Positions 1 through 64,000 of a stretch of 64,000 nt of DNA are shown here, one piece after another. The stretch lies in the sequence record MN871447.1; one strand, 5' to 3'. The position numbers were made by a program, and so were the translations under genes. Each line of letters opens with the position of its first letter. Position 1 is the stretch's first letter. Under the pieces are notes generated by a model. That model ran no database searches. It saw only the letters and a list, made by a program, of their open reading frames with translations, and was not told the DNA's origin.

Positions 1-24
1 AAGAAAAAAGTTATAGACCATAGA

Positions 25-52
25 CCTAGGAGAACCCGAAGGTTCTCCTAGG
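25..52 (-). terminator. Intrinsic terminator-like hairpin with cUUCGg tetraloop
   Basis: Perfect 12-bp inverted repeat CCTAGGAGAACC/GGTTCTCCTAGG with TTCG loop on minus strand, downstream of ORF 77-802; T-rich tract follows. Confidence 0.8.
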
Positions 53-76
53 CTACAATCGCGCCGTAAAGCGGAA

Positions 77-802
77 TTATTTAAACGCCGGGTGCAGCTT
101 GATCGTTTTCACTTCGGCGGCCAGCTCTTTATCAGCTTTGGCTTCAGCGAGGTCAACCGCTTGCTGGAGATTAACCCAGAATTCGACGGTGGTTTTGGTA
201 GCCTTTGCCAGGCGGTGCGCGGTGCGGATCGTCAGTTTGGTTTTACCGTTGATCAGGCGAGACAGCGTTGCTGTCGCCAGGCCGATATGCGCAGCGAAAT
301 CAGTCGGGGAAATTTCTTTCGGTTCCAGGTATTCTTTCAAAAGAATTTCGCCCGGCGTAGAAGGTTTGCGTGCTTTTGCCATTTTCGGTTTTTCCTTTGG
401 TTTTTCAGGAGGTTGTGTACCATTACTGTTATTGCATAATACTACTTCTTGACGTGAAAGATTACCGAGGAACAGAATCGAGCCAACAGTGAAAATCGAC
501 TGTTTTACGCCGTCTGGCGTATTACGGAAAAGGGAGACCTGATTTTTATTTTTCTGCAGAAGATCAATGAGCAAATTAACGTGATAATCTGCCGGATTAT
601 TCAGATCGCGGAAGAGCAGTGCTTCAGCTTCTGTAAAACTGATCTTCTTCTCCTGTACCATCGCCATCTGAAGAGGGAATTTTAACTTATGAACCAAGAT
701 CCGATACGGTAATGAAACTACCGTTTTCAAATTACCCTCTTTATCGAGAATGAATCGGTTGAGCTCTTCGTCTGTGATGTCATTGTTAACGTAGTGAATC
801 AT
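77..802 (-). CDS. higA: N-terminally extended HigA/VapI-family HTH (Cro/C1) antitoxin-like protein
   Basis: C-terminal 101 aa PSTPGEILLKEYLEP...FAAHIGLATATLSRLING...TAHRLAKATKTTVEFWVNLQQAVDL is a typical HigA sequence; N-terminal 140 aa not recognised; in-frame ATG at 382 preceded by AAGGA. Confidence 0.8.
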   Translation of the reverse strand: MIHYVNNDITDEELNRFILDKEGNLKTVVSLPYRILVHKLKFPLQMAMVQEKKISFTEAEALLFRDLNNPADYHVNLLIDLLQKNKNQVSLFRNTPDGVKQSIFTVGSILFLGNLSRQEVVLCNNSNGTQPPEKPKEKPKMAKARKPSTPGEILLKEYLEPKEISPTDFAAHIGLATATLSRLINGKTKLTIRTAHRLAKATKTTVEFWVNLQQAVDLAEAKADKELAAEVKTIKLHPAFK

Positions 803-822
803 TTTATTCTCCCGTTTTATCT

Positions 823-1245
823 TTAACCGATAGTGATGAGGCGCTCTTCAAATCTGAGCGGGTTAGGAATGTTGATGTTATCCATTTCTGAGAGGTAGTA
901 CGCAGCGACCTCTCGTTTAAGGAGGGTCACGCCGGTATTAGTACGCGCCAGTTCATCGGCTACTCGAATTACCGGGTCGTTCCAATAGTTACTTTTTACA
1001 ATAACTTTCAGCGTGGGGAATTTTCCATCGGCAATGAAATCCGTGTCGTATTCAAAATCCATATTGTCACTGCAACCGTGATCGGCTTCAATATGCAAAT
1101 TCAAAAGCCATGCCTTTAGTCGCTCTTCCGGATACGATTGCATAACCACGCAAAGGTCAATGTCCTTCCCTTCAGCATCGCTAAGAATGAAAATCATTTG
1201 TTGGACATTCATTTTTATTCCCCGTCTTATGGCATCGCAACCCAA
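823..1245 (-). CDS. Hypothetical protein
   Basis: Tiles with minus-strand neighbours; start probably MNVQQ. Confidence 0.6.
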   Translation of the reverse strand: MGCDAIRRGIKMNVQQMIFILSDAEGKDIDLCVVMQSYPEERLKAWLLNLHIEADHGCSDNMDFEYDTDFIADGKFPTLKVIVKSNYWNDPVIRVADELARTNTGVTLLKREVAAYYLSEMDNINIPNPLRFEERLITIG

Positions 1246-1592
1246 TAAGGATCGTCGAGATTATCGGCACACCAGCGTGCAATTTTTAGAAATTCTTCAA
1301 AGCCAGAAAAACCAATGTTACTGCGTTGTGTTTCTGTCATTGGCCATCGGGTCAGTAATTGAAGTTTCTCCAGGAAAAAGTCATCTATTTTACCGTAGAG
1401 AATACCCTCTTTTTCTTGTCCACTGAAAACAATATTGAGATAATTGTTAGTGAAATTGACCACCGAATGATAATTGGAGTGGGTAACGAATAACGAGTTA
1501 TCCAGAGGACAAGTATTGGGAACCTGTGCGAAAGGTTTATTACCGTCCTCTCTGTCTTCTTTGAGTTCGCCGAATTGGAATAAGATCGCCAT
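1227..1592 (-). CDS. Hypothetical protein
   Basis: ATG with AAGGA ribosome-binding site; tiles with neighbours. Confidence 0.65.
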   Translation of the reverse strand: MAILFQFGELKEDREDGNKPFAQVPNTCPLDNSLFVTHSNYHSVVNFTNNYLNIVFSGQEKEGILYGKIDDFFLEKLQLLTRWPMTETQRSNIGFSGFEEFLKIARWCADNLDDPYWVAMP

Positions 1593-1615
1593 TTATTTTA
1601 TCCTTTATAGCGTAG

Positions 1616-1642
1616 GTCCTGGGAGAGACTATCTCCCAGGAC
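1616..1642 (-). terminator. Intergenic stem-loop (terminator or processing/stability hairpin)
   Basis: 11-bp perfect inverted repeat GTCCTGGGAGA/TCTCCCAGGAC; no clear U-tract. Confidence 0.5.
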
Positions 1643-1705
1643 GATGAGGTCATTAAACGTTTTTATTTTTCTCTTGGGTTGTTATTGCTTCCTGTCCAAG
1701 AGAAA

Positions 1706-2530
1706 TTAAATTCTCTCTACCACGGCTTTTAACCAGGCTTTAACGATGTCCTGATTCAGCAAAGAAAGTTCATTGCTACCAAACCCCGGTTCAACGATGT
1801 GTAACCGATAATTCTGATCGAGGTTATCCAGCCCTACGGCAGGGGAAATCGTATAAACTCGGTTTGAATTAAAACCAAATGAAGGACCGTTTTCTGAGTT
1901 AAAACTAACACCCGCCTTTAACATTACCCTCGTTTTAATTCCGGCAAAAAGCGCGTAGAAGACGACAGAGATTTTTGGTTTCAGGACGACCCCACCTTCG
2001 AATTTTCTTCCATCGAAAACAGGAACATTTATTTTACGTTCGTGACAGAATTCTGCAATTACGTCGAAGAACGGGTTTAAAGTAACAGCCTTAACCGGTA
2101 ACTGATTATAAACGTCGATAACCTTATCACTCTTGAAACCGATATCATGACGGTTTAAAAGAAAATAATAAATATATTCGCCGAACCAATTCATAACCCG
2201 CCCAAGTTGAGAGACGAACTTCTCTTCTTGATCTTCAATATTTGAGTAAAGCTTATAGGGTTTCTGATTGATAAAGCGAATAATTAAGTTATTGTCATCC
2301 ACGCGTTCCGCAATCGATAGCCAACGCATATCGGTTGTTTTGTCATGGGTAATCACCGGGATAATTTTATAATTCTCATTATCCCGTTCCGGCATAATAT
2401 AATTTTTAAGCCCAGGACGTTCTTCGCCGAGCCTAATACGGAACTCTGGGGTATAAGGGTGCACCAGAGCAGCATCATTGGTGTTTTGGACTTCGTTTGG
2501 TAAAATAATCATCGTACATTTCCTTTTCAT
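1706..2530 (-). CDS. Hypothetical protein, first gene after an early-type promoter
   Basis: 274-aa ORF; promoter motif at 2607-2629. Confidence 0.7.
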   Translation of the reverse strand: MKRKCTMIILPNEVQNTNDAALVHPYTPEFRIRLGEERPGLKNYIMPERDNENYKIIPVITHDKTTDMRWLSIAERVDDNNLIIRFINQKPYKLYSNIEDQEEKFVSQLGRVMNWFGEYIYYFLLNRHDIGFKSDKVIDVYNQLPVKAVTLNPFFDVIAEFCHERKINVPVFDGRKFEGGVVLKPKISVVFYALFAGIKTRVMLKAGVSFNSENGPSFGFNSNRVYTISPAVGLDNLDQNYRLHIVEPGFGSNELSLLNQDIVKAWLKAVVERI

Positions 2531-2606
2531 GACCAGTTAATGGTCTGTTACGTTAAATAAGAGAATTTTAGATTCTCAGATATAAAGTGTAGAGACAACG
2601 TCTCTA

Positions 2607-2629
2607 CACTAGGGTGATATAGACGTTAA
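2607..2629 (-). promoter_or_regulatory. Putative phage early promoter (TTMANNYCTATATYAC-N5-TG), copy 1
   Basis: Minus strand TTAACGTCTATATCACCCTAGTG; motif recurs 8 times at gene-end/intergenic positions. Confidence 0.75.
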
Positions 2630-3177
2630 CCAGATTGGGTTTCGGTATCCTTTACGTAAATACCCGTTTCTACATCTAGTGTAAAACCCACGACCTCCAG
2701 ATTAACCCGCTCATTACCTTCGGCTGTAATCTTGAAACGTGCATTACAAGTCTCAATGTTAACTTCCCCGTCGACGCAGATAAATGCATCATCGATCAGC
2801 CCCGGTATATCGATTTCAGTCCCGTTGACTAAATCGAATACTCGGAAGTTATACGTCGTATTCTGAGTGGGGCGAAAACGCGGGTACTGAACAACGACGT
2901 GACCTGAACTTTCGAGTTCACCATCTTCGTTAAATTTAGTGTAACGGATGAGCACTTTGTCCACCGCAAAATTTGACAGTGTACGTATTTGCATATCGGT
3001 GAATGTTAACTCCCCGCTAGCAGCCGCCAAACCAACCAAATTAAACCCGACGTCAGAGTTTGCTTTAAAGAACACTTGTCCTTCTGCCTCAGGAATTCCG
3101 GTAACAAAATACTCTTGGTTTTCTTTGATGATCTTAAACTGCATTTTCTTAATATCGGTAAACATAGCTTTGTCCAC
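2626..3177 (-). CDS. Hypothetical protein
   Basis: 183-aa ORF tiling with neighbours. Confidence 0.65.
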   Translation of the reverse strand: MDKAMFTDIKKMQFKIIKENQEYFVTGIPEAEGQVFFKANSDVGFNLVGLAAASGELTFTDMQIRTLSNFAVDKVLIRYTKFNEDGELESSGHVVVQYPRFRPTQNTTYNFRVFDLVNGTEIDIPGLIDDAFICVDGEVNIETCNARFKITAEGNERVNLEVVGFTLDVETGIYVKDTETQSG

Positions 3178-3185
3178 TTAATATC

Positions 3186-3629
3186 CTATTCGATGTTGCT
3201 GTATTGATCACCCACCCATACTACGGGCGTTAATAGTCCTCGACCGATTTCTTGTTCACGGTCTTTTTGTTTATCTTCGTCCGAGAACCCGTCGATACGC
3301 ATTAACTGGCGTGATTCAAAAAACGCACTGAAATTCTTACCTTCTTGATCCAGGAATGATTCCGCTAATCCTTTAAAGGTGAAATGACTACCATCTTCGA
3401 TCCTATTTCCCGATACATTGACGAAGGTTTTAACATTGCCGTTGACTATCCACCCTGTCGCTGCCAATGACCCCGTCGCCATAATGCCCTGTCCATCCAA
3501 GTTAAGGAGAATTCTTACCGATTCTTTCTCCATAACTTTAAACTGAACGACTACTTCTTTACCGACATTATCTGGATTTTCGTTATCGCTAATGACAATG
3601 GCGCGACAGCCAGGTTCTAAAGGTTTCAC
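3186..3629 (-). CDS. Hypothetical phage protein
   Basis: N-terminus MKPLEPGCRAIVI...NVGKEVVV resembles a small beta-barrel-type phage protein start; overlaps upstream stop. Confidence 0.65.
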   Translation of the reverse strand: MKPLEPGCRAIVISDNENPDNVGKEVVVQFKVMEKESVRILLNLDGQGIMATGSLAATGWIVNGNVKTFVNVSGNRIEDGSHFTFKGLAESFLDQEGKNFSAFFESRQLMRIDGFSDEDKQKDREQEIGRGLLTPVVWVGDQYSNIE

Positions 3630-4006
3630 GTACGTTTCTCCTGCGCAAGAAAATATTCACGTATTCCCTCAGCTAATGGACCAAAGTCAGAAACCAACTG
3701 TAATAGAGACAATTGGTCATCGGTTTGTCGCAGTCTTTCGAGCCCTATATGAGGAGGCTTCAGACCGACAGTAGAGAGCTCTAGTTTACCGAGGTATATC
3801 TTTGTCTGCCCTCGATCGAGAAACGCGTGAAACGTCAATTCCGGTCCAGTGGTAAGAATTAGTCCGTCGAAGGGATTCTTCCCGTTATAGACACTCTCCC
3901 TTTGAAAATGGAAAGCCGCTGCTACTTTCTCTCCCTCTCCCAATTCTTTTTGGCAATGTTTCAACCAACGTTCAGTAAGTTCCGCTTCTTTGAATTTGAA
4001 TTCCAT
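3626..4006 (-). CDS. Hypothetical protein
   Basis: 126-aa ORF, 4-bp overlap with next gene. Confidence 0.6.
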   Translation of the reverse strand: MEFKFKEAELTERWLKHCQKELGEGEKVAAAFHFQRESVYNGKNPFDGLILTTGPELTFHAFLDRGQTKIYLGKLELSTVGLKPPHIGLERLRQTDDQLSLLQLVSDFGPLAEGIREYFLAQEKRT

Positions 4007-4015
4007 TTTGTACCC

Positions 4016-4273
4016 CTATAATTTTTGGTTCAATTCCATGGCAACTTCGATGAATTCTACCATGGTGCCTACTATCACTTCCTTAATATCCAAGTCAACA
4101 TCAGTAAGCGCATGTCCGATTCCCCTACGGTCAAGGAGATCGTCTATTATCGCCAGCGCAGCTAATCTGGCAGGGCTTGAAGTCAATCTTTCGCCACTAT
4201 CATAAGGGTATTTTGCGGCGTTGAGCATAGTTTCTAATGTGGTCAATTCAATCACCTCTTCTTTATATTTCAT
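4016..4273 (-). CDS. Hypothetical protein
   Basis: 85-aa ORF tiling with neighbours. Confidence 0.6.
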   Translation of the reverse strand: MKYKEEVIELTTLETMLNAAKYPYDSGERLTSSPARLAALAIIDDLLDRRGIGHALTDVDLDIKEVIVGTMVEFIEVAMELNQKL

Positions 4274-4289
4274 TAATCAAAATAAAAAA

Positions 4290-4313
4290 GTATAGGGGAT
4301 TTCTCCCCTATAC
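4290..4313 (-). terminator. Intrinsic terminator
   Basis: 10-bp stem GTATAGGGGA/TCCCCTATAC followed by TTTTTTATTTT on minus strand. Confidence 0.85.
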
Positions 4314-4332
4314 CGGCTTTATGTTCCTAAAC

Positions 4333-6060
4333 TTAGAAGTGACGCGTCAGGGAATAGCGAACCATTACCCCGTCTTCATTTTCAGCCAGCAGTTGGAATT
4401 CACCCGTACTGCGGTAGATCTCCACACCGGTGTTTCCCGGAATCTGCAGACCGGCTACAACCTGCCCTTCGACCTGCTCCAGCGGATTCGCCTGAGAGAA
4501 CGCTTCGACAACCCGACGAACGTCACGGAGTTCGTGACTGAGGTCTTCAGCAAACAATGCGGATTGTTTCGCTACGTTATCTTTCCAGCCCTCAAGTACC
4601 AGAAGCATCCCGCGATCTGGTGTCTGATAGCTGAAGGTTTCTTTCCCGCCCCATACTGCCGGCGCGAGCGAAATACCCACTACCTTGACACGTTGACCCA
4701 CCGTCTCCGACCACTGACCGATCGGGCTTCCGTTCTGATAGCTGTAGCTCGCTACGCTGTTACGTTTCTCTTCGCTGTCCCAACGATAAATCGGTTTCGC
4801 ATCCGGGTCGGCCTGCGCGGTGAATTGCGCAAAGTTATAACGGCCGTAGTGCCCGCCTCTTAACTCAACGAACAGCGCCTTCGCCTTCGGTAACACCTCC
4901 GCGATAAATTGCATCAGTGAAATATCCCCGCCACTTACTACCGAGCGCTGAGGCTCTGTTTTATTCTCTTTGGTTTTCAGGCCATCGAAAATACTTCCCT
5001 TAGCTTCAGTAGCCGCTTCTGTTTCTTTCGGCTGCCAGAACCATTCCTGAATGTCAGCAAGCGTAGCGAAACGGCGACGGAACGCCGACTCAATCCCTAA
5101 TTCAGCGACGAGTTTTTTCGCTTTTTCCAGCTGTTCTTCAGTTGGGGCTTCGGTTGCCCGCATGTAGTTGACGCCTTCGGTACGGATGCGGAATTGGTTA
5201 ATCCCGTAACGCAGATTACCGTCTTTAATATCGTCGAGCAACACCCCAACCGCCGTAGTGTGGAAATGGATGATATCTTTGTTATCAAAGTCCATCGCTT
5301 CCCAAACCAGGTTGGTTTTGATATTGTTGTTTTTCGTTTCATGGAAGGCTGTGTAGAGTTTGTGCCACTTCATGAATTGGTTTTTGAACTTGGTGAGGTG
5401 TTTCAGTTCACCGTATTCAAACAGTTCATAAGCGGCGCGGACGGTATCTGCACCCCAGCGCAACAGACCGCTTTGAAGAATACGAACCAGCTCACGTGCC
5501 TCTGCTTCTTTACCCAGACGCTCTTCGTCGTTCTGATAAACGAAGATCAGTTCTTTCGACGCGCAGTTCAGGGTACCGTTGAAATGGCGGAATTTACCGG
5601 AATGCGGGAAAGAATAGTCAGCGACGTTTTCAACCACGATGTTCGCCACCGGACATTTTGAGATCACTTTATTTAACGCGCTCACGAAAGCGTAGACGTT
5701 GTTCGTTGGTTCGCCTTCTGCTTCCACGTCAACGTTAAACGCCATCGACTTCACTAACCCGTCGACAATCGTTACGTACTGACCGTATTTGTTCAACCAA
5801 CGCTCACAGGTTTTGCAGCGGTACTGCTGACGTTCTTCTTCCGGGAAAAGTTCCAGGTAGTGCTGGTATAAACTTTTCCCGGTGCTGTGTTCAACATCGA
5901 CACGATAAATGTCATCGTTGATATCGTGCAGGGAAAGATTGTGTTCAATAACGTCTACTAAGGTTTCGTAGAAACGATCAGAAGCTTCGGTGACGGTATT
6001 AACAGCAACAATTTGATCAGTCATTCTTTTATCCTTTACAGTGAAATAGGTTCTATTCAA
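4333..6060 (-). CDS. Large conserved hypothetical phage protein with CxxC motif
   Basis: 575 aa; YRCKTCERWL, NYMRATEAP, FRRRFATLADI, PIYRWDSEEKRN and ALFAEDLSHELRDVRRVVEAFS blocks resemble a widespread uncharacterised phage family (recalled, not searched). Confidence 0.75.
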   Translation of the reverse strand: MNRTYFTVKDKRMTDQIVAVNTVTEASDRFYETLVDVIEHNLSLHDINDDIYRVDVEHSTGKSLYQHYLELFPEEERQQYRCKTCERWLNKYGQYVTIVDGLVKSMAFNVDVEAEGEPTNNVYAFVSALNKVISKCPVANIVVENVADYSFPHSGKFRHFNGTLNCASKELIFVYQNDEERLGKEAEARELVRILQSGLLRWGADTVRAAYELFEYGELKHLTKFKNQFMKWHKLYTAFHETKNNNIKTNLVWEAMDFDNKDIIHFHTTAVGVLLDDIKDGNLRYGINQFRIRTEGVNYMRATEAPTEEQLEKAKKLVAELGIESAFRRRFATLADIQEWFWQPKETEAATEAKGSIFDGLKTKENKTEPQRSVVSGGDISLMQFIAEVLPKAKALFVELRGGHYGRYNFAQFTAQADPDAKPIYRWDSEEKRNSVASYSYQNGSPIGQWSETVGQRVKVVGISLAPAVWGGKETFSYQTPDRGMLLVLEGWKDNVAKQSALFAEDLSHELRDVRRVVEAFSQANPLEQVEGQVVAGLQIPGNTGVEIYRSTGEFQLLAENEDGVMVRYSLTRHF

Positions 6061-6076
6061 ACAAATGAGAAGAGGT

Positions 6077-6589
6077 TTATTTTCGGAACAGTGAGAAGAA
6101 ACGTTTAAAAAGACTCAGTTTCTTCTCTTCCGGAATATTGTTTTTCTCTATCACAACCGCTTCAGTACTTTCTTCTGCGGCCCCAACATTTTTAAACCGT
6201 TTTTCGGTCATTGACCGGGTCAGGTACTCGTTACCGAGATAAACGTTTTTATTGCGAATAAAGTCGCGGAAACTTTCTTGCGCTTCTATCGCTCGTCCTT
6301 TAGTGTCGTAATAAACCCTATAGTTTCTGACACTGTTGTTATCGACGCCTTGTAATTGGATCGTGTAACCCTCACCCGCTTCATTTATTTCGTCGGTGAC
6401 CAGGTTTAAACACCTGGACGGAATAACAAACGTCGCGCTGTCACCTAAGATTTCCAGTCCTTGGCCGTTATCAACAATCACCCAATAGCGGGCACTAAAT
6501 GTTTTCAGCATTTTGTCAAACGGGAGCGGAAGGAGACCCTCAACAGAACCCGTCTCGTTGGGGGTATCGCTTTTAAACTCAGTTTTCAT
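6077..6589 (-). CDS. Hypothetical protein
   Basis: 170-aa ORF tiling with neighbours. Confidence 0.65.
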   Translation of the reverse strand: MKTEFKSDTPNETGSVEGLLPLPFDKMLKTFSARYWVIVDNGQGLEILGDSATFVIPSRCLNLVTDEINEAGEGYTIQLQGVDNNSVRNYRVYYDTKGRAIEAQESFRDFIRNKNVYLGNEYLTRSMTEKRFKNVGAAEESTEAVVIEKNNIPEEKKLSLFKRFFSLFRK

Positions 6590-6947
6590 GCGGCAGCTCC
6601 GGTGTCAGGTCACCCACTTTCAGTACCGTGACAGCGTGATTTTCTCTATCGAACGGTACAAAAGCAATACAAAAATAACGTTCTTCTTGCATCAGCTGAA
6701 CAATTTTCCCTTCTGCTTTGATGTCTTTCCCTTCCCACACAACGGCAGTGAAAACCGTATCAAAATCAAACACTGAATCGCCGGTTGATTTTTTACATTC
6801 TGCTTCGGTTTCACTGGTAACGACGATCTTCGTGTCACCTACGTAATAAAAACGTTTACCGTCACGAATATAGAAAGTGGCGTCGGCATCGCGCATGGGC
6901 TGAAAATCCACAAAATCCATTTCTTCTAAGATCATTGTTCTGGCCAT
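6579..6947 (-). CDS. Hypothetical protein
   Basis: 122-aa ORF tiling with neighbours. Confidence 0.65.
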   Translation of the reverse strand: MARTMILEEMDFVDFQPMRDADATFYIRDGKRFYYVGDTKIVVTSETEAECKKSTGDSVFDFDTVFTAVVWEGKDIKAEGKIVQLMQEERYFCIAFVPFDRENHAVTVLKVGDLTPELPHEN

Positions 6948-6949
6948 TT

Positions 6950-7255
6950 TTAATCCTCGTAATCGATAACTTCGTTAGTAAACGGAAAACGGTTCGCTAA
7001 CATTTCCATACAGGTTCCAACCGAATCCCCGATGAAATAATAATCGTAAAGCATTCCGTTTTCATGGCGATGTTTGACGTGCAGGATCAGTCCTTTCCGA
7101 TCCGCTGCGTAGAAGTCGTTAAACCACGCAGAGGTGTTATACTCACCTGCGCCGAATACCGCACGCAGATAATCCTTCACGGCCATCTGGCTGTTTTCTG
7201 GGAAGAAACCAAACGACTTGATTTCAAATAACTCAAAACGATGTTCTAACTGCAT
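6950..7255 (-). CDS. Hypothetical protein
   Basis: 101-aa ORF with GGAG RBS. Confidence 0.65.
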   Translation of the reverse strand: MQLEHRFELFEIKSFGFFPENSQMAVKDYLRAVFGAGEYNTSAWFNDFYAADRKGLILHVKHRHENGMLYDYYFIGDSVGTCMEMLANRFPFTNEVIDYED

Positions 7256-7287
7256 ACCGTATCTCCTTATTAAAAGTCCATAGAAGC

Positions 7288-7313
7288 TCTCCTGAGGCTT
7301 TCACCTCAGGAGA
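7288..7313 (-). terminator. Intergenic stem-loop, probable terminator
   Basis: 10-bp stem TCTCCTGAGG/CCTCAGGAGA directly after stop at 7319. Confidence 0.6.
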
Positions 7314-7318
7314 CAATA

Positions 7319-7939
7319 CTATTTACGCTTTTTCTTTTTGGAACGCCCACCGGCGTGTTTAGAGACGTGTTTCTGAGGTTTCCATGGCGAAGTAAAGAGA
7401 TTGCGTTTTCCGCCCATACTGAAACCCCCGTTGAAAGAGAAACTGGTTTGGAATTCAGCCGGTAACGCTTCTTTGAATTTGGTTTTCCACGCCAACCGCA
7501 GCGCTGACTGAATCACCTGGAAACTACCCGGAACAAACCAGTCACCGGGGTTACGTTCGATCAGCGTTTTCCCGCCGTAGCTCGCAGTAACGCTGTTCTC
7601 TTCTTGGTTAACAACGACGCTGACAACGGGATGTTCGATTGCCGGTTTCTCATCGCTGAGCTGAGACATACTGTCTATTTCGACAGTGTCTCCAGACTGC
7701 GAATAGTTTTGAACTTTACGCAGGTCAGGGATAAAAGCTGGCTCATCTAAGTAAGCAAGTTGACTTTTTTCTATCGGGGTTTCTGCTGCCATTAACTGTA
7801 TTTTTTCTTCAGAAATAAAGGCAGGGTCGTCTACCGGGGTAGCGAATCGCGTATCTCCTCGACCGAGAACTTCATGTTTCTCCGCGGGCGTTTCGGCGGT
7901 GATAGTAGTTTCTGCAACTTCGATTTTTTTACTTTCCAT
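7319..7939 (-). CDS. Hypothetical protein with basic C-terminal tail
   Basis: Acidic N-terminus; ends VSKHAGGRSKKKKRK. Confidence 0.7.
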   Translation of the reverse strand: MESKKIEVAETTITAETPAEKHEVLGRGDTRFATPVDDPAFISEEKIQLMAAETPIEKSQLAYLDEPAFIPDLRKVQNYSQSGDTVEIDSMSQLSDEKPAIEHPVVSVVVNQEENSVTASYGGKTLIERNPGDWFVPGSFQVIQSALRLAWKTKFKEALPAEFQTSFSFNGGFSMGGKRNLFTSPWKPQKHVSKHAGGRSKKKKRK

Positions 7940-7965
7940 TTTATTTTCCTTTTTTAAGAAAAAGA

Positions 7966-8298
7966 TTAACGACGGCGTTTAATTTTAATCGGTTTACTGC
8001 GTACTTTCTTCTTTGTCACCGTCCGACCTTTAGCGTGTTTAGAAACACGGATTGCTTCCAGTCGTTCGATCTCATGATCAATCGTTTTTCCATTCTCATC
8101 CAGAATACGATTAAGTACAGTGATCTCGATATTCTTTGCTTTTACTTTTAATAACGGAAAGTGTTTCTTAAAAATGTCTGCAAGGATATCGAAATTGATA
8201 GTGGATGTTTTTGGATCTACGGCATCACGGAACATGGTGTGATGAAGAGCATGTCCCTGAACGCGCGCAGAGAGTGTATTCTTTACCCGTTCTTTCAC
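7966..8298 (-). CDS. Basic hypothetical protein
   Basis: GTG start with GGAG RBS; ends VSKHAKGRTVTKKKVRSKPIKIKRRR. Confidence 0.6.
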   Translation of the reverse strand: MKERVKNTLSARVQGHALHHTMFRDAVDPKTSTINFDILADIFKKHFPLLKVKAKNIEITVLNRILDENGKTIDHEIERLEAIRVSKHAKGRTVTKKKVRSKPIKIKRRR

Positions 8299-8361
8299 GG
8301 TGGCGTTCTCCAGAGGCGTTAGAGGATTCTGTTCACAGATACGTCACGCGCCTAAAAAATA

Positions 8362-8390
8362 ATGAGAGAGAGGACGAACCTCTCTCTCAT
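8362..8390 (-). terminator. Intrinsic terminator
   Basis: 12-bp stem ATGAGAGAGAGG/CCTCTCTCTCAT followed by TATTTTTT. Confidence 0.85.
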
Positions 8391-8395
8391 CAACG

Positions 8396-8869
8396 TTAAT
8401 TAACGAAATAAATGATCACATCTTCTGACAACGTAAAGTTGGTCAGTAACGCGTCGTAGAACTTTTCTTTGCGAACGCGCGTAAAGTAGAAATACGCTTC
8501 GTCAACGTAGACGTGCGTAATCGGCGCTTCGCGGTAAAACTGAGTGTAACCACGTTCATACGGTTTCCCGGCAATAGCTCTGACCTTTTCCGTCGGTGGA
8601 TTAGCGTCACCGTAGAGTCGCGCCTCAAAGTCATCCAGAAGCGTTTCTGTCGGGAGAAAGACCATCGAGTGCTTAGGGTTTTTCTTCACTCGATCGAGCA
8701 CCCATTTCGTCTTACCAGTTTGACGCGGTATTTTAAACCCGATTGTCCGACATTCGCGGAGAATAGTACCGCGCCGCCAATCAATTCGTTTCGCCGTTTC
8801 CGAGGTCTCAGAAATCAACGTTTTCTCTAGTGTCTGCGCTATCGATTCGAAATCAACTTTCTTAGCCAT
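8396..8869 (-). CDS. Small stand-alone P-loop NTPase (terminase/SF2-like ATPase domain)
   Basis: Walker A-like IPRQTGKT and Walker B-like VYVDEA in only 157 aa. Confidence 0.6.
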   Translation of the reverse strand: MAKKVDFESIAQTLEKTLISETSETAKRIDWRRGTILRECRTIGFKIPRQTGKTKWVLDRVKKNPKHSMVFLPTETLLDDFEARLYGDANPPTEKVRAIAGKPYERGYTQFYREAPITHVYVDEAYFYFTRVRKEKFYDALLTNFTLSEDVIIYFVN

Positions 8870-8892
8870 GACGTCTTTTTACCTTTTAACGT

Positions 8893-9243
8893 TTACAAAG
8901 AATGGAACCATCCGTTTTCGTCTGGTTTCTCGGGGAATTTAAACGCGACAGTTTTATTGCGTTTAGCGAACTCTTGGTAGACCTTAGTACCGACCCAAAA
9001 CCCCCGCCGGATAATTTCAACATCGTCCCCGTTCAAACGGAAAGAGAACCGATGCTTCCCCGGGTCAAACGCGATGTCCAGGAAATGACCATCTTCTAAT
9101 TCGTCTACTGCGGACGTAAAGCGAAAATAGCCGCTTTTGTAAAGACACCCTGCCCGACTGGTTTGTCTGGAATTACCTACATTTTTAGGGACAGAAAGAA
9201 AACGCAAATTATCCAAATCAAGTTTCATGTTAATACCTGTCAA
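8893..9243 (-). CDS. Hypothetical protein, paralog family A (possibly AbrB-like)
   Basis: LDIAFDP..HRFSFRL...GFW...NGWF pattern shared with 26314-26733 and 27896-28309. Confidence 0.6.
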   Translation of the reverse strand: MTGINMKLDLDNLRFLSVPKNVGNSRQTSRAGCLYKSGYFRFTSAVDELEDGHFLDIAFDPGKHRFSFRLNGDDVEIIRRGFWVGTKVYQEFAKRNKTVAFKFPEKPDENGWFHSL

Positions 9244-9566
9244 TCGGTAAAGGTAATTGAAAAAGTTCCTTCGTTGCGATGCCAGTTAACCAGGAAGGGT
9301 AACCCTATTTCTTTTAAGATCTCGTTCAACGCACTTGCGGGAGTTTCTTGCTGACTTCTCCCGAAAAAGGGATTAGCGATAGTATTTTGTAGCTCCCAGA
9401 AACAGTTACCGTTTTTCCGCTTCTTAGAGAAGCGTTTTCGGGACGTGACGGGTTGTTTCAGATAGAGATGCAAAGGGCCTTTGTTACTCTGAACCACCAC
9501 TAAACGTACAAACTGGTCGCTGTAACGTAACTCACCAAACAAAATGTCTTTGATTTTCTTTAGCAT
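9240..9566 (-). CDS. Hypothetical protein
   Basis: 108-aa ORF overlapping neighbours by a few bp. Confidence 0.6.
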   Translation of the reverse strand: MLKKIKDILFGELRYSDQFVRLVVVQSNKGPLHLYLKQPVTSRKRFSKKRKNGNCFWELQNTIANPFFGRSQQETPASALNEILKEIGLPFLVNWHRNEGTFSITFTD

Positions 9567-9793
9567 TCGTTTAAATCTCCAGTAATCATCGTGGTTAAAT
9601 TCCTGACTTTATTCAGGGTCGCAATGTCTTTTTCGACCGAGGCCACCGGGATATTGTAAAAGAAAGCGATCTCTTCTACTCGCATACCATGACTGGCAGC
9701 GTTCTCCATCGTTCGGGCGATCTGCGGATTTTCGAATTGTGACATCAGTTCGTCAAACTCGGCCAGGTAAGCCAGATATTTGTCACGTTGCAT
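9560..9793 (-). CDS. Small helix-turn-helix protein
   Basis: HGMRVEEIAFFYNIPVASVEKDI is an HTH pattern; paralogous to 9826-10125. Confidence 0.6.
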   Translation of the reverse strand: MQRDKYLAYLAEFDELMSQFENPQIARTMENAASHGMRVEEIAFFYNIPVASVEKDIATLNKVRNLTTMITGDLNEC

Positions 9794-9825
9794 CCTTAGG
9801 TACCTTTTTACTGTGGCGGGTCAAA

Positions 9826-10125
9826 CTACTCATCGTACCCTTCTAATAGCGGGCTATGTCCGTTTTTAGAGATCCAAGCCTCCGCTAACTTATCAGATTT
9901 TTTCATAATCTCGGTGGCCTCGGTATAAATTTTAATATCATGATCGACATCATCTACCGGAACAGAAAAAGCGGCGGCAATTGTCTCGTCGTCTAAACCG
10001 TTTTCTCGGAACTGAATAAAGTAATGAGGTAAGTCAGTCCCGTGATGTCTCGCGGTAAAAAGTTGATCGTATCCTTTCATCCAAAGTTGATGGATTTCCA
10101 TTTCTTCCTGTTTTTCTTTTGTCAT
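9826..10125 (-). CDS. Small helix-turn-helix protein
   Basis: NGLDDETIAAAFSVPVDDVDHDI is an HTH pattern; paralogous to 9560-9793. Confidence 0.6.
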   Translation of the reverse strand: MTKEKQEEMEIHQLWMKGYDQLFTARHHGTDLPHYFIQFRENGLDDETIAAAFSVPVDDVDHDIKIYTEATEIMKKSDKLAEAWISKNGHSPLLEGYDE

Positions 10126-10153
10126 ATTTTCACCTCTTTCTGAATTTTATACA

Positions 10154-11128
10154 TCAGTCTTCCTTACTGCTCCCGGAAACTACGCTAGTACGAATCCACT
10201 TTATTTTCAGTTGGCGATTAGGGCTATTACGAGCACCGGTCCAATAGCCGTGCCAGTGTGCCCGTCTGATATGCGCTGCTCGCCCGGTCGTCTTCTGTCC
10301 TTTCTTTCGCTTCTCGATTTCTTCGAGGTAATCGACCCCTACCGGAAACTTACGGTGTGCGTTCAGGAACCGTAGGCTATAGTGTTTACCCGACCGTTTC
10401 ATCTGGGTAAGTCGAAAGGTATTACGGAAGTCAGCGCGGTCTTGCAACTCGTATTCCTGCGCAACAAACAATGCCACGTTGAGTAGCTTAGTGTACGTTT
10501 CACGGTACCCGTCACGCATTAGAATATCGACAGCTTTAACCGTATCGATATTGTATTCTTTTGCAGCCCGTACAATAGTAGGGTCAGAAGCAATGACCTC
10601 CTCCAGTGTCAAACCTTCATCAAACGGGAAGAATAACGTTTGCGGGAAGCCGTTATCATTATACGGGTAAACGATCGTTAGACCCTCTTTCCCGCTCCAG
10701 TGTGTAACCGTAGAAAGGAAAATCCCTTCGATAGTCGGTTCCTCCGGGAGAGGGTGTTTGATAGGGCACGCTGAAAGGTCGACGTACCCGGTCCAATGAG
10801 GGATAGTTTTCAAAACACTGAGCGGCAATTTACCGTTGAATTCAGAGTCCAATACATCGGGTAATAATTCAGTAGGGATCTGATATTCAGGTTTAGTAAT
10901 TTGCCAGCAATACGCCATGCTCGTATGCCAAAAGATTTCACGATAATACGGGTTAGTTAAATCGATCTTATTGTTCCAGTTACGATTCTCTCCCCATATT
11001 TCGATAGGGTAGAAATACGGTGGAACCTCCCCTTTCTTTTCCGTGAGGATACGATTGAAGAAATCCTTCGCGTCCCATGCCCGTAAACGGGGTAAGAGCG
11101 TTTTCTCCACTGTCTCCAGTATTTTCAT
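10154..11128 (-). CDS. AcrVA2/FinQ-family-like protein
   Basis: 324 aa; WQITKPEYQI, LPLSVLKTIPHWTGYVDLS and C-terminal AHIRRAHWHGYWTG...IKW match recalled AcrVA2 motifs (LPDWCVYVDIS; PHIRRGHWHGYWQG...VRW) and its ~320-aa length. Confidence 0.65.
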   Translation of the reverse strand: MKILETVEKTLLPRLRAWDAKDFFNRILTEKKGEVPPYFYPIEIWGENRNWNNKIDLTNPYYREIFWHTSMAYCWQITKPEYQIPTELLPDVLDSEFNGKLPLSVLKTIPHWTGYVDLSACPIKHPLPEEPTIEGIFLSTVTHWSGKEGLTIVYPYNDNGFPQTLFFPFDEGLTLEEVIASDPTIVRAAKEYNIDTVKAVDILMRDGYRETYTKLLNVALFVAQEYELQDRADFRNTFRLTQMKRSGKHYSLRFLNAHRKFPVGVDYLEEIEKRKKGQKTTGRAAHIRRAHWHGYWTGARNSPNRQLKIKWIRTSVVSGSSKED

Positions 11129-11431
11129 TTAGCTCTCCTCAGACTCGCGTGTTCCCAGGTTCCCGTTTCCGTTAAAGACGATTTGATAGTCTAACGTACC
11201 TTTACTGTTCAGCTCCTCTAAATGCTCAGAGACGGCCTCGTTATAGGGTTTGAGTAAGTGGTTCTTACCCAGCGCCTCTAGCGTCATGAAAATGATCAGG
11301 GTACTTTGATCAATCGGCGTAATGTTCTTATTCGTCAAGATCTCAATAACACGCGGAATATTCGCCTTGAGTTTCTCTAGGTCTTCATTCACCCGTAATC
11401 CCCTTATAAAACAATTCCATCCCTTTCTCAA
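11129..11431 (-). CDS. Hypothetical protein
   Basis: Tiles; true start probably GTG near 11392. Confidence 0.55.
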   Translation of the reverse strand: MRKGWNCFIRGLRVNEDLEKLKANIPRVIEILTNKNITPIDQSTLIIFMTLEALGKNHLLKPYNEAVSEHLEELNSKGTLDYQIVFNGNGNLGTRESEES

Positions 11432-11990
11432 CGTTACTGCAAAAGACAGAGAAAAGCGCCTCTCGTAGCGATTGCGGCCGGAAGGGGTTATTAGCCTGCA
11501 CGTGAACGTCGTAAACCGCTTTGTTTGCTAAACGTGCAGTGAACGTTTGTTTTGTCAATTTAAGCGTCTTGACGTCATGGCCGTAGGATTTACAGACCTT
11601 CCGTCCCTCGGTAAAGACCAACCCCATCGCACCGTGACCAACCAAAAGTTTGTCAGTCGGTACGAGTAGCGGGTGCTCTTTAGTACGGGGGCTAACAACC
11701 GTCCACCACATGTTCACAGGGATGAACCAATATGCATCTTTCGGGTTAAGATGCGTCCAGTCGCGGATGCAGTTGTACATCTCTTCCTGCGTGGTCGGGC
11801 GGAAGTCGACCTGAACCCCGTTCATATTTTCACTGTGGTCATATTCGTAGATTTTACGGCCCATCTTAACCGAATAGACAAAGGCAATAATCGAATTATC
11901 TTGACGTAAAAGATTTTCTCTTGCCCATTTGCCGTATTCGATCTCTAACGCGATGACCTTTTCTGCAATGCTGTTTTCCATTTCGCTCAC
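11385..11990 (-). CDS. Hypothetical protein
   Basis: 201-aa ORF tiling with neighbours. Confidence 0.65.
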   Translation of the reverse strand: MSEMENSIAEKVIALEIEYGKWARENLLRQDNSIIAFVYSVKMGRKIYEYDHSENMNGVQVDFRPTTQEEMYNCIRDWTHLNPKDAYWFIPVNMWWTVVSPRTKEHPLLVPTDKLLVGHGAMGLVFTEGRKVCKSYGHDVKTLKLTKQTFTARLANKAVYDVHVQANNPFRPQSLREALFSVFCSNVEKGMELFYKGITGE

Positions 11991-11993
11991 CGG

Positions 11994-12368
11994 TTAATTA
12001 ACTAAGTTTTTCAGACTGACTTTCTCTAAGCCAGAGAACATTTTTGAGATTGAATTACCAAAATCTTCCCCTTTCAACTCTTTTTCAAGCGCGTGGTAAA
12101 GTTCGTCGAGCGTTTCATACTCTATTTTCGTTAATGAAGTTGAATAAGCTTTGGCCCGCGCCAAAATATCTTCCTTGTAAACGTAAGCGAAAGCTTCGAT
12201 TTTAGATAAATCGCGCACAGCAGCAACTGTAAGAGCACTATGTAATTTCGGAGATGCTTTTGGGTTCTGCAGCGTCGCCGAGATATTCCCAACAAGAAAC
12301 CCAATAACGTAATCTGATTGTTTAAAAGCAGAGAATAATTTTTCATCGACGTTTTTCAGCGTGTTCAT
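11994..12368 (-). CDS. Hypothetical protein
   Basis: 124-aa ORF with AAGG RBS. Confidence 0.65.
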   Translation of the reverse strand: MNTLKNVDEKLFSAFKQSDYVIGFLVGNISATLQNPKASPKLHSALTVAAVRDLSKIEAFAYVYKEDILARAKAYSTSLTKIEYETLDELYHALEKELKGEDFGNSISKMFSGLEKVSLKNLVN

Positions 12369-12401
12369 TTTGTTTACCTTTTGCGTTTTAAGAAAAAATA
12401 A

Positions 12402-12590
12402 TTAAATATCTAAAGTGGGATTCCACCAAGTAGCCAGGCCGTCCAGCTCTTTGACAACTTTCGCTGCCTGTCGTGCAGGAATACGGTACTTTCTTGCGAC
12501 TCGACGCTTTGCGCTTTTTACCGTGGTCATGCAGGTAGACAGATCGTAGGTGACCAGGTTATCGATTTTCTTACGTAGTGATTCTTTCAT
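12402..12590 (-). CDS. Small basic hypothetical protein
   Basis: 62 aa; SAKRRVARKYRIPARQAAKVV could be an HTH. Confidence 0.55.
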   Translation of the reverse strand: MKESLRKKIDNLVTYDLSTCMTTVKSAKRRVARKYRIPARQAAKVVKELDGLATWWNPTLDI

Positions 12591-12604
12591 TGTTTGGTTC
12601 TCTG

Positions 12605-12871
12605 TTATTGGATAATGATGGCGTTGTCGCTTTTCTTGAGGATCTGTTCACGGGTGTAGAGTTGGTTATCAAAACCCGTAGATGAGATAAAAACGCCGTT
12701 ACCGAAATTGATGTAGCAGCCATCGCTATAAATGACTTCCACTTGTGAATAAAGCCGTTTCGTTAGTTTACACTGCTCTAAATCGTATTCTTTCTTTTTA
12801 GAAAGAAAATAAGGCGTTGCCAACAACATTAGAATAACCAGACCAAGAAGAACATATATCAATTTTTTCAT
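12605..12871 (-). CDS. Small membrane-anchored protein
   Basis: N-terminal hydrophobic segment LIYVLLGLVILMLLA; two Cys in the soluble part. Confidence 0.6.
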   Translation of the reverse strand: MKKLIYVLLGLVILMLLATPYFLSKKKEYDLEQCKLTKRLYSQVEVIYSDGCYINFGNGVFISSTGFDNQLYTREQILKKSDNAIIIQ

Positions 12872-13128
12872 GCGAGTTTCTCTCTGAGTGCCATGTAAAG
12901 TAAACCGACCTGGTCGGCGATGATTTTTCCTCGGCTGATAACAATCGGTTTCTGCGTTCCGTAGAACTCAATCGTTAACTTGATAAAAGGGACATCGCCA
13001 AGTATCCCTTTTAATTTACGGCACTCTTCTTCCTTGCGAACATTTCTGACATCACGAAGAAAGAAGATATAATTCTTATCATTATCATCAACAATGACTT
13101 TATTACCTACGATACTAAACTTAGGCAT
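12868..13128 (-). CDS. Hypothetical protein
   Basis: 86-aa ORF tiling with neighbours. Confidence 0.6.
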   Translation of the reverse strand: MPKFSIVGNKVIVDDNDKNYIFFLRDVRNVRKEEECRKLKGILGDVPFIKLTIEFYGTQKPIVISRGKIIADQVGLLYMALREKLA

Positions 13129-13474
13129 GTTTTCTTACCTTAACTAAGGGAACATTAATCGATTTAACGTTGTTGATTTTATAGCGCTGAGCAGAAACCC
13201 CAAAGGTGCGTACTCGAATCCCAGTCTCTCCGACGAAACGCAGGTGAGAGAGGGTAGAAAGCAAAGTAACAAAGTCTATTTTGGTTATTCGACTCCATCC
13301 CAGAATAGCAACGGCGTTTTTCCCGACCAAACTCTCGATACAGATTTGAACAGGGTGGGTGTTAGGGGCGGCCAGAGACCGCTCCTCAATGACCGCTTCT
13401 AACCAATTGCTAAGAGGAGCAGATTCCTCTAACGTGGGGATACGGTATTCTTTAACTGCCATAGCTGTTCTCAA
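13121..13474 (-). CDS. Hypothetical protein
   Basis: 117-aa ORF tiling with neighbours. Confidence 0.6.
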   Translation of the reverse strand: MRTAMAVKEYRIPTLEESAPLSNWLEAVIEERSLAAPNTHPVQICIESLVGKNAVAILGWSRITKIDFVTLLSTLSHLRFVGETGIRVRTFGVSAQRYKINNVKSINVPLVKVRKHA

Positions 13475-13952
13475 AGCGGAAGAAAGAACCCTCGATGGAG
13501 ACCATCACCTTGCTTTCCGCAGGGTACAATTCGTCTAAGGCATCTGCCATCACTTTCTCAATATCGATGTCTCCCCTCACACAAGGACAAATACCGCCAG
13601 TGATTTCTTTAGTGGCGGTCGAGTCAAGTGTGAGCTTCATGACAAGGTCACAGTCAGCATCGACACACGCCATGACGCTGACGTTGTCTCTTTCATAGTC
13701 CAACTGGAAGCGGTAGTTATTATTGCCTGAATTATGAATATGGAACTCCTCAGGGATCTCCCCCGTCTTGTTACATTTCTCAAGAAGCGAAAGGACAAGA
13801 TTGACGTGTTCTTTGACTAAATGAACAACGTTGTTTTTCATTTTCTCTACGGCTTCTTTTTGTCCTTTAACATGGGACATAATCGCATTGAAAGCGACTT
13901 CAGAAGAAACAAAGGTTTTTAAAACCGCAGCAGAACGAAATTCAGTGGACAT
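13452..13952 (-). CDS. Hypothetical protein, first gene after an early-type promoter
   Basis: 166 aa; GGAG RBS; promoter at 14010-14032. Confidence 0.65.
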   Translation of the reverse strand: MSTEFRSAAVLKTFVSSEVAFNAIMSHVKGQKEAVEKMKNNVVHLVKEHVNLVLSLLEKCNKTGEIPEEFHIHNSGNNNYRFQLDYERDNVSVMACVDADCDLVMKLTLDSTATKEITGGICPCVRGDIDIEKVMADALDELYPAESKVMVSIEGSFFRFENSYGS

Positions 13953-14009
13953 TTTTTATCTCCGTGTTAAGTACAAACTATTTAAAGACCAAGTAATTTT
14001 TGTTACCTT

Positions 14010-14032
14010 CACTCAAGTGATATAGGCTTTAA
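14010..14032 (-). promoter_or_regulatory. Putative phage early promoter, copy 2
   Basis: TTAAAGCCTATATCACTTGAGTG; heads the ~5.6-kb gene run containing the AcrVA2-like gene. Confidence 0.75.
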
Positions 14033-14051
14033 AACGAATCGAAACAAAAAA

Positions 14052-14083
14052 AAAAGAAAGAGGGAATGACCCCTCTTTCTTTT
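14052..14083 (-). terminator. Intrinsic terminator
   Basis: 13-bp stem AAAAGAAAGAGGG/CCCTCTTTCTTTT followed by a long T run on minus strand. Confidence 0.85.
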
Positions 14084-14090
14084 ATTAGCC

Positions 14091-15407
14091 TTAGTTCAGA
14101 GAACGCCCTGTTTGAACGACGACTTCGCCTTCTTTCAGGTAGATTTTCTTGCGCGGCTTACGCAGCGCCGTTGCCAGCGGGATATCGCTCTTAGGAACGA
14201 CATCAAACTTCGGTAAACCCGCCGCCGCGCGAGCTTCAACGGCCTCCATCGGGGTCAGCATACGGAAGTGTAACGGCTCGCCAAGATAGTGACGGCCATC
14301 GCGCATCAGTGCCGGTTCGATTTTCGATTTGTCGGTCAGGTTAGTCGTGATAATGATTTTACGCGTAGTGGCGCTCCCTACGCCGTCGGTTTCGTTCAGC
14401 AATTCTGACATCATCGTGTTACCGTCAGCACGCGGACGTAAGAGGATATCCCCATCTTCCACAATCACGATTGGGAAGGTAGGCTCTTTACGGGTTTTCG
14501 CATCGTGGCTGTTTGGCAGCGTCAGCATATTACGGGTATTTTCAAAATGCGAACGGTCTTTGAAAAGTTCATAACGCGCATTTTCACCACTGGAGATTTC
14601 AACCCTTTCCATTTTGTCGTCGCTGAACGCGAAGATCTTAGAGATGAATTCTGGGTTTTCGAGGACCTCAGTTTTCTTCGCGTAGATCGGGAAAAGGTTC
14701 AGCGCCACGCAGGCAGCGGAAATGGCGGTCGATTTCCCGGTACCGGGTTCACCCATGAGAATCAGAACCGATTCATCAGACTGAATAAAGTCTTCGATGA
14801 GCGCTTCCACACCGCCGTTCAGGAACGGATAGAATTCCTTCTTCGTTTCGCCGCTATGACGCATGACTCTGGGTTCAAGGTGAGTCATTTCACCCATTGG
14901 CGTTTTCCGAATAACGACTTCAGAATAATAAAATTCCTCTTTCGTTTCGTCAGTACGGTGATCGATTTTGATATTTTCTTGGATCTGAATCAACAGATCG
15001 TCGTAGATATCTTTCGCCATCATACCTTCGATAGAGAGGTTAGACCTGATGTCGCTTTGAATACGAATACAGGCGATCGGACGATTGTATTTATCCAGTC
15101 CAATGAACTGGTCATCGTCGTGCTGGAAGAAGCGATGTTTTTCCAGGAACGCAGTTAACCACTGCGTGGATTCGAAGTAGTATTTATTCTGATCGAACAT
15201 TCGATCGGTATCGATGTTGAAGATAGGGAGTCGATTTGCAGTCAGGAAATGACGTACCATTTTATTGACGCGAATTTCTTCCTCGTTATTGCCTACGAAA
15301 CGTGCGTAGCTCCCGTAAGCTTCGCCGAACGATTCGAAGATATCATTCAATGATTTAATAGGTGCGTTATCAGAGAGAGATCCAGAGAAAAAAGCGTGCT
15401 TGTCCAT
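14091..15407 (-). CDS. AAA+ ATPase
   Basis: Walker A GEPGTGKS, Walker B IVIVED, sensor IIITTN, arginine finger ALMRDGR. Confidence 0.85.
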   Translation of the reverse strand: MDKHAFFSGSLSDNAPIKSLNDIFESFGEAYGSYARFVGNNEEEIRVNKMVRHFLTANRLPIFNIDTDRMFDQNKYYFESTQWLTAFLEKHRFFQHDDDQFIGLDKYNRPIACIRIQSDIRSNLSIEGMMAKDIYDDLLIQIQENIKIDHRTDETKEEFYYSEVVIRKTPMGEMTHLEPRVMRHSGETKKEFYPFLNGGVEALIEDFIQSDESVLILMGEPGTGKSTAISAACVALNLFPIYAKKTEVLENPEFISKIFAFSDDKMERVEISSGENARYELFKDRSHFENTRNMLTLPNSHDAKTRKEPTFPIVIVEDGDILLRPRADGNTMMSELLNETDGVGSATTRKIIITTNLTDKSKIEPALMRDGRHYLGEPLHFRMLTPMEAVEARAAAGLPKFDVVPKSDIPLATALRKPRKKIYLKEGEVVVQTGRSLN

Positions 15408-15449
15408 TTAAAGTTCCTTAACGTTGTTTGTATCAGGGTGAGTTTATTT

Positions 15450-15472
15450 CAATGACGTGATATAGATCTTAA
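15450..15472 (-). promoter_or_regulatory. Putative phage early promoter, copy 3
   Basis: TTAAGATCTATATCACGTCATTG upstream of AAA+ ATPase. Confidence 0.75.
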
Positions 15473-15490
15473 AACTTTTAGAAAACAGGA

Positions 15491-15514
15491 GAGAGGAGGC
15501 GTTTGCCTCCTCTC
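15491..15514 (-). terminator. Terminator-like hairpin
   Basis: 10-bp stem GAGAGGAGGC/GCCTCCTCTC right after stop at 15517. Confidence 0.7.
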
Positions 15515-15516
15515 GA

Positions 15517-15870
15517 TTAATGAAACCAGTCGTAGCTGATCAGTCCGAGATGAACAGAGCACCAAACGATAAAATAAAAGGTCAATAACACCGCCGCTAC
15601 TAATACCTCCGGTTCCTTCTTAAATTGATAACGCTTAAAAAGGTAACCCGGATAGAATATTAGCCACCAGTAACTGGGCGATTGATCATTTTTCCCGGTA
15701 CTTAATTGGAATTTATCCAGGAAGATCGAGAAGAACAACCAGACGATATAAAGGAAACTGATTACCCAAAGGTTATCAAACGGGAACGAATGATTTTCTG
15801 ACTGGGAAAAGCAAATCGAGTAATAGCCGAAGGTAAGTAGATAACCGATTAACCACCACGCTATTTTCAT
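15517..15870 (-). CDS. Small multi-pass membrane protein
   Basis: 3-4 hydrophobic segments; SYWWLIFYPGYLFKR motif shared with 32336-32740. Confidence 0.65.
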   Translation of the reverse strand: MKIAWWLIGYLLTFGYYSICFSQSENHSFPFDNLWVISFLYIVWLFFSIFLDKFQLSTGKNDQSPSYWWLIFYPGYLFKRYQFKKEPEVLVAAVLLTFYFIVWCSVHLGLISYDWFH

Positions 15871-16334
15871 TGTAGCATATCCGTACTGTAGGTTGAGATT
15901 AGAGCCTTGAGCTGTTTAAGGTTATATTTTCCTTTTAATTCCTCCCATGGGCCGTCTTTAAAAAACTGCATTTCAATGCTACGACAGTCAACATAACTAG
16001 AATAACCTTCTACTTTAATAACTAGTCGTAAACCGACCAACCGGCTAGGGGGTACTTTGGGTAACTTCAGCGGGATATGAATACTGAAATTATTCTTTCG
16101 CATAATCCCTTGGTTATTGGAATCGGGAATACGGTAGACTTTAGCCGAACTCCACGGATCGACGTAATTGGCTTTGGTAATATCGTTAACGTCGAAAAGA
16201 GAATACGCGGTGCGCTCTAGCGCCTGCAAGTAAAGATCAGTCCTTAGCCAAGGAAGATCTAAATCGTAGATGTCTTTTAAAGACCGACTAAGCGGAGTGT
16301 TGAGTTTAAATTCCATTGCGTTTTCTTTTACCAT
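15867..16334 (-). CDS. Hypothetical protein
   Basis: 155-aa ORF tiling with neighbours. Confidence 0.6.
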   Translation of the reverse strand: MVKENAMEFKLNTPLSRSLKDIYDLDLPWLRTDLYLQALERTAYSLFDVNDITKANYVDPWSSAKVYRIPDSNNQGIMRKNNFSIHIPLKLPKVPPSRLVGLRLVIKVEGYSSYVDCRSIEMQFFKDGPWEELKGKYNLKQLKALISTYSTDMLQ

Positions 16335-16639
16335 TAAAAGATGAGTCTGATTTCAAAACGCACAGGTATTTTCAAGTGCTTCAATTTTGCTCTTGCTTTT
16401 CCTGAACAGGCGACTTCAAGCACCAGTTTCTCTGGTAAGTGGTAATCGAACTTGTTCAGATAATCGATACGTTTCTTGATAGACTCGATTGCAGTATTAA
16501 TCAAGAACGGCGCTCCTGTCGGTTTCCCGTCTAACGTGAAATAACCTTTAAGCGGGAGAACACCGAACAAGGAATTAATAGAGACTGCCCATTCAGGCAG
16601 TCCTTCTATCGCGTGATAATACGGAAGTTGTTTCATCAC
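16334..16639 (-). CDS. Hypothetical protein
   Basis: 101-aa ORF with 1-4 bp overlaps. Confidence 0.6.
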   Translation of the reverse strand: MMKQLPYYHAIEGLPEWAVSINSLFGVLPLKGYFTLDGKPTGAPFLINTAIESIKKRIDYLNKFDYHLPEKLVLEVACSGKARAKLKHLKIPVRFEIRLIF

Positions 16640-17964
16640 TTACCTTTCATTACTAATGTGCAGGGTTGCCAGATACCACGTTCGCGTGCGGCAATCTGCG
16701 CATTTTGTAAAATCACTACTTGATCAGAAAGGTCGCCGTTTTTAGGAACGACTTCATTAGCAGGAATAGTCATACGCAGCTCTTCCCCTTCGAAGTAGAC
16801 CTCTGTAATAGCATCCGCACTGAGATTCTCTTCGACGTTGAGCATAATCCATTGATCTGCTTTACGTACTTCATTCTCCGCCATGATATCCGCGTATTGA
16901 GTAATCAGTTTACGATTACGCACTGTCTCCTCAGAACTCGATACACGCCCGCTGTGGATGGTCCAGAATTCCCCGCCAAAATGCGCATAGCCGCTCTTCT
17001 TAACGTCCCCGTCTTTAAGCCCAGCAGAGCCGAATAAACGAATAGCCGGAGAGGCCATCAGGCCACGCCAACGTAACGCGTCGCGTACTAACTCGTTGTG
17101 CTCATCGATGGTATTAGCGCCATTGGTGAAGGTCTCTTTAAAACCGAGGTTTTTAATTTCATCGGTACTCGGGGTTTTTAGTGTAACTGATGTCCCGGAT
17201 GCGGGTAACTCAATGTTTACCTTTTTCGCTAATTCGGCGCGGATAAAAGCCTGAAGTTCATCAGACGTTTCAGTGACGGGGATAGCGAAACGATCGTTGA
17301 CGTCAGGGACTGGTTTCAGGTTAAAACCGAGCAGGTTGTTCCGGCCATTACGGAAAGTGATCAACACGGTATTGTTGTCGTTCTGGACGCGGACATTATT
17401 GATAGGGCCGTTATAATCAGAACCGCTTAGGGTTTCATACAGCGCCCGGATTTCTGTTTCAACGTCTTTGCTAAACTGCGCTTTCGGATAGGGTTTAGTC
17501 ATCCCTGGTTCCTGAAGCCCAAAATCCCATTCGATTATCTCGTGAATCTCCCGCCTAGGTTTATTGGGTTCAATAACCGATTGACGACGAAGTTCAGCCA
17601 ATTCCTGAGCCATACGCCGTACTTCGTACATGAATACCGTACAGCCGTCAGGTTGAGTAGGAAGAGTTTGATAATATTCGATACGGCTCAGGGGGAGTTG
17701 ATCTTGCTTGTCCATTTCAACCTCGGTCAGTTTGTCCAATAAAGCGATTTCGTTGTAAGTGCCAAATACGGTGTCTATTCCGTATTTATACTCTTCAATT
17801 TCTTCTTTCGGTAATTTACCGTAAAAGATATAATCGATACCGTTACACGGTTCGCAAATAACCCCGCCTAGTGCTTCAATACGCTTAGCGTACTGTTCAC
17901 GACTGAACCGACTAAACTCACCCACTAATGCAATGTGCATTTTATCCAGAGTATCACCTGGCAT
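16636..17964 (-). CDS. Protein with N-terminal BRCT-like domain
   Basis: HIALVGEFSRFSREQYAKRIEALGGVICEPCNGIDYIFYG follows the BRCT pattern of NAD-dependent ligase C-termini; remainder unknown. Confidence 0.55.
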   Translation of the reverse strand: MPGDTLDKMHIALVGEFSRFSREQYAKRIEALGGVICEPCNGIDYIFYGKLPKEEIEEYKYGIDTVFGTYNEIALLDKLTEVEMDKQDQLPLSRIEYYQTLPTQPDGCTVFMYEVRRMAQELAELRRQSVIEPNKPRREIHEIIEWDFGLQEPGMTKPYPKAQFSKDVETEIRALYETLSGSDYNGPINNVRVQNDNNTVLITFRNGRNNLLGFNLKPVPDVNDRFAIPVTETSDELQAFIRAELAKKVNIELPASGTSVTLKTPSTDEIKNLGFKETFTNGANTIDEHNELVRDALRWRGLMASPAIRLFGSAGLKDGDVKKSGYAHFGGEFWTIHSGRVSSSEETVRNRKLITQYADIMAENEVRKADQWIMLNVEENLSADAITEVYFEGEELRMTIPANEVVPKNGDLSDQVVILQNAQIAARERGIWQPCTLVMKGK

Positions 17965-17983
17965 TTACTACCCCTTTAATTAG

Positions 17984-18550
17984 TTAAAACCAATCTTCAA
18001 TAACCCTTTCCAGGTCGCCTACGCTACTGCTCAACCAGTTCGTTTCATCCGTCCATTCTGTCCAAGGCTGAACCTCGTTTAACAAAGAACAATCTTTACG
18101 CACTTTGATAACGGAAAGATCGAGATTAAAAACAATCTCATGTTGAGTCAGTTGCAAATAGAAGATTCCCGTCTGTGATTCTTGGTCCCAGAAAGTCCCG
18201 GAACTAGAGGGATACCGATAAGCGTTTTCGCTGCCCTCAAAATACGCTCCTGTATCCCAGAAAGTCTTCACCCACGGACCAGATTCGTCGTATCCGTTAT
18301 CCGCCATAAACGCGAAGTCTACGAAGGTAAATTGACGTGAGCTAATATATTGACTTACGACTTTCTTGAGCGTTGCGAGTGTCAGCGGCTCTTCGGCAAA
18401 GGTTGGGGAATTGAAAAGTGATTCGTCTTTCCGGTTCATTTGCTCACGAATCTTGCCGGTGAGATCATAACGCTCGGTATGCTCACACAGTTCACTTAGA
18501 ATCTCATCTACTACTTCACGGGTGAGTACAACCACTTTATCGTTAGACAT
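17984..18550 (-). CDS. Hypothetical protein
   Basis: 188-aa ORF tiling with neighbours. Confidence 0.65.
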   Translation of the reverse strand: MSNDKVVVLTREVVDEILSELCEHTERYDLTGKIREQMNRKDESLFNSPTFAEEPLTLATLKKVVSQYISSRQFTFVDFAFMADNGYDESGPWVKTFWDTGAYFEGSENAYRYPSSSGTFWDQESQTGIFYLQLTQHEIVFNLDLSVIKVRKDCSLLNEVQPWTEWTDETNWLSSSVGDLERVIEDWF

Positions 18551-18552
18551 TT

Positions 18553-18855
18553 TCAGAGCACCTTATTAATCAAGTACAATTTCACTCGGACGATGACTTC
18601 CTGGCAATATTCTTCATCGGAGATCGCTTCTAAAGCAGAACATTCGATAGCCGTAAGAATTCTTCTTGGCTGCCACCCTCCTGTTAACGCGGCATCAATG
18701 AACCCCGTCCAATCAATAGTGAATCCTGCGTTAAATATCTTACCTACTGCAATATCTAAGGGCAGTCCGTGAGTAGCAACTAAGAAGAACAATTTATCTC
18801 CCGAGAACAAATTATTTTTCATTTCGCAATTTCCTTCCAATCGCTTCGATTTCAT
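18553..18855 (-). CDS. Stand-alone alanyl-tRNA synthetase helical-subdomain-like protein
   Basis: FSGDKLFFLVATHGLPLDI...GFTIDWTGF resembles the AlaRS motif GEDAFKLYDTYGFPLDL...G..VD..GF; likely start ATG 18822. Confidence 0.55.
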   Translation of the reverse strand: MKSKRLEGNCEMKNNLFSGDKLFFLVATHGLPLDIAVGKIFNAGFTIDWTGFIDAALTGGWQPRRILTAIECSALEAISDEEYCQEVIVRVKLYLINKVL

Positions 18856-19348
18856 CCAACAAAGGCTTTAGCGTATAAAGGCCCTCAATCGCTTCTAGCG
18901 GGTTATCTGCCCGTAATCGAGACACGGTTTCTCGGTGACGGTCAAACCACTCAGCATCCGTTTCAGGGACGTCTAATATCTCCCACCACCTCGCTTCCGA
19001 TTTCTTTTTCTTCCCGAAACGTTTTCCTTCGTGAAGTTGAACCTCTTGAACAACAAATCGGCCTCTTCCGGTGGTGATCTCTTCAGGTCCCCCAATAGGG
19101 GAATATTCTTCAGTAATGCTCCCTATCCATTTCTCTTTGAAGTTTATTTCCCAGCGGCATTTACTTCCCCAGGCAAAATAAATCCCTGTGGTTTCGATCA
19201 GTAAGACTTTACCGTTTTCAGAAGCGAATGAGGCCGCTGGAGAAATTCCGCGACGGTAAAGTGTTCGATTACCAACAATTAACATTTTACCGTGTTCGCT
19301 AGAGACGAAAGAGGCCAGAATCATTATTTCATTTTCCTCAGGTTCCAT
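18812..19348 (-). CDS. Hypothetical protein
   Basis: 178-aa ORF tiling with neighbours. Confidence 0.6.
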   Translation of the reverse strand: MEPEENEIMILASFVSSEHGKMLIVGNRTLYRRGISPAASFASENGKVLLIETTGIYFAWGSKCRWEINFKEKWIGSITEEYSPIGGPEEITTGRGRFVVQEVQLHEGKRFGKKKKSEARWWEILDVPETDAEWFDRHRETVSRLRADNPLEAIEGLYTLKPLLDEIEAIGRKLRNEK

Positions 19349-19569
19349 TGCACGATAATTTCTTCGTATTTCTCAATGGCCGTTTCTTGGTCATGAAATA
19401 CCAACCAACCCATCTTGCTTGGGTTAGACGTATAGAGCAGCCCAATTGAAGGTTTAGCGCCGCCCCAGTTTGTATTGAGTTTTGAAATAGGCGGAGTAAC
19501 ATGTACCAATTCGCCAAAGTCAATGACATGATCGTTGATAATAACACTTTTAATTTCTTCGTCGGTCAC
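19324..19569 (-). CDS. Hypothetical protein, first gene after an early-type promoter
   Basis: GTG start with AGGAG RBS. Confidence 0.6.
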   Translation of the reverse strand: MTDEEIKSVIINDHVIDFGELVHVTPPISKLNTNWGGAKPSIGLLYTSNPSKMGWLVFHDQETAIEKYEEIIVQWNLRKMK

Positions 19570-19608
19570 GGTAGGAACTCCTTATAAACGATTTTGTTTA
19601 CGTTCTTT

Positions 19609-19631
19609 CACTAGGGTGATATAGGTGTGAA
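19609..19631 (-). promoter_or_regulatory. Putative phage early promoter, copy 4
   Basis: TTCACACCTATATCACCCTAGTG. Confidence 0.75.
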
Positions 19632-19653
19632 ACAGGGTCGAGTTGACCCTGTT
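19631..19653 (-). terminator. Terminator-like hairpin abutting promoter copy 4
   Basis: 9-bp stem AACAGGGTC/GACCCTGTT. Confidence 0.65.
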
Positions 19654-19665
19654 CCCATAGTACGT

Positions 19666-21045
19666 TTAACTTACAGCTTTTAAGACGTTATAACTTACTG
19701 CTTCGACAGGTTTAGTGACGTCGTACGTCCGTAGCGCGTTTTCATAGGCTACCGGGTCATGTTTGTTCAGCATGAAAAGCGCTTGAACAGATGCACCGGG
19801 TAAAGGAGAGAAAGGAAGGTTATTACTAGGTTCCGTATCAGGGAATGCCATTTTGAAGAACTGACGAATTTCTTTATCGCCTAATACTTCTACTTCAGCC
19901 CTGACGTCTATTCTCCCGTCCCGCAGCAGCGCATCGTCAAGTTTCTCAGGGCGGTTAGTCGTCAGGAAAACGATAACATCATTCAACCGCAAGACGCCGT
20001 CTAACGCGTTGAGGAAATCTGACAAGCTACCGTTTAGGTACTCGTCCATTGCTTTATCGTCAGAACTTTGTTCTTCAACGACGAAAGGGGTATTTTTGAG
20101 TTCTTCTGGGTTTTCCGGTTTGTTTCCCTCTTTTAAGTCAATGATAACCTTTTCTTTACTCCGCGCTTTCGTGAACGAATACGTATCAATATCCTCGATA
20201 ATCACAACCCCGCCAGCTGCTCGTTGGAAAAGCGCTTGGTATTGTAATCCACCGGCGGGTTTGAGGATATGAATATCGCGCCCTAACGCGGCCGCTAATG
20301 CCGAAATCAAACTGCTCTTTCCGGTGCCTGGTAAACCGTATAACAACACTGTGAACTTATAAGCCAGTCCTCGTGATTCGTACCAGTCTTTACTCTTATT
20401 AAAATCGAAGATAGGGTCGATTAACTCGCGCTGGACTTTATCCGTAACGACTATGGTTTTAAGGTCTCTTTTCTTCAGTCGGCACAAATAATTCCAACTG
20501 TCGGTAGTATTGACAAATGTCCGTATGTTGTCTTTACCCGTGTCTTTCAGCATAAACTCATCCATCAGGTTTAAGATAGGTTTATGGCTGCGACCGAATT
20601 TACTAATGCTAAGACGGTATTTCGAATTACTCGCAGCGTTAGCATCAATTTCCGTGATAGAGAAAACAAACACAGTGCCCTTATGAAGAAAGAAATGTGA
20701 CCCCACACCAGGCCCCACTGCGGCGGACTCTCCATTCACGTCGCCATCAATAGTTATCGTCCTACTCCAATGGAACCAACTATTCTTAGCAAACCATTTC
20801 AGGAATGCCCCATATTGTTCGGAGTTATAATTACTCCAGTTGGTTCCAGAGGTGTTAAAAACCAAACTAGTAACAAACTGACGTTTGACCCATTGTGCTA
20901 CCGCCTTGGGCGTTTTGATTAACCCCCAACCAATCGCCCCTGACACCGCAATGGAACTCGCGGCGACAATTGCATTCTGTGCCATAGGGTAGTCTTTAAA
21001 GTTAGAAAGAATATGGTCGTAAAATGACATTAGTTGTTCGAGCAT
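19666..21045 (-). CDS. BCS1-like membrane-anchored AAA+ ATPase
   Basis: N-terminal TM (IVAASSIAVSGAIGWGLI) plus BCS1_N-like region; GLPGTGKS, VIIEDID, LSDFLNALDG, TTNRPEKLDDALLRDGRID. Confidence 0.8.
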   Translation of the reverse strand: MLEQLMSFYDHILSNFKDYPMAQNAIVAASSIAVSGAIGWGLIKTPKAVAQWVKRQFVTSLVFNTSGTNWSNYNSEQYGAFLKWFAKNSWFHWSRTITIDGDVNGESAAVGPGVGSHFFLHKGTVFVFSITEIDANAASNSKYRLSISKFGRSHKPILNLMDEFMLKDTGKDNIRTFVNTTDSWNYLCRLKKRDLKTIVVTDKVQRELIDPIFDFNKSKDWYESRGLAYKFTVLLYGLPGTGKSSLISALAAALGRDIHILKPAGGLQYQALFQRAAGGVVIIEDIDTYSFTKARSKEKVIIDLKEGNKPENPEELKNTPFVVEEQSSDDKAMDEYLNGSLSDFLNALDGVLRLNDVIVFLTTNRPEKLDDALLRDGRIDVRAEVEVLGDKEIRQFFKMAFPDTEPSNNLPFSPLPGASVQALFMLNKHDPVAYENALRTYDVTKPVEAVSYNVLKAVS

Positions 21046-21110
21046 TATTATTCCCCGTTATGGTAATTATAGTCGCACCATATTCTTACTCTCTGCCGTA
21101 AAAAGCAAAA

Positions 21111-21138
21111 AAAAGAGGAGGGAAACCCCTCCTCTTTT
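21111..21138 (-). terminator. Intrinsic terminator
   Basis: 12-bp stem AAAAGAGGAGGG/CCCTCCTCTTTT followed by T run. Confidence 0.85.
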
Positions 21139-21141
21139 AGC

Positions 21142-21306
21142 TTAGTCTAAATCGTTGAGTTCCTGACGTACGATCTTTTTACTGATACGACGTTCAGCGC
21201 GGTGAGTCAAGAGTTTAGAGTATGGACCGGGGATTGTTGGATTACCTGGCCGGGCGCTCCAGAATTCTTGACTTTGAGCCTTAGAACCGCGTTTGGTTCT
21301 TGCCAT
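21142..21306 (-). CDS. 54-aa basic small protein (not in ORF track)
   Basis: Hand translation MARTKRGSKAQSQEFWSARPGNPTIPGPYSKLLTHRAERRISKKIVRQELNDLD*; GAGGA RBS; followed directly by terminator. Confidence 0.7.
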   Translation of the reverse strand: MARTKRGSKAQSQEFWSARPGNPTIPGPYSKLLTHRAERRISKKIVRQELNDLD

Positions 21307-21364
21307 GATTTGAGTCCTCGAGTTAAATTAGGTAATCGAGGACGGACTTGAAAATAATGCATTT

Positions 21365-21748
21365 TTATCCCGCAGTAAAAATAAACCAGTCTTTATCAAA
21401 ATCAAATGATTTATTTTTAAGAATTAAAAAGAGTTTTAATCCTTCGTAATCGTTCCATCGGTCGTCGTTTTGCTCGTTGTTACGCGCAGTAATCTCAGAG
21501 ATGATTAATGGGATATCATCCTTAGTAATAACCCACGGTCCCAAGTCATCGTTAGAGCAGAGGTTCGCGGCAGCCAAAATTTCGGCTAATGTATGTTGAT
21601 TCTTCCAAGATGCTATTCTCTTTGGTGAGACAGCATCATTGTTAAAAACTTCATCGTATTCAAATGTTTTCCCTACACCACCTTCACCTGTAACCGGTTC
21701 CAATACCGTGTCTTTATCGACCGAATAAAACGTGAGAAAAAATCCCAT
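21365..21748 (-). CDS. Hypothetical phage protein
   Basis: 127 aa; GAGGGG RBS. Confidence 0.65.
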   Translation of the reverse strand: MGFFLTFYSVDKDTVLEPVTGEGGVGKTFEYDEVFNNDAVSPKRIASWKNQHTLAEILAAANLCSNDDLGPWVITKDDIPLIISEITARNNEQNDDRWNDYEGLKLFLILKNKSFDFDKDWFIFTAG

Positions 21749-22114
21749 CTATTCCCCTCCCCAAAAATAAGTTAAGATTGAATCGAAGTCAGCGATGCAC
21801 CAGAAGGTATCTAACTCAATCCAAGAATCAATAATGTCGGAAGAACCCTCTACTATCCAAGTATCCAACAGTTCCCTGATCTCATCACCCGTTAAAACAA
21901 AATGAATTCCGGGTCGAGGGAAATTATACTTGGCCTGTACCAGTTTATGGAAAGACTCCGCGCTTTTTCCGCTGATTCCACGCACCGTTAACACCGGACC
22001 AAGGTTATGTCCGTAGGTTAAGTATTGCCGTGTTTTCCCTGCTTCTGTTTCGTAGTTGTCTATCTTTTCGGGTATCACACAGTCACGCTGAAATTCCCTC
22101 AGTTCAACAAACAT
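21749..22114 (-). CDS. Hypothetical phage protein
   Basis: 121-aa ORF tiling with neighbours. Confidence 0.65.
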   Translation of the reverse strand: MFVELREFQRDCVIPEKIDNYETEAGKTRQYLTYGHNLGPVLTVRGISGKSAESFHKLVQAKYNFPRPGIHFVLTGDEIRELLDTWIVEGSSDIIDSWIELDTFWCIADFDSILTYFWGGE

Positions 22115-22117
22115 AGT

Positions 22118-22591
22118 TTAACCCTCGAACCGATAAACAATGATTTCAAGATTGGTATCCTTAAAAGCCCGCTCAATATTTTGGCGGACCATTTCCCAAT
22201 CACCACCGGCCAACCCGCAACCGATTAAAGGAAAACCAACTCTTAATGGTTTCTCTTCCTTTTTGAGAATTGAGGACATTATCTTCATTGCCAGATACTG
22301 TGCGCTATAATGCGTTTTATATCCCGGATCTGAATGGTCGTGGTGAAATTGGCCACAAAGATTGAAACCCCACTGCTCATCCTTTTTGGCGGCCGTTAAT
22401 TTCCCCAATCTGTTTTTGACAGGGCGTTTGTCAGCAAAGTAAGGCTCAGCTATCCAGGGAAAAGCTTCGAAGATCTTAACGGCGATACCGCTCTTTGCAA
22501 TCCCAAAACAATTTACTTGGTGGGCAATGACGTCGACTTCCTTATTAAAGAAAGCCTCAATCAAATCCCCTTTAATTTCGGTATAGGTCAT
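22118..22591 (-). CDS. Macrodomain protein (TARG1/DarG-like ADP-ribose processing)
   Basis: YTEIKGDLI, IAHQVNCFGIAKSGIA, NLCGQF and FPLIGCGLAGGDW are macrodomain motifs. Confidence 0.85.
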   Translation of the reverse strand: MTYTEIKGDLIEAFFNKEVDVIAHQVNCFGIAKSGIAVKIFEAFPWIAEPYFADKRPVKNRLGKLTAAKKDEQWGFNLCGQFHHDHSDPGYKTHYSAQYLAMKIMSSILKKEEKPLRVGFPLIGCGLAGGDWEMVRQNIERAFKDTNLEIIVYRFEG

Positions 22592-22609
22592 TGCCCAAAC
22601 TCTCCGTAT

Positions 22610-23224
22610 TTAATTGATGATAAACTTACAATCTTCGAGACGGTATTCTCGCCCGCCAAAACAAAGTTTCTTAACGTAGTCAGGACGAGGAAGATTAACG
22701 TTGTCCATGTGGGCATTATGGGAAACTAATGACTTGTTAACTATTTTCCCTTTGTTGTATTCGACGAGTTTACCTGGGTGTTCTTGGGAAAAGCCAAACC
22801 CTGAGAATTTCAACTTTACATGAGAATGAAAAGAGAGATTTCGCCAGCCTGGGAATTTCAACCCTTTAACGTGCGCAGCGATAAAACGAATCAGAGCGGT
22901 ATAAATTTTACCCAGTTCGCTCACTGTCAGTCGTTCTTCTTCATCGCCAAAACGGAAAATAATCTTGACGTCATGACCGTCCAGATTACGATGCCAGTCG
23001 ATGATAAAACGAGAATAATAACCGTACAGTCCATTCTCGGCGACAGTGCGGTTGCGATAAGTTTGCGCCGTCTCAGAGTCGTAACGATAGGCACCTGGCT
23101 CCAGAGGCTGCCCGCGTCTGAAACCAATGAACTGTGCGAGCTGTACCGCTTGGACTAAAGTCAGGTGCACGGCGGTACCGAACTTGTTAGTGATAATAAA
23201 AATGGGACTTGAAGACGTATGCAT
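22610..23224 (-). CDS. Hypothetical protein
   Basis: 204-aa ORF tiling with neighbours. Confidence 0.6.
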   Translation of the reverse strand: MHTSSSPIFIITNKFGTAVHLTLVQAVQLAQFIGFRRGQPLEPGAYRYDSETAQTYRNRTVAENGLYGYYSRFIIDWHRNLDGHDVKIIFRFGDEEERLTVSELGKIYTALIRFIAAHVKGLKFPGWRNLSFHSHVKLKFSGFGFSQEHPGKLVEYNKGKIVNKSLVSHNAHMDNVNLPRPDYVKKLCFGGREYRLEDCKFIIN

Positions 23225-23829
23225 TAATTTGACTCCTGTAGTAGTTTGGCTATTTCAGTAACGAATTCGGAATGATCCTCTAATTTATCGCTACCGATCT
23301 CTGAACGTCTTATTTGATCATCGACATATTTAGAGATTAAGGCGTTGATTTTACCAGCTGGGCTGGAGAGAAATTCTTTTGATTCGGCGTAGTCATTATT
23401 CCAATGACGAATATAATACTCTGGAGAAAATCTTTCCGGCGTGTTGAAGTTTTGTAATTCTCCCTTTGCGAGTAACTTGAGGCTCTCTGAAAACAAAACA
23501 TCAATACTGCGACCTGGGTAGTCATCCCTATAGCTAAATTGGACGGAAATCGAAAATGTATTAATAACAGGGTGATCGCCACATCGTTCGATGACTTCCT
23601 TTTTCCAATTGGCTAAAGGCCCATTTTGTAAAGCGAATGTTAATACCTCCTCGGAAATAATCTCGTCACCATAGTGCTCTCGGTTGAAATTTTCGATTTT
23701 ATCTGTTAATGACTTGAATAAAAATGTTTGATTTGAACGAATAAAAACCGGGTAATAATCATTAGTGATTAAGTCCCTTTCTTCCTGATTTAACGGCTCT
23801 TTAAGAAAACCGAGTTTTGTTCTTGACAT
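23224..23829 (-). CDS. Hypothetical protein
   Basis: 201-aa ORF tiling with neighbours. Confidence 0.65.
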   Translation of the reverse strand: MSRTKLGFLKEPLNQEERDLITNDYYPVFIRSNQTFLFKSLTDKIENFNREHYGDEIISEEVLTFALQNGPLANWKKEVIERCGDHPVINTFSISVQFSYRDDYPGRSIDVLFSESLKLLAKGELQNFNTPERFSPEYYIRHWNNDYAESKEFLSSPAGKINALISKYVDDQIRRSEIGSDKLEDHSEFVTEIAKLLQESN

Positions 23830-23839
23830 AACCTATCCC

Positions 23840-24244
23840 CTAATTGAAATTAAACACTAAACGCTCAACGCCTTTTGATTTAAGAATATTTAATTTCTCA
23901 AACCACTCTTCTCCAAGATGTTCTCGCCAAGTCGCTGTTGTCCCTTGTCCCTCAGGTAGAGTATCGTGACCGTCTCGGCGATCCTCCACTAACTGATCGT
24001 AATCAAACTCGAACAGATATTTTGTTTCCAGCGTGTAATTATAGTCGCAGTCGTAATTAATTGGCTCCCCTGCCTTTTCCCACTTGTAAGGTAACGGAGG
24101 GACTCCGGCGTGGTTCCGGACATCAGCAAACCAACCGTAAATGAAATAAGATTGGAAATCAAACCAATCTACACCGCCAGAGATTCTTTCCCACTTCCCA
24201 TTTTTATTTTTCTTTTCAAACCGCCCGTAAATGTAAGCGCCCAT
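23840..24244 (-). CDS. Conserved hypothetical phage protein
   Basis: MGAYIY..FEKK..KW...QSYFIYGWFADVRN resembles the common phage MGCDIH...RNY..F..LA.VRN family. Confidence 0.65.
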   Translation of the reverse strand: MGAYIYGRFEKKNKNGKWERISGGVDWFDFQSYFIYGWFADVRNHAGVPPLPYKWEKAGEPINYDCDYNYTLETKYLFEFDYDQLVEDRRDGHDTLPEGQGTTATWREHLGEEWFEKLNILKSKGVERLVFNFN

Positions 24245-24245
24245 T

Positions 24246-24614
24246 CTATTTTTCCTCTACCTTGTAGTAAAGAGTAAGACCGTATTCGAAAGGATGTATC
24301 AAAGAGAGACTGTGCCAGCAATTATCGTTTACAGGGAGCCCTTCTTCTGAGGCAGTGACTCCTTGTAGACGTTTGAGAAGACTGAAGAGAGTGTCGTTGT
24401 CGGTCTCATTCATCCACTCTTTAAGTTGAGACATCAGATTGGCGACACCGATAGATAGCCTATAGTTAATAGTTGTAACTTCCAGATCTTCTGGTGTTAC
24501 TGTAACCGCCGCGACTTTTCTGTCCAGTAAGTCCATTCGAGTGTAAATAACTGCTAAATAAATTTTCATTAGTATCCCCTTATTAAACACAAGGTGAGAG
24601 GAAAGACCCCTCAC
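24246..24614 (-). CDS. Hypothetical protein
   Basis: Likely starts at MKIYLAV (GGGG RBS); extended 5' part overlaps a hairpin at 24591-24617. Confidence 0.55.
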   Translation of the reverse strand: MRGLSSHLVFNKGILMKIYLAVIYTRMDLLDRKVAAVTVTPEDLEVTTINYRLSIGVANLMSQLKEWMNETDNDTLFSLLKRLQGVTASEEGLPVNDNCWHSLSLIHPFEYGLTLYYKVEEK

Positions 24615-24623
24615 CTTTTTACC

Positions 24624-24938
24624 TTATTTTTGCCTGATACGGAGTTCGAGTTTAATCGATAAATCGTCACCGCCAGTTTCATCAAATGAGAGACTCCGCC
24701 AGATTCCTATTTCTCCGCCGTACGCGTAGAAATAAATCTCCCTTTCGAAAATAACGAAGAGCTTCTCAATAATCGCTGTTTCTTCATTCGTAAAAGCAAA
24801 TGACGGAGAAAGCGATTCCGAACGATGTTTAGGTAGTCCCTGTAACAATTCTACGGAATCATTAAACTCCGTCGAAGTAACACCGGAGTGACGAGCGTGA
24901 CCAACTACCAGACACGTTTCTAAAACGCACGTTGTCAT
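24624..24938 (-). CDS. Hypothetical protein
   Basis: 104-aa ORF coupled to thymidylate synthase stop. Confidence 0.6.
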   Translation of the reverse strand: MTTCVLETCLVVGHARHSGVTSTEFNDSVELLQGLPKHRSESLSPSFAFTNEETAIIEKLFVIFEREIYFYAYGGEIGIWRSLSFDETGGDDLSIKLELRIRQK

Positions 24939-26314
24939 ACCGACACCTGTAATTTAATGGCTGGGTGATGCTTGTACTCAGTGAAGACGAAATCTTCATA
25001 GGTGAGTTCAAACAACCCTTTCTTCGGCATCTCTGAGTTATAGTAGTGCTCAGAGCGAACGTAACACTCAACCGGTTTGTAAGGCTCGCGAGTTAACTGT
25101 AACTTAGCTTCCTCTAACTGATTATTGTAGATATGGACGTTAGTCAGATTACCAACCAGCTTATTGGGCGCCATACCGAGCTCATGAGCAAATGACAGCA
25201 ACATGAAGGCGTAGAAAGCCTGGTTAAAGGGCTCACCGGTCATTGTGTCACAGCTCCGCATACTGTATTTCAAACTCAGCCACTGCGTCGGTACGTGGTT
25301 CTCCGTCAACCATTCCGCTTTACGCTCAGGGGACATTTTCGGCTGGTCACAATGTTCTTCGCTGTAGCAGTCCGACATATGGTCTTCCCAAAGATCCTGG
25401 AAGTACGGGTTAGCATTGTTCCTGCACCATTTTAACCGCTCGCTCAATGTCATCTCTTCTACGTAGAACTCTACCAGGAAATGACACGGGGTAAGGCATG
25501 GTTTACCCTCCACAATATTTTCCTGCGGCGTAACCTTAACGGTCTTAGTGCGTGGTACACCATGACTTGCTAAGAACTCTTCGCAGTTATCGGTCTTGCC
25601 ATGATATTCCAGGCGCGGCCAGAAAATAGCATAAAGGTCCGGACTGTGAGTTTTTAAATGTTCCCACATCTCGTCACTACTGAGAGTAACTTCTTTCGTT
25701 TCTTCCGGCATCCAAAGCGGGTTCCACGCCGAGATCAGGATACGACGCGATTCCGGATTGTTCCGTAGGAGATCGAGCGCATACGCGATTTGGTCAACGC
25801 CCTTCTTCTCTAATGGATTCTCGGAGAAGTTTCGCCATGCTGACCCGTAAGGGGCATTAAGGTCACCCGCTTTGTTCACGGTGACCTGGCGAGTACGCGG
25901 TACACCTTTTTCATCTAGCCAACGATGGCCGTCTTCAACAGGCTGAATGGAGATCCCTTTGCTGTAAAACTCGATGTGAGCTTCTTTGTTGTTCTCTTCA
26001 AGCCACTTCAGGCGCTCGTAGTTTTCCAGAGGAACTTCTTTCACCACGTCAGCTTCTAAACGCCACGGGTCCCAGAACTTGACATTATTCTCCACCATGG
26101 TATCGAGGTGGAGTTCCCCGTTTAACATTGCCTTGTACTCAAACCACGCAGATTTACGCGGAACGAACTTCGTGGTGAGCAGAGGGAATTCCCCGGTCGA
26201 AAGGTCGTACTTCAGTTTCGCATCAAAAATAGAAATCGTCCCCGTTCCCGTCCTGTCTCCTCGCTGACGACCGGTTTCGATAATTTCACGTAGTAGATCG
26301 AGATACTGTTTCAC
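24935..26314 (-). CDS. thyA: Thymidylate synthase with three large insertions
   Basis: DRTGTGT, FPLLTTK, PYGSAWR, SRRILISAWNP, catalytic PCH, RSCD...PFN (Asn, dUMP-type) and HIY motifs; 459 aa versus ~264 for a minimal ThyA. Confidence 0.92.
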   Translation of the reverse strand: MKQYLDLLREIIETGRQRGDRTGTGTISIFDAKLKYDLSTGEFPLLTTKFVPRKSAWFEYKAMLNGELHLDTMVENNVKFWDPWRLEADVVKEVPLENYERLKWLEENNKEAHIEFYSKGISIQPVEDGHRWLDEKGVPRTRQVTVNKAGDLNAPYGSAWRNFSENPLEKKGVDQIAYALDLLRNNPESRRILISAWNPLWMPEETKEVTLSSDEMWEHLKTHSPDLYAIFWPRLEYHGKTDNCEEFLASHGVPRTKTVKVTPQENIVEGKPCLTPCHFLVEFYVEEMTLSERLKWCRNNANPYFQDLWEDHMSDCYSEEHCDQPKMSPERKAEWLTENHVPTQWLSLKYSMRSCDTMTGEPFNQAFYAFMLLSFAHELGMAPNKLVGNLTNVHIYNNQLEEAKLQLTREPYKPVECYVRSEHYYNSEMPKKGLFELTYEDFVFTEYKHHPAIKLQVSV

Positions 26315-26733
26315 TATTCTTTTTCCTCTTTAGCGATTTTATAGTGTTTAGGGGCTTTATTCACACTTACGAATTCCCCGGTAAACCAACCTTCCGATTG
26401 CTCAATGATACGGTAATAGAACATCCGGTTATACCTCGTTCCGCTCCGGGAAGTAATCAGCCGGGTTAATTCGGCCGGAAGCGAAAACGCACCAGAGAGC
26501 ACTTTATACAGGTAATCTTTCCCTACCCGAAAACGAAACTCTAACGTGATAGGGTCGTATTCGAATTCGAGCGACGAATAAGGTTCAGGCTGTAAGTCCC
26601 TGAACCCTGCGGAGAGGTAACAACTCCCGCCTGGTGCAATACGGAGATAGACCGGTTTTAGGTTAGGAAGTTTATTGGTCTTCGGAACAAACTTTTCAAA
26701 GGCCATTTTGTTCTCTCTTATTAATTTAATCAA
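26314..26733 (-). CDS. Hypothetical protein, paralog family A
   Basis: CYLSAGF...LEFEYDP..LEFRFRVG...GAFSLP...EGWFTGEF. Confidence 0.65.
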   Translation of the reverse strand: MIKLIRENKMAFEKFVPKTNKLPNLKPVYLRIAPGGSCYLSAGFRDLQPEPYSSLEFEYDPITLEFRFRVGKDYLYKVLSGAFSLPAELTRLITSRSGTRYNRMFYYRIIEQSEGWFTGEFVSVNKAPKHYKIAKEEKE

Positions 26734-26753
26734 ATAAAATCAAGACGGAATAA

Positions 26754-26782
26754 AAAGAGAGAGGGGAGTACCCTCTCTCTTT
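26754..26782 (-). terminator. Intrinsic terminator
   Basis: 12-bp stem AAAGAGAGAGGG/CCCTCTCTCTTT. Confidence 0.8.
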
Positions 26783-26784
26783 AT

Positions 26785-27381
26785 TTATCTACCTGTACGC
26801 TTATTTGTCCAAGAAGACAATCGTTTCAAATTATCTCGATGAACCAATAAATCACCCCAATTTTTCTCGGGAGAGTTATCACCAGATGTAGCTCTCTGGT
26901 AGGCATACATAATTTGCTCGTAAGAAACCTCTACAGGCATCCCACCTGTCGCTGTACAGAATAACGGCATAACGACGTTTTTTATCGCCCGGCCTGGAGA
27001 AATACGGTTGAAATATTTTATCTGGCAAAAAGCAGCCAGCGCCGCGTGATATGCAGTGTCTTTACTTTTTGTCGGGCCAGGGAATCGCATCGTCGGTGCA
27101 TAGCACAATTGAACTACTTCACTCAGTGAAACGGTGATAGCCTGCCCCACTGGCATTTCTTTACCCCAGAATTGTTTGATGGCCGTTTGGACAGTTTCTT
27201 GGGAGCGAGGAAACTTGTCCCTTACTACTTTGTCAAAACCACCGTCCATAATACCAAACGAATTGCCGGGTGTAATAATGCAGTCGTAATCCTTACCCGG
27301 GACCATCGTTCTGAAATCCCGCTTTTCAAAATTTGGCCAGCTATCAAAGCCAGATAAATCAACTATCTTCAGATTAAACAT
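26785..27381 (-). CDS. Macrodomain protein (Tk.4/Poa1-like Appr-1''-p processing)
   Basis: DCIITPGNSFGIMDGGFD, YAPTMRFPG, VVMPLFCTATGG. Confidence 0.85.
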   Translation of the reverse strand: MFNLKIVDLSGFDSWPNFEKRDFRTMVPGKDYDCIITPGNSFGIMDGGFDKVVRDKFPRSQETVQTAIKQFWGKEMPVGQAITVSLSEVVQLCYAPTMRFPGPTKSKDTAYHAALAAFCQIKYFNRISPGRAIKNVVMPLFCTATGGMPVEVSYEQIMYAYQRATSGDNSPEKNWGDLLVHRDNLKRLSSWTNKRTGR

Positions 27382-27396
27382 TTTTTGGTTACCTCT

Positions 27397-27876
27397 TTAA
27401 TAAAAGAAGAAATTAGGGAATGGAAGCATTGACTTTTTCTTGTAGTTGCGATAGACGATTTCAATCGTTAACTTAACCCCTGCTTTTGAGGTGAGAAGAA
27501 GCACGTCAGAAATGTAATGCGTATTCGTTATCTTCCTTTTCCGGTAAAGGCCAAGAACTTTTTCGGACTTCTCGTTAATCACGTAGTCGCTTTCCAACCT
27601 TACTCGGATTTCTCCTTCGGAATTAGTTCGAATGGCCAGTTGGAAGTTGATAGAAAGTAGTGGCGTAGTAACCTTAACTTCCCCTTTCTCTCCGATACCC
27701 TTCTTCAGTTTTTCTTGGAAAGTGGTACTTTCTGCGTTGCTTCGTAAATACTCAGTAACCTCATCGATTACTTTTGAGATTACTAAAATCAATTCCCCTT
27801 CCGAAAAAACCTTTTCTTCTTGTTTCGGTTCTTCAAGTGCCTGAAATAATTTAGCGAGCGGGTCACTGGATGCCAT
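27397..27876 (-). CDS. Hypothetical protein
   Basis: 159-aa ORF tiling with neighbours. Confidence 0.6.
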   Translation of the reverse strand: MASSDPLAKLFQALEEPKQEEKVFSEGELILVISKVIDEVTEYLRSNAESTTFQEKLKKGIGEKGEVKVTTPLLSINFQLAIRTNSEGEIRVRLESDYVINEKSEKVLGLYRKRKITNTHYISDVLLLTSKAGVKLTIEIVYRNYKKKSMLPFPNFFFY

Positions 27877-27895
27877 ATATTTTCCCCCTAGTTAC

Positions 27896-28309
27896 TTATT
27901 TAACCCAAGTGTCAATCGGGCGAATAAAACTTTTGAATTCGCCGTACCACCATCCGTCTTCTTTTAACACGGGTTTAAAGTACGCCGATCGTCTGGCGAA
28001 ACCTTTTGCGTGTTGGCCGTCTGTCAAGAGTTGTTTATTCCAGATTGTACGTAATACCGTTGTCGGGAGAAGAAACGTACCACTCCCTGACAGCGGACGA
28101 TCGAAATAAGGGCCAACCTGAAAACGAAAATGACCTGTTTCAGTATTGTATTCAAAATCAATCGTATCGTCGCCAATGTCAAATTGATTCAAAAATGTTT
28201 TCGATAAAGAACAATCGGAATCCCGAGAGAGGCGTACGTACTCTACGTGATAACTGCGTTCCCGGTGAATATCTTTCACTTGTGAATAAGGGACTTTGAT
28301 AAAGGACAT
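27896..28309 (-). CDS. Hypothetical protein, paralog family A
   Basis: CSLSKTF...IDFEYNT..GHFRFQVG...GTFLLP...DGWWYGEF. Confidence 0.65.
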   Translation of the reverse strand: MSFIKVPYSQVKDIHRERSYHVEYVRLSRDSDCSLSKTFLNQFDIGDDTIDFEYNTETGHFRFQVGPYFDRPLSGSGTFLLPTTVLRTIWNKQLLTDGQHAKGFARRSAYFKPVLKEDGWWYGEFKSFIRPIDTWVK

Positions 28310-28361
28310 TCACTACTCCTTGAAAAATAAAAAGACGGAGGAATAACCCCCGCCTGATAAA

Positions 28362-28904
28362 TTAACAAATGACCGCGTCTACAAACAACGCCGACATCGA
28401 ACGGACTGGCGTAAGCGACTCTTTTAACGTAGGGAAGAATTTACCTTCCGAACTGATGAATAAACACGCGCAGTCTACTTGACCACGATTTATCCGCTGC
28501 GCCATTGCTAAGGTGTTCGGTAACGGAGTGACCTTGATCGAAGCGATCAATTTCGGTCCGAGGTAGTCAGCAATGACCTCTTTGAATTTCGCGCGAGTTC
28601 GCGGGTCACCGTATACCTTTACGGTCTTACCCTTCATCAGGTTATTCGCAATGAAAGCGGAATAATGCAACATCGCGGATTCGTTGAAGGTTCCTAACAC
28701 TTTAATGGACTGGATTCGTTTCATTTTGTAAAAACCCAATAAACGTCGTAAAATGAAATAGCATGGATTCCCGAGGGGAGATCGTCGATCCCTTCGATAT
28801 CTTTCATATCGAGTAAATTGACAACTAACCCGGTAGATAATAATCGCTTGAGGGTATAAGCCACGGCGCCAAGCGGAATTTCGAAGGTAATTGCTTTTTG
28901 GCAT
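28362..28904 (-). CDS. Hypothetical protein (probable start MKRIQSIK, ~28724)
   Basis: Downstream ATG gives a short overlap with the stop of 28721-29320. Confidence 0.55.
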   Translation of the reverse strand: MPKSNYLRNSAWRRGLYPQAIIIYRVSCQFTRYERYRRDRRSPLGNPCYFILRRLLGFYKMKRIQSIKVLGTFNESAMLHYSAFIANNLMKGKTVKVYGDPRTRAKFKEVIADYLGPKLIASIKVTPLPNTLAMAQRINRGQVDCACLFISSEGKFFPTLKESLTPVRSMSALFVDAVIC

Positions 28905-29320
28905 CTGAAATGACTGACCAGTTTGCGCGGTTTATCCGCTAACCGTTCGAGATAATCTTTATACGTTTCCCTGTCGTGACCACGCAGCGGCCACTGCCAG
29001 ACAATTCCGTCTGCGGCTACTATCGCCTCCCCTCGAAAACGATAAGGATTTTGATATTGCTCCCATTTGAGATACCCCGGTTGGTACATAGAGCCGTGAT
29101 CAAGGATCTCCAATTCTTTCCCTGCTATGGCTTCATGAATCATTTCTGCAAGGGCCGGTATGAGAACAGTTTCCCCTGCGGCATTTTTACCGAGAGCGAC
29201 CTTCTCTCCTTCCACTAAACCATAGACGTCAGCCGCGTAAGCGCCCCGTTCAAACTTAAATTTCATTCTTTCTTTTCCTCTATTTTGAAACAACCTACCG
29301 GGACGTGTTTCACTAACCAC
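28721..29320 (-). CDS. Hypothetical protein (probable start MKFKFERG)
   Basis: GAGGA RBS; tiles with Tpt1 gene. Confidence 0.6.
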   Translation of the reverse strand: MVSETRPGRLFQNRGKERMKFKFERGAYAADVYGLVEGEKVALGKNAAGETVLIPALAEMIHEAIAGKELEILDHGSMYQPGYLKWEQYQNPYRFRGEAIVAADGIVWQWPLRGHDRETYKDYLERLADKPRKLVSHFRCQKAITFEIPLGAVAYTLKRLLSTGLVVNLLDMKDIEGIDDLPSGIHAISFYDVYWVFTK

Positions 29321-29826
29321 ACGCCGTTAATCGCTTTGTAGAACACGTAGCCGCGTTCCAAAAGTTTCTGGGTGTCAATACTCAAGACTACGAGCGACCC
29401 TTTCTTAGCGTACCGTAACCCCACTAAACGCGCTGTCTCAATGTGGTCAGTTAAATGAACGAACTGACGTGACCCCGGCGTTAACCCTTCCTGAAAAATG
29501 CTCTCTAAATTCCCCGATGCAGTGCCGTGGTAAAGTACCTCAGGCGGTACCTCTTCATTGAAGGCCATTTCATTTACTGGGAATGAATGTCCTTGTACAG
29601 CACGGATGGAAGAAAAATCATCGGATAACCCAAATCGTTTCTTATCGTCCGTCTCTACAACGTGCATGATTTCCTGTAACGTAACTACCTTATTCTGTTC
29701 AGAGAATGCTGCAATCAGGTCGTCGAGTCTGACATAGCCAAGTTCATCAGGCGTTAATTTCAAAGCCTGAGGCCGATGGCGTAAAATGAAACACAGTGTT
29801 TTTGATAACTTAATTGGATCGTTCAA
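29263..29826 (-). CDS. kptA: RNA 2'-phosphotransferase (Tpt1/KptA)
   Basis: LSKTLCFILRH, DDKKRF, IRAVQGHS, VLYHGT, RQFVHL and NGVWLVKHVP are the Tpt1 motifs. Confidence 0.92.
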   Translation of the reverse strand: MNDPIKLSKTLCFILRHRPQALKLTPDELGYVRLDDLIAAFSEQNKVVTLQEIMHVVETDDKKRFGLSDDFSSIRAVQGHSFPVNEMAFNEEVPPEVLYHGTASGNLESIFQEGLTPGSRQFVHLTDHIETARLVGLRYAKKGSLVVLSIDTQKLLERGYVFYKAINGVWLVKHVPVGCFKIEEKKE

Positions 29827-29830
29827 ATTA

Positions 29831-30358
29831 TTACCCTTGGAGCGTATAACCTGCGCCGTAAACTTCGATCAATTGATCCCAAATAGGATCTACCCAAACG
29901 GGTACTTTGAACCCAAGATGTTCTTCTTCACGGTATAACCAGCCTTTCTTCTCGGTGAAAGAGAAGAAGTTATCTCTGCTCTTTTTAAGGTTATCGTAAT
30001 AGGCAAACATTTTGTGGTCGGTCGCTTCTGCTTTATATTTCGCATAAAGCCATTTACGGTATTGCGCTTCGATTTCAGTATATTCCACTGGCTCATACCC
30101 AGAAAGAATCGTCACACCACCCGTTGAATTCTCCGGGTAGCGCTGGAGTCCATCCCAAATAGCGGGTAGGGGGATAAAATCCCCTAATTCCCAAATATCG
30201 AACATGGGTGTCAGAACAGAGCGGGGTTCGTCCGGGCAAACACTGAACGTTGCATTGCGGAACGCAGCTTCTTTATTTTCAGCGGCGATTAATAACACTG
30301 TCGCTTCTTTAGATTCAGGGAGATCGTAAAACTTCTCACTCGCCAGAAACAGTTTCAT
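29831..30358 (-). CDS. Hypothetical protein
   Basis: 175-aa ORF tiling with neighbours. Confidence 0.65.
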   Translation of the reverse strand: MKLFLASEKFYDLPESKEATVLLIAAENKEAAFRNATFSVCPDEPRSVLTPMFDIWELGDFIPLPAIWDGLQRYPENSTGGVTILSGYEPVEYTEIEAQYRKWLYAKYKAEATDHKMFAYYDNLKKSRDNFFSFTEKKGWLYREEEHLGFKVPVWVDPIWDQLIEVYGAGYTLQG

Positions 30359-31064
30359 TGTTATTCCCCTGTGCAGTTAGGCCAAAATAATGACAACTAC
30401 CTTGCGCAACAACTCGGTATTTTTTCGCGTGTGCCGCGCCTAACGCAGTGTAAAACTTGAGATTGCTGATGTAGTCAATGTTTCTTTTCGTAAACTCTTC
30501 TCGTGACTGACCGAAGCGAATACCGATCTCTTGGTAAAGTCCGTTGAAGATGTCTTCATCGAGATAAGACATCGCGTAGAGTTGATCGGCGTCCCGGATA
30601 ATGCCGAATAAATAACGCATACCGGTACCGCCGGGATACTGCGGAAAAGGGTCGTCGAAGTTATAATGCGTGAATCCGACTAATAAAGTGATCATCGCTT
30701 TGTTAGCCGTAGGAAACTCACGCCAGAAACCTAATTGCTCAAGTTGCTGTAAAGTGTACTCAATATTCTTCCAGTCATCTTTCTCTCCTAAGTGACAGAA
30801 ATCGTGAACTAGTCCTGCGATGACGGCTGATTCAAAATCCTTCTCAGAGAGCCCGTAATTTGATGGCTCAAGATTGGAAAGAAGATAACCTGTCAGTACA
30901 CCTACGCCAATTAAATGGCGTGTGGAGTGGTACGGTCGCCCTGCGTTGTGTTCTTCTACCCAGCGAATGATCCCATTGTAGTCATTGAAGAAACAACGTC
31001 CCCAGATCGGGTTCATTTCCTTCAGTCCGTAATTATCCCAGAAGACTGAGAACTCACTGTGCAT
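30336..31064 (-). CDS. HD-domain metal-dependent phosphohydrolase
   Basis: PYHSTRH ... AGLVHDFCHLG ... IIRDAD: H..HD..D metal ligands. Confidence 0.8.
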   Translation of the reverse strand: MHSEFSVFWDNYGLKEMNPIWGRCFFNDYNGIIRWVEEHNAGRPYHSTRHLIGVGVLTGYLLSNLEPSNYGLSEKDFESAVIAGLVHDFCHLGEKDDWKNIEYTLQQLEQLGFWREFPTANKAMITLLVGFTHYNFDDPFPQYPGGTGMRYLFGIIRDADQLYAMSYLDEDIFNGLYQEIGIRFGQSREEFTKRNIDYISNLKFYTALGAAHAKKYRVVAQGSCHYFGLTAQGNNNETVSGE

Positions 31065-31770
31065 TTTTAACCTCGTTATACGCGTTGTTTACTGCCACCA
31101 ACGTTTTGCTCACCGCCTCATTGTCTGGGAGAGTAAGCGGCCAGCTGGGGTGCATGTTGATGTAATATTCGTTCTCGCCAGGAGCGAAGACGATAAAGAA
31201 TGTATGGTCAGCGTTCACTTCCGCAGAGAGCCGATTAATGGCGATATTGTAATAGACCCGACACCCTGCTTTCTCTCCGACTGCCTTTAGTTTGTCTGGG
31301 TTGATTAATGGGTTGTTTAAGAAGGACTCAACTGTCCCTTTAAACGGGAGAATATTCATTTCGCCGTTAGAGGAATCCGTCGGGCCGCGATACAGTTTAA
31401 CGGCATCCTGACAATACTCTTCTACCCGATCGCAATACGTCGCAATCAACGCTTCAGGTACTGCCGAGAGTTTGTCGGTGAGTTTATCAATCAGTACCGC
31501 GGTATCGGCTTCATCTGACCGGACCATGATCATCGGAAACCATTTATTCAGCAGACAGAAGAAACGGGGGTCTACGCCGTGATTAACGAGGTAAGAAACG
31601 AATTCACTGGTAGCGATCCCTGCCACCCAGCCGTAGGGCTTAAAGGTACCCGGAGGAGCCCAATCTTCATCAGACCAAAATTTACGGAGATAAAATTCGT
31701 CCCGTTTAAGACGTTGGATGAAGAAAGTGAACTCTGGTTTATGATTCAGAAAACGTTCGATGAAATCCAT
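31054..31770 (-). CDS. Hypothetical protein
   Basis: 238-aa ORF tiling with neighbours. Confidence 0.65.
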   Translation of the reverse strand: MDFIERFLNHKPEFTFFIQRLKRDEFYLRKFWSDEDWAPPGTFKPYGWVAGIATSEFVSYLVNHGVDPRFFCLLNKWFPMIMVRSDEADTAVLIDKLTDKLSAVPEALIATYCDRVEEYCQDAVKLYRGPTDSSNGEMNILPFKGTVESFLNNPLINPDKLKAVGEKAGCRVYYNIAINRLSAEVNADHTFFIVFAPGENEYYINMHPSWPLTLPDNEAVSKTLVAVNNAYNEVKNAQ

Positions 31771-32219
31771 TATTTATCCTCGAGGTGAAAACGAATTTTA
31801 AAGACGGGATAATCAGTGATCTCGTCTTCATTGAGTAAAAGGATGCGAATAGCTTTGATATTAAAGCCGAAAATCAATTTGAAATCTATAGCCTGCTCTT
31901 CACAATACGTAGTGCGACAGACATTATTCGAAATGAGATCGTTATCGGGATTAACAAACAAACAATTCTCCGGCAATTGACAGTCTACCCCACGATAGCA
32001 AATTGATAGAATCTCTAGACGGGTTATTTTTCTGTCGACAGGAAGTTGGTCTCTAAGCTTGTAAATCTTGTCTTTATCAACGATGAGATCAGCGTAGTCG
32101 AGTTTAGGTCCGAATAGGTTAAGGGTTATTTCTTCATTCAACAGTCTATTGATCTCGAAAACTTTTACTTTATCAGAAATATCCCTTTTCAAGATTTCTT
32201 TAATTTTTTCGATGGACAT
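31770..32219 (-). CDS. Hypothetical protein, first gene after an early-type promoter
   Basis: AGGAG RBS. Confidence 0.65.
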   Translation of the reverse strand: MSIEKIKEILKRDISDKVKVFEINRLLNEEITLNLFGPKLDYADLIVDKDKIYKLRDQLPVDRKITRLEILSICYRGVDCQLPENCLFVNPDNDLISNNVCRTTYCEEQAIDFKLIFGFNIKAIRILLLNEDEITDYPVFKIRFHLEDK

Positions 32220-32245
32220 TTATTTCTCCTTTTATTTTTCCTCTA

Positions 32246-32268
32246 CATCTAAGTGATATAGACTTGAA
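32246..32268 (-). promoter_or_regulatory. Putative phage early promoter, copy 5
   Basis: TTCAAGTCTATATCACTTAGATG. Confidence 0.75.
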
Positions 32269-32300
32269 AACAAATCCAAAAGAAAAAGAGAACATAGAAC

Positions 32301-32328
32301 CTTCCTCTCTCCCGAAGGAGAGAGGAAG
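32301..32328 (-). terminator. Terminator hairpin with cUUCGg tetraloop
   Basis: 12-bp stem CTTCCTCTCTCC/GGAGAGAGGAAG. Confidence 0.8.
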
Positions 32329-32335
32329 CGTCAAA

Positions 32336-32740
32336 CTATAGTTGCTGACCCATGGCCGCCGCTACAATCACTGCAACGAAGATCGAAACAATGCCGGAGA
32401 GAATGTACCAGACAAACCACAGGCGGGAGTTACCGTTGCGATTCTGGCGCTTATAGACATAAACCGGAGAGAGCAGCCACCACCAACCCGATGGGACAAA
32501 GGCCCCTTCTTTCTTCAGCATTTCACGGTCGGTGATGAACCAACCCGTAAACAGTATCAGTGAGATCAGCCAGCCGATGGTTGGTAAGGCGACCTGAATC
32601 GCAGTGAAGATCGGCTGTGAGAAAATGATGAAAAGCATGAAGAACGGCGTCATCAGCTGAGGCTTAGTGCCTTTCTTGAAGAAAGTGTAACCGTTCGCGT
32701 TTTGGTATTGGATTTCTGTTTCAATAGTGTTCTGGGACAT
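32336..32740 (-). CDS. Monocistronic multi-pass membrane protein
   Basis: Several TM segments; SGWWWLLSPVYVYKR; own promoter and terminator. Confidence 0.7.
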   Translation of the reverse strand: MSQNTIETEIQYQNANGYTFFKKGTKPQLMTPFFMLFIIFSQPIFTAIQVALPTIGWLISLILFTGWFITDREMLKKEGAFVPSGWWWLLSPVYVYKRQNRNGNSRLWFVWYILSGIVSIFVAVIVAAAMGQQL

Positions 32741-32805
32741 TTTATTACTCGCTTAGTTAAAGGTTGTTGTTAAATGATTTTAAAGTGACTTATCTGTCGT
32801 ATATG

Positions 32806-32828
32806 CAATCAAGTGATATAGATGTTAA
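32806..32828 (-). promoter_or_regulatory. Putative phage early promoter, copy 6
   Basis: TTAACATCTATATCACTTGATTG. Confidence 0.75.
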
Positions 32829-33376
32829 ATGATTTCGATATTGAAGGCGGGTTCGGGGATGCCTTTAAAAGCGCATTCGTTACTGACGAGTTCACTCAGA
32901 CCACCGCCGATATAAACATCTTTAAGTCCGCGTTTGCTATAAGTACGTTTGCCGATGGGACTTTCTGCGGAGCAATCGTTCCGGAAAAGAAGATAAATTC
33001 TTTGCCCATCAAAATCGGTGTAGATTGAATAATCAGTAACGTCTTCTTGTTCGCCAGGTTCAGCAAAACAAAAATCAATAACGTTCGCGGAGAGTAGCCA
33101 GAAAAACCGAAGGTATTCCCGTAACAGATCGATTTGAATGGCAGAGAACTCGCCGCCTTTGTTAATTTTTTCTATCATCTCTTTAACCGGAACTTCAGAA
33201 GAGGGCGAACCAACACCGTGAAGATCTCCTAGGATTTCCCACGCTGGATCGTTATCTCGTTGAACAAAAAGAAACTCTCCGCTTTTCTCGTCATACATCA
33301 CCGACGCCAACTCGGATTCGAGAAGTTTTAACCCTGCACGGTAATTCTCAATTAAAGAAGTTTCTGTGTTTTCCAT
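32825..33376 (-). CDS. Hypothetical protein
   Basis: 183-aa ORF with GAGG RBS. Confidence 0.65.
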   Translation of the reverse strand: MENTETSLIENYRAGLKLLESELASVMYDEKSGEFLFVQRDNDPAWEILGDLHGVGSPSSEVPVKEMIEKINKGGEFSAIQIDLLREYLRFFWLLSANVIDFCFAEPGEQEDVTDYSIYTDFDGQRIYLLFRNDCSAESPIGKRTYSKRGLKDVYIGGGLSELVSNECAFKGIPEPAFNIEII

Positions 33377-33805
33377 TTAAAATACCTCTATTTGTAAAAA
33401 GTTTTGTTGGGGGTTGACTTCTAGTTCAAACTGAACATCGTCATCTGAGATGTAGCCCCCAAGATCAATTTTCTCAAAGAAAAATCGATAGATCGTTGGC
33501 CACCCACAATAAACATCGATATGTTGAGAAAACTTCTCAAAGACCTCGTATAACCTCTCGCCTTCATCAGGCCCTATTTTCTTAGTTTCATCATCGAAAT
33601 AAGACGGTTCGATAAATTGATGATAGGCTTGCTCTGAAAACGCCTGATGTAAAATTTTCCCAGCATACTTTGAATCTGCGTTTTCAGCGGTAAGAATGAC
33701 AGCCCAGAAAAGGGCTGTCATGACGTAAATGCGGTCATCAGGATCCTTGATCTTCCGCAGACCCATCGAGAGTCTCTCCGGAATCCCCAAAATGAACGTT
33801 CCCAT
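33377..33805 (-). CDS. Hypothetical protein
   Basis: 142-aa ORF with AAGGA RBS. Confidence 0.6.
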   Translation of the reverse strand: MGTFILGIPERLSMGLRKIKDPDDRIYVMTALFWAVILTAENADSKYAGKILHQAFSEQAYHQFIEPSYFDDETKKIGPDEGERLYEVFEKFSQHIDVYCGWPTIYRFFFEKIDLGGYISDDDVQFELEVNPQQNFLQIEVF

Positions 33806-34943
33806 CTTTTTCCTTTATCCTCATGATAAACGAGTAGCAATAACTGATCTTTCTGCCAAATCTCCGGAGATGATCACGGTCTAAAGAGTCAGTCACGTTA
33901 GGAATCAAACCCGTGGACAAGAAACTTTCGTCAAAAATTTCTACGTCTTTACCGTAATCAGAAAAGAAACCACGGAGATTGACTTCGAGACGCTCGATCA
34001 AACGAGATATGTCTAGTTCAACTTCGGGTATCGTTAATCTAAGGTTAAGAACAAAGTCATTCTTGTCCAAGGTTAAAGAAGCATCGAGTACAAAAGATTG
34101 ATCCATTGTTAAATCGATAATCGATTGACCTTTTAATTCCATAACGGAAATGTTCTGTAACGTTGTCTCAGAAAGGTAGTCCGAGATTTTCCGCGAGAAA
34201 AAGCCGATGCTATCGACGTACTCTTTTTCCAACTTCCTCTTCATTTCGTTGGTGAATGACAAAAGTTGATGATAAACCTCTACCGGTTTTCCTTTTGCCG
34301 AGAATTTATTTACGTCAGCATCAGGTAAACAAAAGATGATTTCCTCGGACTTTTCATCTCTACTGGAAAAAATGTCCCAAGGGGAATTAAGGGTAACATA
34401 CCCAAGATCGTTGGAAAGCGTATCTGTTATCCACTTTTTCCAATGCCATTCAATGGCGGAGCTATTCTGATCGTTAATAGACGATCGAATAATGGTTCGG
34501 ATATCCGAACCATTCAGACCCGGGAAAGACTGAGTAACCTGAAACCTAATCGCATCTTCCCATTCCCATCCAAACATAGGGATTTCTACCGTAATACGCC
34601 ACAGACCCATGAAATCCCGCGTCAATGAAAACTTTACACTGTTTTCTGGGAATATTGAGTCCGCTTTATTTCTCAGTAAGATTCCCTCCTTCGTCGTTTG
34701 AACAAGCATATTTTGACTACCCGATAATAGCTCACGCAACAAAGTTAAAGACTCTTCACCGGGATAAAGTTGTTTTGTCATTTCTTCTTGAATTTCGTTT
34801 ACTTTCTCCTTGACCAAATTGTCATCAATCACCGAGTAAGAAAGAGAAGATTTCCCTTTATTTTTTACTAAAACAAAATAGATCGAAGTCACGCCGGCGC
34901 CAATTAATGCCAAGACCCCTAACGCAAAAAGAATATCAGTCAT
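33738..34943 (-). CDS. Membrane-anchored hypothetical protein
   Basis: N-terminal TM ILFALGVLALIGAGVTSIYFVLV; 401 aa. Confidence 0.7.
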   Translation of the reverse strand: MTDILFALGVLALIGAGVTSIYFVLVKNKGKSSLSYSVIDDNLVKEKVNEIQEEMTKQLYPGEESLTLLRELLSGSQNMLVQTTKEGILLRNKADSIFPENSVKFSLTRDFMGLWRITVEIPMFGWEWEDAIRFQVTQSFPGLNGSDIRTIIRSSINDQNSSAIEWHWKKWITDTLSNDLGYVTLNSPWDIFSSRDEKSEEIIFCLPDADVNKFSAKGKPVEVYHQLLSFTNEMKRKLEKEYVDSIGFFSRKISDYLSETTLQNISVMELKGQSIIDLTMDQSFVLDASLTLDKNDFVLNLRLTIPEVELDISRLIERLEVNLRGFFSDYGKDVEIFDESFLSTGLIPNVTDSLDRDHLRRFGRKISYCYSFIMRIKEKDGNVHFGDSGETLDGSAEDQGS

Positions 34944-35142
34944 TTACTTTACCTTTTGAGAATTCAACGAATTCACCCGCGAACTGAATCAGCTCAGCAC
35001 CGTTCGGTTGAGTATCGGTATTTAACATACCGGCTGCGACGAGGACATCGTATAATGCCTCGGCTAATAACTGACGCTGATGAAAAACATCAGCAGGATC
35101 ATTATCGGGCAGATAGACTTTAGACATGTTAAAATTCTCCAA
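34936..35142 (-). CDS. Hypothetical protein
   Basis: 68-aa ORF with GGAG RBS before MSKVY. Confidence 0.6.
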   Translation of the reverse strand: MENFNMSKVYLPDNDPADVFHQRQLLAEALYDVLVAAGMLNTDTQPNGAELIQFAGEFVEFSKGKVND

Positions 35143-35147
35143 TATTG

Positions 35148-35597
35148 TTACTGTTTATTGTTCACTACCACCGAGGCTTTCTCGGGGTCTGTGTCGTGCG
35201 CCAAAGAAATGTTTCCCAGCTCTTCACGGAAGGTGTAGTTCAGGGTTGTCGTTGTCGAATCATTTTGGGTGATATCTACCACACCGCTTTTCACGTTCTG
35301 ACTTTGGATCGTTAAATCGATACTTTCCCATTCAACGATATCCAATTCACGATTAGACGACAAGAACCAAACGTTATCGCCTACAGCCTCTTCACTGTCC
35401 ATGAAAACAGCCAGATAACGTTCACCGGGAACTAAGTGAGTGAAACGATCGCTGGCAATCCAGAAGGGGATGAGCACATTACCAAATTTCAAGACAAGAT
35501 TGGCCTGCTCGCCTTTGTCATTGAGGGGGACTTCGTTAGGGTTCAGTTCCATTTTATTCTCCCCCAAAAGATTGTTGTATGGCAGTACGAACATCAA
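35148..35597 (-). CDS. Hypothetical protein (probable start MELNPNEV)
   Basis: GGGGAG RBS before internal ATG. Confidence 0.6.
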   Translation of the reverse strand: MMFVLPYNNLLGENKMELNPNEVPLNDKGEQANLVLKFGNVLIPFWIASDRFTHLVPGERYLAVFMDSEEAVGDNVWFLSSNRELDIVEWESIDLTIQSQNVKSGVVDITQNDSTTTTLNYTFREELGNISLAHDTDPEKASVVVNNKQ

Positions 35598-36471
35598 TAG
35601 TTGGGAGAGGAATGATTACATCCCAATTTAAATCGGGTCGTACGGCAATGAACGCACTACGGCGTTTCTGTAGCTCTACTTTTAAAAGATCGTCATCTTT
35701 AAAAAGGTATCCCTTCTCTAAGAGATCAAAGACTTCTATTTCACCTACGCCGAATTCATCGACCAAAGCCCAGAATACCTCATAGCCTTTTACAGATAAC
35801 CATCCGCCCGCTGACCCGCCATGTTCCTCCCAATCTAAATCACCGAGCTGATAAGCCACCCAAAAATACACCGGCTGAGGTAATCTCGCCCAGATCTCCC
35901 CTTGTTTTTCATAAAAGTCTATTGTATCCGTTTTAGTAGGGGGGACAACACGTTTACGCAAAGCGAGATGGGTCATGAATTTGAATAAGAACCACTTACT
36001 ATTACGTTTAGCGGCGTCTGGGATACTGAGAGTCGGGGTGAAATCCCCGGGGACTTCGTCGTCGCCGTCCGGACAGATCTCAATATGTTTTTCGACAAAA
36101 AGTATCGTGAGTTTACCCAATTTTGTTAAGCTCCCTTCGGGGGTAATAATACCCTGACGAATCGCTGTTTCCGTGAAAAACTCCACGCCACCAGGGTACC
36201 CCATGTAATCCATTTTTGTCCCTGACACAACAGCATTAATCTGAGCTAACCAAAATACCTGTGCCTCGAAAGGCATACCACAGCCGCAAAAGCCGAGAAC
36301 GTCGTAAAGGAAATACTGTTTAGCATCGTCTAAAACTGTTTCCACTCCGTTAAGAATAATGGGGGAATTATCTCCCCAATCCTCTTTTAGTTCGAAAGTT
36401 GGCGTTTCCAGCAATGGAATAATTGGATTTTTGCCACGGATATTGCCATATTTAATTTCAATACTTTCCAT
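35554..36471 (-). CDS. Hypothetical phage protein with CGCG motif
   Basis: FCGCGMP...GIITPEGSLTKLG and EEHGGSAGGWLSVKG blocks. Confidence 0.65.
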   Translation of the reverse strand: MESIEIKYGNIRGKNPIIPLLETPTFELKEDWGDNSPIILNGVETVLDDAKQYFLYDVLGFCGCGMPFEAQVFWLAQINAVVSGTKMDYMGYPGGVEFFTETAIRQGIITPEGSLTKLGKLTILFVEKHIEICPDGDDEVPGDFTPTLSIPDAAKRNSKWFLFKFMTHLALRKRVVPPTKTDTIDFYEKQGEIWARLPQPVYFWVAYQLGDLDWEEHGGSAGGWLSVKGYEVFWALVDEFGVGEIEVFDLLEKGYLFKDDDLLKVELQKRRSAFIAVRPDLNWDVIIPLPTIDVRTAIQQSFGGE

Positions 36472-36480
36472 CTTTTTTCC

Positions 36481-36837
36481 TCAGTGCAGTTTTCTTTTAT
36501 CTTCTTCGGTCAACCTATACCGCATCTTGATAGGTGGGTCATTATTGAATAAGGCGTCTAGCGTCACCGTTGTTTCGTCTTTATCCGTGACCCGAACCCA
36601 TGTGAAAATATATTCCGAATCAGACTCGTTGATATATTTTAACACTCGCGCCATAAAGGGCATTTCAAGGTCTTCGTCACAAAACATCGGATTGATGTAA
36701 ACTCCTATCGAAAGAGGGTCCTTTAAACGGGATAACAGGTAAACTTTCCCTATTTCCATTCCGGACGGACCGCCTTCCACGGGGTAAAAGTTGACATCGC
36801 CAACGTTGGATTTTAACACCATAATTGCTTCGCGCAT
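36481..36837 (-). CDS. Hypothetical protein
   Basis: 118-aa ORF with GGAGG RBS. Confidence 0.65.
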   Translation of the reverse strand: MREAIMVLKSNVGDVNFYPVEGGPSGMEIGKVYLLSRLKDPLSIGVYINPMFCDEDLEMPFMARVLKYINESDSEYIFTWVRVTDKDETTVTLDALFNNDPPIKMRYRLTEEDKRKLH

Positions 36838-36884
36838 AAATTAAACCCTCCTTTCATTCAGAGCAATTGACGAGAAAATAAAAA

Positions 36885-36906
36885 AGGAGAGGCAAAAGCC
36901 TCTCCT
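36885..36906 (-). terminator. Intrinsic terminator
   Basis: 9-bp stem AGGAGAGGC/GCCTCTCCT followed by TTTTTATTTT. Confidence 0.85.
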
Positions 36907-36911
36907 CTCAT

Positions 36912-37199
36912 TTAATGTCTTTTTTGCCGTATCCAAAGATTCTTAGTTGGAATCCAGATAGCAACAATTTCCCCATGAACATGTTTAACGCGCGCCCCTT
37001 CTGGCCATCTGGGAATTACTTTTGTAATCTCTTCAACTTCATGATACCAAAGACGATCAGGCAAAGTAAAAGCCAAAACACGCAAGTAACCGTACTTCAT
37101 GGAACTTTCTTTACCGTCTATGACCATTTCGATCCACTTCCCGGAATGTTCATAACTTTCAAGAATTCCTATTTTTTCTACGGAATCAGAATCGCTCAT
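36912..37199 (-). CDS. Hypothetical protein
   Basis: 95-aa ORF with GAGG RBS. Confidence 0.6.
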   Translation of the reverse strand: MSDSDSVEKIGILESYEHSGKWIEMVIDGKESSMKYGYLRVLAFTLPDRLWYHEVEEITKVIPRWPEGARVKHVHGEIVAIWIPTKNLWIRQKRH

Positions 37200-37211
37200 T
37201 TACACCTCTGG

Positions 37212-37652
37212 CTATTTTTCAGGCGGTAGGCCGTTATTAAAACGGTTCGCTTCCATCACCGGGAGATTCGCTTCTGTCGGGACGTAAATCACTTGGTTCT
37301 TAGTTTGCTGTAAGCTATCTACCCAAAGGTAACGGAGATACGCTTCGTTGTTCTTCAAGCTGTCACCAATGATCTTGTTCGCCTTGGCGACACCGCCTGC
37401 ACGAATAACCTCTGCCTCCGCCAAACTTTTAGCGGACTCTTTCTTAGCCTCTGCTTCCTGTACGGCGATCTGACGATCCTGCGTGGCTTTCATCAGAGCG
37501 GCTTTCCCCGCCATCCCCTGCTGCCAAACATTGTAGTACGGGCACCCCGCCATCAGCAGCACTATAAACGCAACAATGCCGATGGCCGCCCATTTACCCA
37601 CCTTCTTTAATAACGACTTTACGTCGAAATCATTATCAGCGTAACGATTCAT
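37212..37652 (-). CDS. Membrane protein with SPFH/band-7-like coiled-coil C-terminus
   Basis: TM, then AEAEVIRAGGVAKANKIIGDSL...YLRYLW...QVIYVPTEANLP. Confidence 0.7.
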   Translation of the reverse strand: MNRYADNDFDVKSLLKKVGKWAAIGIVAFIVLLMAGCPYYNVWQQGMAGKAALMKATQDRQIAVQEAEAKKESAKSLAEAEVIRAGGVAKANKIIGDSLKNNEAYLRYLWVDSLQQTKNQVIYVPTEANLPVMEANRFNNGLPPEK

Positions 37653-37682
37653 TTCTATTTCCTATTTTTTAAACCAGTAAAC

Positions 37683-38372
37683 TTATTTGTTGGTTTTGGT
37701 GATATACCACTTCCAAAGGCCGTAGAAAGCATTCATCAAGAATACTGCCCACTGTGCCACCTGCGCCCATGAACCCGGTTGATTAAGCGCCGGGATCACC
37801 CACAGATAAATCGTGACACAGTTGATAATGATCCAGAGAATCCATTGCTCTGGCTGCTGTTTAATCATCATCCACATGGCGATGAGTGATGCGACTAAGC
37901 AGAATGCGTCTAATGCAGGAAACGGATCCTGCGTCGTTTTCAAGTATTCGGTCAGGCCATACCAGAAGATAACCCCGACAACCAGATAAGTTATCACGTC
38001 ACGTAAAGTGATCGTTTTAACCGCTACGTCAGCTTTGGCTGGAGTTTTGCCCAGGTCTTTCGTCCAGTAATAAATACCGATAAACTGCATGGGAAGGTAA
38101 ATAGCGTTCAACGCCGCATTGGCATAAAGGCCGGTATTGTACGAAACAATACCGTAGGTAATTACGCCAATCGTCCCCCAGTAATAATTAGAGACGCGAC
38201 CCTTCGCCACCAGAATCACGCAGACGACGTTAGTCAGCGCTGCCGTGAATTCTAACGGACTGGCTTGCCAGCTCCCTAATCCGACGACGATTAACGCTAC
38301 GATCAGCCAAAAGTATTCGACTTTCTTCCAGTGCGCAAAGTCAGTGAAAGTTTTCATTACCAATGAGTTCAT
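37683..38372 (-). CDS. pnuC: Nicotinamide riboside transporter PnuC
   Basis: Multi-TM; VILVAKGRVSNYYWG, LYANAALNAIYLPMQFIGIYYW, FPALDA, EQWILWIIIN. Confidence 0.9.
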   Translation of the reverse strand: MNSLVMKTFTDFAHWKKVEYFWLIVALIVVGLGSWQASPLEFTAALTNVVCVILVAKGRVSNYYWGTIGVITYGIVSYNTGLYANAALNAIYLPMQFIGIYYWTKDLGKTPAKADVAVKTITLRDVITYLVVGVIFWYGLTEYLKTTQDPFPALDAFCLVASLIAMWMMIKQQPEQWILWIIINCVTIYLWVIPALNQPGSWAQVAQWAVFLMNAFYGLWKWYITKTNK

Positions 38373-38512
38373 CTATTAAATCCTTCGAGAAAAGTTGAGA
38401 TGTAACTTGCGGATCTCAGATTAAGTTTGTCGCCAAATACAGCGTGGTAAAAGCGATAGTTATCGCCTAACATCCGCTTTATTTTGCGTTGCGTACGCCG
38501 TTGTTGAGTCAT
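38369..38512 (-). CDS. 47-aa basic small protein between nadR and pnuC (not in ORF track)
   Basis: MTQQRRTQRKIKRMLGDNYRFYHAVFGDKLNLRSASYISTFLEGFNR*; its TGA overlaps the pnuC ATG. Confidence 0.55.
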   Translation of the reverse strand: MTQQRRTQRKIKRMLGDNYRFYHAVFGDKLNLRSASYISTFLEGFNR

Positions 38513-38516
38513 GAAA

Positions 38517-39728
38517 TCATCCACCCCAATCAGCGGGGTTCTGATGAGAACCAGCCTCGATGCTTTCTACCATACTCCAATCTTTATCAAAGTTACCACC
38601 GCTGGCAGCAGGAGGGAACTTATTTGGAATTTCTGGAGCGCTCTGGCCGGCAGTGCCGTTACCGGATAACAAGTTATCAACCGCTTCACGTGATTGATCT
38701 AAACGACCTTTGTAAGAGTCCCCTTTAATGAATACAGTGCGCCCCCATGGTGTTTGGTTTTTAAATTCCCAAAGCATTTGTTGGAAGAGACTCTCTGTTT
38801 TCTCGCGGTCAGGATTCAGCCGCAGACCATCATCGACCCATGGTACTTCCGGCGAAAGAATCAACACGAGATCGTAATGCTCTTCAGCCGCGATAGCAGA
38901 AACAATAGGGTTAGGTTTACCCTCGTACAGCCGATGGTAATATTCCGTAATGAAGGCGTTCGTATCGATGAAACAGAGTCGATTAGAAGTACGTAATGCT
39001 TCCTCCTCCAGCTCTTTGTGACGATACGCAATCAACGGGTAGTCAGAACTACGGAGAGTCGCTTCCGAACCAGCTAAGACCGTTTCACAGTACGTACGAC
39101 CGTACTCTTCAACCCAGCTGGTATTGTAGAGTTTGGCGAGGTTCTTGACGAGGGAACTTTTCCCAGAACTCTCAACACCTAATACGACCACCCGCAAACA
39201 ATAATCTTTACGAACAATACTCGGGAGATATTCCCAATGGTCGTAAAGGTTTTCACGGATCATGGTCGCAGAGATGGGGACGCGGGTACGATTGCTGTCA
39301 ACGATAACGTGTTCTACAAAACCAAGGTGCGTTTTGTATTTTTCATCGTAATCCAGCTCGCTACTGAAAATAGCAATGCTCTGCGCCTGACTGTGGTTAG
39401 CTGCCAATCTACCCGCCTCGTTGAAAATCTTAGCGCCGAGCAGAGCAGCATATTCTTTCCAACCGTTAGGGTATTCCGGTACAGAAGCCTCGTCAATGAA
39501 ATCGATCGTGACGTGTTCTGTATCCGCGTAAGTTTGTTGCAGCCAGCGCAGACGATTTTTGAAGTTGAGTACCTTTTGGTCTCGTGGCGATTGTTTATCC
39601 AGCCAACGTTGGTCGTGGGAAAGAATGACGAGGACATGCTTAGACTGCACAGCAGCCTCTGTGATTAAGTTGATGTGCCCCAACGTAAGGGGCGCGAATT
39701 TACCGATTACTACGCCTAAGTCAAACAT
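38517..39728 (-). CDS. nadR: NadR-type NMN adenylyltransferase / ribosylnicotinamide kinase without HTH
   Basis: GKFAPLTLGH, VPISATMIR, WEYLPSIVR, GVESSGKS, EEYGRTY, FIDTN, VPWVDDGLR. Confidence 0.92.
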   Translation of the reverse strand: MFDLGVVIGKFAPLTLGHINLITEAAVQSKHVLVILSHDQRWLDKQSPRDQKVLNFKNRLRWLQQTYADTEHVTIDFIDEASVPEYPNGWKEYAALLGAKIFNEAGRLAANHSQAQSIAIFSSELDYDEKYKTHLGFVEHVIVDSNRTRVPISATMIRENLYDHWEYLPSIVRKDYCLRVVVLGVESSGKSSLVKNLAKLYNTSWVEEYGRTYCETVLAGSEATLRSSDYPLIAYRHKELEEEALRTSNRLCFIDTNAFITEYYHRLYEGKPNPIVSAIAAEEHYDLVLILSPEVPWVDDGLRLNPDREKTESLFQQMLWEFKNQTPWGRTVFIKGDSYKGRLDQSREAVDNLLSGNGTAGQSAPEIPNKFPPAASGGNFDKDWSMVESIEAGSHQNPADWGG

Positions 39729-39746
39729 CTGATATACCCTTCCTTA

Positions 39747-40061
39747 TTAGCCTACGAAATGGTGATAAAGACGATGCAAGTCCCAGCCCTTATGATTCAT
39801 CGCATTGAATCCCTGCTCATTCTTGACCACCACCTTGACGGCGTAGTCTTCCATCAGAAGGAAATCCCGCCCTGACTTAGAATGAATATCGCCATCGTAG
39901 ACCGGACCATCTACAATCAGCTGGTTCATGGTACCGATAACATGGCCAACGTCGTTCCGCTCGAGTAACATCGTCACGGTTTTCTCTAACTCGGCAGCGT
40001 ACGCCATATCTGCTTCTTCATCGGCATCTAAACCACAAATTTCAATAATCTGATTCAACAT
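39747..40061 (-). CDS. Conserved hypothetical phage protein
   Basis: GPVYDGDIHSKSGRDFL motif. Confidence 0.65.
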   Translation of the reverse strand: MLNQIIEICGLDADEEADMAYAAELEKTVTMLLERNDVGHVIGTMNQLIVDGPVYDGDIHSKSGRDFLLMEDYAVKVVVKNEQGFNAMNHKGWDLHRLYHHFVG

Positions 40062-40074
40062 GTTTTAGTTTCCT

Positions 40075-40467
40075 TTATTCGGTCCAGGGACAGAAAGTCC
40101 ATGTACGGACTTTGTATTTACGGTTATCAAAACGACGGCTACGGATATAAACCTCTACAGTTAAACTCGTTGCCGTTGGGGTGAGAAAAACAACCAGGTG
40201 TGCGGGTTCGTACTGGTACACCTCCGCTAAAGAAACAAACGCCGAGAACGGCAGACTTTTCTTTTCAGCGGAACGGAGATTCCGATAGAGCAGTTTCACT
40301 GCGCGTTTAGCGAACACCTGGTCGTGGTAACTGGCGTGACGGAGACTTTTCCGATTAGCGTTTAACTTCATCAGAAACAAACGCTTCTCCGCCCATGGGA
40401 GGTAATAGCTCAAACTGATCCCTGCCCCAGAAAACAATATTGCTGATAGTGTTTTCATTAACGCCAT
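40075..40467 (-). CDS. Hypothetical protein, N-terminal hydrophobic segment
   Basis: 130-aa ORF with GGAG RBS. Confidence 0.6.
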   Translation of the reverse strand: MALMKTLSAILFSGAGISLSYYLPWAEKRLFLMKLNANRKSLRHASYHDQVFAKRAVKLLYRNLRSAEKKSLPFSAFVSLAEVYQYEPAHLVVFLTPTATSLTVEVYIRSRRFDNRKYKVRTWTFCPWTE

Positions 40468-40480
40468 TAATTTTCTTCTC

Positions 40481-40723
40481 CTATCGTATATCGTTGTTGT
40501 CTTTCTTGAACGGGTTATAGATGTTCAAGTACCAAACCAACCCGACGAATATTCCGATGCAGATAAAAGGCCATGCAATACCAATTGTCAAAACCTTCCA
40601 GATCTCCATACGGAGGACGACGCGGCGATACTTGGGGTTAACAATTGGTTTCCAAACAATCATCAGAAACACAACCGCCCAGAGCGCCCCGCCGGCAGAT
40701 ATCAACATTCCCGCTGTACTCAT
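40481..40723 (-). CDS. Small two-TM membrane protein
   Basis: Two hydrophobic helices. Confidence 0.65.
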   Translation of the reverse strand: MSTAGMLISAGGALWAVVFLMIVWKPIVNPKYRRVVLRMEIWKVLTIGIAWPFICIGIFVGLVWYLNIYNPFKKDNNDIR

Positions 40724-41034
40724 GACTTCACACCTACCGTTAAAAGGAGGGTTCGCAGGTAATCCGCATCCGGGTTGAGTACAACACTGAACCGACTGTT
40801 GTCGTGAATCAGAATCAAATCACCGGGATAAAGAACTGCGGTGTGATTTCCGTCGTACACGAAATTCAAGGTCGCGTAATCTAACGCGTCTTGTTCAGGA
40901 AGCCGTGGCGTGACTGGTGGTTCATTCAGGATATCAGCGGCGGGGTCGCCTGCCAGGATACGTAAGAACCCGTTGTACTCAGTCGGAACAATAGGGAGTT
41001 CCACATATTTCAGTTCAATCACGTGTGTTAACAT
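40720..41034 (-). CDS. Hypothetical protein
   Basis: 104-aa ORF with GAGG RBS. Confidence 0.6.
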   Translation of the reverse strand: MLTHVIELKYVELPIVPTEYNGFLRILAGDPAADILNEPPVTPRLPEQDALDYATLNFVYDGNHTAVLYPGDLILIHDNSRFSVVLNPDADYLRTLLLTVGVKS

Positions 41035-41051
41035 GATTCACCTCTTTATCG

Positions 41052-41546
41052 TTAGTTATTAAAGGATCGAAAGAATTCGTTGCCGTGCTTAACCCCGTCG
41101 AGAATGTCGTTACAGAGCTTTGGTATTTGTCTGATAACTAGGATATCCATAATCTTGAAATCGGCACAGTGGATAGCCCGGAGTTTTTCATAAGCGAGAT
41201 CACCTTTAAGTGAACGCGTAATGCCGAGGAGATCACAGGTGTTTGTAACAGGGCAAAGAGAAAACCAACCTTGCTTTGCGTAGGTGTCAAAGTCCATGAT
41301 TAGTTTTCTTAGGCCGATTTCTTTAAACGGGTCATTGCCCGCCGAGGGCCAGTTGATGGCCCTGGTTAACGGGTGAAGCGAGTTTAACCAGAGAACGAAA
41401 GGGTCCGACTCTTCATAGGTCGCGTTTCCGGGAGCAAGATTACTCAGCGCTGTTCCATTACCGATGCCGCTAAATTGTTTCTGATTTTCCATCGTTACCT
41501 TATCCACACCTGTCGCAAAGACTTTACCAAAAAATTTAATAAGCAT
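41052..41546 (-). CDS. Conserved hypothetical phage protein
   Basis: WFSLCPV...AYEKLRAIHCADF pattern. Confidence 0.65.
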   Translation of the reverse strand: MLIKFFGKVFATGVDKVTMENQKQFSGIGNGTALSNLAPGNATYEESDPFVLWLNSLHPLTRAINWPSAGNDPFKEIGLRKLIMDFDTYAKQGWFSLCPVTNTCDLLGITRSLKGDLAYEKLRAIHCADFKIMDILVIRQIPKLCNDILDGVKHGNEFFRSFNN

Positions 41547-41806
41547 TAGAGCCCCTCGGTTGAGAACATTTTTAACCCGTGCCGATAATGAACGCGGTTT
41601 TTCAATAGATGGCCCATCTCAGCACATTTTTTCAGCCTGGTCGCAAGTAACGTTTTCCCCATCCGGCGTGGCGCTGAAATTGTGAGATTACTGTCTAAAT
41701 CATCAAAATAGGGTTTGGATACTTTAATGAGGAAAATATGGTTAGCGGTAACGGAACTTCTTTTCAGTTTCCCTCTCTGTATTTTCAAACATTTTTTCAA
41801 GGCCAT
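41546..41806 (-). CDS. Short protein with isolated Walker A-like motif
   Basis: ISAPRRMGKT; no Walker B before stop; GGAG RBS. Confidence 0.5.
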   Translation of the reverse strand: MALKKCLKIQRGKLKRSSVTANHIFLIKVSKPYFDDLDSNLTISAPRRMGKTLLATRLKKCAEMGHLLKNRVHYRHGLKMFSTEGL

Positions 41807-41815
41807 AGCGTCTCC

Positions 41816-41941
41816 TTATTCTAGTGAATCATAGAGCTTCTTACCAATAGCAAACAGTACCTTAAGTATCGCACCGGAGATGTACCAAGCACCACCGTAA
41901 CAGAAGATTACGAAGATAACGATTTTCCATTCTACTGGCAT
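41816..41941 (-). CDS. 41-aa single-TM small protein (not in ORF track)
   Basis: MPVEWKIVIFVIFCYGGAWYISGAILKVLFAIGKKLYDSLE*; GGAGGT RBS. Confidence 0.65.
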   Translation of the reverse strand: MPVEWKIVIFVIFCYGGAWYISGAILKVLFAIGKKLYDSLE

Positions 41942-41970
41942 AGTACACCTCCGGTATTTAAGAAATAATA

Positions 41971-42000
41971 ACTGAGAGAGGGCATTATCCCTCTCTCAGT
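41971..42000 (-). terminator. Intrinsic terminator
   Basis: 12-bp stem ACTGAGAGAGGG/CCCTCTCTCAGT followed by TATTATTT. Confidence 0.8.
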
Positions 42001-42003
42001 CGG

Positions 42004-42630
42004 TCAATATAAGTTTTCGGAATAAAGTTCGTTGTTAATAATGATAACGTTGGGACGTGTGGCGTTAATTTGTCCGGCGTGTTTCGCAATGACAAACGCG
42101 TCTTCTCGATTCCAATAACGATCCCATTGATCGATAAACCCTTGTCCGCTACCGTGCGGGAAATTGACAGGTTCTTCACCTGCCTTTGCTCGGAGGCGTT
42201 TGATCTCATCGCCGAGGATATGCTGTAGAAGCGAACCGTGGCGCGAAGAAGGAATGACCAAAGGCTCTTCTTCTTTTAACCCCAGTGCTTCTCCGAGTCT
42301 TTCATTCGGTTTCACTGTTCCCCAGATATTTGCCGCTGAAACGATACGGACCTGAACAAAGATACCTGGTGACGGCTCGTGTACGCAAATAGCCGGGAGG
42401 GTTGCTCTTTGTTCTTCAGTGAGTACTTCGTCATCAGCGTAGCCTTCCTCTTTACGGAAATGAGATTCGGCTAATTGACACGACGCGAGGATATCCATGG
42501 CCAATTTGCGAGCAGAGTCGATATCAAACTCGTACTGCCCGCTCTTTAACTGAATAACCTTATCATCGCGAATGTCGTAATCGCGGATATCTACTCGACT
42601 GTAGTCACCTTCATGAATCATTTTAGTCAT
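42004..42630 (-). CDS. Conserved hypothetical phage protein
   Basis: RIVSAAN...SSRH...QGFIDQWDRYWNREDA...GQI...LYSENLY family pattern. Confidence 0.7.
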   Translation of the reverse strand: MTKMIHEGDYSRVDIRDYDIRDDKVIQLKSGQYEFDIDSARKLAMDILASCQLAESHFRKEEGYADDEVLTEEQRATLPAICVHEPSPGIFVQVRIVSAANIWGTVKPNERLGEALGLKEEEPLVIPSSRHGSLLQHILGDEIKRLRAKAGEEPVNFPHGSGQGFIDQWDRYWNREDAFVIAKHAGQINATRPNVIIINNELYSENLY

Positions 42631-42913
42631 TAAGATTCTTCCTCAAGGAAAGTTTCTGTCCCAGTTTGAGGGTGCGGATCGGAAGTTCGATTGACCCACA
42701 CGCATTGGCGATAATGGTTCCTGTCGGTGTTCCGACCACCGCAGTGAATTCATCGGGATGTTTCTCAATCAACCCGATGCTGGCGGAGAACAGATCTTCA
42801 TCGCGCGCGAGTAGATGTAAATCAGTTTCACTTACGATGTCGCCGATGTAAGGGTAATTTGGATTGCGGTCATAGGCGACAGTTGGAGACTGCTTGACTT
42901 TCTTTGCCGACAT
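42623..42913 (-). CDS. Hypothetical protein
   Basis: 96-aa ORF coupled to SspB stop. Confidence 0.6.
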   Translation of the reverse strand: MSAKKVKQSPTVAYDRNPNYPYIGDIVSETDLHLLARDEDLFSASIGLIEKHPDEFTAVVGTPTGTIIANACGSIELPIRTLKLGQKLSLRKNLND

Positions 42914-43341
42914 TATTCCTTCCCTCCGGAGATAACCGAAAATGGGTTTGGTTTCTTAGTTTCTTTTACCGGTTCAGCGAGTTCGTCAGAACGCCCGTCA
43001 GCAGTGATGAGTTTTTGCGGGAGTTGAATCATCTGTTCCGGGTTATCAGGGTTAAACATCTGAATGACGGACCCCCACGGGAAAGTGTCTGAGGCGAGTT
43101 TACCCCCGAAACGCCCTTCGAAGAACAACCCTTCGTCCAGTGAAGAAAGCTGACAGGAATGCGGAGAAACATTCAGTGTCAATACGTGATAACCCTGCAT
43201 GTTAGGTACCGGTTTGACATATTGACGAAGAATGGGATTCACGGTGATTTCGGTACCAAAGACCGTGATGTAAATACGACTGCCATTATCGATAAGCCAG
43301 CTATAACCTGCATCAAACAACGCTTTATTTAAAGAAGACAT
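42913..43341 (-). CDS. sspB: SspB-like ClpXP adaptor (stringent starvation protein B)
   Basis: AGYSWLIDNG, LTLNVSP, FFEGRFGG and FPWGSVIQMFNPDN align with E. coli SspB AFYEWLLDNQ, IVLNIAP, RFNARFGG and VPLAAVLAIYAREN; tail PNPFSVISGGKE resembles the ClpX-binding tail. Confidence 0.8.
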   Translation of the reverse strand: MSSLNKALFDAGYSWLIDNGSRIYITVFGTEITVNPILRQYVKPVPNMQGYHVLTLNVSPHSCQLSSLDEGLFFEGRFGGKLASDTFPWGSVIQMFNPDNPEQMIQLPQKLITADGRSDELAEPVKETKKPNPFSVISGGKE

Positions 43342-43371
43342 GTGTTACTCCCGATTGTTATTTAATTACCT

Positions 43372-43866
43372 TCACTCAGGTGATATAGATTTTAAAAGCC
43401 GTCGAGTTTCTTCCCAAAACTCCACTAACCATTCTCCGCTTTTAGGCGTAACAACTTTAACGTCGTCTTCCCAGACACGCGCCCCTTTCTCCATTCGCCA
43501 ATTACCGAAAACGTAGTAATGGGTAAAAGGTAGGGTTGAATTGACCAGCGCTTGGTATTGGTGTTTGTAAGTATTCAATTTCGCCAGATTAGCAGCTTTG
43601 ATAATCGAGAGGAAATCGGGATGATGAACCACTTCCAGTTTCTTCCCAAATGCTTTCGCCTCGTTACCGTACAAGCCTCTGAGGTATTGGTGTTTAAAAC
43701 CGGTTTTTGCGTAATACCAAAACCCTTCCATACTTTCAAAGTTTCCGTACTCAGGGTGAATGAAAGGTGTCTTTGGAAAGTGAGAGAGAAAGAACCCGAG
43801 ACGGTTCTTGGACTTAGAGTAAATGTTGATGTGGTCAATACCGTCATTGTTTGGGTTCAAAGTCAT
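43372..43866 (-). CDS. NADAR-superfamily protein (T4 gp30.3-like)
   Basis: DGIDHINIYSKS...LGFFLSHF..TPF...GNFESMEGFWYY...IIKAANLAKL. Confidence 0.7.
   Translation of the reverse strand: MTLNPNNDGIDHINIYSKSKNRLGFFLSHFPKTPFIHPEYGNFESMEGFWYYAKTGFKHQYLRGLYGNEAKAFGKKLEVVHHPDFLSIIKAANLAKLNTYKHQYQALVNSTLPFTHYYVFGNWRMEKGARVWEDDVKVVTPKSGEWLVEFWEETRRLLKSISPE
43373..43395 (-). promoter_or_regulatory. Putative phage early promoter, copy 7
   Basis: TTAAAATCTATATCACCTGAGTG; inside the 3' end of the NADAR gene, directly upstream of sspB. Confidence 0.75.
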
Positions 43867-44122
43867 CAGGTGCTACCTTCCTGTACGCGTAAGTTTTTCG
43901 GAGAATATGTTTTTTCATCGGGCCCCAATAATTATTTTTGATACGATAGATTAAATGAAGTTGTTTAATCGTATAGTTGAACCGTCTTTCCGCTGTATCG
44001 AGGAATAATAACACAGGGGTCATCAATTTACGGGCTTTAACGATTTTTCTTTTATTTGTCCATATGACTTTAATCAGAACTTGATTCAACAAGTTATTCA
44101 AATCGCTGTTATCTATCGCCAT
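43844..44122 (-). CDS. Basic hypothetical protein
   Basis: 92-aa ORF tiling with neighbours. Confidence 0.55.
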   Translation of the reverse strand: MAIDNSDLNNLLNQVLIKVIWTNKRKIVKARKLMTPVLLFLDTAERRFNYTIKQLHLIYRIKNNYWGPMKKHILRKTYAYRKVAPDDFEPKQ

Positions 44123-44123
44123 T

Positions 44124-44426
44124 TTAGAACCCCGGTGTAGTTATCCAAAACCAAACTTCTTCGTAGATACGAAAAAATGTCGGCCACAGCAGTAGAGTCG
44201 TTCCCAAAACAAATGCGAAATTGTTTATTTTTTTCTTTAGGGGTAATCTTCGAAATAGATCAAGAATAAAAGACAGTATCATAAGGGCAAATAGTAAAGC
44301 AGCAAAAAGCAACATCCACTCCCCGACAACAGTGGTTGAGTAAAGGTTCATTTTCTTACTCCCTAGCACCAGTAAAAGATAGACCCCAATACCACCAACG
44401 CAGCAATAATGAAGGTTAATACCCAT
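44124..44426 (-). CDS. Small multi-TM membrane protein
   Basis: Hydrophobic segments; probable start MNLYSTT. Confidence 0.55.
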   Translation of the reverse strand: MGINLHYCCVGGIGVYLLLVLGSKKMNLYSTTVVGEWMLLFAALLFALMILSFILDLFRRLPLKKKINNFAFVLGTTLLLWPTFFRIYEEVWFWITTPGF

Positions 44427-44884
44427 TTATCGTGTAGAAAACTTCCTTTTGTTTTTCCCGCTGAAAAGGCTGGCTTCCCATCATTGAGTCGCCTTACGAT
44501 CGTCTCTACTTCGTAATAGTAATTTTCATACCGGTCAGAAATACCCTTCTCGTCGTAAAGTGAACCGTCCATTTTATATCTTAACGGTAGAAGGTTACGT
44601 GATAGAATATAACCGTCACTGTTTTTTATCACTGCCCATTTCGGTTCAATGGAAGGACTAGTACGCGGAAACAGTTTAATATCGGGACTTCGTTTTGCTT
44701 CGAGAACAAAAAACTTAGGTTCCTTACTCTCTTCTATCTTTATATCCCCACCTATTATTTCCACCATACCGTTATCCCCTGTTGAATGAGAAAACCGACA
44801 GAAAAAAGAAACCCTGCTAATATCATTCCCGCCGCGACTTGTAATACCGGGCTTTGATTGAAAACGACTTTTGCTTGGTTCCAT
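44363..44884 (-). CDS. C-terminally anchored protein, tandem paralog (probable start MVEII)
   Basis: KFF...PDIK...WAVIKNSDGYILSRNLLPLRY...RRLNDG plus C-terminal TM. Confidence 0.6.
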   Translation of the reverse strand: MEPSKSRFQSKPGITSRGGNDISRVSFFCRFSHSTGDNGMVEIIGGDIKIEESKEPKFFVLEAKRSPDIKLFPRTSPSIEPKWAVIKNSDGYILSRNLLPLRYKMDGSLYDEKGISDRYENYYYEVETIVRRLNDGKPAFSAGKTKGSFLHDKWVLTFIIAALVVLGSIFYWC

Positions 44885-45183
44885 CGAGTGTTACCAAAGC
44901 CTATTTCAAAACCCGTAATAACACGATTGTTTAAACGCTCTGCTTCTTTTTCTGCACCTTCTTTAAAACGATAAGCGAATAATTCCTGACAACCTAATGC
45001 ATCGGCTAGGTTTCCGTTCGGCCCCGGATAACACAACGGAAGTTCATTAGAAGAAATGACTGCGCCGTTGATATTCACGACAACCCAACTCCCCTTTACA
45101 TCTGGATGTTCAATCGCTCGAAAGAATTTTCTTTCGATGTAATAAAATTGAGGGCCCGAAGGCCCTCTTTTATTTTTTTCCAA
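44755..45183 (-). CDS. C-terminally anchored protein, tandem paralog
   Basis: TTG start with AGAGGA RBS; KFF...PDVK.SWVVVNINGAVISSNELPLCY...ERLNNR plus C-terminal TM. Confidence 0.6.
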   Translation of the reverse strand: MEKNKRGPSGPQFYYIERKFFRAIEHPDVKGSWVVVNINGAVISSNELPLCYPGPNGNLADALGCQELFAYRFKEGAEKEAERLNNRVITGFEIGFGNTRWNQAKVVFNQSPVLQVAAGMILAGFLFSVGFLIQQGITVWWK

Positions 45184-45204
45184 AAGGAATGTCCTCTTTA
45201 GAAC

Positions 45205-45792
45205 TTATTTAACGCCTGAGGAACCAAAGCCGTTAGTTCCGCGTTCTGACGATGCGCTGAACGCGGTCACCTCTTTCAAGTCCAGGTGCCAGATCGGTAC
45301 TACGATCAGTTGCGCGATACGGTCACCGGGGTTGATAGTGAACGGAACGTCAGAACGGTTCCAGGCGGGAATACCGATGATATTTTGGTAGTCGCTGTCG
45401 ATAATGCCTGTCAGGTTACCCAAAACAATTCCGTTCTTGTACCCTAACCCGGAGCGCGGATGGGTATTCAACATGAAGTTCGGGTTATTCAGGTGAATAG
45501 CAACACCGGAGGAAATCATCTTGCATTCTCCCGGATTCAGTACAAGAGGCTCATCGATTGCCGCTCGCAGATCAACTGCAGCAGAACCCGGGGTCGCGTA
45601 GCCCAGTTTACCCCATTCGGTCTCGTAGCGCGAGTCATGGTAGATAATTTCTGCCGGGATGAACTGACGCGGATCCGGGTCCGCGATATGAAAACGCTGA
45701 ACAGTATCAACGGTAGATCCCAGCTGGGAGTGGTGTACGATAGCCCCTGTTTCGGTCTTAAAATAATTCAGGATTTCTTTTGGCTCAGACAT
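45205..45792 (-). CDS. dut: Trimeric dUTPase with N-terminal extension
   Basis: GSAAVDL, PRSGLG, GIIDSDYQ, GDRIAQL, RGTNGFGSSG. Confidence 0.93.
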   Translation of the reverse strand: MSEPKEILNYFKTETGAIVHHSQLGSTVDTVQRFHIADPDPRQFIPAEIIYHDSRYETEWGKLGYATPGSAAVDLRAAIDEPLVLNPGECKMISSGVAIHLNNPNFMLNTHPRSGLGYKNGIVLGNLTGIIDSDYQNIIGIPAWNRSDVPFTINPGDRIAQLIVVPIWHLDLKEVTAFSASSERGTNGFGSSGVK

Positions 45793-45861
45793 TTTTAAAC
45801 TCTCTTAGGTTATTACGGTGATTAATCAAACAAAGTCGGCATGCCGTTGAAAAATATAGCC

Positions 45862-45885
45862 GGGAGAGAGCCGTAGCCCTCTCCC
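45862..45885 (-). terminator. Terminator hairpin with cUACGg tetraloop
   Basis: Minus strand GGGAGAGGGC-TACG-GCTCTCTCCC after tail-fibre gene stop. Confidence 0.7.
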
Positions 45886-45892
45886 TAAACTA

Positions 45893-47962
45893 TTAAGCGG
45901 TTTCGTAATCAGTAATCTGACGACTGGTGTAAATGAACCGGTAAGGGTTAGGTTTGCTGTACTGTGCTGCCGCACCGATCGGCGTATTGTAGAGATGAAT
46001 CTCGCCGCTTCCGTACGTTTGGAAGCTGGACTTCACGCCGTTGTCGTAACTACAGCTGTAGAAGTAAGACGCCCCTCTACCGTAAACGTTAGAACCTACC
46101 GTATCTTTCCCGACGACATACAATGCACCTTTAATGCTGTCGGTGCTTTGGTTGCCGCTGGCGATCGTTTCGAGGTGAGCCACGAAGGTATTCAGTCCGT
46201 ACTCTTCGATAGGGTAACCGTCTACATTTCGGTAAGTCGATTTGAATCGAATCCCGATTACACCCGGCCCTACTAACGACCCACGTTTTTGTCCATTACC
46301 CGAACCGAAGTGATTCTCGGATACGCAACTGACTTCGAGGAACGTGCCTTGTACCCCCAACGGAATTGTCTGACGGTCACTGCCGTGATAGGTACCGTAA
46401 GTCCCGCCGTTACTGAAATGGCAATCTTGAGAGAAGACCTCAGCCCCGTAGTTGTTCAGGCACGCCGTTGAACAGGTTCCGGTAACCTCCACGCCCTTCA
46501 ACCATAAAGACGGTTTCGCATTGATCGCCACAGACTCAGCACCCAAACCAATGTCGGTATCAGAGACTTTCACATTGGAGACGTAAATTGTACTGTTCCC
46601 AGTGAAATTCAGCCCCGTGTTCCTCACAACGACTTTAACGTTACTGTCAGGTTTACGGCTATTCGACGTCTGAACAATAATCGCAGTGGACGTCACGCAG
46701 TAGCTTCCTACTGTGGCCACTACCGCAGCAGGACCGTCTACTTCCACTAAGCGTTTAGGTAACCCGTTACTGTCTAACGTACCGTAATCAAAGACACCGG
46801 CGATACTTAGACCCGTTGCTAAATATTGATAGACAACGTTAGAGTCGGAGTAAAGCGACCAGTTAGTGATCCCCAGATCGCCCGTAAAGGTCGGTACGGT
46901 GCCACCGGTGCCATAGATACCGATCTTACGGTCATTCACTGTACGTTGAACGAAGAACGGTTTAGAGCCCTTCACGACGATACTGGTGGCAATAGGTGAT
47001 TTATCAATCGCAGCGTTAAGGGTTTTCAGTGGTTTAGCTTCACTTCCGTCATTCCCGTCTGCACCGAGATCAGAGTCAACGTAGTAGACCATCCCGTAGG
47101 GGAAGTACCATTCGCTCAGATCAAAGTCGGTTGAGAATCGCATCAGTCCCTGGGCCAACGCTCCCTCGTAAGGGAAGACCGCAGCGAGTGGATCAAAAAC
47201 CGCAGGGAGTTTAGGAACCACCGGCAAACAGTTATTTGCACTGTCGTAACTGGTCTCGTAAGAAGGGCCGGTCAGTTCCAGTAATTGCCCAGCGCGGAAA
47301 CGCGCCACTGTATTACCCGATTGTAGCGAACTTTGAGTCATTGACAACGACCCGTCATTCCCTAAAATAACCCCAGTATTCGAGGTAGTCGGTGAGAAAC
47401 TCCCTTGTTTCCCAACCACAAAGTTTTCACCGTTAACTCGGCTCTTCCCGGAGAGCGTAAAGATTTTACCGTCTGACTGATAAAGTTGGTACGGGGTGCG
47501 GAGCCAATCGCGAATCGTGGTTTCCTGACCGAAATAAACTTCGAGTGTCCCGATGTACATCAATGAACTGGCAACGGCTTTCAATGTATAGACACCGATT
47601 GTGGTCGTCAACGCAGTGGGAATGAAGGTTTCCATTTTGATATCGGTCATGTCCAGCTGTAGACCGTACAACGTATTCAAACGGTCAACAATATCTTCAG
47701 TCGTGAATATTCCGGCGGTAGACATGAACACCACGGGCTCGGTCAGGACTTTATTGAGATTGACCCGGTTGTAATCAAAGACTGCTGAATCACGGTAGTC
47801 ACCTGCATCGGTCGCTACCGCGGTGATACGCGTGTTAAAATTCCCGGTCGTCAGGGCAGTGAGGTTGATGAAATCCAAATCGCTTTCTTTAAAAAAGGCG
47901 TCGTACTGCGTGTTCAGCTGACGAACCAGAAGCGCTTTACTTTTTAACGAGAAATCTGTCAT
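45893..47962 (-). CDS. Virion structural/tail-fibre protein with C-terminal right-handed beta-helix
   Basis: N-terminus resembles phiKZ-type virion anchor (NTRITA...FDYNRVNL..VL); YYVDSDLGADGNDGSEAKPLKTL starts a DUF1565/PL9-like beta-helix; paralog of 47979-50039. Confidence 0.7.
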   Translation of the reverse strand: MTDFSLKSKALLVRQLNTQYDAFFKESDLDFINLTALTTGNFNTRITAVATDAGDYRDSAVFDYNRVNLNKVLTEPVVFMSTAGIFTTEDIVDRLNTLYGLQLDMTDIKMETFIPTALTTTIGVYTLKAVASSLMYIGTLEVYFGQETTIRDWLRTPYQLYQSDGKIFTLSGKSRVNGENFVVGKQGSFSPTTSNTGVILGNDGSLSMTQSSLQSGNTVARFRAGQLLELTGPSYETSYDSANNCLPVVPKLPAVFDPLAAVFPYEGALAQGLMRFSTDFDLSEWYFPYGMVYYVDSDLGADGNDGSEAKPLKTLNAAIDKSPIATSIVVKGSKPFFVQRTVNDRKIGIYGTGGTVPTFTGDLGITNWSLYSDSNVVYQYLATGLSIAGVFDYGTLDSNGLPKRLVEVDGPAAVVATVGSYCVTSTAIIVQTSNSRKPDSNVKVVVRNTGLNFTGNSTIYVSNVKVSDTDIGLGAESVAINAKPSLWLKGVEVTGTCSTACLNNYGAEVFSQDCHFSNGGTYGTYHGSDRQTIPLGVQGTFLEVSCVSENHFGSGNGQKRGSLVGPGVIGIRFKSTYRNVDGYPIEEYGLNTFVAHLETIASGNQSTDSIKGALYVVGKDTVGSNVYGRGASYFYSCSYDNGVKSSFQTYGSGEIHLYNTPIGAAAQYSKPNPYRFIYTSRQITDYETA

Positions 47963-47978
47963 TTTAAATTCGCCCCAG

Positions 47979-50039
47979 TTAAGCGGTATAAATGAATTGA
48001 TACGGGGTCAGAAGCTGCGTGGCCGGTTTAGTGCCAATGTCGGTATCGAACAGGGCGATTTTCCCTACTCCGTTTGGAATGAACGAGAACGCCGAGTTAT
48101 CCCCTTTACAACTCCAGTACTGAGCCGATGCAGTGGTCGTCGCATTCGCGCCGGTGGTAAAGTGCGCCAGATTACTCAACGTGTTCGTCACGTTATTGGA
48201 CTGGCAAGCGATATTCACCGAGAACGTTCCTTCACCGGAGTCTTTGACGTGAGAACCGTCACAATGGCTGTATACGGAGTTCAGACGCAGGATTGTCCCG
48301 TATGCAGAGAGACCGGAGGCCGCAGAGGTATGGTTACTGTCAAAGCCACAGTAGCTGACCGTTGCTCTATTCTCCACGATCCAATACTTACTGTTCATCG
48401 CAGGTAATACACGGTCACTGTTGTAACTGAATCCGCCACTGAAACCAAATTGTGCAACACAGTCTTGATGTGCAACGTTATAACCGTAGCTTCCGAAGGA
48501 TGGACCCTTGAACGTCCACCCGAACCGACAGGCGTTCATGTACAGATATCCGTAGGTTCTCGGTGTGGTCATGTCCGCGATAAAGCCGTTGTAGGAGAGA
48601 TCAAAATTACATTTCTCCATGAACACGTTACCCGCATCGGCGACTGACCCTGAGAGAGTTTTTGCAATCAGGTAAACATTACTGTCTGGTTTGCGGCTAT
48701 CGGTTAATCGAACGTAGACCCGATTATTGGTGTTGTCGATGTAATAAGAGTGCGGGGTGTTCGCACAGTCAGCAATCGAGGTCTTAGCAGTCATTCTCCC
48801 GTACCCGGCATCACTGTATACCGTTTTGTCTACCACGGCAGCAATGTCACTGATTTTACTGTACCAAGTGTTGGCATCGTACCCTGACCAATCGGTACTT
48901 TGACGGGTGGAGGTAAAGATAGGGTTAACGTCCCCGTAACCAATAATGTCAACTGTACGTTGGCGGATAGTCTGTGTCCAGCCAGAATCGGCGTCGTAGT
49001 AAAGATCCGCGTAACCTTTTACGCGAATAACTCTGGCAGCAGGTAATCTGTTTATCGCACGACGGAAGGTTTTGAACGCGGTCGCTGCGGTCGAACCGTC
49101 ATTGGTATCGGAACCGTCTTTAATATCAACGAAGACCACTGTACCTGTACCGGCACGTTTACTGGTGACGTCGAAGCCCAAAGAGTAGGTCAACGTCCCT
49201 TCATTCAAGGACGCTGTCAATCCTAACGTTTCAGGGATCACTGCAAGTTGAGACGGTAACATCGGCACTTTAGGAAGCAAGTTACCCGTGGCGTCGTAAG
49301 ACGTTTCACCGTTGACTCCTAAGGTCTCCAGTAGACGACCATTGCGGAAGCGTCCTATCAACGTGTTCTTGCTGTTTGGGTGATAGTCGATTGCCGGGAT
49401 AATATTCCCAGTAGGAGAAAGATAAAGCGCAGTTAACCCGGAACGTTGCGAAATAGTACGGCTGACGTCAACGATGTCTTTCCCAGCCAGTTTCCAGTGA
49501 CCGCCTAAAAAGCTGAGGGTGTTATAGTCACTTCCCACGGTAAACTGTAACGCATTGAAATACTGGTAAACCGCCTCTTGTTTGCCGAGATAGATAGTTA
49601 CGCTACCGGTGTACACGAGGTGGTTATCTACCACGCTGACTGTGATCTTTCTGACGCCAGTGGCAATGTCGTCGGGGCGATACGGGCCATCTACAAGATC
49701 AGTGGTAGTTAGGGCGAGTTGGTATTTCTCGTTCAGGTACGGAATTAAATCAACGATACGAGAAAGGTTATAGTCTTCCAGTTGACAATAAGGTCGGGCC
49801 AATAGCGTTTTAAAGCTCAGGCGATTATACTGTAATGTTACACCGAGCGATTGTAGGGACGAGCCGTTAGTGACGTTAATCGTCGTATTCAATCCGTTAA
49901 CGACGGTGGTGTTAACTGCGGGTGTACCTAACGAGATTGACGAAGTCGTGTACATTGTCCCGTTTGCTTCGTTAATCAGGTCAACGGCAATCTGTTTTGG
50001 GGTCTGTTTTAAATCAACCATTTTCAATTCATCCCTCAT
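47979..50039 (-). CDS. Virion structural/tail-fibre protein with C-terminal right-handed beta-helix
   Basis: LINEANG...LGTP...NTTINV...YNRLSF anchor; VFVDIKDGSDTNDGSTAATAFKT; shares RFRxGxLLE, ETSYD and SRKPDSNV with 45893-47962. Confidence 0.7.
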   Translation of the reverse strand: MRDELKMVDLKQTPKQIAVDLINEANGTMYTTSSISLGTPAVNTTVVNGLNTTINVTNGSSLQSLGVTLQYNRLSFKTLLARPYCQLEDYNLSRIVDLIPYLNEKYQLALTTTDLVDGPYRPDDIATGVRKITVSVVDNHLVYTGSVTIYLGKQEAVYQYFNALQFTVGSDYNTLSFLGGHWKLAGKDIVDVSRTISQRSGLTALYLSPTGNIIPAIDYHPNSKNTLIGRFRNGRLLETLGVNGETSYDATGNLLPKVPMLPSQLAVIPETLGLTASLNEGTLTYSLGFDVTSKRAGTGTVVFVDIKDGSDTNDGSTAATAFKTFRRAINRLPAARVIRVKGYADLYYDADSGWTQTIRQRTVDIIGYGDVNPIFTSTRQSTDWSGYDANTWYSKISDIAAVVDKTVYSDAGYGRMTAKTSIADCANTPHSYYIDNTNNRVYVRLTDSRKPDSNVYLIAKTLSGSVADAGNVFMEKCNFDLSYNGFIADMTTPRTYGYLYMNACRFGWTFKGPSFGSYGYNVAHQDCVAQFGFSGGFSYNSDRVLPAMNSKYWIVENRATVSYCGFDSNHTSAASGLSAYGTILRLNSVYSHCDGSHVKDSGEGTFSVNIACQSNNVTNTLSNLAHFTTGANATTTASAQYWSCKGDNSAFSFIPNGVGKIALFDTDIGTKPATQLLTPYQFIYTA

Positions 50040-50062
50040 TATACGGGGCGGTTAAAGTACGA

Positions 50063-50072
50063 GTCATAGAAA
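50063..50072 (-). promoter_or_regulatory. Putative late promoter TTTCTATGAC
   Basis: Same motif recurs at 50904, 58001 and 60272; TATG core as in phiKZ late promoters. Confidence 0.5.
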
Positions 50073-50111
50073 GGTTTTGGGACAAAAAAGAAAAGCGCGA
50101 GAAGGAGACAA

Positions 50112-50143
50112 CAGGAGAAGAGAGCGTCTGCTCTCTTCTCCTG
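50112..50143 (-). terminator. Terminator hairpin
   Basis: 14-bp stem CAGGAGAAGAGAGC/GCTCTCTTCTCCTG. Confidence 0.8.
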
Positions 50144-50147
50144 GGAA

Positions 50148-50555
50148 TTATTCATCGTCTTCGAAGTCTTCCGGTACAGATTGGTAATCGTCATCGTCGT
50201 AGTCGTCCCAATCCTCTTCCTCGCTGTCGTCAAGTTCATCGATGATCTTGTTGTCAGCTTCTTCCATGAACCAGCCTTTCTCAGCCAGTGTAGCAGCAAA
50301 GACGTTGTTCCCTTCTTCGATCAGCGTTTCGGTCACCGCCCCTGAGTCATTCTCAGTAACGGCAACCACCGTGAGTTCTTCGCCGTCAGCGGTCTTATCG
50401 TTGACATCCGTTTTATAGAGTTCAAACCCTAACTGTTCGTTGACACTTTCTAATGTTTCAGAAAGGTCGAGTGGGTCAACCGGACGACCGTCGTTGTCGA
50501 TGACTTCGAAAGTCTCTTCGTCGGTACTGAATTTCAGGATAGTGCGATTTGTCAT
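50148..50555 (-). CDS. Highly acidic protein
   Basis: 135 aa, D/E-rich throughout, ends DDSEEEDWDDYDDDDYQSVPEDFEDDE. Confidence 0.7.
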   Translation of the reverse strand: MTNRTILKFSTDEETFEVIDNDGRPVDPLDLSETLESVNEQLGFELYKTDVNDKTADGEELTVVAVTENDSGAVTETLIEEGNNVFAATLAEKGWFMEEADNKIIDELDDSEEEDWDDYDDDDYQSVPEDFEDDE

Positions 50556-50881
50556 TTCCAGTCCTCCTGGGTGCGTTTAATAAAGAGTGCGTCAACGACA
50601 GTCAGATCGACAGGGATCAGCTCAGTCGCCGCATGGGGTTGTATAAAGTAAAGCGTCAGAGTTGTGTCGTTGGTGAGTTTTCCAACCACGTTGTAAAGAA
50701 CACCGTTGTACATTCCGGATGTGCCGGTTTTCAGATTGAGTGCAACAATGAGTTGTCGTCCCAGTAAATCGCAGTTGTTACCAGGGTAAGTGTCGCGGAG
50801 TTTAAAGAGTACTCGACCCACCTTTTCTTGCCATTCTTTCATTAACACATTGAGAATCGTTTCTCTTGTAATAACCTGCAT
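50552..50881 (-). CDS. Hypothetical protein (start MQVITRE)
   Basis: AAGGA RBS before ATG 50881; the longer track ORF runs through the promoter motif. Confidence 0.6.
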   Translation of the reverse strand: MQVITRETILNVLMKEWQEKVGRVLFKLRDTYPGNNCDLLGRQLIVALNLKTGTSGMYNGVLYNVVGKLTNDTTLTLYFIQPHAATELIPVDLTVVDALFIKRTQEDWK

Positions 50882-50903
50882 CTTGTCTTCCTTATTGGTC
50901 GTT

Positions 50904-50913
50904 ATCATAGAAA
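50904..50913 (-). promoter_or_regulatory. Putative late promoter TTTCTATGAT
   Basis: Matches late motif; 22 bp upstream of the MQVITRE start. Confidence 0.45.
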
Positions 50914-51002
50914 GTTTACTTAAAAATAGATTTGGGGTAGTCAAGAAAAACAGGCGGTATATTGCTATGTTAACACCTAAAATGAACAAGGCATAAGTAG
51001 CG

Positions 51003-51215
51003 ATGAACTATTCAATCATTCCCACCACAGCGCAAAAGATTGTTGAGATTACCCGCAGTAAAATTGACCCGAATGCGGTCACGCTCATTTTCGAAGACGG
51101 GGCAAACGAAACATTTCTGGATTGGTTTGTCCAGAAACATAAACCAGCAATCGGTCGTTTTCTGGCCAAAGACACCGACGGTTTCCTGCACGTAGTAGAC
51201 ACGATCGACGCTTAA
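51003..51215 (+). CDS. Only credible plus-strand gene; small phage hypothetical protein
   Basis: Occupies its own space (overlapping minus ORF is weak); LIFEDG...WFVQKHKPAIG...DG resembles a known small phage family; ends at a bidirectional hairpin. Confidence 0.65.
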   Translation: MNYSIIPTTAQKIVEITRSKIDPNAVTLIFEDGANETFLDWFVQKHKPAIGRFLAKDTDGFLHVVDTIDA

Positions 51216-51223
51216 AAGAACAC

Positions 51224-51256
51224 AGAAAGGAAAGGGGTTAGTCCCCTTTCCTTTCT
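51224..51256. terminator. Bidirectional terminator between convergent genes
   Basis: 14-bp stem AGAAAGGAAAGGGG/CCCCTTTCCTTTCT. Confidence 0.8.
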
Positions 51257-51500
51257 AGTCTATATTGTTTTTCAGGATGTCTTCGGCAGGGTAGAAATGA
51301 TCTTCTACGATTTTACCGAATTGATGGGCGCCAGTGAGTGCGTTTTCTACGGGGGTGATGTAAGCGGCTTTATTGTCCCACGGCGGGAGAAGCTCTGAGA
51401 GCAACAGTGCGGCTTCGTTTAATAAAGGTAGGTTCTCGTCAGGGACGAATGAGATTGTCTCTTGTAGGCTCTCTAAGAGCGCTATACGGGGAGTAAACAT
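51255..51500 (-). CDS. Hypothetical protein
   Basis: 81 aa, AAGGG RBS; lies downstream of the structured leader/ncRNA. Confidence 0.6.
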   Translation of the reverse strand: MFTPRIALLESLQETISFVPDENLPLLNEAALLLSELLPPWDNKAAYITPVENALTGAHQFGKIVEDHFYPAEDILKNNID

Positions 51501-51517
51501 AGTTGACCCTTAAAGGT

Positions 51518-51637
51518 GAAATAAGACAGGGACCGAAGTCCCCGAACTTATAAATTAAAATGAATGTCTCGTTATTAACCGGCACTGTGAGAAACGGTTA
51601 AATAGGAGTAATCGGAGGGTGTCTTATTTCCTCTTCA
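51518..51637 (-). ncRNA. Candidate structured small RNA or attenuator leader
   Basis: Early promoter at 5' end; no ORF; 11-bp end-to-end stem (51620-51630 with 51518-51528); internal stem TTAACCG/CGGTTAA; GGGAC-TTCG-GTCCC hairpin. Confidence 0.5.
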
Positions 51638-51658
51638 CAATTGTAATATAGATGTGAA
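51636..51658 (-). promoter_or_regulatory. Putative phage early promoter, copy 8 (TATTAC variant)
   Basis: TTCACATCTATATTACAATTGTG fits every consensus position. Confidence 0.7.
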
Positions 51659-51670
51659 AAAGAATCGAGA

Positions 51671-53398
51671 TTAAGTAATTTTCATCCACCAAATATCATT
51701 AATAAAATTCCCATCGATATCGGTGGTGGTAGTATTAGATCCCGACCCTTTCAAAACAGTACCTGGCATAGTTTTAATCTTTCTTGCACTTGCAACGGAC
51801 ACTGGTGGTTGAGATGGAATATAACCGATTTTAGGATCGGTAATATTAACATTGGTGCACGTTCCTGCTAATTGCACGGCGGCAGCGGCGGCTGTAATGT
51901 CAGCTGCTGACCATACTTGTGAAAAAGCAACAACGTTAGTTAAAACAGTGGCTGCTTTACTGTAATTGACCGTGTCTGTTATAGGTTTAAGAATATTTAA
52001 ACCGTCATTATATCTGGCGTAATAGACCGAGTCCTGAATAACTAATCGAGGAACTTCACCCTGTAACAACGGGAAATTATTATTACTAGCGAGATATTTA
52101 CTGGTTCGAGAAACGGTGTCAATAAAGACGCAGTTCCTGACCACATTGTTGTAATTAATGTTACCAGAACGAATGTTGGTGCAATAGTCGTAACCGGAAG
52201 AAGGATATGGTAATCGTTGAATACCGTCATTGAAAAAGAACGAAAACTCAACAACATTGTTACCTTGGCCATTCCTTCGATCGTAGAACCATTGCGCCTG
52301 TGTATAAGTGCCCGAATAGGGGGCGTACGCCGCTCGTGCTCCACCTTGTACACTTGTAGAAGAATTGCCCATAAATAGAATTGAGGCGCCATTATTGAAG
52401 CCAATGATATTTCTTGCCACAGAATCCCACGTACAGTAATCAAAATCAATGATTTCATTATCTGTAACCGAAGGGTGCATACCACCGCCGAAAATATTTT
52501 CAATCATGATTCGATTACAACGCCATGTCCAAAACCCCGCATCGGCATATAGCGTTTCAGTGTTCTCTAACGCGTTATCCCATCGGTATTTTGAATACGT
52601 AATATTCCGCATGACTGACTGATATTTGTCCACAACGTAGGCGGAGTTTAAAGACTCCACGCCAGCAAACTGACAGCCTCCTTTTGAGATTCCTGTCATC
52701 TCAATATTCTCTACTTTGACCCCGCGAGAATAATACGTCCCTTTAGAGTTGTCAGTAATATCATCTGCTTTCCAATGGTTCCCTACGATGTTAATGGATC
52801 TCGCTACATTGAAAAATGAAGAATTTCTGACACCAAAAACATTCGCCCTATTTGTGGCGGCACCATCTAAACGTATATTGACGGCGGAATCATAGTCTTT
52901 ATGATTTCCGCTTCTGCCAATCGGATCGCTAATAAATTTACAATTATCAATCCATACGTCGACATCAGTTTCCACAGTTACCGGTGGCAATTCAAACCAA
53001 ATAAAACAGCTACTGTTATTATCGACCGAAACAAGATTGTTTCGGGTATAAAACTCTATTCCGCTGACGGTAACGCTTTGTACCTTACGTGCGGTCAAAT
53101 GCATTGCACGATAGCTATACCCATCGAGCGCAGTGGCAGCTTTAAAATAGTCTGTGTTAATCCATTTTGGTTTTGGTCCAGTCCCATAACTTGTAATATA
53201 AGACATGGTCCCCGTTGTGTTGTACAAAGAGGTTAAGCCAAAATTAACGTTCTCATAAATAGTTGTCCCTGCTTTTAGTGCAATAGTACAAGGGTGACTG
53301 AAACCTTGTGCAATCAATGCAGAAAACGTTTTAAATGGTGAGTCTTTTGTCCCTGTACCGTTCACTGATACGGTAGGATCAATGTAATAATAGTTCAT
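51671..53398 (-). CDS. Right-handed beta-helix protein (putative polysaccharide lyase/depolymerase)
   Basis: YYIDPTVSVNGTGTKDSPFKT start; repeated N/I/V-rich beta-helix rungs; no virion anchor evident. Confidence 0.7.
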   Translation of the reverse strand: MNYYYIDPTVSVNGTGTKDSPFKTFSALIAQGFSHPCTIALKAGTTIYENVNFGLTSLYNTTGTMSYITSYGTGPKPKWINTDYFKAATALDGYSYRAMHLTARKVQSVTVSGIEFYTRNNLVSVDNNSSCFIWFELPPVTVETDVDVWIDNCKFISDPIGRSGNHKDYDSAVNIRLDGAATNRANVFGVRNSSFFNVARSINIVGNHWKADDITDNSKGTYYSRGVKVENIEMTGISKGGCQFAGVESLNSAYVVDKYQSVMRNITYSKYRWDNALENTETLYADAGFWTWRCNRIMIENIFGGGMHPSVTDNEIIDFDYCTWDSVARNIIGFNNGASILFMGNSSTSVQGGARAAYAPYSGTYTQAQWFYDRRNGQGNNVVEFSFFFNDGIQRLPYPSSGYDYCTNIRSGNINYNNVVRNCVFIDTVSRTSKYLASNNNFPLLQGEVPRLVIQDSVYYARYNDGLNILKPITDTVNYSKAATVLTNVVAFSQVWSAADITAAAAAVQLAGTCTNVNITDPKIGYIPSQPPVSVASARKIKTMPGTVLKGSGSNTTTTDIDGNFINDIWWMKIT

Positions 53399-53407
53399 CT
53401 AAACCTC

Positions 53408-55231
53408 TTAATTTGCGAGTTTTACCAACACGTCTATCCAAACTGCCGGGCCCAGATCTACTGGGGAGCTACTCAACGCTTCTGTTACCGTGATCGCGTT
53501 AGTTGTTGTATTCAGTGTGGCAGTAGTAAGGACTTGCCTAACGCTAAACGCAAATGTATGTGCAGTTGTATCCGTTGCACCAATAACGTATCGATAACTG
53601 TTAGCATTATTTGGTATCTGAGGTAGCCTTATCTGCCAAGGCATATCTGTCGCAAGATCAGCACCTGTGATCGTGAAATTAAGACTCGGTATTGTGCATG
53701 TTAATGAATCAACACCACTTTCAAAATTGGTGGCGTAACAAAAAGAAGAAACGAATTTCTTAAAGGGAGCGGCATTGATAACCGAATCAGCCGGGTGGTT
53801 GTAATGACAACGCAATACAGCATAACCCTCTGGTACGTCAAAACTCGAACCATCATTGAGTAACACGCGACGATAGTTTGACCCTGTATAGGCGGTGTTC
53901 GCCCAAATAATCCCTGCAGGGGTCGAACCACTGAGCGACGTCAATTGTGACCCGCCCATGTATTTATTCCAATTCCATGTGATCAGGTTTGCATTTCCGG
54001 AGTTCACGCAAGTAGAACTCAAATAAGTGGAATGCGCCGGAGTTCTTAGGTAGAAATTCACCGTTCCGGTTGTTGTATCTTGAACCAAACCAATAACCGG
54101 TTGGAGGGCGTTTTTTACATCGCTATTATCCAACATCTTACCCGAACCAATCCCTGTAAAACGAACGTACTTATTAATGTTGTATTGAGTAAACGCGGTA
54201 ACGACATCAGGTAAATTGACATCGAGAACATATGTCAAAACATTGCTATTTGTCGCGTTCCCAATATTAATTAAGCAGGAGAAACGTGCGCCGATAAGAT
54301 TGGATGGGTTTACAATGGTTGCGAAATTAATGAAGTTAGCATTAGCACTGTCTACGGTGAAGTAGGTGTCGTAAGAATTGGCCAGACTCCGTCCAATAGA
54401 ATCAAGCTGAGCTAATTCTCTGACAGCTGTGCCGTTCGCCCAACTCCAACGATAACGCCCAGCGTCAGTGAAAGGGACTAACCCTGTTTGGAGCGGAGAA
54501 ACAGTAAAGATTCTTGGGAGATTTGTGGTTTTATCATAACTCCACATGATCGCTGGGGAGGTTTCATCATCCGCTTGGCCGTCTACAGGGAATCGCGCAA
54601 TGACGTCTTGATAAGGACCTCTCCAGTAGCCTGTGCCTTCAGCAAAAGGTACATGAATGTTTCTTGCAGTTCGGTGTCCGTCAACGGTAGCTGAGGTTTT
54701 CAGTCTTCCGCGGTTATCAATGAGAATGGTACCCAGATTTTTCTTTCCGCCGAAGTTAATGCCAGCTACCGCTTGAATATCTTCAGGGGCCGGGTTGACG
54801 TCGTATTGACCTTTTACGCTCATTTGATCTTCAACGGAAATATCGTCAGAAGCAGAGGGCCCGTTTCCGTCAGTTGTTCCTTTATTATCAATTTCGCCCT
54901 TAAATTCCGCTAACAAATTTTCAACGACGCTCAAAGCCTGATCAATTACCCCAAGATCTCTCCATGAGCCAACGTTAAAACTTCCTGTTGTCGTTACCAA
55001 GTTTAAAGTTCCATCTTGGTTTCTGGTGAAACTTTGCAACGTTCCCGTAGCTGAAACTGTTTCGAAACAGTTGTTTGTATTAAAATCAAAAAGCACGTTT
55101 ACATTGGAAAGGTCGACATTTGTCTCGAGTACCGCTATTTGATTTGTTTCTAATCCCAGTAGAGTACAAAGGTTACGAAGAATGATCTCTTTTGTTGTAC
55201 TTCCGTTGGGTTGGACTAAACGATTTAACAT
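53408..55231 (-). CDS. Tail fibre/receptor-binding protein with tailspike-type N-terminal anchor
   Basis: N-terminus NRLVQPNGSTTKE...VDLSN...TGSF homologous to 60316-62481 and to recalled QPxGSTSKE tailspike head domains. Confidence 0.65.
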   Translation of the reverse strand: MLNRLVQPNGSTTKEIILRNLCTLLGLETNQIAVLETNVDLSNVNVLFDFNTNNCFETVSATGTLQSFTRNQDGTLNLVTTTGSFNVGSWRDLGVIDQALSVVENLLAEFKGEIDNKGTTDGNGPSASDDISVEDQMSVKGQYDVNPAPEDIQAVAGINFGGKKNLGTILIDNRGRLKTSATVDGHRTARNIHVPFAEGTGYWRGPYQDVIARFPVDGQADDETSPAIMWSYDKTTNLPRIFTVSPLQTGLVPFTDAGRYRWSWANGTAVRELAQLDSIGRSLANSYDTYFTVDSANANFINFATIVNPSNLIGARFSCLINIGNATNSNVLTYVLDVNLPDVVTAFTQYNINKYVRFTGIGSGKMLDNSDVKNALQPVIGLVQDTTTGTVNFYLRTPAHSTYLSSTCVNSGNANLITWNWNKYMGGSQLTSLSGSTPAGIIWANTAYTGSNYRRVLLNDGSSFDVPEGYAVLRCHYNHPADSVINAAPFKKFVSSFCYATNFESGVDSLTCTIPSLNFTITGADLATDMPWQIRLPQIPNNANSYRYVIGATDTTAHTFAFSVRQVLTTATLNTTTNAITVTEALSSSPVDLGPAVWIDVLVKLAN

Positions 55232-55250
55232 GATTATTCCTTGTAGAAAG

Positions 55251-55272
55251 CCAGAGAGGGATTCCTCTCTGG
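55251..55272 (-). terminator. Intergenic hairpin
   Basis: 9-bp stem CCAGAGAGG/CCTCTCTGG between the 892-aa and 607-aa genes. Confidence 0.55.
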
Positions 55273-55277
55273 TGTTA

Positions 55278-57956
55278 TTATACCGTATAACGCCACGTCG
55301 AGTTCGTTAGCGTGACTGCGCCGGTGATCGTAATGTTGACCCTTTCTTGGTAATACAGCACCAAGTTCAACGGGTAAGTACCCGCGGCTGTATAATTGTA
55401 CAATATTTGGTCGTTCACTTTGATAACGCATGTACCACCAGAAGGGACAGTCAAATCACCGTGGTACTTACCCGCGCGACGATAATTATAGACGTAGTCA
55501 ACGCCTGTTAATGGTAGTGCGGTTGTCGTCAAATCAACATGGGTAGCGTCCCGCATTCCAAAAGATGATTGTGTCCCGTCCCCATATCGAATACGTGAGT
55601 AGCTTGTTTGTGCGCTCTGGAAATACGCCAGTTGACTTTGTAGCTTAAGGTAAATGACGTAATTAAAATTATTATCGTCCCATTTACAGTTCCGAGTACT
55701 AAAGAAGAAATTGGGATTAGGACTGTCTACACGGACGATGTACATCTGATCTTCGGTGAGGTTAGTCCACCCAGAATGGGTATTATAGAATTCGATATTA
55801 TCGAGCGTCATTTTCCCGTAAAGAACAGTTGCGTCTACGTAGAACACAGGTTGCGCTGCGTAACCTCCAGCGTAGTAATCGAGATTGTAGAAGATCCCTT
55901 TCGAAATTGTGACAATACCAGTATCATTAGGTTGACCAATGCGTTGTCCGGTATATTGTAACTTGGTCGTATCGTTAGTGACGTAGACCACTCTTGACAT
56001 ATACCAGCCCGTAATATCGGCAATACCAACGTAAGCATTGTAGCCCATGCGAATAAACTCGCCAGGATAATACGCATTAACAAGGCCGATTGAAACACGG
56101 GAGTTACAGATTTCAATACAGTACGCGCCGGGGAGGGTTTGGGCAAGAGTCGGGCCGCCTTGGACACCAAAGATCTTGTTGATAGTGATCGCTGGAGTAT
56201 CCCAAATTCTGACGTGAGGACCGCCGCCTGAACCTACTAACAGACTTCCTATCGTTACTGTTCCGCAAGTATCAATAATCAATCCACCTGTCGCCAGCAG
56301 CGGTGGGACAAAGTCTTCGTAATGTTCTAGTCCTACATCGTACATTTCTTTCAGAACGGAAGCTTGGGAATTATTCTGCTCCCAAAGGTATTCAACTTTA
56401 CCTAAGCCTGAACCAGTGTTTCGAAGATAGAACCCGCGACCCACTGTTTTGTTATTCATCCTTAATGTACCAAGATTCTGAATGGACGGTAGGACGACGG
56501 TAAGATCTGGCCACTTCGCTGTTACATCGGTATAATTAGACTTCCCTAAGGAGTAAAGTACGGTTCCTGCGTAAGCACCTGCCGATATCTTAATATCCGG
56601 GGCGTTAACCATACTTTCCAGTCGTAACGCGTAGTTAGTGTCCACCAAGCCAGCAATCTGTGCAGTGGTGTAATTATTGACCTGGAATGTCAGCGAGGTG
56701 TTGTCAATCTCAATATCGAACAGCGGACGGTTCGCTTGCACCACAAACCAACCCGCCCCTTGATCTAACGCATAACGCCCCGTAATACCGAAACGATCTC
56801 CGGAATTAGTTGGAAGAATCCACGACAGAGATTCAGGGAATGTTCCACAGCGAATATAATGGCGCTGAGCAAGGTAGACCACGCCTTTATCTAACCCGGT
56901 AATAATCGATTGCGGGTAACCGTTAGAGGAGAGTTGTCCGGCTGCTTTCAATGCATTTTTAAATGCGGTATCTTGGGGTGCGGTGGTTTGGTCGTAACTC
57001 TTAACGCCTGCCCAGGCGAGCTTCACTACGTTCCCATTGATTCGACGTTTCCAAAGTCTGCCTAATTTATCAACAAGATGAACGCAGTCATCATCTGTTT
57101 TACTACCAACTACGCTTTGTCGATCGAAAATCCCTTCCCCACCATCACCGGCGGTGCTGTAACCGTAAAGAGACAACGTGCTTGCATAACCCGTATAGTT
57201 GCGAAGATCAGCGTAATTCCCTGTACCGACCAGCCCTGCTCCATAGACGCTACTTAAATCAGCAGTAGCTACCCGCGCGCCTATGGCGGCCTCTACGGTG
57301 CCGCCTGCTGCCATTCCGATATTTGCAGCACCTGTCGGCCCGCTAAATAGACTGAGCAATGCTTCGTTGACTTTCTCAATGTCATCGCTACCAAAACAGA
57401 TCGCTACTACGGTTTGATTTTCTTTTACTGGTGTAGCGAGTTTAAAGCTCAACATATCGCCAGCAACTAATTCAAAACCTACGTCTTTAAACTGACGCAA
57501 ACCATCGACGTACACTTCCTGTACTGCGACATTCCCCGCTAAAGGAACCGTGAAGGTTTGCTCCCCGCCGTTACTTAACCCGCCATTATAAACCCACTGT
57601 ACAATCGCCCCTTTATTCTTCAGAGCTTTATTCAACAGCGCGTAAGTACCGTAAGTGATTTGTTCACTATTAGCATTCAATAACGGGGTGGCGCCACCGG
57701 CACTGTTAACCCAGCCTTGAACATGCTCTTTAGTATCGTCAGTGTAAACAAAGAACACATCGCCAGGAACCGTTGCCGAAACACCCGCCGCAGTACTCGA
57801 GTAGGCGTTCTCAAACATGATACTTTCACGTAACGCACGGAGTGTTGTTTTATACGTGTCGTTTTCTTCTTTAACTTGGGCAATGGGAATAAACCCATTC
57901 TCAGAGGCTACCGACAACGCCGGTAATTCAGTAATTTTTAAACTAGACTTATCCAT
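55278..57956 (-). CDS. Tailspike with multi-domain N-terminus (putative hub) and beta-helix
   Basis: KITELP anchor; WVYNGGLSNGGEQTFTVP...VYVDGLRQ..GF (XD-like docking domain); YADLR...GDGGEGIF...DDD...GRLWKR; then beta-helix. Confidence 0.75.
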   Translation of the reverse strand: MDKSSLKITELPALSVASENGFIPIAQVKEENDTYKTTLRALRESIMFENAYSSTAAGVSATVPGDVFFVYTDDTKEHVQGWVNSAGGATPLLNANSEQITYGTYALLNKALKNKGAIVQWVYNGGLSNGGEQTFTVPLAGNVAVQEVYVDGLRQFKDVGFELVAGDMLSFKLATPVKENQTVVAICFGSDDIEKVNEALLSLFSGPTGAANIGMAAGGTVEAAIGARVATADLSSVYGAGLVGTGNYADLRNYTGYASTLSLYGYSTAGDGGEGIFDRQSVVGSKTDDDCVHLVDKLGRLWKRRINGNVVKLAWAGVKSYDQTTAPQDTAFKNALKAAGQLSSNGYPQSIITGLDKGVVYLAQRHYIRCGTFPESLSWILPTNSGDRFGITGRYALDQGAGWFVVQANRPLFDIEIDNTSLTFQVNNYTTAQIAGLVDTNYALRLESMVNAPDIKISAGAYAGTVLYSLGKSNYTDVTAKWPDLTVVLPSIQNLGTLRMNNKTVGRGFYLRNTGSGLGKVEYLWEQNNSQASVLKEMYDVGLEHYEDFVPPLLATGGLIIDTCGTVTIGSLLVGSGGGPHVRIWDTPAITINKIFGVQGGPTLAQTLPGAYCIEICNSRVSIGLVNAYYPGEFIRMGYNAYVGIADITGWYMSRVVYVTNDTTKLQYTGQRIGQPNDTGIVTISKGIFYNLDYYAGGYAAQPVFYVDATVLYGKMTLDNIEFYNTHSGWTNLTEDQMYIVRVDSPNPNFFFSTRNCKWDDNNFNYVIYLKLQSQLAYFQSAQTSYSRIRYGDGTQSSFGMRDATHVDLTTTALPLTGVDYVYNYRRAGKYHGDLTVPSGGTCVIKVNDQILYNYTAAGTYPLNLVLYYQERVNITITGAVTLTNSTWRYTV

Positions 57957-58000
57957 TTCGGTACCTGTATAGTCTGGGTAAATAAGAGGGTATCTAGATC

Positions 58001-58010
58001 GTCATAAAAA
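58001..58010 (-). promoter_or_regulatory. Putative late promoter TTTTTATGAC
   Basis: 5 bp downstream of terminator, upstream of 892-aa tailspike. Confidence 0.5.
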
Positions 58011-58015
58011 CACAA

Positions 58016-58039
58016 GAGTAGGGCCGATCGGCCCTACTC
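58016..58039 (-). terminator. Terminator hairpin
   Basis: 10-bp stem GAGTAGGGCC/GGCCCTACTC followed by TTGTGTTTTT. Confidence 0.8.
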
Positions 58040-58063
58040 GCTATGAACAACCTATAAAACAAT

Positions 58064-58297
58064 TCAACTACCGGAATCGTCTTCGCTAGTCCTGTCTTCT
58101 AAAAGAAAAGAACCATCTAGACCCTTTTCCGATAAGAACCCAAGTGCGGCTTCCTGATAGTTTTCTACTTCTTCAAAGAAAACGATAGCCTCCCCCAAAT
58201 CAATTCTGGAAAGAAAATAAACGTTCTCTCGCACAGTATCTTTGTAGATATAAATCATCACAAATACCCTAAAGTCGGATGTTGATCGGAAAACCAA
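58064..58297 (-). CDS. Small acidic protein coupled to tailspike stop (probable start MIYIYK; possible chaperone)
   Basis: Internal ATG overlaps the TGA of 58258-60276. Confidence 0.5.
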   Translation of the reverse strand: MVFRSTSDFRVFVMIYIYKDTVRENVYFLSRIDLGEAIVFFEEVENYQEAALGFLSEKGLDGSFLLEDRTSEDDSGS

Positions 58298-60276
58298 ACC
58301 GCAGGCAGCTTAACTTGGATGGTACCAACGAAACCGGTAAAGTTAAGTCCAGCGTAACCGTACTGAGACGTACCGGTATCGCATGAAAGCATGTAGGTAC
58401 CCATGTAATTGTCTGCGGTAAGGGCGATGCCAGTTTTTGTTAGTGAGTTTAAAATATCTTGCTGTGGACCCAAGGCATATCCACTATAGTTTTCGCTCAT
58501 TGACACTACGTTAGTCGTGGCGTTATTAGTAAAAGTCTGAGATGAAACTAAACGACACACACCACGTACGTAAACGTTGCCAGTAGTTGCAGCACCGGCT
58601 TTGACTGAACAGGACACATGAAATTTCTGTTGACTGTTACTGTTATTAATTGGCGTACCCCAGAGAAGGTTAACCGAGTTAGTTGTACTTGTAGCAGTAA
58701 TTGTCACTGGGATCAGGCCATCCGAATCTGCATCTGCTGCAGAGCCATAGACGATAGTTGAACCGTTAGCAACTACGTACCACTGTCCAATTGCCCTGGC
58801 AGTCGGTAAGGCCGCGCCAGCGGTACCATTAAACAGTAGCCCTGTATTATTCAAAATGTAACCGTCAGAGGTATCGTAAGATGGCAGAAAACGATAGGTT
58901 TGTCCGCGTAAAGGGTAACGTATTCTTATTTTGATCTGGTTAGTGGGATCGTACGCCTTGTAACTCCCATAAGCGCTATTAACGTGCGGGCCGTAACAGA
59001 AAATGTTTACGTTGTCAAGGTCGATAGCGGTGCGTGTAGTGGTCGCAAAACCAATTGTCCTGACTCCACGGTAAGGATCATTAACAAACGCGTACATGAA
59101 GATATTTCCGCCGATCATTTTAAAATTATTTTCGCCAGCGCCTGTTGTACGAGTTGGGCAATTGGCTAAATAACGGAAGCCTTCAACGTGACACTCGATC
59201 AACGTATCCTGACCTATGTTCACTGGAGAATAGAGGACAACATCGTTTGTATTATAGTCGAAACTACAACCAAAATATTTAAACATGTGGACAGTATCGT
59301 TTCGGTAGACTCCGCCCAAATAGTTGTCACCAATGAGGCAGTTGACGAAGCGCATGTTCTCACCGGAGTTAACGCAGTTCACGCCTGCATCGGTGACGAT
59401 ACCATATCCATTTCGATAAAAAGCGCAGTTCTCCACCACATCTAAATACGTATCAGTAGAACCAATCCTGATTCCGCCGTAAAATTGCGCAACTTTTACG
59501 CCAGTGATTTTTACTTCTCGAGTATGGACAAAACCACCAGATGGGTATGTTGTATTTCCTAAAGAAATACCATGGAACGTAGTTTTGTCGTATCCGGGGC
59601 CTAAAATGAAAAGTGCGTTAGTGTCCAGTACTTCAGTGTAGCTGGCAGAACTCCCCGCGTTATTAGTGAAGGGGTTTGCTGCAGATCGAGTAAGTCCAGT
59701 AAACTCACCGGTTATTTCTACGCCATTCCCGGTAGTAAAGGCACTAAAATCCCAAGTCTGGTTAGTGTCAACAATAACAGAAACAAACGGCGGGATACGC
59801 ACTGTCGCTGTCATTTTATAAACTGTTTCGCCGGTAGCGTTATCTAATAGCGGTACGCGCAGACGGTAAGTTCCATTTGCGATATAACCTCTCCCAATAA
59901 CAATTTTGACGATGTCACTAGTTATTTTGTTGATGCACTGGGAGAGGTTATTTAAAGAGACAGAAAAACCAGCCATCCATACGTTAATAGGTTTTGTTGT
60001 ATCGAGGAGCCAGTTAGCTCCTTTAGCTGTTTTAAATACGCTGTAGTCGTTATCTGCGACTGTTGAACTGGCTCTGTACGTCATTATTTCGTTTACGTCA
60101 GGTCCGCCCACAACCGCTCGTTTTAATAGAACACGTTGGCCGTCAAACCAAGGCTCTAAAGCCCTTAATTCAGTTACGGACCCCACGGTTAAAAGAGAAT
60201 ATTCACCGTTACTCCCTCGCGGTTTATTAAAATCAGTTAACATCATTACACCTCTATGTGAATAAGACGAAGTCAT
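58258..60276 (-). CDS. Tailspike / EPS or capsule depolymerase (probable start 60246)
   Basis: SVTELRALEPWFDGQ head module; beta-helix with NSGENMRFVNC, SFDY and HVEG; GAGGTG RBS before MMLTDF. Confidence 0.75.
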   Translation of the reverse strand: MTSSYSHRGVMMLTDFNKPRGSNGEYSLLTVGSVTELRALEPWFDGQRVLLKRAVVGGPDVNEIMTYRASSTVADNDYSVFKTAKGANWLLDTTKPINVWMAGFSVSLNNLSQCINKITSDIVKIVIGRGYIANGTYRLRVPLLDNATGETVYKMTATVRIPPFVSVIVDTNQTWDFSAFTTGNGVEITGEFTGLTRSAANPFTNNAGSSASYTEVLDTNALFILGPGYDKTTFHGISLGNTTYPSGGFVHTREVKITGVKVAQFYGGIRIGSTDTYLDVVENCAFYRNGYGIVTDAGVNCVNSGENMRFVNCLIGDNYLGGVYRNDTVHMFKYFGCSFDYNTNDVVLYSPVNIGQDTLIECHVEGFRYLANCPTRTTGAGENNFKMIGGNIFMYAFVNDPYRGVRTIGFATTTRTAIDLDNVNIFCYGPHVNSAYGSYKAYDPTNQIKIRIRYPLRGQTYRFLPSYDTSDGYILNNTGLLFNGTAGAALPTARAIGQWYVVANGSTIVYGSAADADSDGLIPVTITATSTTNSVNLLWGTPINNSNSQQKFHVSCSVKAGAATTGNVYVRGVCRLVSSQTFTNNATTNVVSMSENYSGYALGPQQDILNSLTKTGIALTADNYMGTYMLSCDTGTSQYGYAGLNFTGFVGTIQVKLPAVWFSDQHPTLGYL

Positions 60277-60281
60277 AGAAA
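60272..60281 (-). promoter_or_regulatory. Putative late promoter TTTCTATGAC
   Basis: Abuts terminator 60281-60312; identical to 50063-50072. Confidence 0.5.
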
Positions 60282-60312
60282 ATTGAGAGAGGGGATACTC
60301 CCTCTCTCAATT
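60281..60312 (-). terminator. Terminator hairpin
   Basis: 13-bp stem AATTGAGAGAGGG/CCCTCTCTCAATT. Confidence 0.8.
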
Positions 60313-60315
60313 AAT

Positions 60316-62481
60316 TTATACTGTAGCAGTTACATTATTACCTTTGTAAATAAAATTGTAGCATATCTTTAAAGGATAATTAACCCTGACAATACCGTAT
60401 TCGACTCGCAAGAATTTTGCTCTTGGCGGAGCCACACGGCTTGTAGGAATGATTGGAACAATTCTCGTTGTTGCCGATGCAGCGTTCGGGGCAGCAGTAT
60501 CTTTAATTATCGAATAAAGATCATAGCTGTAAGTTTCTGTTGAGATCTGAGTTTGGGTGTTATCGTACCACGTATAACGAATGTTTGAACTTAGTTGATT
60601 ACCTGCGGTCAAAGTAGTATCAGCGGAACCGTACTGGACAGCAAAGGTAGTAGAATAGCTTTCTAACTGCGATACTTCGATTAATTCATTGTTAGACCAA
60701 TACGCATACATGTTCGATGTATTGTTTGTCGGTGTAAGTGTAACACATTTATCCCCGTTAGCATTCAGCGTCGCCACTGCCGCTGTCCCACCGCTAACTA
60801 AACGGAATGTCCAATCAGTAAGTACTTTTCCTTGAGTGACAGCAGTACCATCGCTTTCATTACCGAAGTTCCAACCTTTGCTCAATAATGAGCTTATTTT
60901 AGAGGGGCGTGGGTTAGCATATGGAGTAATCGATTTACCTACCGATACGCCGCGGGAAGCTGGGGTACAAAGGAAAATATAATAATCGTAAGGAGTTTGC
61001 GTTGCAGCGCTCGGGCCAGAAATATCAAGATAGACATTTACCGACTGGTTATTGAACAGTGGTCTTGATATAGCGTTAGATACCGCGTTTCCATTACTAT
61101 CGTTACCTACTTGTGAACCACTAGCAAGTGTCATCATGAAATCGCTGTTAATGAATGTAACGTAACTGTCATTCAATCCAGCCACGTCGTTCACAATGTA
61201 ACCCCCAACTGCTTCAGTGTGTGAATTAGTCACGCGGAAGTTATTGCCGTTAGCGTTACTTCCGAAATTGAAAACGTGTGTCGCAGTATAATCGAAACTT
61301 ACGTTTGTAAAATCAATATTGAACCCAGCAACAATGGCCTCAATAAAGCCATACTCTCCGCCACCGTAAAATGTACAGTGGGTAAACGCAATTCGTTCCC
61401 CGGCGTTCCAAGGGGACGTTCTAGATCCTGTACCTATTTGAACCGCTGAGCCAGAGTTACCAAAATCACAATACTCTACGCTAATGAGATACGCATCGTA
61501 TTCTGTGATTTGTAAACCAGCGCGGAACTGTCTAACTGTTACTCCAGTGATTTTAGGCGGGCAGTTAGTAAATCCATTGCCACTATTCTCAGTGGCTGTA
61601 TTACCAATTTTAATTCCGACCAAGGAAGAAACAGTTGAGCGACCAGGTCCTTCAAAATAAATCCCACCGCCATTAGAAGAAAGAGTATAACCACCGATAC
61701 CTTGTTGTTGATAATTCCCTTTGAATCCTTTTATCCAAAACGCAGCAATGTGCGTATCATTAAGGGCCTTACAATCGATATAGATTGACCCGTTAACAAT
61801 AGTCCTAACGAAGGGTGGGGAAACAACACCTTTTGTTAAGGTGTATTTACCACCAGGTAGCTCAACTGATGGGCACTGGTAAAAATTACCCGACTTCGTA
61901 GCAACAGCTGCCGCGTAATCAATGGCCTTTTGCCACGCCGCACTGATATCACCGCCGGGCTCTACTCCAGCCCACTCTACTTTAAGTACCTTATCGGAAT
62001 TAAGACGTTTGAGGCGTTTTCCTGATGAAGTTACAATAGTGAACATACCGTCATCAGCAGTGCTCGTATCATTGGCGTCGTAATAGAATTCCCCGCCGCC
62101 TACAGTGCCATTTAAGTTATAGCTGATCAACTTTAAGATCTGTTTATCGAACCACGGATTGAAATTCTTTAAATCAGTAATCGACGGAAAACTGACTGTA
62201 ATTAATTGTGCTGGTAATGCATTAACGGGGAAACTTCCGTTTTCTGTGCTCACTACTGCGGTAGTCCCTGAAGCTACCATTCCCGTTACTGAACCCATTA
62301 CACCTGTAACGTTGTAAATCTCTTTAGTCACGGGGTCAACCGCAAACGAAAGGTTTGTTAAATCCACGCCCCGTTCAATTGACCCAATGGTCGATTGCGG
62401 GATGTTCAATAATTGAGAAAGAACCTCTGCACTAGACTGTATAGAGGTGTTTCCGGTTGGTTGAATAAAATTAGTTTGCAT
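60316..62481 (-). CDS. Tailspike / EPS or capsule depolymerase
   Basis: QPTGNTS head; SITDLK..PWFDKQ...GGGEFYYD...DDG...GKRLKR module; WAGVEPGGDISAAWQKAI; beta-helix with NAGERIAFTHC, SFDY and HTEA. Confidence 0.8.
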   Translation of the reverse strand: MQTNFIQPTGNTSIQSSAEVLSQLLNIPQSTIGSIERGVDLTNLSFAVDPVTKEIYNVTGVMGSVTGMVASGTTAVVSTENGSFPVNALPAQLITVSFPSITDLKNFNPWFDKQILKLISYNLNGTVGGGEFYYDANDTSTADDGMFTIVTSSGKRLKRLNSDKVLKVEWAGVEPGGDISAAWQKAIDYAAAVATKSGNFYQCPSVELPGGKYTLTKGVVSPPFVRTIVNGSIYIDCKALNDTHIAAFWIKGFKGNYQQQGIGGYTLSSNGGGIYFEGPGRSTVSSLVGIKIGNTATENSGNGFTNCPPKITGVTVRQFRAGLQITEYDAYLISVEYCDFGNSGSAVQIGTGSRTSPWNAGERIAFTHCTFYGGGEYGFIEAIVAGFNIDFTNVSFDYTATHVFNFGSNANGNNFRVTNSHTEAVGGYIVNDVAGLNDSYVTFINSDFMMTLASGSQVGNDSNGNAVSNAISRPLFNNQSVNVYLDISGPSAATQTPYDYYIFLCTPASRGVSVGKSITPYANPRPSKISSLLSKGWNFGNESDGTAVTQGKVLTDWTFRLVSGGTAAVATLNANGDKCVTLTPTNNTSNMYAYWSNNELIEVSQLESYSTTFAVQYGSADTTLTAGNQLSSNIRYTWYDNTQTQISTETYSYDLYSIIKDTAAPNAASATTRIVPIIPTSRVAPPRAKFLRVEYGIVRVNYPLKICYNFIYKGNNVTATV

Positions 62482-62519
62482 TTATTTTTCCTTTTAAGGA
62501 GGGGAACCCCCTCCTCCTT

Positions 62520-64000
62520 TTACTCTGTCTCAAAACGGAATAGTGACAATCTGGATATGTTTACCGTACCTGTAATGTCAGAAAAAGTCGCTGCAACACG
62601 AGCGAACGCTGCGCCAACAGGTGCTCTTATTTTCACCGGACTAGAAGCGATGAATCGTGTTGTACCGGCGGAGTAATTTGGTAAGGTAGTGTCGGAAAAT
62701 ACACTTCCCATCGCGGTATTGTTACCAACTACTTGGCCGCCAGATAATAATACTTTTTGATCATTGTAAAAATAAACGTATGGGGTAATACGGTTATTCC
62801 CCGTCGAGTTCAGTAGCTGCATTGCGGCAACAACCCCGAACATATCTCCTGCTTTACAGGCAAAATATTCTGTTCCAACTAAAGTCACGTTACTCGCAGA
62901 ACTTGTACCGGTTAAAGCAAGAACTTTACCTGTAACATCTGTTCTGTCGGCAATTACCCCTGTCATACCCGCGATGTATCCAACAGAAAATTTCGCTAAC
63001 GTAGAGGAAGTACTCGTGACAGTTGTCCCAGTAGTTTCCGCACTGAAATCAAAACCGCTATTAATAATAGCGTTCGCGGACGGGACGTTATAGTAGGGAT
63101 CTTTTACATACCCACTAACCGCCACGGGTTTACCGGAAGAGTGTAAATAGAGATCTTCGGTGTATGGTTTGACTTCGTGTTTGATCTCAGAGCCATTCCA
63201 ATACACTGCAACCTGGTTTCCGTTAAAGAGTGGTCGAGATGGGCTGTTGGCCAGTCCTAAGGTAGAGTCTGATTTCTGACCAGAACGCAGACGAGGAAGG
63301 AAATCGCAATTGGTAAAGTATACCGCACAGTTAGACGGCGAGCCAACTACATCTAATACGTACCCATTCCAAGCTTCGGCATGACAGTCAGTAAACTTAA
63401 CTGCATTATAACCAGACGATCCCGTAATGACTAATATACTACCGTTAGTAAAGTCAAAACTGCAGTTCATGAACGAAACATCAAAACCAGGTGCTGCAAG
63501 GTATACGTGATGTTCGTTGGTACCGCCAAATGTACAGTTAGTAAACGACATACGTTCGCCGGAGTTACTGGACGTTGTAGACGGAACATTCAAACTAATA
63601 CCGTTTTGTTCGAAACGACATTTAGTCGCAGAGAATAGATAAGTATCGATGGAAGAGAACGTCAATGCACGATAGCATTCGGTCACAACGACATTACGGA
63701 ATGAAACGTTTCTGGCGTTGGACATACTAGCTGCTTCGTTACCGATAAATATTCCAGAAAGAGTAGTTATAGCACGGCCTTGTCCATCCAGTCGCAATAC
63801 ACCGCCATCAGCCGAAAGGTTCTCACCTTCCCAAAGATTGACATTCGTTAAGGCGTCAGTATTTTGGAACTTGATCAGGTACGACCCTGTAAAGTTAGAC
63901 GATGCAACAATGTTAACATTACCTTTCGCAACGATACTGATTGATGTCGGTGCGACAATTGTTGCAGATATCAGATAGCTCCCTGCTGAAATACTGATCG
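62520..64000 (-). CDS. Tailspike / EPS or capsule depolymerase, 5'-truncated by window end
   Basis: Frame stays open to the window edge (ISISAGSYLISATIVAP...); NSGERMSFTNC, SFDF and HAEA motifs; C-terminus homologous to the two preceding tailspikes. Confidence 0.78.
   Translation of the reverse strand, partial: ISISAGSYLISATIVAPTSISIVAKGNVNIVASSNFTGSYLIKFQNTDALTNVNLWEGENLSADGGVLRLDGQGRAITTLSGIFIGNEAASMSNARNVSFRNVVVTECYRALTFSSIDTYLFSATKCRFEQNGISLNVPSTTSSNSGERMSFTNCTFGGTNEHHVYLAAPGFDVSFMNCSFDFTNGSILVITGSSGYNAVKFTDCHAEAWNGYVLDVVGSPSNCAVYFTNCDFLPRLRSGQKSDSTLGLANSPSRPLFNGNQVAVYWNGSEIKHEVKPYTEDLYLHSSGKPVAVSGYVKDPYYNVPSANAIINSGFDFSAETTGTTVTSTSSTLAKFSVGYIAGMTGVIADRTDVTGKVLALTGTSSASNVTLVGTEYFACKAGDMFGVVAAMQLLNSTGNNRITPYVYFYNDQKVLLSGGQVVGNNTAMGSVFSDTTLPNYSAGTTRFIASSPVKIRAPVGAAFARVAATFSDITGTVNISRLSLFRFETE

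Follow-up and report, generated by a model that had tools for sequence, protein, structure and literature searches.

To our knowledge, no bacterial protein other than AcrVA2 has so far been found to recognize a nascent polypeptide and bring about the destruction of its mRNA. The family to which it belongs is very large, yet the only targets that we know of are Cas12a and that of the old observation made with FinQ.

The mRNA loss mediated by AcrVA2 is abolished by substitutions H286A, R288A, and H291A and is moderately affected by W79A and D89A (Marino et al., bioRxiv 10.1101/2022.11.29.518452). The same study indicated that residues H286, R288, and H291 are needed for mRNA loss, not for binding, and that binding alone is not inhibitory. 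An editorial (PMC13728456) presenting a study published in Nature (Marino et al. 2026) describes an association of the C-terminal part of AcrVA2 with both ribosomes and polysomes, the cutting being performed by a cellular enzyme. FinQ is an AcrVA2 homolog that lowered the mRNA of F-plasmid transfer genes (Marino et al.). A variety of mobile elements, among them megaphages, carry AcrVA2 homologs, usually in the absence of Cas12a, and other targets have already been proposed for these homologs (Marino et al.). AcrVA2-like proteins were also reported in huge phages (Al-Shayeb et al. 2020). The family, the mechanism, the huge-phage homologs, and the idea of other targets are all already in print.

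The first-pass annotation of the locus described here had presented the silencing of a host mRNA other than that of Cas12a as an undescribed use of the mechanism. This claim is not supported, because the work of Marino et al. and of Al-Shayeb et al. (2020), Pfam family PF26125, and the annotation of a related phage protein as "putative protein FinQ" precede it. In the literature searched, we found no paper studying the function of any jumbo-phage AcrVA2-like homolog. The contribution of the present analysis is a well-documented family member and its genomic setting, not a new mechanism or idea.

Relationship of the phage protein to AcrVA2 and FinQ

The DNA analyzed (the window, 64,000 nucleotides) is 100% identical to part of record MN871447.1, entitled "Serratia phage KpLz_1_41", a genome of 305,006 bp with Klebsiella pneumoniae as the host. 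The genome is that of a jumbo phage, as proposed in the first-pass annotation. Nine further Klebsiella jumbo-phage records are 97 to 99% identical to the window region. KpLz-2_45, a 98% identical relative, is assigned to the genus Siatvirus of the family Chimalliviridae, which comprises nucleus-forming jumbo phages. In KpLz-2_45, the gene under study is MOA67_gp018 and is annotated "hypothetical protein".

The gene (Table 1) is an intact open reading frame running from ATG to TGA with no internal stop codon. The position and the three motifs that the first-pass annotation had quoted for the 324-residue product were recovered; the strand, which had not been given, is the minus strand. On the plus strand, the in-frame reading of the same interval is riddled with stop codons, and the longest open reading frames inside it do not exceed 63 residues. 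The three motifs are WQITKPEY (residues 75 to 82), LPLSVLKTIPHWTGYVDLS (residues 101 to 119), and HIRRAHWHGYWTG...KIKW (residues 286 to 311). The TAA stop codon of the upstream open reading frame (11129-11131) abuts the ATG codon. The middle domain contains a block of conserved residues (W75, Y82, P102, P110, W112, Y115, and G135) that aligns with residues 76 to 141 of AcrVA2. The C-terminal domain holds H286, R288, H291, H293, G298, and W311. Its counterpart in AcrVA2 is the part required for mRNA loss, for which ribosome binding has been reported.

Table 1. Features of the AcrVA2-like gene and of its surroundings (window coordinates)
Feature	Position	Strand	Remarks
AcrVA2-like/FinQ-like protein gene	10154..11128	minus	Intact, 324 residues plus stop codon
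N-terminal helical region, residues 1-72	10913..11128	minus	Clade specific
Middle alpha/beta domain, residues 73-264	10337..10912	minus	Acidic, pI 5.6
C-terminal domain, residues 265-324	10157..10336	minus	One helix and four beta strands, pI 10.5
Shine-Dalgarno-like GAGGAG	11135..11140	minus	6 nt before the ATG of the AcrVA2-like gene
Predicted transcription unit	8396..13952	minus	14 tightly packed ORFs, AcrVA2-like gene ninth
Intrinsic-terminator-like hairpin	8360..8392	minus	14 pairs and T run, downstream border of the unit
Terminator-like hairpin of the preceding gene (438-residue ATPase-like protein)	14052..14083	minus	Upstream border of the unit
CTATATCAC promoter-like motif	14017..14025	minus	Heading the unit, T/A-rich stretch before the motif
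All CTATATCAC copies	2614-2622, 14017-14025, 15457-15465, 19616-19624, 32253-32261, 32813-32821, 43380-43388	minus

Sequence comparisons supported the proposal of the first-pass annotation that the protein is an AcrVA2 homolog. A phmmer search with the single protein against all PDB chains returned AcrVA2 (7ci1_A, 323 residues) as the sole match (E = 4.5e-7), in two collinear stretches comprising residues 73 to 123 and 274 to 313. A profile restricted to the close jumbo-phage clade (7 sequences, 46 to 85% identical) matched AcrVA2 with an E value of 4.5e-11, again in two collinear blocks located at the same positions in both proteins; the direct sequence similarity is limited to ~120 residues, and the remainder emerges from the family profile and the fold. 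A family profile built from 51 diverse relatives, with the phage protein as its first row, matched AcrVA2 with an E value of 2.6e-44 and covered AcrVA2 residues 11 to 188 and 200 to 319. The PHROG family phrog_6160 also matched the phage protein (E = 1.8e-35).

Structure prediction led to the same assignment. An AlphaFold model (pLDDT, 86.3; pTM, 0.88), built on the 51-sequence family alignment that is rich in closer AcrVA2 relatives, displayed helices up to residue ~78, a middle part of mixed alpha/beta character, and a C-terminal helix followed by four strands. In a Foldseek search against the PDB, AcrVA2 chains 7ci2_A, 7ci1_B, and 7ci1_A ranked first (E = 4.5e-12 to 2.1e-11; probability, 1.0), and no entry other than AcrVA2 chains had an E value below 0.07. 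The AcrVA2 alignments comprised 280 to 349 columns with TM scores of 0.46 to 0.58 and sequence identities of 15 to 18%. For the match with the best E value (4.5e-12; TM scores of 0.56/0.58 over 349 columns), the TM score of 0.56 and an rmsd of ~7 Å indicate that the domain arrangement differs from that of AcrVA2 or is uncertain. The likeness of the phage protein to AcrVA2 is far above chance. Since a second collinear block was detected and since the profile and the fold cover most of AcrVA2, this likeness is not confined to the short C-terminal motif, the outcome that would have spoken against the initial assignment.

The Foldseek entries ranking after AcrVA2 were mostly Hsp70/DnaK substrate-binding domains (E = 0.07 to 1; probability, ≤0.18), a curious finding for a family that recognizes nascent peptides. 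These matches are not significant, and we did not retain them as a clue to nascent-peptide binding.

The residues essential for mRNA loss in AcrVA2 are conserved in the phage protein. Using a one-residue offset for the PDB chain, AcrVA2 residues H286, R288, and H291 matched H286, R288, and H291 of the phage protein, which are found in 56, 57, and 57 of the 57 aligned members, respectively. AcrVA2 W79 matched W75 (56/57 members). The position of D89 is not conserved, being occupied by P85 in the phage protein, by Asp in 36 members, and by Pro in 8 members. The first 72 residues differ in their distribution: their mean identity is 62% within the close jumbo-phage clade, versus 12 to 16% in comparison to all other members, including the other jumbo-phage members, and BLAST alignments to most family members begin near residues 73 to 75 of the phage protein. 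AcrVA2 and FinQ are likewise similar at the C terminus and divergent at the N terminus (Marino et al.). Residues 1 to 72 are a candidate for part of the target-recognition surface.

The family assignment was also consistent with existing annotations. A precomputed match to PF26125 ("AcrVA2-like") is available for a 99% identical protein and for all 121 relatives listed. Our direct Pfam scan of the phage protein returned no match because the copy of Pfam used does not contain the PF26125 model, and scans with NCBIfam and PADLOC returned nothing useful. Distant relatives are named "AcrVA2 family anti-CRISPR protein" in genome annotations, and BFVD holds predicted structures of the phage protein and its Erwinia and Dickeya homologs, which are all entered as uncharacterized. 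At an E-value threshold of ≤1e-3, 5,731 clusters at 50% identity matched the family profile. In a neighbor-joining tree, a crude distance tree with long branches, the jumbo-phage proteins were located apart from the plasmid and prophage members, which suggests that they form a separate group. Together, homology, fold, and conserved key residues identify the phage protein as a member of the AcrVA2 family.

Genomic setting and candidate early promoter

Every likely gene of the 64-kb window is located on the minus strand, and the AcrVA2-like gene lies within a predicted transcription unit bordered by terminator-like hairpins (Table 1). The unit is headed by the 9-mer CTATATCAC, located ~65 nt upstream of the first open reading frame. 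This 9-mer is present in 7 exact copies in the window, versus 0.26 expected, all of them on the minus strand and between open reading frames, often just past a terminator hairpin. In phage FBKp24 (genus Maaswegvirus, family Chimalliviridae), it occurs at the equivalent site, behind the equivalent terminator (L002:2770-2778). Jumbo phages that encode their own RNA polymerases carry, upstream of early operons, a conserved AT-rich motif ~10 nt in length, and this motif was an early promoter wherever it was tested (review, PMC7598289). CTATATCAC is thus a candidate early promoter for the virion RNA polymerase of this phage group. The recurrence of the motif, its position in FBKp24, and the published description make the early operon proposed in the first-pass annotation a reasonable inference. 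Judging from the motif, the AcrVA2-like gene most likely uses a phage-specific promoter and is expressed early. A scan for sigma-70 promoters detected 13 sites, versus 13.7 in shuffled sequence; since there was no excess, host-type promoters are not indicated.

Scans with PHROGs and Pfam of ten neighboring open reading frames, a set covering all but three small open reading frames of the unit, detected no significant function and no helix-turn-helix (HTH) domain. Since the neighbors have no recognizable function, the neighborhood provides no clue to the target. No Aca-like HTH gene or acr-aca layout was detected among the ten neighbors scanned, the AcrVA2-like gene being embedded in the 14-gene phage unit. 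The GC content of the gene is similar to that of its surroundings and hence shows no sign of recent acquisition. A second copy was not found: each phage record contains the gene at one place, and there is no paralog in the 64-kb window.

Several additional features of the locus and of related loci were recorded. A 264-kb metagenomic phage contig encodes a homolog (33% identity) of the 99-residue open reading frame found directly downstream of the AcrVA2-like gene (9826-10125); on the contig, this homolog is located directly upstream of the AcrVA2-like gene (L008:5704-5973). A homolog of the 99-residue open reading frame was absent from the FBKp24 locus examined; the 99-residue protein could be a loosely linked partner or its position could be a coincidence. 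A 12.5-kb metagenomic contig (L009, 1-4488) encodes a 45% identical homolog of the AcrVA2-like protein near six tandem DUF7941 paralogs on the opposite strand, with an HTH gene and a BubE-family gene also nearby. Beyond the unit, the 438- to 459-residue proteins encoded at 14091-15407 and 19666-21045 match overlapping PHROG families, some of which are annotated as ATPases (phrog_7485 and phrog_14322). The FBKp24 counterpart of the 14091-15407 protein is annotated as an AAA family ATPase. A separate terminator and promoter-like motif lie downstream of each of the two genes. At its right end (45893-63797), the window contains a battery of large tail-fiber, tail-spike, and depolymerase-like genes, including the paralog sets 45893-47962 with 47979-50039 and 58258-60276 with 60316-62481 and 62520-63797. 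This battery fits the branched tail fibers described for the related phage FBKp24.

Proposed mode of action and candidate targets

The explanation that we hold, with moderate confidence, is that this protein is an early factor of a nucleus-forming phage that acts in the manner of AcrVA2, by co-translational destruction of an mRNA, on a target that is not Cas12a. By analogy with AcrVA2, the basic C-terminal domain, with residues H286, R288, and H291, probably docks the protein on translating ribosomes, and the N-terminal and middle domains probably recognize the first residues of one nascent protein. Recognition would lead a cellular RNase to destroy the mRNA of the recognized protein. We infer the early timing from the promoter-like motif, and ribosome docking, mRNA decay, and the nature of the target from the comparison with characterized family members.

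Rather than Cas12a, the target is more likely to be a protein of the host or of a rival mobile element that is synthesized in the cytoplasm of the infected cell. Several points make such a different target likely. Type V-A CRISPR is not known to be a feature of Klebsiella, Erwinia, Dickeya, Salmonella, or E. coli, the hosts of the phages encoding the protein and its jumbo-phage relatives. The phage nucleus of Chimalliviridae already shields the phage DNA from DNA-cutting CRISPR nucleases, and residues 1 to 72 do not resemble the N terminus of AcrVA2. In addition, the family is mostly found in the absence of Cas12a (Marino et al.). We propose, more tentatively, that the early factor might erase the mRNA of one such host or rival protein at cytoplasmic ribosomes, in a phage whose DNA is out of reach of DNA-cutting defenses; candidate targets would then be induced RNA-targeting or abortive-infection defenses. 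If this were the case, the protein would provide the first identified non-CRISPR target of the AcrVA2 mechanism in a phage.

The relationship to FinQ, which the first-pass annotation had also suggested, raises another option. Pairwise BLASTP of the phage protein against an annotated plasmid FinQ (361 residues) gave an E value of 1e-17 with 28% identity over 274 columns (residues 75 to 312), confirming that the two proteins are related. A tblastn search of plasmids with the phage protein retrieved 540 records containing a homolog, the best matches being annotated "protein finQ" (E = 1e-10). The fact that 486 of these 540 records are conjugative plasmids indicates that mobile elements employ this family in their conflicts with one another. 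The phage protein could accordingly be a weapon against a rival element, lowering the mRNA of a gene of a co-resident plasmid, a prophage, a satellite, or a co-infecting phage, as FinQ lowered that of F-plasmid transfer genes. We consider this unlikely: the similarity to FinQ amounts to no more than 28% identity and does not extend to the N-terminal region, there is no obvious reason for a lytic jumbo phage to prevent conjugation, and the neighborhood contains no pointer to a plasmid or satellite target.

The conservation of the residues required for mRNA loss bears on a different possibility, namely that the phage uses the family scaffold for another action, such as simply binding or inhibiting the ribosome or a completed host protein, with no directed decay of an mRNA. 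Binding of AcrVA2 to peptides of mature Cas12a has also been described, and both the low identity to AcrVA2 and the lack of conservation at the position equivalent to D89 are compatible with such a divergence. Nonetheless, we judge this option improbable: the phage protein retains the three residues on which mRNA loss, but not binding, depends, these residues hardly vary across the family, and binding by itself is not inhibitory in the case of AcrVA2.

Comparison of Siatvirus with Maaswegvirus revealed that the AcrVA2-like protein is 85% identical between the two genera, in a syntenic unit in which the neighboring products are 31 to 62% identical, with the exception of a 62-residue open reading frame (94%). 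FBKp24 lacks counterparts of three neighboring open reading frames (11994-12368, 11129-11431, and 9826-10125). In this mosaic unit, the small genes surrounding the conserved AcrVA2-like gene are variable. The dN/dS ratio of this gene is ~0.06, with dS near saturation, and the gene is under strong purifying selection. Only 60% of the 4-kb region surrounding the gene (window positions 9000-13000) is represented in vB_kp_MJ359, whereas the coverage is 90% for three further close relatives. More distant homologs (~24 to 28% identity) are present in unrelated neighborhoods in other Enterobacterales jumbo phages belonging to the genera Risingsunvirus, Agricanvirus, and Seoulvirus (all Chimalliviridae) and Alexandravirus. 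The close relatives all infect Klebsiella, and the more distant jumbo-phage relatives infect Erwinia, Dickeya, Salmonella, and E. coli. At the search sensitivity used, Pseudomonas phage records, including those of phiKZ-like phages, contained no homolog, indicating that the gene is accessory.

These data may be examined in relation to a regulatory role in which the protein would remove one of the phage's own mRNAs co-translationally, in the switch from early to late expression. Conservation across two genera that greatly exceeds that of the neighbors and strong purifying selection fit a job tied to a conserved partner, and the cytoplasm, in which a factor of this kind would operate, is the site of phage mRNA translation. 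This role is nevertheless distinctly doubtful for an accessory gene that has no detected homolog in Pseudomonas phiKZ-like phages, whose homologs in other Chimalliviridae are only ~24% identical and located in unrelated neighborhoods, and for a family that offers no precedent for self-regulation. Finally, a true anti-CRISPR function against Cas12a, as for AcrVA2, is highly improbable in spite of the shared family and fold, the retention of the key C-terminal residues, and the name "AcrVA2 family anti-CRISPR protein" borne by some relatives, because of the arguments given above for another target and because no Aca-like HTH gene accompanies the gene among the ten neighbors scanned.

Co-translational silencing of a protein other than Cas12a thus remains our preferred explanation. 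The phage protein offers a clean case for finding a second target of the AcrVA2 mechanism, because it is strongly conserved, probably expressed early, and encoded by a phage to which an anti-Cas12a protein would probably be of no use. The identity of the target would show what nucleus-forming phages still must silence in the cytoplasm.

Comparison with known systems

The phage protein (324 residues) and AcrVA2 of Moraxella bovoculi (323 residues; 7ci1/7ci2) are of nearly equal length and display the same order of domains, with a helical N-terminal part, an alpha/beta middle part, and a small beta-strand C-terminal domain. They have in common the residues W79, H286, R288, and H291 (AcrVA2 numbering) and the HxRRxHWHGYWxG...W block. 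The two proteins differ by their low overall identity (15 to 18%), by the lack of sequence relationship of the first 72 residues, and by the presence of P85 at the position of D89. AcrVA2 is carried by a Moraxella prophage, in which its gene is located beside acrVA1, whereas the phage protein is carried by a lytic nucleus-forming Klebsiella jumbo phage, and its target, in contrast to that of AcrVA2, is probably not Cas12a.

FinQ from IncI/IncF-type plasmids is homologous to the phage protein over residues 75 to 312 of the latter and has the C-terminal motif in common with it. FinQ is a plasmid-borne protein of 361 residues that differs in its N-terminal region and whose action concerns the F transfer genes, whereas the 324-residue protein is phage borne: the carriage by conjugative plasmids that characterizes FinQ does not apply to this AcrVA2-like gene, which is part of a lytic jumbo phage genome.

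The closest counterpart outside Siatvirus is gp195 of FBKp24 (Maaswegvirus), with which the protein shares 85% identity, a syntenic unit, and the CTATATCAC promoter-like motif. The homologs from Erwinia phages RisingSun (gp126) and Special G (gp231, annotated "putative protein FinQ"), from Seoulvirus EC001, and from Alexandravirus have the family, the size, and the conserved residues in common with the Klebsiella phage protein. Outside Siatvirus and Maaswegvirus, these homologs are ~24 to 28% identical to it and are located in unrelated gene neighborhoods, and they may have different targets.

Follow-up and report, generated by a model that had tools for sequence, protein, structure and literature searches.

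Two macrodomain genes, a Tpt1 gene, the pair pnuC and nadR, and a NADAR gene lie within about 22 kb of this phage DNA, and the question is whether they constitute a complete NAD+/ADP-ribose counter-defense toolkit, as the first-pass annotation had it, or a set of separate modules. The window, i.e., the whole stretch of 64,000 nucleotides that was analyzed, is 100% identical to the Klebsiella jumbo phage KpLz_1_41 (MN871447.1, 305 kb), and record coordinates are obtained by adding 62000 to the window position. We consider it probable that the 21-46 kb region is part of an accessory (host-takeover) arm that holds several independent NAD+/ADP-ribose modules of known types, and not one co-evolving system.

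Layout and conservation of the region

All six genes were present where they had been annotated, and all six family assignments held, among them the two for which Pfam gives no match or a score under its cut-off. The features of the region are as follows:

22118..22591, minus strand: Macro-1, a stand-alone ALC1-like macrodomain of the SCO6735/BT1257 subgroup, 157 aa, with H24, N27, Q81 and GCGLAGG conserved
26785..27381, minus strand: Macro-2, a macrodomain of probable Macro_2 (Ymx7/YMR087W-like) type, 198 aa, motif ITPGNSFGIMDGGFD
29263..29826, minus strand: Tpt1/KptA RNA 2'-phosphotransferase, 187 aa, with R16, H17, R64 and R120 present
29831..30358, minus strand: ORF175, an ORFan of 175 aa between the HD gene and Tpt1
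30336..31064, minus strand: HD/PDEase_I-like phosphohydrolase, 242 aa, with H..HD..D motifs, in a tightly coupled unit with Tpt1
37683..38372, minus strand: PnuC nicotinamide riboside transporter (PF04973, TIGR01528), the NARP3 transporter component, 229 aa
38369..38524, minus strand: ORF of 51 aa between pnuC and nadR, conserved in FBKp24
38517..39728, minus strand: NadR without HTH, 403 aa, NMN adenylyltransferase (NMNAT) and ribosylnicotinamide kinase domains, the NARP3 enzyme component
41970..42001, minus strand: GA-rich, terminator-like hairpin, one of eight, between the NADAR and NARP3 units
43372..43866, minus strand: divergent phage NADAR, 164 aa, with E47, K54 and H115, Pfam-invisible, a homolog of T4 gp30.3/AdfN

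Every gene between 21 and 46 kb is on the minus strand, and the six sit among about 48 ORFans. The eight strong GA-rich intergenic hairpins split the region into units, and the six NAD/ADP-ribose genes fall into five of these. If units were placed at random over the whole genome, at least five of six would be found inside 21.3 kb with P ~6e-4, but with a 100-kb accessory arm as the null the same clustering has a P of only ~0.04, which is marginal. In amino acid identity to the sister genus, the six genes have a median of 84% and their neighbors 70% (one-sided Mann-Whitney P = 0.013). In phages outside the sister genus each component is inherited independently of the others, PnuC and NadR being the only pair that stays together; in seven distant phages with the NADAR family, the other parts were mostly missing or independently assorting, and Tpt1 was found in 0/7. 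A single toolkit or system is not what the region contains: the genes are spread over five units bounded by hairpins, and outside its lineage the set is not kept together.

A more austere explanation is that these are six unrelated accessory genes, lying near one another because non-essential early genes share one arm, the toolkit then being a construct of the reader. The separate hairpin-bounded units, the independent assortment across the seven distant phages, the roughly 40 family-less ORFans in between, and the marginal P value under the 100-kb null all favor co-location only. However, all six genes act on one metabolite family, they are better conserved than their neighbors, and Macro and NADAR co-occur above chance in DNA viruses (a survey of 21,191 proteomes). 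We regard co-location only as possible, and it is in any case compatible with the preferred explanation, which already takes the modules as independent.

Three macrodomains of different types

The in-window macrodomains had been proposed to act as DarG does in reversing DarT thymidine ADP-ribosylation, but neither of them is a DarG. Macro-1 scored only 20.2 bits against Pfam Macro (cut-off 22), and its family profile matched BT1257 at ~1e-23 to 2e-23, SCO6735 at 6e-22, TARG1 at 1e-16, and DarG at 5e-14. Across the Macro-1 alignment (35 homologs), H24, N27, and Q81 are invariant; these residues correspond to H24, N27, and the essential Q85 of SCO6735, and the motif residues and GCGLAGG loop align residue-for-residue with 5E3B and 2FG1. 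The glutamine of this subgroup replaces the catalytic lysine of DarG and TARG1, and Macro-1, with its invariant Gln81 at that position, reached only 43 bits on DarG models. Macro-1 shares with SCO6735/BT1257 the H..N motif, the GCGLAGG loop, and a catalytic position occupied by Gln, but it is phage-encoded and the DNA-positioning lysines K34 and K89 of SCO6735 are not kept. Members of the SCO6735 subgroup reverse DarT thymidine ADP-ribosylation both in vitro and in cells (PMC9411070), and this homology supports the proposed activity for Macro-1. By analogy, Macro-1 would most likely take ADP-ribose off DNA thymidine, or off another macromolecular acceptor, through the Gln-dependent SCO6735 mechanism.

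Macro-2 scored 23.3 bits against Macro_2 (PF14519, cut-off 27); its homologs carry PF14519/PF01661, the former being found in 10 of 26. The top match was 1NJR (sequence E 1e-5; Foldseek E 7e-8), and the AF2 model (pLDDT 95) was closest to yeast Ymx7, with DarG macrodomains next; no match of Macro-2 to the DarG models was obtained. The GNS.G..GGFD phosphate-binding motif is common to Macro-2 and Ymx7/YMR087W (1NJR), although Macro-2 is ~90 residues shorter and only ~19% identical over the structural alignment. Macro-2, which is not a DarG, is probably a Ymx7-type, Appr-1''-phosphatase-like domain, so its substrates are more likely to be small molecules. Note that homologs of Macro-2 in relatives are mis-annotated as "tail protein."

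The most DarG-like macrodomain of the phage lies ~160 kb from the region:

266420-266875 of MN871447.1, outside the window: Macro-3, a DarG-type macrodomain, 128 bits on DarG models

Macro-3 has retained both the Asn and the Lys of DarG, and it alone among the three macrodomains has the catalytic Lys (K80 of Taq). Matches to the DarG models span only positions ~4-147 of 329-338, with scores far under the 250-bit cut-off, and by model coverage the C-terminal DarT-binding domain of DarG was not matched in the phage macrodomains. Macro-3 is like AdfM (PhiKZ gp104)/DarG2 in being an orphan macrodomain without a DarT-binding domain in a jumbo phage (PMC13309987), whereas neither in-window macrodomain is of this type. 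The toolkit is thus not "complete" within the window, and finding the DarG-type domain elsewhere in the genome also fits with co-location only. Macro-1 may back up this separate DarG/AdfM-type macrodomain.

Tpt1 and its neighbors

Tpt1 matched PF01885 (E 1e-42, 146 bits), and its best structural-sequence match, over the full length, was PDB 7kw8 (E 1e-40), which we take to be Runella Tpt1. Its R16, H17, R64, and R120 align to R16, H17, R64, and R119 of RslTpt1 (Runella slithyformis), so that all four essential residues are shared, as is an HD-domain gene nearby; no ligase, kinase, or MTase-HIT partner was detected, however. ORF175 (86% conserved in the sister genus) overlaps the HD gene and stops 4 nt short of Tpt1, and HD, ORF175, and Tpt1 form a tightly coupled trio that is the best conserved part of its unit (89, 86, and 84%, respectively). 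The HD protein resembles a cyclic-nucleotide phosphodiesterase-type HD domain, is without a kinase domain, and is a possible partner of Tpt1.

This arrangement invites an explanation in terms of RNA repair, in which Tpt1, the HD phosphohydrolase, and Macro-2, possibly with NADAR, would repair, in an NAD+-dependent manner, tRNAs or mRNAs that host anticodon nucleases have cleaved: HD would process the end with the cyclic phosphate, a ligase would close the break, Tpt1 would take off the 2'-phosphate left at the junction, and the by-product, an ADP-ribose phosphate, would be dephosphorylated by Macro-2. Iyer et al. 2022 give jumbo-phage KptA a role in RNA repair alongside 2H, Macro, and possibly NADAR; the gene cluster of Runella Tpt1 also encodes a ligase and an end-healing enzyme with an HD domain; and the tight coupling and conservation of the trio, as well as yeast Appr-1''-phosphatase Ymx7 being the nearest structure to Macro-2, point the same way. 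Conversely, neither RNA ligase (PF09511, PF09414) nor 2H phosphoesterase (PF13563, PF02834) was detected in G001, a near-identical, 100%-complete genome in which the Tpt1 control was recovered, but this is weak evidence because most proteins of the phage escape Pfam. In addition, the HD protein is of the cyclic-nucleotide phosphodiesterase-like type, and Macro-2 and Tpt1 are in separate hairpin-delimited units. On balance, we find RNA repair doubtful. The chain proposed earlier, in which the Tpt1 product is passed on to a macrodomain, is missing a detectable cyclic phosphodiesterase; Nudix and RNA ligase proteins likewise went undetected.

Under the preferred explanation of independent modules, Tpt1, its HD neighbor, and Macro-2 would act on RNA 2'-phosphates and/or phosphorylated ADP-ribose small molecules, and this is the least certain step of the scheme. 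As the ligase and 2H enzyme were undetected, it could also be that the trio, possibly with Macro-2, is not splicing-type RNA repair but a new counter-measure that spends NAD+ on erasing an RNA mark or immune signal of host defense, one that bears a 2'-phosphate or an ADP-ribose phosphate.

NADAR, NAD+ synthesis, and their likely roles

The NADAR protein had no match in Pfam, and none to PF08719 at E up to 10; its family profile matched the PDB NADAR 8BAU at E 0.17 only, and its homolog SE_PL matched PF08719 at E 0.005, which falls short of the cut-off. The AF2 model (pLDDT 96.4) nevertheless gave Z scores of 11.2, 10.9, and 9.0 to 2B3W, 8BAU, and 8BAT over 132-138 residues, and no chain other than these three NADAR structures reached Z 2. 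By HHalign the family profile matched T4 gp30.3 with a probability of 93.8% (E 1.7e-7, 88 aligned columns), with no BLAST-level match to T4. The catalytic E36 and K43 of T4 AdfN align with E47 and K54, so the assignment is upheld by fold and by homology to AdfN with both of the validated catalytic residues in register. E47, which also aligns with E43 of PnNADAR, is kept in at least 90% of the family. K54, seven residues on from the Glu, occurs in this protein and its close kin, but more distant family members vary at the position; because the catalytic Lys position is not conserved, substrates may differ among members. Aligned by eye, "PF.HYY" puts His where cellular NADARs have Glu/Asp, a stated hallmark of phage NADARs. 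Members of the clade, annotated as hypothetical, occur in 516 records of phages, namely Ackermannviridae and many jumbo phages; among the homologs, one is a fusion with DUF4326 and one lies beside an ADP-ribosylglycohydrolase gene.

AdfN (T4 gp30.3, anti-DarT factor NADAR) removes DarT1 guanine ADP-ribose (PMC11825919). Like AdfN, the protein described here is a small stand-alone phage NADAR-fold protein with the same catalytic Glu/Lys and comparable structural similarity (Z at least 9) to the same three PDB NADARs, but it is unmatched by Pfam Phage_30_3 and NADAR and belongs to a separate clade in which the Lys is not conserved. The homology supports its putative role in reversing the DarT1 guanine mark, and, judging from the fold and the aligned Glu/Lys, it would most likely act on ADP-ribosyl-guanine in phage DNA by hydrolyzing the N-glycosidic bond, as AdfN does against DarT1. 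The substrate of this Pfam-invisible clade, found in >500 phages, may be something other than DarT1-modified guanine; taken jointly with a new counter-measure by the Tpt1 trio, as one claim, we would call this a long shot.

PnuC matched PF04973 (E 3e-43) and TIGR01528 (122 bits, cut-off 42). NadR covers positions 65-408 of the 411-position NadR model, its N-terminal HTH being missing, and over residues 2-354 it matches the crystal structures of Bas30_86 (9X6F/9X6H; E 2.8e-142). The genes are on one strand, 145 bp apart, with the 51-aa ORF between them, and the junction is variable among relatives. Both of the two other phages having either gene, FBKp24 and Erwinia phage pEa_SNUABM_50, have the pair adjacent; PnuC and NadR are jointly absent from six others. 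The published NARP3 pair consists of Bas30_87 (PnuC) and Bas30_86 (NadR) from Escherichia phage TrudiRoth; it restores NAD+ when Sir2-HerA or DSR1 is the defense, and only ~1% of such pairs are reported from Klebsiella phages (PMC13464706). The likeness, drawn from sequence comparison, lies in a PnuC and an HTH-less NMNAT-RNK NadR encoded near-adjacently on the same strand; the differences are the 305-kb Klebsiella jumbo phage host genome, the ORF between the genes (with extra genes there in relatives), and a ~49-aa C-terminal extension of NadR beyond Bas30_86. Close homology supports a role of the pair in rebuilding NAD+. PnuC would bring in nicotinamide riboside, which NadR would phosphorylate and adenylylate to NAD+, and, given the 353-residue homology to a characterized enzyme, this NARP3 route would refill the pool drained by NAD-degrading defenses.

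Alternatively, NARP3 might feed a demand for NAD+ created by the phage's own enzymes, namely Tpt1 and a possible virion-packaged ADP-ribosyltransferase (ART), with the macrodomains and NADAR recycling or limiting the phage's own ADP-ribose products and no counter-defense involved. According to Iyer et al. 2022, T4-like phages co-express NADARs with ARTs, and NADARs neighbor NAD+ salvage genes; NADAR and NadR are 3.6 kb apart here and ~7 kb apart in an Erwinia jumbo phage. However, the candidate ART-like protein has no Pfam match, an NAD-dependent DNA ligase is absent, and anti-defense phenotypes have been demonstrated for NARP3, AdfN, and AdfM homologs. Such self-service is improbable in our judgment.

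Of the proposal that the phage both erases ADP-ribose marks and refills NAD+, the parts resting on NARP3, NADAR, and Macro-1 are supported by homology to characterized proteins, whereas the DarG identity and the Tpt1-macrodomain chain are not. The collection is real yet largely expected, and there is no single new system; phage precedents have been published for each inferred role (NARP3, AdfN, and AdfM), and the general theme was already surveyed in 2022. An Aravind-lab survey argued that small ADP-ribose signals, rather than DNA adducts, are what the majority of Macro and NADAR domains in phages act on, a view that counts against the DNA-adduct role in the preferred explanation.

In favor of the preferred explanation, the NARP3-to-NADAR stretch (37650-43600) is unbroken in relatives from wastewater and gut metagenomes. 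No frameshifts were found there in pnuC, nadR, or the NADAR gene, and the changes are mostly transitions, many of them spaced 3 nt apart.

The six genes and their phage

The stretch between 22000 and 44000 is 100% identical by megablast to MN871447.1, deposited as 'Serratia phage KpLz_1_41' with Klebsiella pneumoniae as its host and a length of 305,006 bp. Over the same interval, identity is 94.7-99.2% for nine more records of Klebsiella jumbo phages from the Siatvirus group and ~80% for Maaswegvirus, the sister genus (FBKp24, Centimanus). Record coordinates are obtained by adding 62000 to window positions. All genes from 21 to 46 kb are on the minus strand and close-packed, and only four of the ~48 in the region (thymidylate synthase, Tpt1, PnuC, and NadR) scored above the Pfam cut-offs, Macro-1 and Macro-2 being slightly under. 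The first-pass annotation had picked out six genes and read them as a complete NAD+/ADP-ribose counter-defence toolkit over 22 kb; the genes themselves were confirmed, and the interpretation was supported in part only.

22118-22591, minus strand, Macro-1, first macrodomain
26785-27381, minus strand, Macro-2, second macrodomain
29263-29826, minus strand, Tpt1
29831-30358, ORF175, an ORFan of 175 aa
30336-31064, minus strand, HD-domain protein similar to clusters of viral HD/PDEase_I proteins (cyclic-nucleotide phosphodiesterase-like), with 89% conservation in the sister genus
37683-38372, minus strand, PnuC
38517-39728, minus strand, NadR
43372-43866, minus strand, NADAR

The PnuC, NadR, and Tpt1 calls were unambiguous. 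NadR matched the NadR model from position 65 onward only and therefore lacks the HTH; its residues 2-354 align with PDB 9X6F/9X6H (E 2.8e-142), which are structures of Bas30_86 of the NARP3 pair (Sci Adv 2026, PMC13464706), but it carries a C-terminal tail of ~49 aa that Bas30_86 does not have. The pnuC-nadR junction (38369-38753) is variable: a 51-aa ORF is present here and two extra genes in phage MJ359, and on one wastewater contig 374 bp of the junction are swapped for 728 bp, extending into the nadR 3' end. Short contigs over nadR and its neighbours, some of low identity, were found in one true metatranscriptome only, and contigs cannot show transcription.

Tpt1 matches solved Tpt1 enzymes end to end (7KW8, E 1e-40), and its R16, H17, R64, and R120 correspond to the four residues essential in Runella Tpt1 (R16, H17, R64, and R119). 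The HD gene, ORF175, and Tpt1 are translationally coupled and are the best-conserved trio within their unit. Runella Tpt1 neighbours an HD-domain healing enzyme, and the phage Tpt1 is likewise near an HD gene; the phage HD protein could act in breaking down a cyclic-nucleotide immune signal or in healing RNA ends, and this conserved neighbour is a concrete handle on the role of Tpt1 in phages. Iyer et al. (2022), in their survey, place the KptA of jumbo phages in RNA repair. A cRec or SLOG domain was considered for the 120-aa product of the gene two positions downstream of Tpt1 within its operon (28362-28724) but found no support, the atlas scores (<= 0.83) being at chance level.

Whole-genome searches were run on G001, a near-identical genome (302,439 bp, 100% complete, sharing 73% of words with the phage of the window). 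With Tpt1 detected as the control, no 2H/LigT phosphodiesterase (PF13563, PF02834), RNA ligase PF09414, Nudix (PF00293), or NAD-dependent DNA ligase (PF01653) was found in G001; PF09511, a further RNA ligase family, also gave no match there, but its control matched no control genome and the result is uninformative. The lack of a ligase and of a cyclic phosphodiesterase speaks against Tpt1 acting in a yeast-type pathway, although such absences carry little weight because Pfam recognises only a minority of this phage's proteins. The candidate for an ART-like head protein (NC_061418 79720-80445) likewise had no Pfam match.

A NADAR family behind a 'hypothetical' label

The NADAR call was the most doubtful of the six because the ORF has no Pfam match even at E 10. 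The Pfam NADAR model matched neither the window protein (E up to 10) nor anything in G001, and the call therefore rests on fold and HHalign, by which it held. Its AF2 model (pLDDT 96.4) retrieved YbiA, PnNADAR, and the Geobacter DarG1 NADAR at the top of the Foldseek list, followed by a steep fall; with VIA-align it gave Z 11.2, 10.9, and 9.0 over 132-138 residues, every other chain being below Z 2. The family aligned with T4 gp30.3 at an HHalign probability of 93.8% (E 1.7e-7), pairing E36 and K43 of the T4 protein with E47 and K54 of the window NADAR. T4 gp30.3 has been validated by experiment as AdfN, and mutating E36 or K43 weakens its counter-defence (Nat Commun 2025, PMC11825919). The best PDB sequence match of the family profile, the Phytophthora NADAR 8BAU, aligned in register, although without significance (E 0.17).

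The 29 homologs collected share the blocks LSNF..PF...G.F.S.EG.WY and S.LPF.HYY. Phage NADARs have a histidine in place of the second catalytic acid of cellular NADARs (Schuller et al.), and the near-invariant H115 ('PF.HYY') is likely its equivalent, the alignment having been read by eye rather than by structural superposition. Genomic context agrees with the NADAR reading: one homolog is fused to DUF4326, as has been described for NADAR (Iyer et al. 2022), and that of Salmonella phage SE_PL, with weak Pfam matches to NADAR and Phage_30_3, adjoins an ADP-ribosylglycohydrolase gene. A depositor's note, 'NADAR PF08719', on the homolog of Pseudomonas phage DT01 was not reproduced with current Pfam.

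The clade spans 516 phage records, including Ackermannviridae and many jumbo phages, and is nearly always labelled 'hypothetical'. Annotation is the most useful by-product of the analysis: the clade can now be named as an AdfN-related NADAR, even in the well-studied Ackermannviridae, CBA120 among them, and homologs of Macro-2 gain a corrected label (below).

L010:2968-3435, CBA120 orf012 (Ackermannviridae), NADAR clade member with a Macro-1-like gene 5.5 kb away

Erwinia phage RAY has a NADAR-clade match under a 'DprA-like' annotation, which may be a SLOG fusion. Directly downstream of the window NADAR, the gene at 42913-43341 (minus strand) matches SspB weakly (E 0.25) and is labelled 'SspB-like' in MJ359.

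Three macrodomains of different type

Both macrodomain calls held. Macro-1 scored 20.2 bits against a Pfam cut-off of 22, and many of its 153 homologs match PF01661; Macro-2 was under the Macro_2 cut-off, but its homologs match PF14519 or PF01661. Their identity as DarG macrodomains, which the first-pass annotation had implied, was not borne out. A 35-sequence Macro-1 profile matched BT1257 (2e-23), SCO6735 (6e-22), and TARG1 (1e-16), and also Poa1p and DarG (5e-14). Against the DarG models of PADLOC and NCBIfam, Macro-1 reached 43-44 bits, over the macrodomain part only. An invariant Q81 stands where TARG1 K84 or DarG K80 sits, and TARG1 D125 is substituted inside GCGLAGG; Q81 and the replaced D125 are the signature of the SCO6735/BT1257 subgroup. 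SCO6735 has neither TARG1 catalytic residue, requires Gln85, and reverses DarT thymidine ADP-ribosylation, outperforming DarG and TARG1, with proteins also serving as substrates (PMC9411070). Since SCO6735 is active without the TARG1 residues, Macro-1 could by analogy do the work of a DarG macrodomain although it is not of that type.

Macro-2 had no match to the PADLOC and NCBIfam DarG models. Its AF2 model (pLDDT 95) retrieved 195 macrodomain chains at E <= 0.001, with yeast Ymx7 at the top and DarG macrodomains next. Its homologs in MJ359 and FBKp24 carry the label 'tail protein' but are macrodomains; the label is a propagating annotation error from phrog_14717 (PHROG).

The G001 search also yielded a third macrodomain, absent from the window and 100% identical in MN871447.1:

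MN871447.1 266420-266875 (G001:C1:41867-42193; L004:1423-1878), Macro-3, above the Pfam cut-off, labelled hypothetical or 'phosphatase'

Macro-3 has E 1e-19 to the DarG macrodomains of M. tuberculosis and T. aquaticus, scores 128 bits on the DarG models, and retains both highlighted DarG residues, Asn (TVNCVG) and Lys (TKDHW). It is of true DarG/AdfM type, and the best anti-DarTG2 candidate of the phage therefore lies ~160 kb outside the six-gene region. Among the 263 homologs of Macro-3 in phages, those of Pseudomonas and Erwinia phages are the most strongly represented, and AdfM was characterised in chimalliviruses, of host genera Pseudomonas and Erwinia (Cell Rep 2026, PMC13309987).

One system or separate modules

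Several tests went against a single toolkit: hairpin-bounded units, independent assortment, and missing parts. Eight strong intergenic hairpins with a common GA-rich stem (AGAGG...CCTCT) split the region, the motif occurring 10 times in the window vs 0.23 expected.

21111-21138, 24591-24617, 26754-26782, 28333-28355, 32301-32328, 36882-36909, 41970-42001, and 45862-45885, intergenic GA-rich-stem hairpins
8369, 13413, 14059, 15492, 55255, and 60288, more hairpins of the same family

They resemble terminators or RNA-processing sites of the phage that punctuate the early arm. The six genes are spread over five segments, PnuC and NadR alone sharing one. Matches to sigma-70-like promoters occurred no more often than in shuffled sequence, and therefore no promoter map was drawn. 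The hairpin at 41970-42001 has paired indels in one gut-metagenome relative.

FBKp24 shows full synteny over the region, but this extends along the whole arm. Among seven more distant NADAR-clade phages, none has Tpt1, the macrodomains differ between phages, and one has NadR and PnuC, adjacent to each other and ~7 kb from NADAR. Some coherence is favoured by clustering, conservation, and an intact environmental stretch. For at least five of six units to fall within 21.3 kb, P is ~6e-4 when the null is the whole genome and ~0.04 when it is 100 kb; amino acid identity to FBKp24 has a median of 84% for the six genes vs 70% for 39 neighbours (P = 0.013); and 37650-43600, from NARP3 to NADAR, is intact in wastewater and gut metagenome relatives, with substitutions that are mostly transitions, many at 3-nt spacing. 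The hairpin units and the assortment are evidence that the set is modular.

Large phages are known to co-encode Macro, NADAR, and NAD+ salvage genes, with NADARs neighbouring the salvage genes (Iyer et al. 2022), and related work on NAD+ in jumbo phages appeared in 2024. Every predicted function has a phage precedent, in NARP3, AdfN, or AdfM. The analysis adds to this by placing the large 'hypothetical' clade in NADAR/AdfN, typing the two macrodomains to subgroup, locating a DarG-type macrodomain outside the window, and providing evidence of modularity. Should the predicted activities be confirmed, a single lineage of Klebsiella jumbo phages would combine counter-measures to several defence classes, namely NAD+ depletion (Sir2/DSR type), DarTG1, and, via two macrodomains of different mechanism, DarTG2, which would bear on the choice or engineering of therapeutic Klebsiella phages.

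Two further genes lie among or beside these units. A BCS1-like AAA+ ATPase (BCS1_N and AAA domains; 19666-21045, minus strand) is directly downstream of the Macro-1 unit. The 459-aa thymidylate synthase (24935-26314, minus strand) has a split Pfam match of 201 residues over 138 profile positions and therefore contains large insertions, as does that of FBKp24 (1392 nt).

Follow-up and report, generated by a model that had tools for sequence, protein, structure and literature searches.

Introduction

Short leader RNAs that arise by premature termination have been catalogued in the phages phiKZ and 201phi2-1, and none of them has a known function (PMC10914365, PMC11512511). In phiKZ, terminator T102 upstream of PHIKZ221 generates a 71-nt RNA that was confirmed by northern blot, with more than 90% of the transcripts from the promoter stopping at this terminator. 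A 141-nt RNA from TU237 lies upstream of PHIKZ302, and 17 candidates derived from 5' untranslated regions (5'UTRs) are listed for this phage (PMC10914365). Eight leader-derived RNAs were reported for 201phi2-1, one of which is conserved across genera (PMC11512511). At the early promoters of such jumbo phages, an AT-rich motif of about 10 nt near position -10 is highly conserved, with extra conservation near -20 and -30 (PMC7598289, PMC8244752, PMC11512511).

Here we describe a leader located in a 64,000-nt stretch of sequence record MN871447.1, hereafter called the window. A preliminary description of this locus had proposed a full-consensus early promoter followed by an ORF-less structured RNA of about 120 nt, either a novel small RNA or a two-state attenuator of the downstream 81-aa gene. 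The stretches that it quoted and the 81-aa ORF (51255-51500) were all found where it had placed them, on the minus strand. Most likely, premature termination at this locus yields a small RNA derived from the 5'UTR, and the read-through transcript serves as the mRNA of the 81-aa gene. The novelty holds for the sequence family, which has no Rfam family, but not for the kind of RNA, which has already been mapped in phiKZ and 201phi2-1 (PMC10914365, PMC11512511).

The Klebsiella leader shares with the phiKZ small RNAs its origin in a nucleus-forming jumbo phage that encodes multisubunit RNA polymerases. In both cases a phage promoter is followed by an intrinsic terminator within 250 nt and before the first ORF, although for the Klebsiella leader both elements are predicted; the short RNA contains no ORF with a Shine-Dalgarno sequence, and the sequence is kept in related phages. 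The host and the phage genera differ, and sequence similarity between the two was not detected. Mapping and northern blots established the phiKZ RNAs, whereas the Klebsiella leader RNA is a prediction. What is quantified for the Klebsiella leader, in turn, is how far its conservation exceeds that of the neighbouring gene, together with its pattern of substitutions. Compared by description, sRNA005 of 201phi2-1 and its counterparts in phiKZ, EL and PA3 are also leader small RNAs shared across genera of giant phages, with a conserved predicted structure and a tail-gene setting (PMC11512511). However, sRNA005 precedes a conserved tail-protein gene, whereas the Klebsiella leader comes after a variable tail-spike gene and ahead of an orphan 81-aa gene, and has an early-type promoter.

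Results

Genomic setting of the leader

Over the 551 nt of 51200-51750, the sequence is 100% identical to that of Klebsiella phage KpLz_1_41, whose genome is about 305 kb, and this stretch also matches 12 further Klebsiella jumbo phage records. The near-identical phage KpLz-2_45 belongs to the genus Siatvirus, and FBKp24 to the genus Maaswegvirus. In FBKp24, gp026, 068, 069, 082, 328, 329 and 370 carry annotations as RNA polymerase β/β' fragments (split genes), and a nuclear-shell protein and tubulin are also encoded; the same gene content is given in bioRxiv 10.1101/2021.03.02.433402. The two sets of split β/β' genes that characterize phiKZ-type phages were thus found in FBKp24, the relative in which they were checked, the genome of the window itself being covered within 64 kb. 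Since FBKp24 has a shell protein, tubulin and split RNA polymerases, the group is taken to consist of nucleus-forming jumbo phages whose transcription relies on multisubunit polymerases of their own, and the window is assigned to a Klebsiella phage of this kind. Nearly all genes of the window lie on the minus strand, and the leader locus is inside the tail-spike cluster, flanked by the following elements.

51671-53398, minus strand: upstream tail-spike (beta-helix) gene, from the ORF list; phrog_16942
51255-51511, minus strand: Shine-Dalgarno sequence AAGGG (51511-51507) and 81-aa ORF (51500-51255), from the ORF list
51223-51257, both strands: strong two-way terminator closing the unit, a perfect 14-15-bp stem with T-runs on both strands

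The closing terminator is common to the 81-aa ORF and a convergent 70-aa ORF on the plus strand (51003-51215). Gene order is the same in all relatives: the leader follows the variable tail-spike gene, and after it come the 81-aa gene, a convergent ORF of 68-70 aa and two small genes, and then the next tail protein. The tail-spike gene lacks a terminator, and its transcripts should therefore cross the leader and end at P3, the terminator hairpin described below. No promoter motif belongs to the 81-aa ORF itself, which would therefore be reached only by read-through of P3. Homologues of the 81-aa protein are confined to this clade, with 46-98% identity and a conserved core, and a tblastn search of phage records with this protein returned the same 13 records only. 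The neighbouring proteins, including the 81-aa protein, gave no informative Pfam, PHROG or PADLOC match, and the structure model of the 81-aa protein (pLDDT 55) was too poor to reveal any RNA-binding fold.

A family of early-type promoters

The promoter proposed upstream of the leader comprises the following elements.

51636-51670, minus strand: early-type promoter, predicted from the motif family and shared flanks
51651-51643, minus strand: promoter core nonamer, CTATATTAC
51660-51656, 51667-51664 and 51638-51637, minus strand: promoter T-run, TCGA and TG, respectively

The motif CTATATYAC occurs at eight sites in the window, compared with 0.86 expected, and all eight are on the minus (gene) strand. 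Each site has a T-run upstream, 5-9 nt from the nonamer, and a TG 5-6 nt downstream; TCGA is found still further upstream at several of them, including the leader's own. In the whole genome of FBKp24, 15 sites are on the minus strand and one on the plus strand, and one of the sites precedes the nuclear-shell gene. Both properties of phiKZ-type early promoters were thus observed: the AT-rich motif recurs on the coding strand, in the window and in FBKp24, and the T-run (8/8) and TCGA (several sites) provide the extra conservation near -20 and -30. This promoter family is genuine, and its member at the leader is early-type as judged by the motif, from which we infer its timing. Transcription is predicted to start near 51637 (+/-3).

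The assignment to this family stood, but not the claim of a full consensus, as the leader site ends in TTAC where the other seven sites of the window end in TCAC, a one-base difference. The C is present at the equivalent site in most relatives. The site itself is kept in all relatives but two, which have a TnpB gene there. The other sites of the window precede small genes of unknown function, an AAA ATPase and an SspB-like protein, and none precedes a gene with a structural annotation. A literature search for the octamer of the window returned unrelated papers only.

The promoter motif and the terminator, both predicted, are separated by about 115-120 nt and precede the first ORF; the small RNAs of phiKZ and 201phi2-1 are defined by start and termination sites less than 250 nt apart. 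Four other gaps in the window run from terminator to promoter; at the leader this order is reversed, with the promoter about 95 nt ahead of P3. The layout had been described as the only one of its kind in the window. However, a site at 2622-2614 has the same promoter motif, and after a gap of 4 nt an 11-bp hairpin resembling a terminator lies ahead of the next ORF (2622-2586); this hairpin is also conserved in FBKp24. What does set the leader apart is its size and folding: among the leaders of the promoter family in FBKp24 it is the longest and most structured, at -39 kcal/mol compared with -2 to -27.

Relatives and conservation of the leader

Eleven distinct leader sequences were obtained from 13 GenBank records and nine assembly contigs, which represent the genera Siatvirus and Maaswegvirus. 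As described for phiKZ-type leader RNAs, they are conserved upstream of an equivalent gene, here in two genera. A covariance model of the leader (R1) finds one copy per genome, the next matches scoring at most 28 bits. Two DNA patterns searched in JGI metagenomes and one in GTDB genomes found no wider relatives, and a search of IMG/VR gave only copies of two known phages.

Conservation is concentrated in the 5' domain of the leader, defined as its first 77 columns, of which 56 (73%) are invariant among the 11 sequences. Mean pairwise identity is 0.90 in this domain compared with 0.68 for the 81-aa gene, in which 33, 52 and 4 of the 81 first, second and third codon positions, respectively, are invariant (5% for the third). 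FBKp24 and the relative L009 differ at 3 of the 77 leader positions and at 52 of the 81 third codon positions. In a comparison with Centimanus, the leader forms the identity peak of a 3-kb region, reaching 0.92 over 60 nt against a background near 0.68. The 3' part of the leader, which includes the linker, P3 and the tail, is much more variable than the 5' domain.

Homology between the lineages begins no more than about 10 nt from the tail-spike stop codon, and the genes upstream come from different families. The leader thus forms the fixed boundary of an exchangeable cassette. Mosaic patterns were also observed: Centimanus and FBKp24 are 97-100% identical around the leader and 88-93% identical inside it, and the leader of L007 joins halves of two types. 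Since this mosaic leader lies next to an exchanged cassette, recombination may homogenise the leader and inflate its apparent constraint.

The interval between the promoter and the 81-aa gene contains no conserved ORF. Stop-free stretches vary in frame and extent among the relatives and are broken by 1-nt indels, in agreement with the ORF-less leader initially proposed, and a hidden small ORF was rejected on these grounds. The predicted short RNA has no ORF of 10 codons or more with a Shine-Dalgarno sequence.

A predicted fold of three local hairpins

The shared fold predicted by RNAalifold consists of three local hairpins, P1, P2 and P3, followed by a U-rich tail.

51615-51633, minus strand: hairpin P1, GAGG (51633-51630) pairing with CCUC (51618-51615), with an 11-nt loop
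51568-51608, minus strand: hairpin P2, closed by CUC (51608-51606) and GAG (51570-51568)
51601-51595 and 51581-51575, minus strand: P2 inner stem, UUAACCG pairing with CGGUUAA
51520-51552, minus strand: hairpin P3, an intrinsic terminator, with core stem 51544-51527 and a UUCG loop
51551-51547 and 51525-51521, minus strand: P3 lower stem, AUAAG pairing with CUUAU
51511-51526, minus strand: U-rich tail, read from the sequence, where the 3' end of the short RNA would be expected

In the 11 distinct leader sequences, which come from one clade, 98.4% of cells pair in this three-hairpin structure. The four pairs of P1 belong to the RNAalifold consensus and are invariant in all 11 sequences, and its loop is almost invariant; as its pairs never vary, the helix is neither supported nor contradicted by variation. 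In P2, 100% of cells pair; the variation is confined to one side of three pairs and consists of changes to G-U, with no A-C. In P3, 96.8% of cells pair and four pairs show compensatory changes, which are the four two-sided changes of the whole structure. The inner UUAACCG/CGGUUAA and GGGAC-UUCG-GUCCC hairpins of the preliminary description are thus conserved, with changes that preserve the structure. Eight pairs have G-U variants and none has an A-C variant, as would be expected under selection on the minus-strand RNA as a structured molecule. Since P1 and most of P2 do not vary, the covariation support comes from P3 and from the one-sided G-U changes. The observed covariation score was reached in 0 of 500 shuffles, and slid controls were only 32-57% paired, although the shuffle controls overstate significance because the 11 sequences are related to each other.

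P3 extends the GGGAC-UUCG-GUCCC hairpin through pairing between an A-rich strand and the U-rich 3' side. It combines a GC-rich hairpin, a U-rich tract and compensatory change, as expected of an intrinsic terminator; it was picked up by a terminator scan, and the equivalent FBKp24 site carries an ARNold annotation. The window and six near-identical phages show only four differences, one of which, a G at 51543 replaced by A, converts a G-U pair of P3 into an A-U pair. The tail contains more U in the other lineage than in the window's own lineage, where the P3 terminator may therefore be weak. With its GC-rich stem, UUCG loop, U-rich 3' side and complementary A-rich 5' side, P3 resembles two-way terminators. 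It differs from the usual ones in position, since it follows a promoter by about 95 nt instead of preceding one, and in that, in the window lineage, part of its U-side has the 5' end of the transcript as an alternative partner. Terminators of the window phage ordinarily pair an A-tract with a U-tract.

Long-range pairing is lineage-specific

RNAfold of 51638-51510 gives a minimum of -34.6 kcal/mol (z = -3.9), with none of 200 shuffles as good, and reproduces exactly the structure first proposed for the window, including a stem that closes its ends.

51518-51630, minus strand: lineage-specific long-range pairing between GAAAUAAGACA (51630-51620) and UGUCUUAUUUC (51528-51518), inverted repeat I6

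This 11-bp inverted repeat is real in the window lineage, but only its six central pairs are universal, and both flanks are unpaired in 7 of the 11 sequences. In the window lineage the long-range fold is predicted at -34 kcal/mol and the local fold at -27, whereas in the other lineage the long-range fold reaches only -9 to -20 kcal/mol compared with -29 to -31 for the local one. Adding the start of the 81-aa gene shifts even the window RNA to the local fold. About six comparable long-distance inverted repeats occur within coding regions of the window, and I6 does not stand out from chance. By these predictions, the closing stem is a lineage-specific feature and the three local hairpins constitute the family-wide fold.

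The proposed two-state attenuator did not hold up. The 6-bp pairing between CUCCGA (51617-51612) and UCGGGG (51545-51540) is gone in most relatives, and neither RNAalifold nor the folds of individual sequences contained another conserved antiterminator that excludes P3, the only generic alternative being 4 bp long. Pairing of the U-rich tail would not be expected to block termination either, since the tail is still in the RNA-DNA hybrid at the decision point.

Searches for known RNA classes

We searched the region 50500-52500 against Rfam 15 at a permissive threshold and obtained chance-level matches only, the best scoring 18 bits compared with a gathering score of 58.7. The leaders of three relatives gave no match at the gathering score, and the Rfam search that had been suggested thus assigned the leader to no family. 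The leader was not classified as a riboswitch or attenuator, having neither a conserved antiterminator nor a match to a described family. ARAGORN detected no tRNA or tmRNA cloverleaf. Tandem direct repeats of the ToxI type (about 34-45 nt) are absent from the leader, which thus does not match the ToxI-like type III antitoxin RNAs, and the neighbouring proteins have no PADLOC match. The best complementarity to a possible trans target within the window is 12 nt long, a length for which about 0.8 matches are expected by chance.

Discussion

A discrete early small RNA is a reasonable reading of this locus, since the promoter family is genuine, the leader has no coding capacity, the inner and terminator hairpins are kept, and the block from promoter to terminator is the best conserved of the 3-kb region. 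We put at about even the chance that the block 51670-51511 of the minus strand is a small early transcription unit whose RNA acts in its own right. In such a unit, the virion RNA polymerase would start near 51637 at the early-type promoter, and the first 115-120 nt would fold into P1, P2 and P3. P3 and the U-rich tail would stop a large share of the transcripts and free a stable small RNA, and read-through transcripts would extend to the strong terminator 51257-51223 and act as mRNA for the 81-aa gene. Late tail-spike transcripts would also end at P3 and carry the same RNA domain at their 3' end. The functional part may be the nearly invariant 5' domain, with the loops of P1 and P2 and the linkers, which could bind a protein or another RNA beyond merely regulating the 81-aa gene. 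We lean towards an RNA acting on its own rather than just a regulator of this gene, because the loops and linkers of the 5' domain are conserved well beyond the gene that follows.

The leader also shares its order of elements (promoter, structured domain, terminator, ribosome-binding site and ORF) with bacterial attenuating riboswitches and protein-binding leaders. As in these, the 5' domain is kept in sequence and the terminator is kept in structure. It differs from them in having no conserved antiterminator or Rfam match and in preceding a gene that is less conserved than the leader itself. The put RNAs of phage HK022 are cis-acting two-hairpin RNAs located just 3' of early promoters, which act on the transcribing polymerase at downstream terminators. 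Compared by description, the leader would resemble them if it were a cis-acting, promoter-proximal hairpin RNA; the polymerase is a different enzyme, and the Klebsiella leader is present in a single copy per genome.

A purely cis-acting leader would have a 5' domain that responds to a ligand, to the polymerase or to a protein, which might be the 81-aa product itself, and that sets passage through P3 or translation of the 81-aa gene, the short RNA being a by-product. This would agree with the classic order of promoter, conserved structured domain, terminator, Shine-Dalgarno sequence and ORF, and with an 81-aa gene that has no promoter motif of its own. It would also agree with the read-through RNA of the window lineage, which is predicted to bury its ribosome-binding site (unpaired probability of 0.11, compared with 0.46-0.58 in the other lineage). 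However, no conserved pairing exclusive with the terminator was found once CUCCGA/UCGGGG proved to be gone in most relatives, leaving a generic alternative of 4 bp, and the leader is far better conserved than its would-be target. An Rfam riboswitch or leader match is also absent (18 bits at best against 58.7), and the model of the 81-aa protein is too poor, at pLDDT 55, to show an RNA-binding fold. We regard a purely cis-acting leader as doubtful, yet as a serious rival. The RNA might also have no function, with P3 acting as the terminator of the late tail-spike operon, the promoter serving the 81-aa gene through a leaky terminator, and the sequence similarity kept as a homology arm for the exchange of tail-spike cassettes between co-circulating phages. 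A promoter placed about 95 nt before a terminator, over the best-conserved sequence of the region, when four other gaps are terminator-first, fits poorly with such an arrangement. The substitutions also follow the structure, with eight G-U pairs, no A-C pairs and four compensated pairs, and identity is 0.90 for the leader and 0.68 for the next gene although both lie on the same side of the exchange point. A functionless RNA seems unlikely but is likewise a serious rival, as homology begins about 10 nt from the tail-spike stop codon between genomes with different upstream gene families, mosaic patterns occur inside the leader (Centimanus/FBKp24, L007), and the A-tract/U-tract pairing of P3 is in the ordinary style of this phage.

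The high conservation of the primary sequence, loops and linkers included, might instead reflect a site acting at the DNA level (a binding, replication or packaging signal) or a hidden, very small protein gene, the type-B relatives having a stop-free frame of 42-52 codons. Both are very improbable: substitutions restricted to G-U point to the minus-strand RNA, neither a start codon nor a Shine-Dalgarno sequence is conserved for the frame, which 1-nt indels break in the window lineage, and the conserved block coincides exactly with the promoter through the terminator. We find it distinctly unlikely that a trans-acting early RNA uses its invariant loops to titrate a host factor or a component of an RNA-directed defence in the first minutes. 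If this were true, the RNA would be a counterpart of the small early anti-host proteins, and would sit at the edge of exchangeable tail-spike cassettes and travel with them.

Should the locus be just a leaky terminator and a leader, the unit would be ordinary. As a leader-derived small RNA, the reading that we prefer, it would be a clean case among phiKZ-type leader RNAs, few of which have comparative evidence. It is present in a single copy, has a defined promoter and terminator, and combines a 5' domain that outlasts the adjacent gene with substitutions that keep the fold. Natural variants are also available, with two types of 3' end and, in some relatives, a TnpB gene between the promoter and the leader. 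The leader is thus a good candidate for learning the role of such RNAs in nucleus-forming phages. In addition, it marks the exact exchange boundary of the tail-spike (depolymerase) cassettes in these Klebsiella phages.

Cassette exchange and probable recombination at the leader

The early-type promoter and conserved three-hairpin leader predicted on the minus strand lie directly downstream of a tail-spike (beta-helix) gene, and in two relatives a TnpB gene is found at the promoter/leader junction. These features are located as follows.

Window 51661-53398: tail-spike gene, upstream of the leader
L011 1540-2990, also in L012: stretch with tnpB, encoding TnpB (OrfB_IS605, 371 aa), which has an intact early promoter on one side and the conserved leader on the other

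We compared the tail-spike region with stretches from relatives (L001-L004 and L007-L011). DNA similarity with other lineages starts about 10 nt or less from the tail-spike stop codon, and the genes upstream of the leader differ in their domains, which are of beta-helix, Peptidase_S74 or pectate-lyase-like type. By sequence comparison, the tail-spike gene before the leader is a swapped cassette.

The leader itself was compared between L001 and L002, for Centimanus and FBKp24, over the counterpart of window 51631-51553. The two phages are 97-100% identical over a 3-kb region but only 88-93% identical within the leader. The leader of another relative, L007, joins the 5' half of one type to the 3' half of the other. 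This drop in identity and this hybrid leader both point to the leader as a site of internal recombination.

The stretches carrying tnpB come from ENA ERZ28614872 and Logan ERR4678671. Here the start of the leader is the flank adjoining the right end of the TnpB element, and the promoter motif directly before the leader is reduced to its 3' part. In this phage, tnpB would be driven by the early promoter.

Other sites of the promoter family

Other minus-strand sites with motifs of the same CTATATYAC-type family include the following.

2586-2622: promoter motif with an 11-bp terminator-like hairpin beginning 4 nt after it
43380-43388: promoter motif within the 3' end of ORF 43372-43866
L023 ~4595-4714 (FBKp24 record 304595-304714): paired-hairpin leader behind a family promoter, upstream of gp371

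The hairpin within 2586-2622 is followed by a U-rich tail and then by a second, AU-rich hairpin, both ahead of ORF 1706-2530. It is retained in FBKp24 near record position 159506, and may be a 5'-end hairpin or a further short RNA. The two adjacent hairpins before gp371 have near-identical loops and may form paired protein-binding sites. The motif at 43380-43388 precedes a 142-aa ORF that matches SspB-like host-takeover proteins weakly.

Neighboring and additional genes

51003-51215, plus strand: 70-aa ORF, convergent with the 81-aa gene downstream of the leader (pair spanning 51003-51257)
24935-26314, minus strand: thymidylate synthase ORF, 459 aa, matching its family in two separate stretches

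The 70-aa ORF is the sole non-nested ORF of at least 70 aa among the listed plus-strand ORFs of the neighborhood. Neither it nor the 81-aa protein has a family match. The two genes share a perfect 14-bp two-way terminator, and the convergent pair is retained in all relatives.

The matches of the thymidylate synthase ORF cover residues about 1-200 and 344-459; the separation of these stretches by roughly 140 unmatched residues suggests that this ORF carries an inserted segment.
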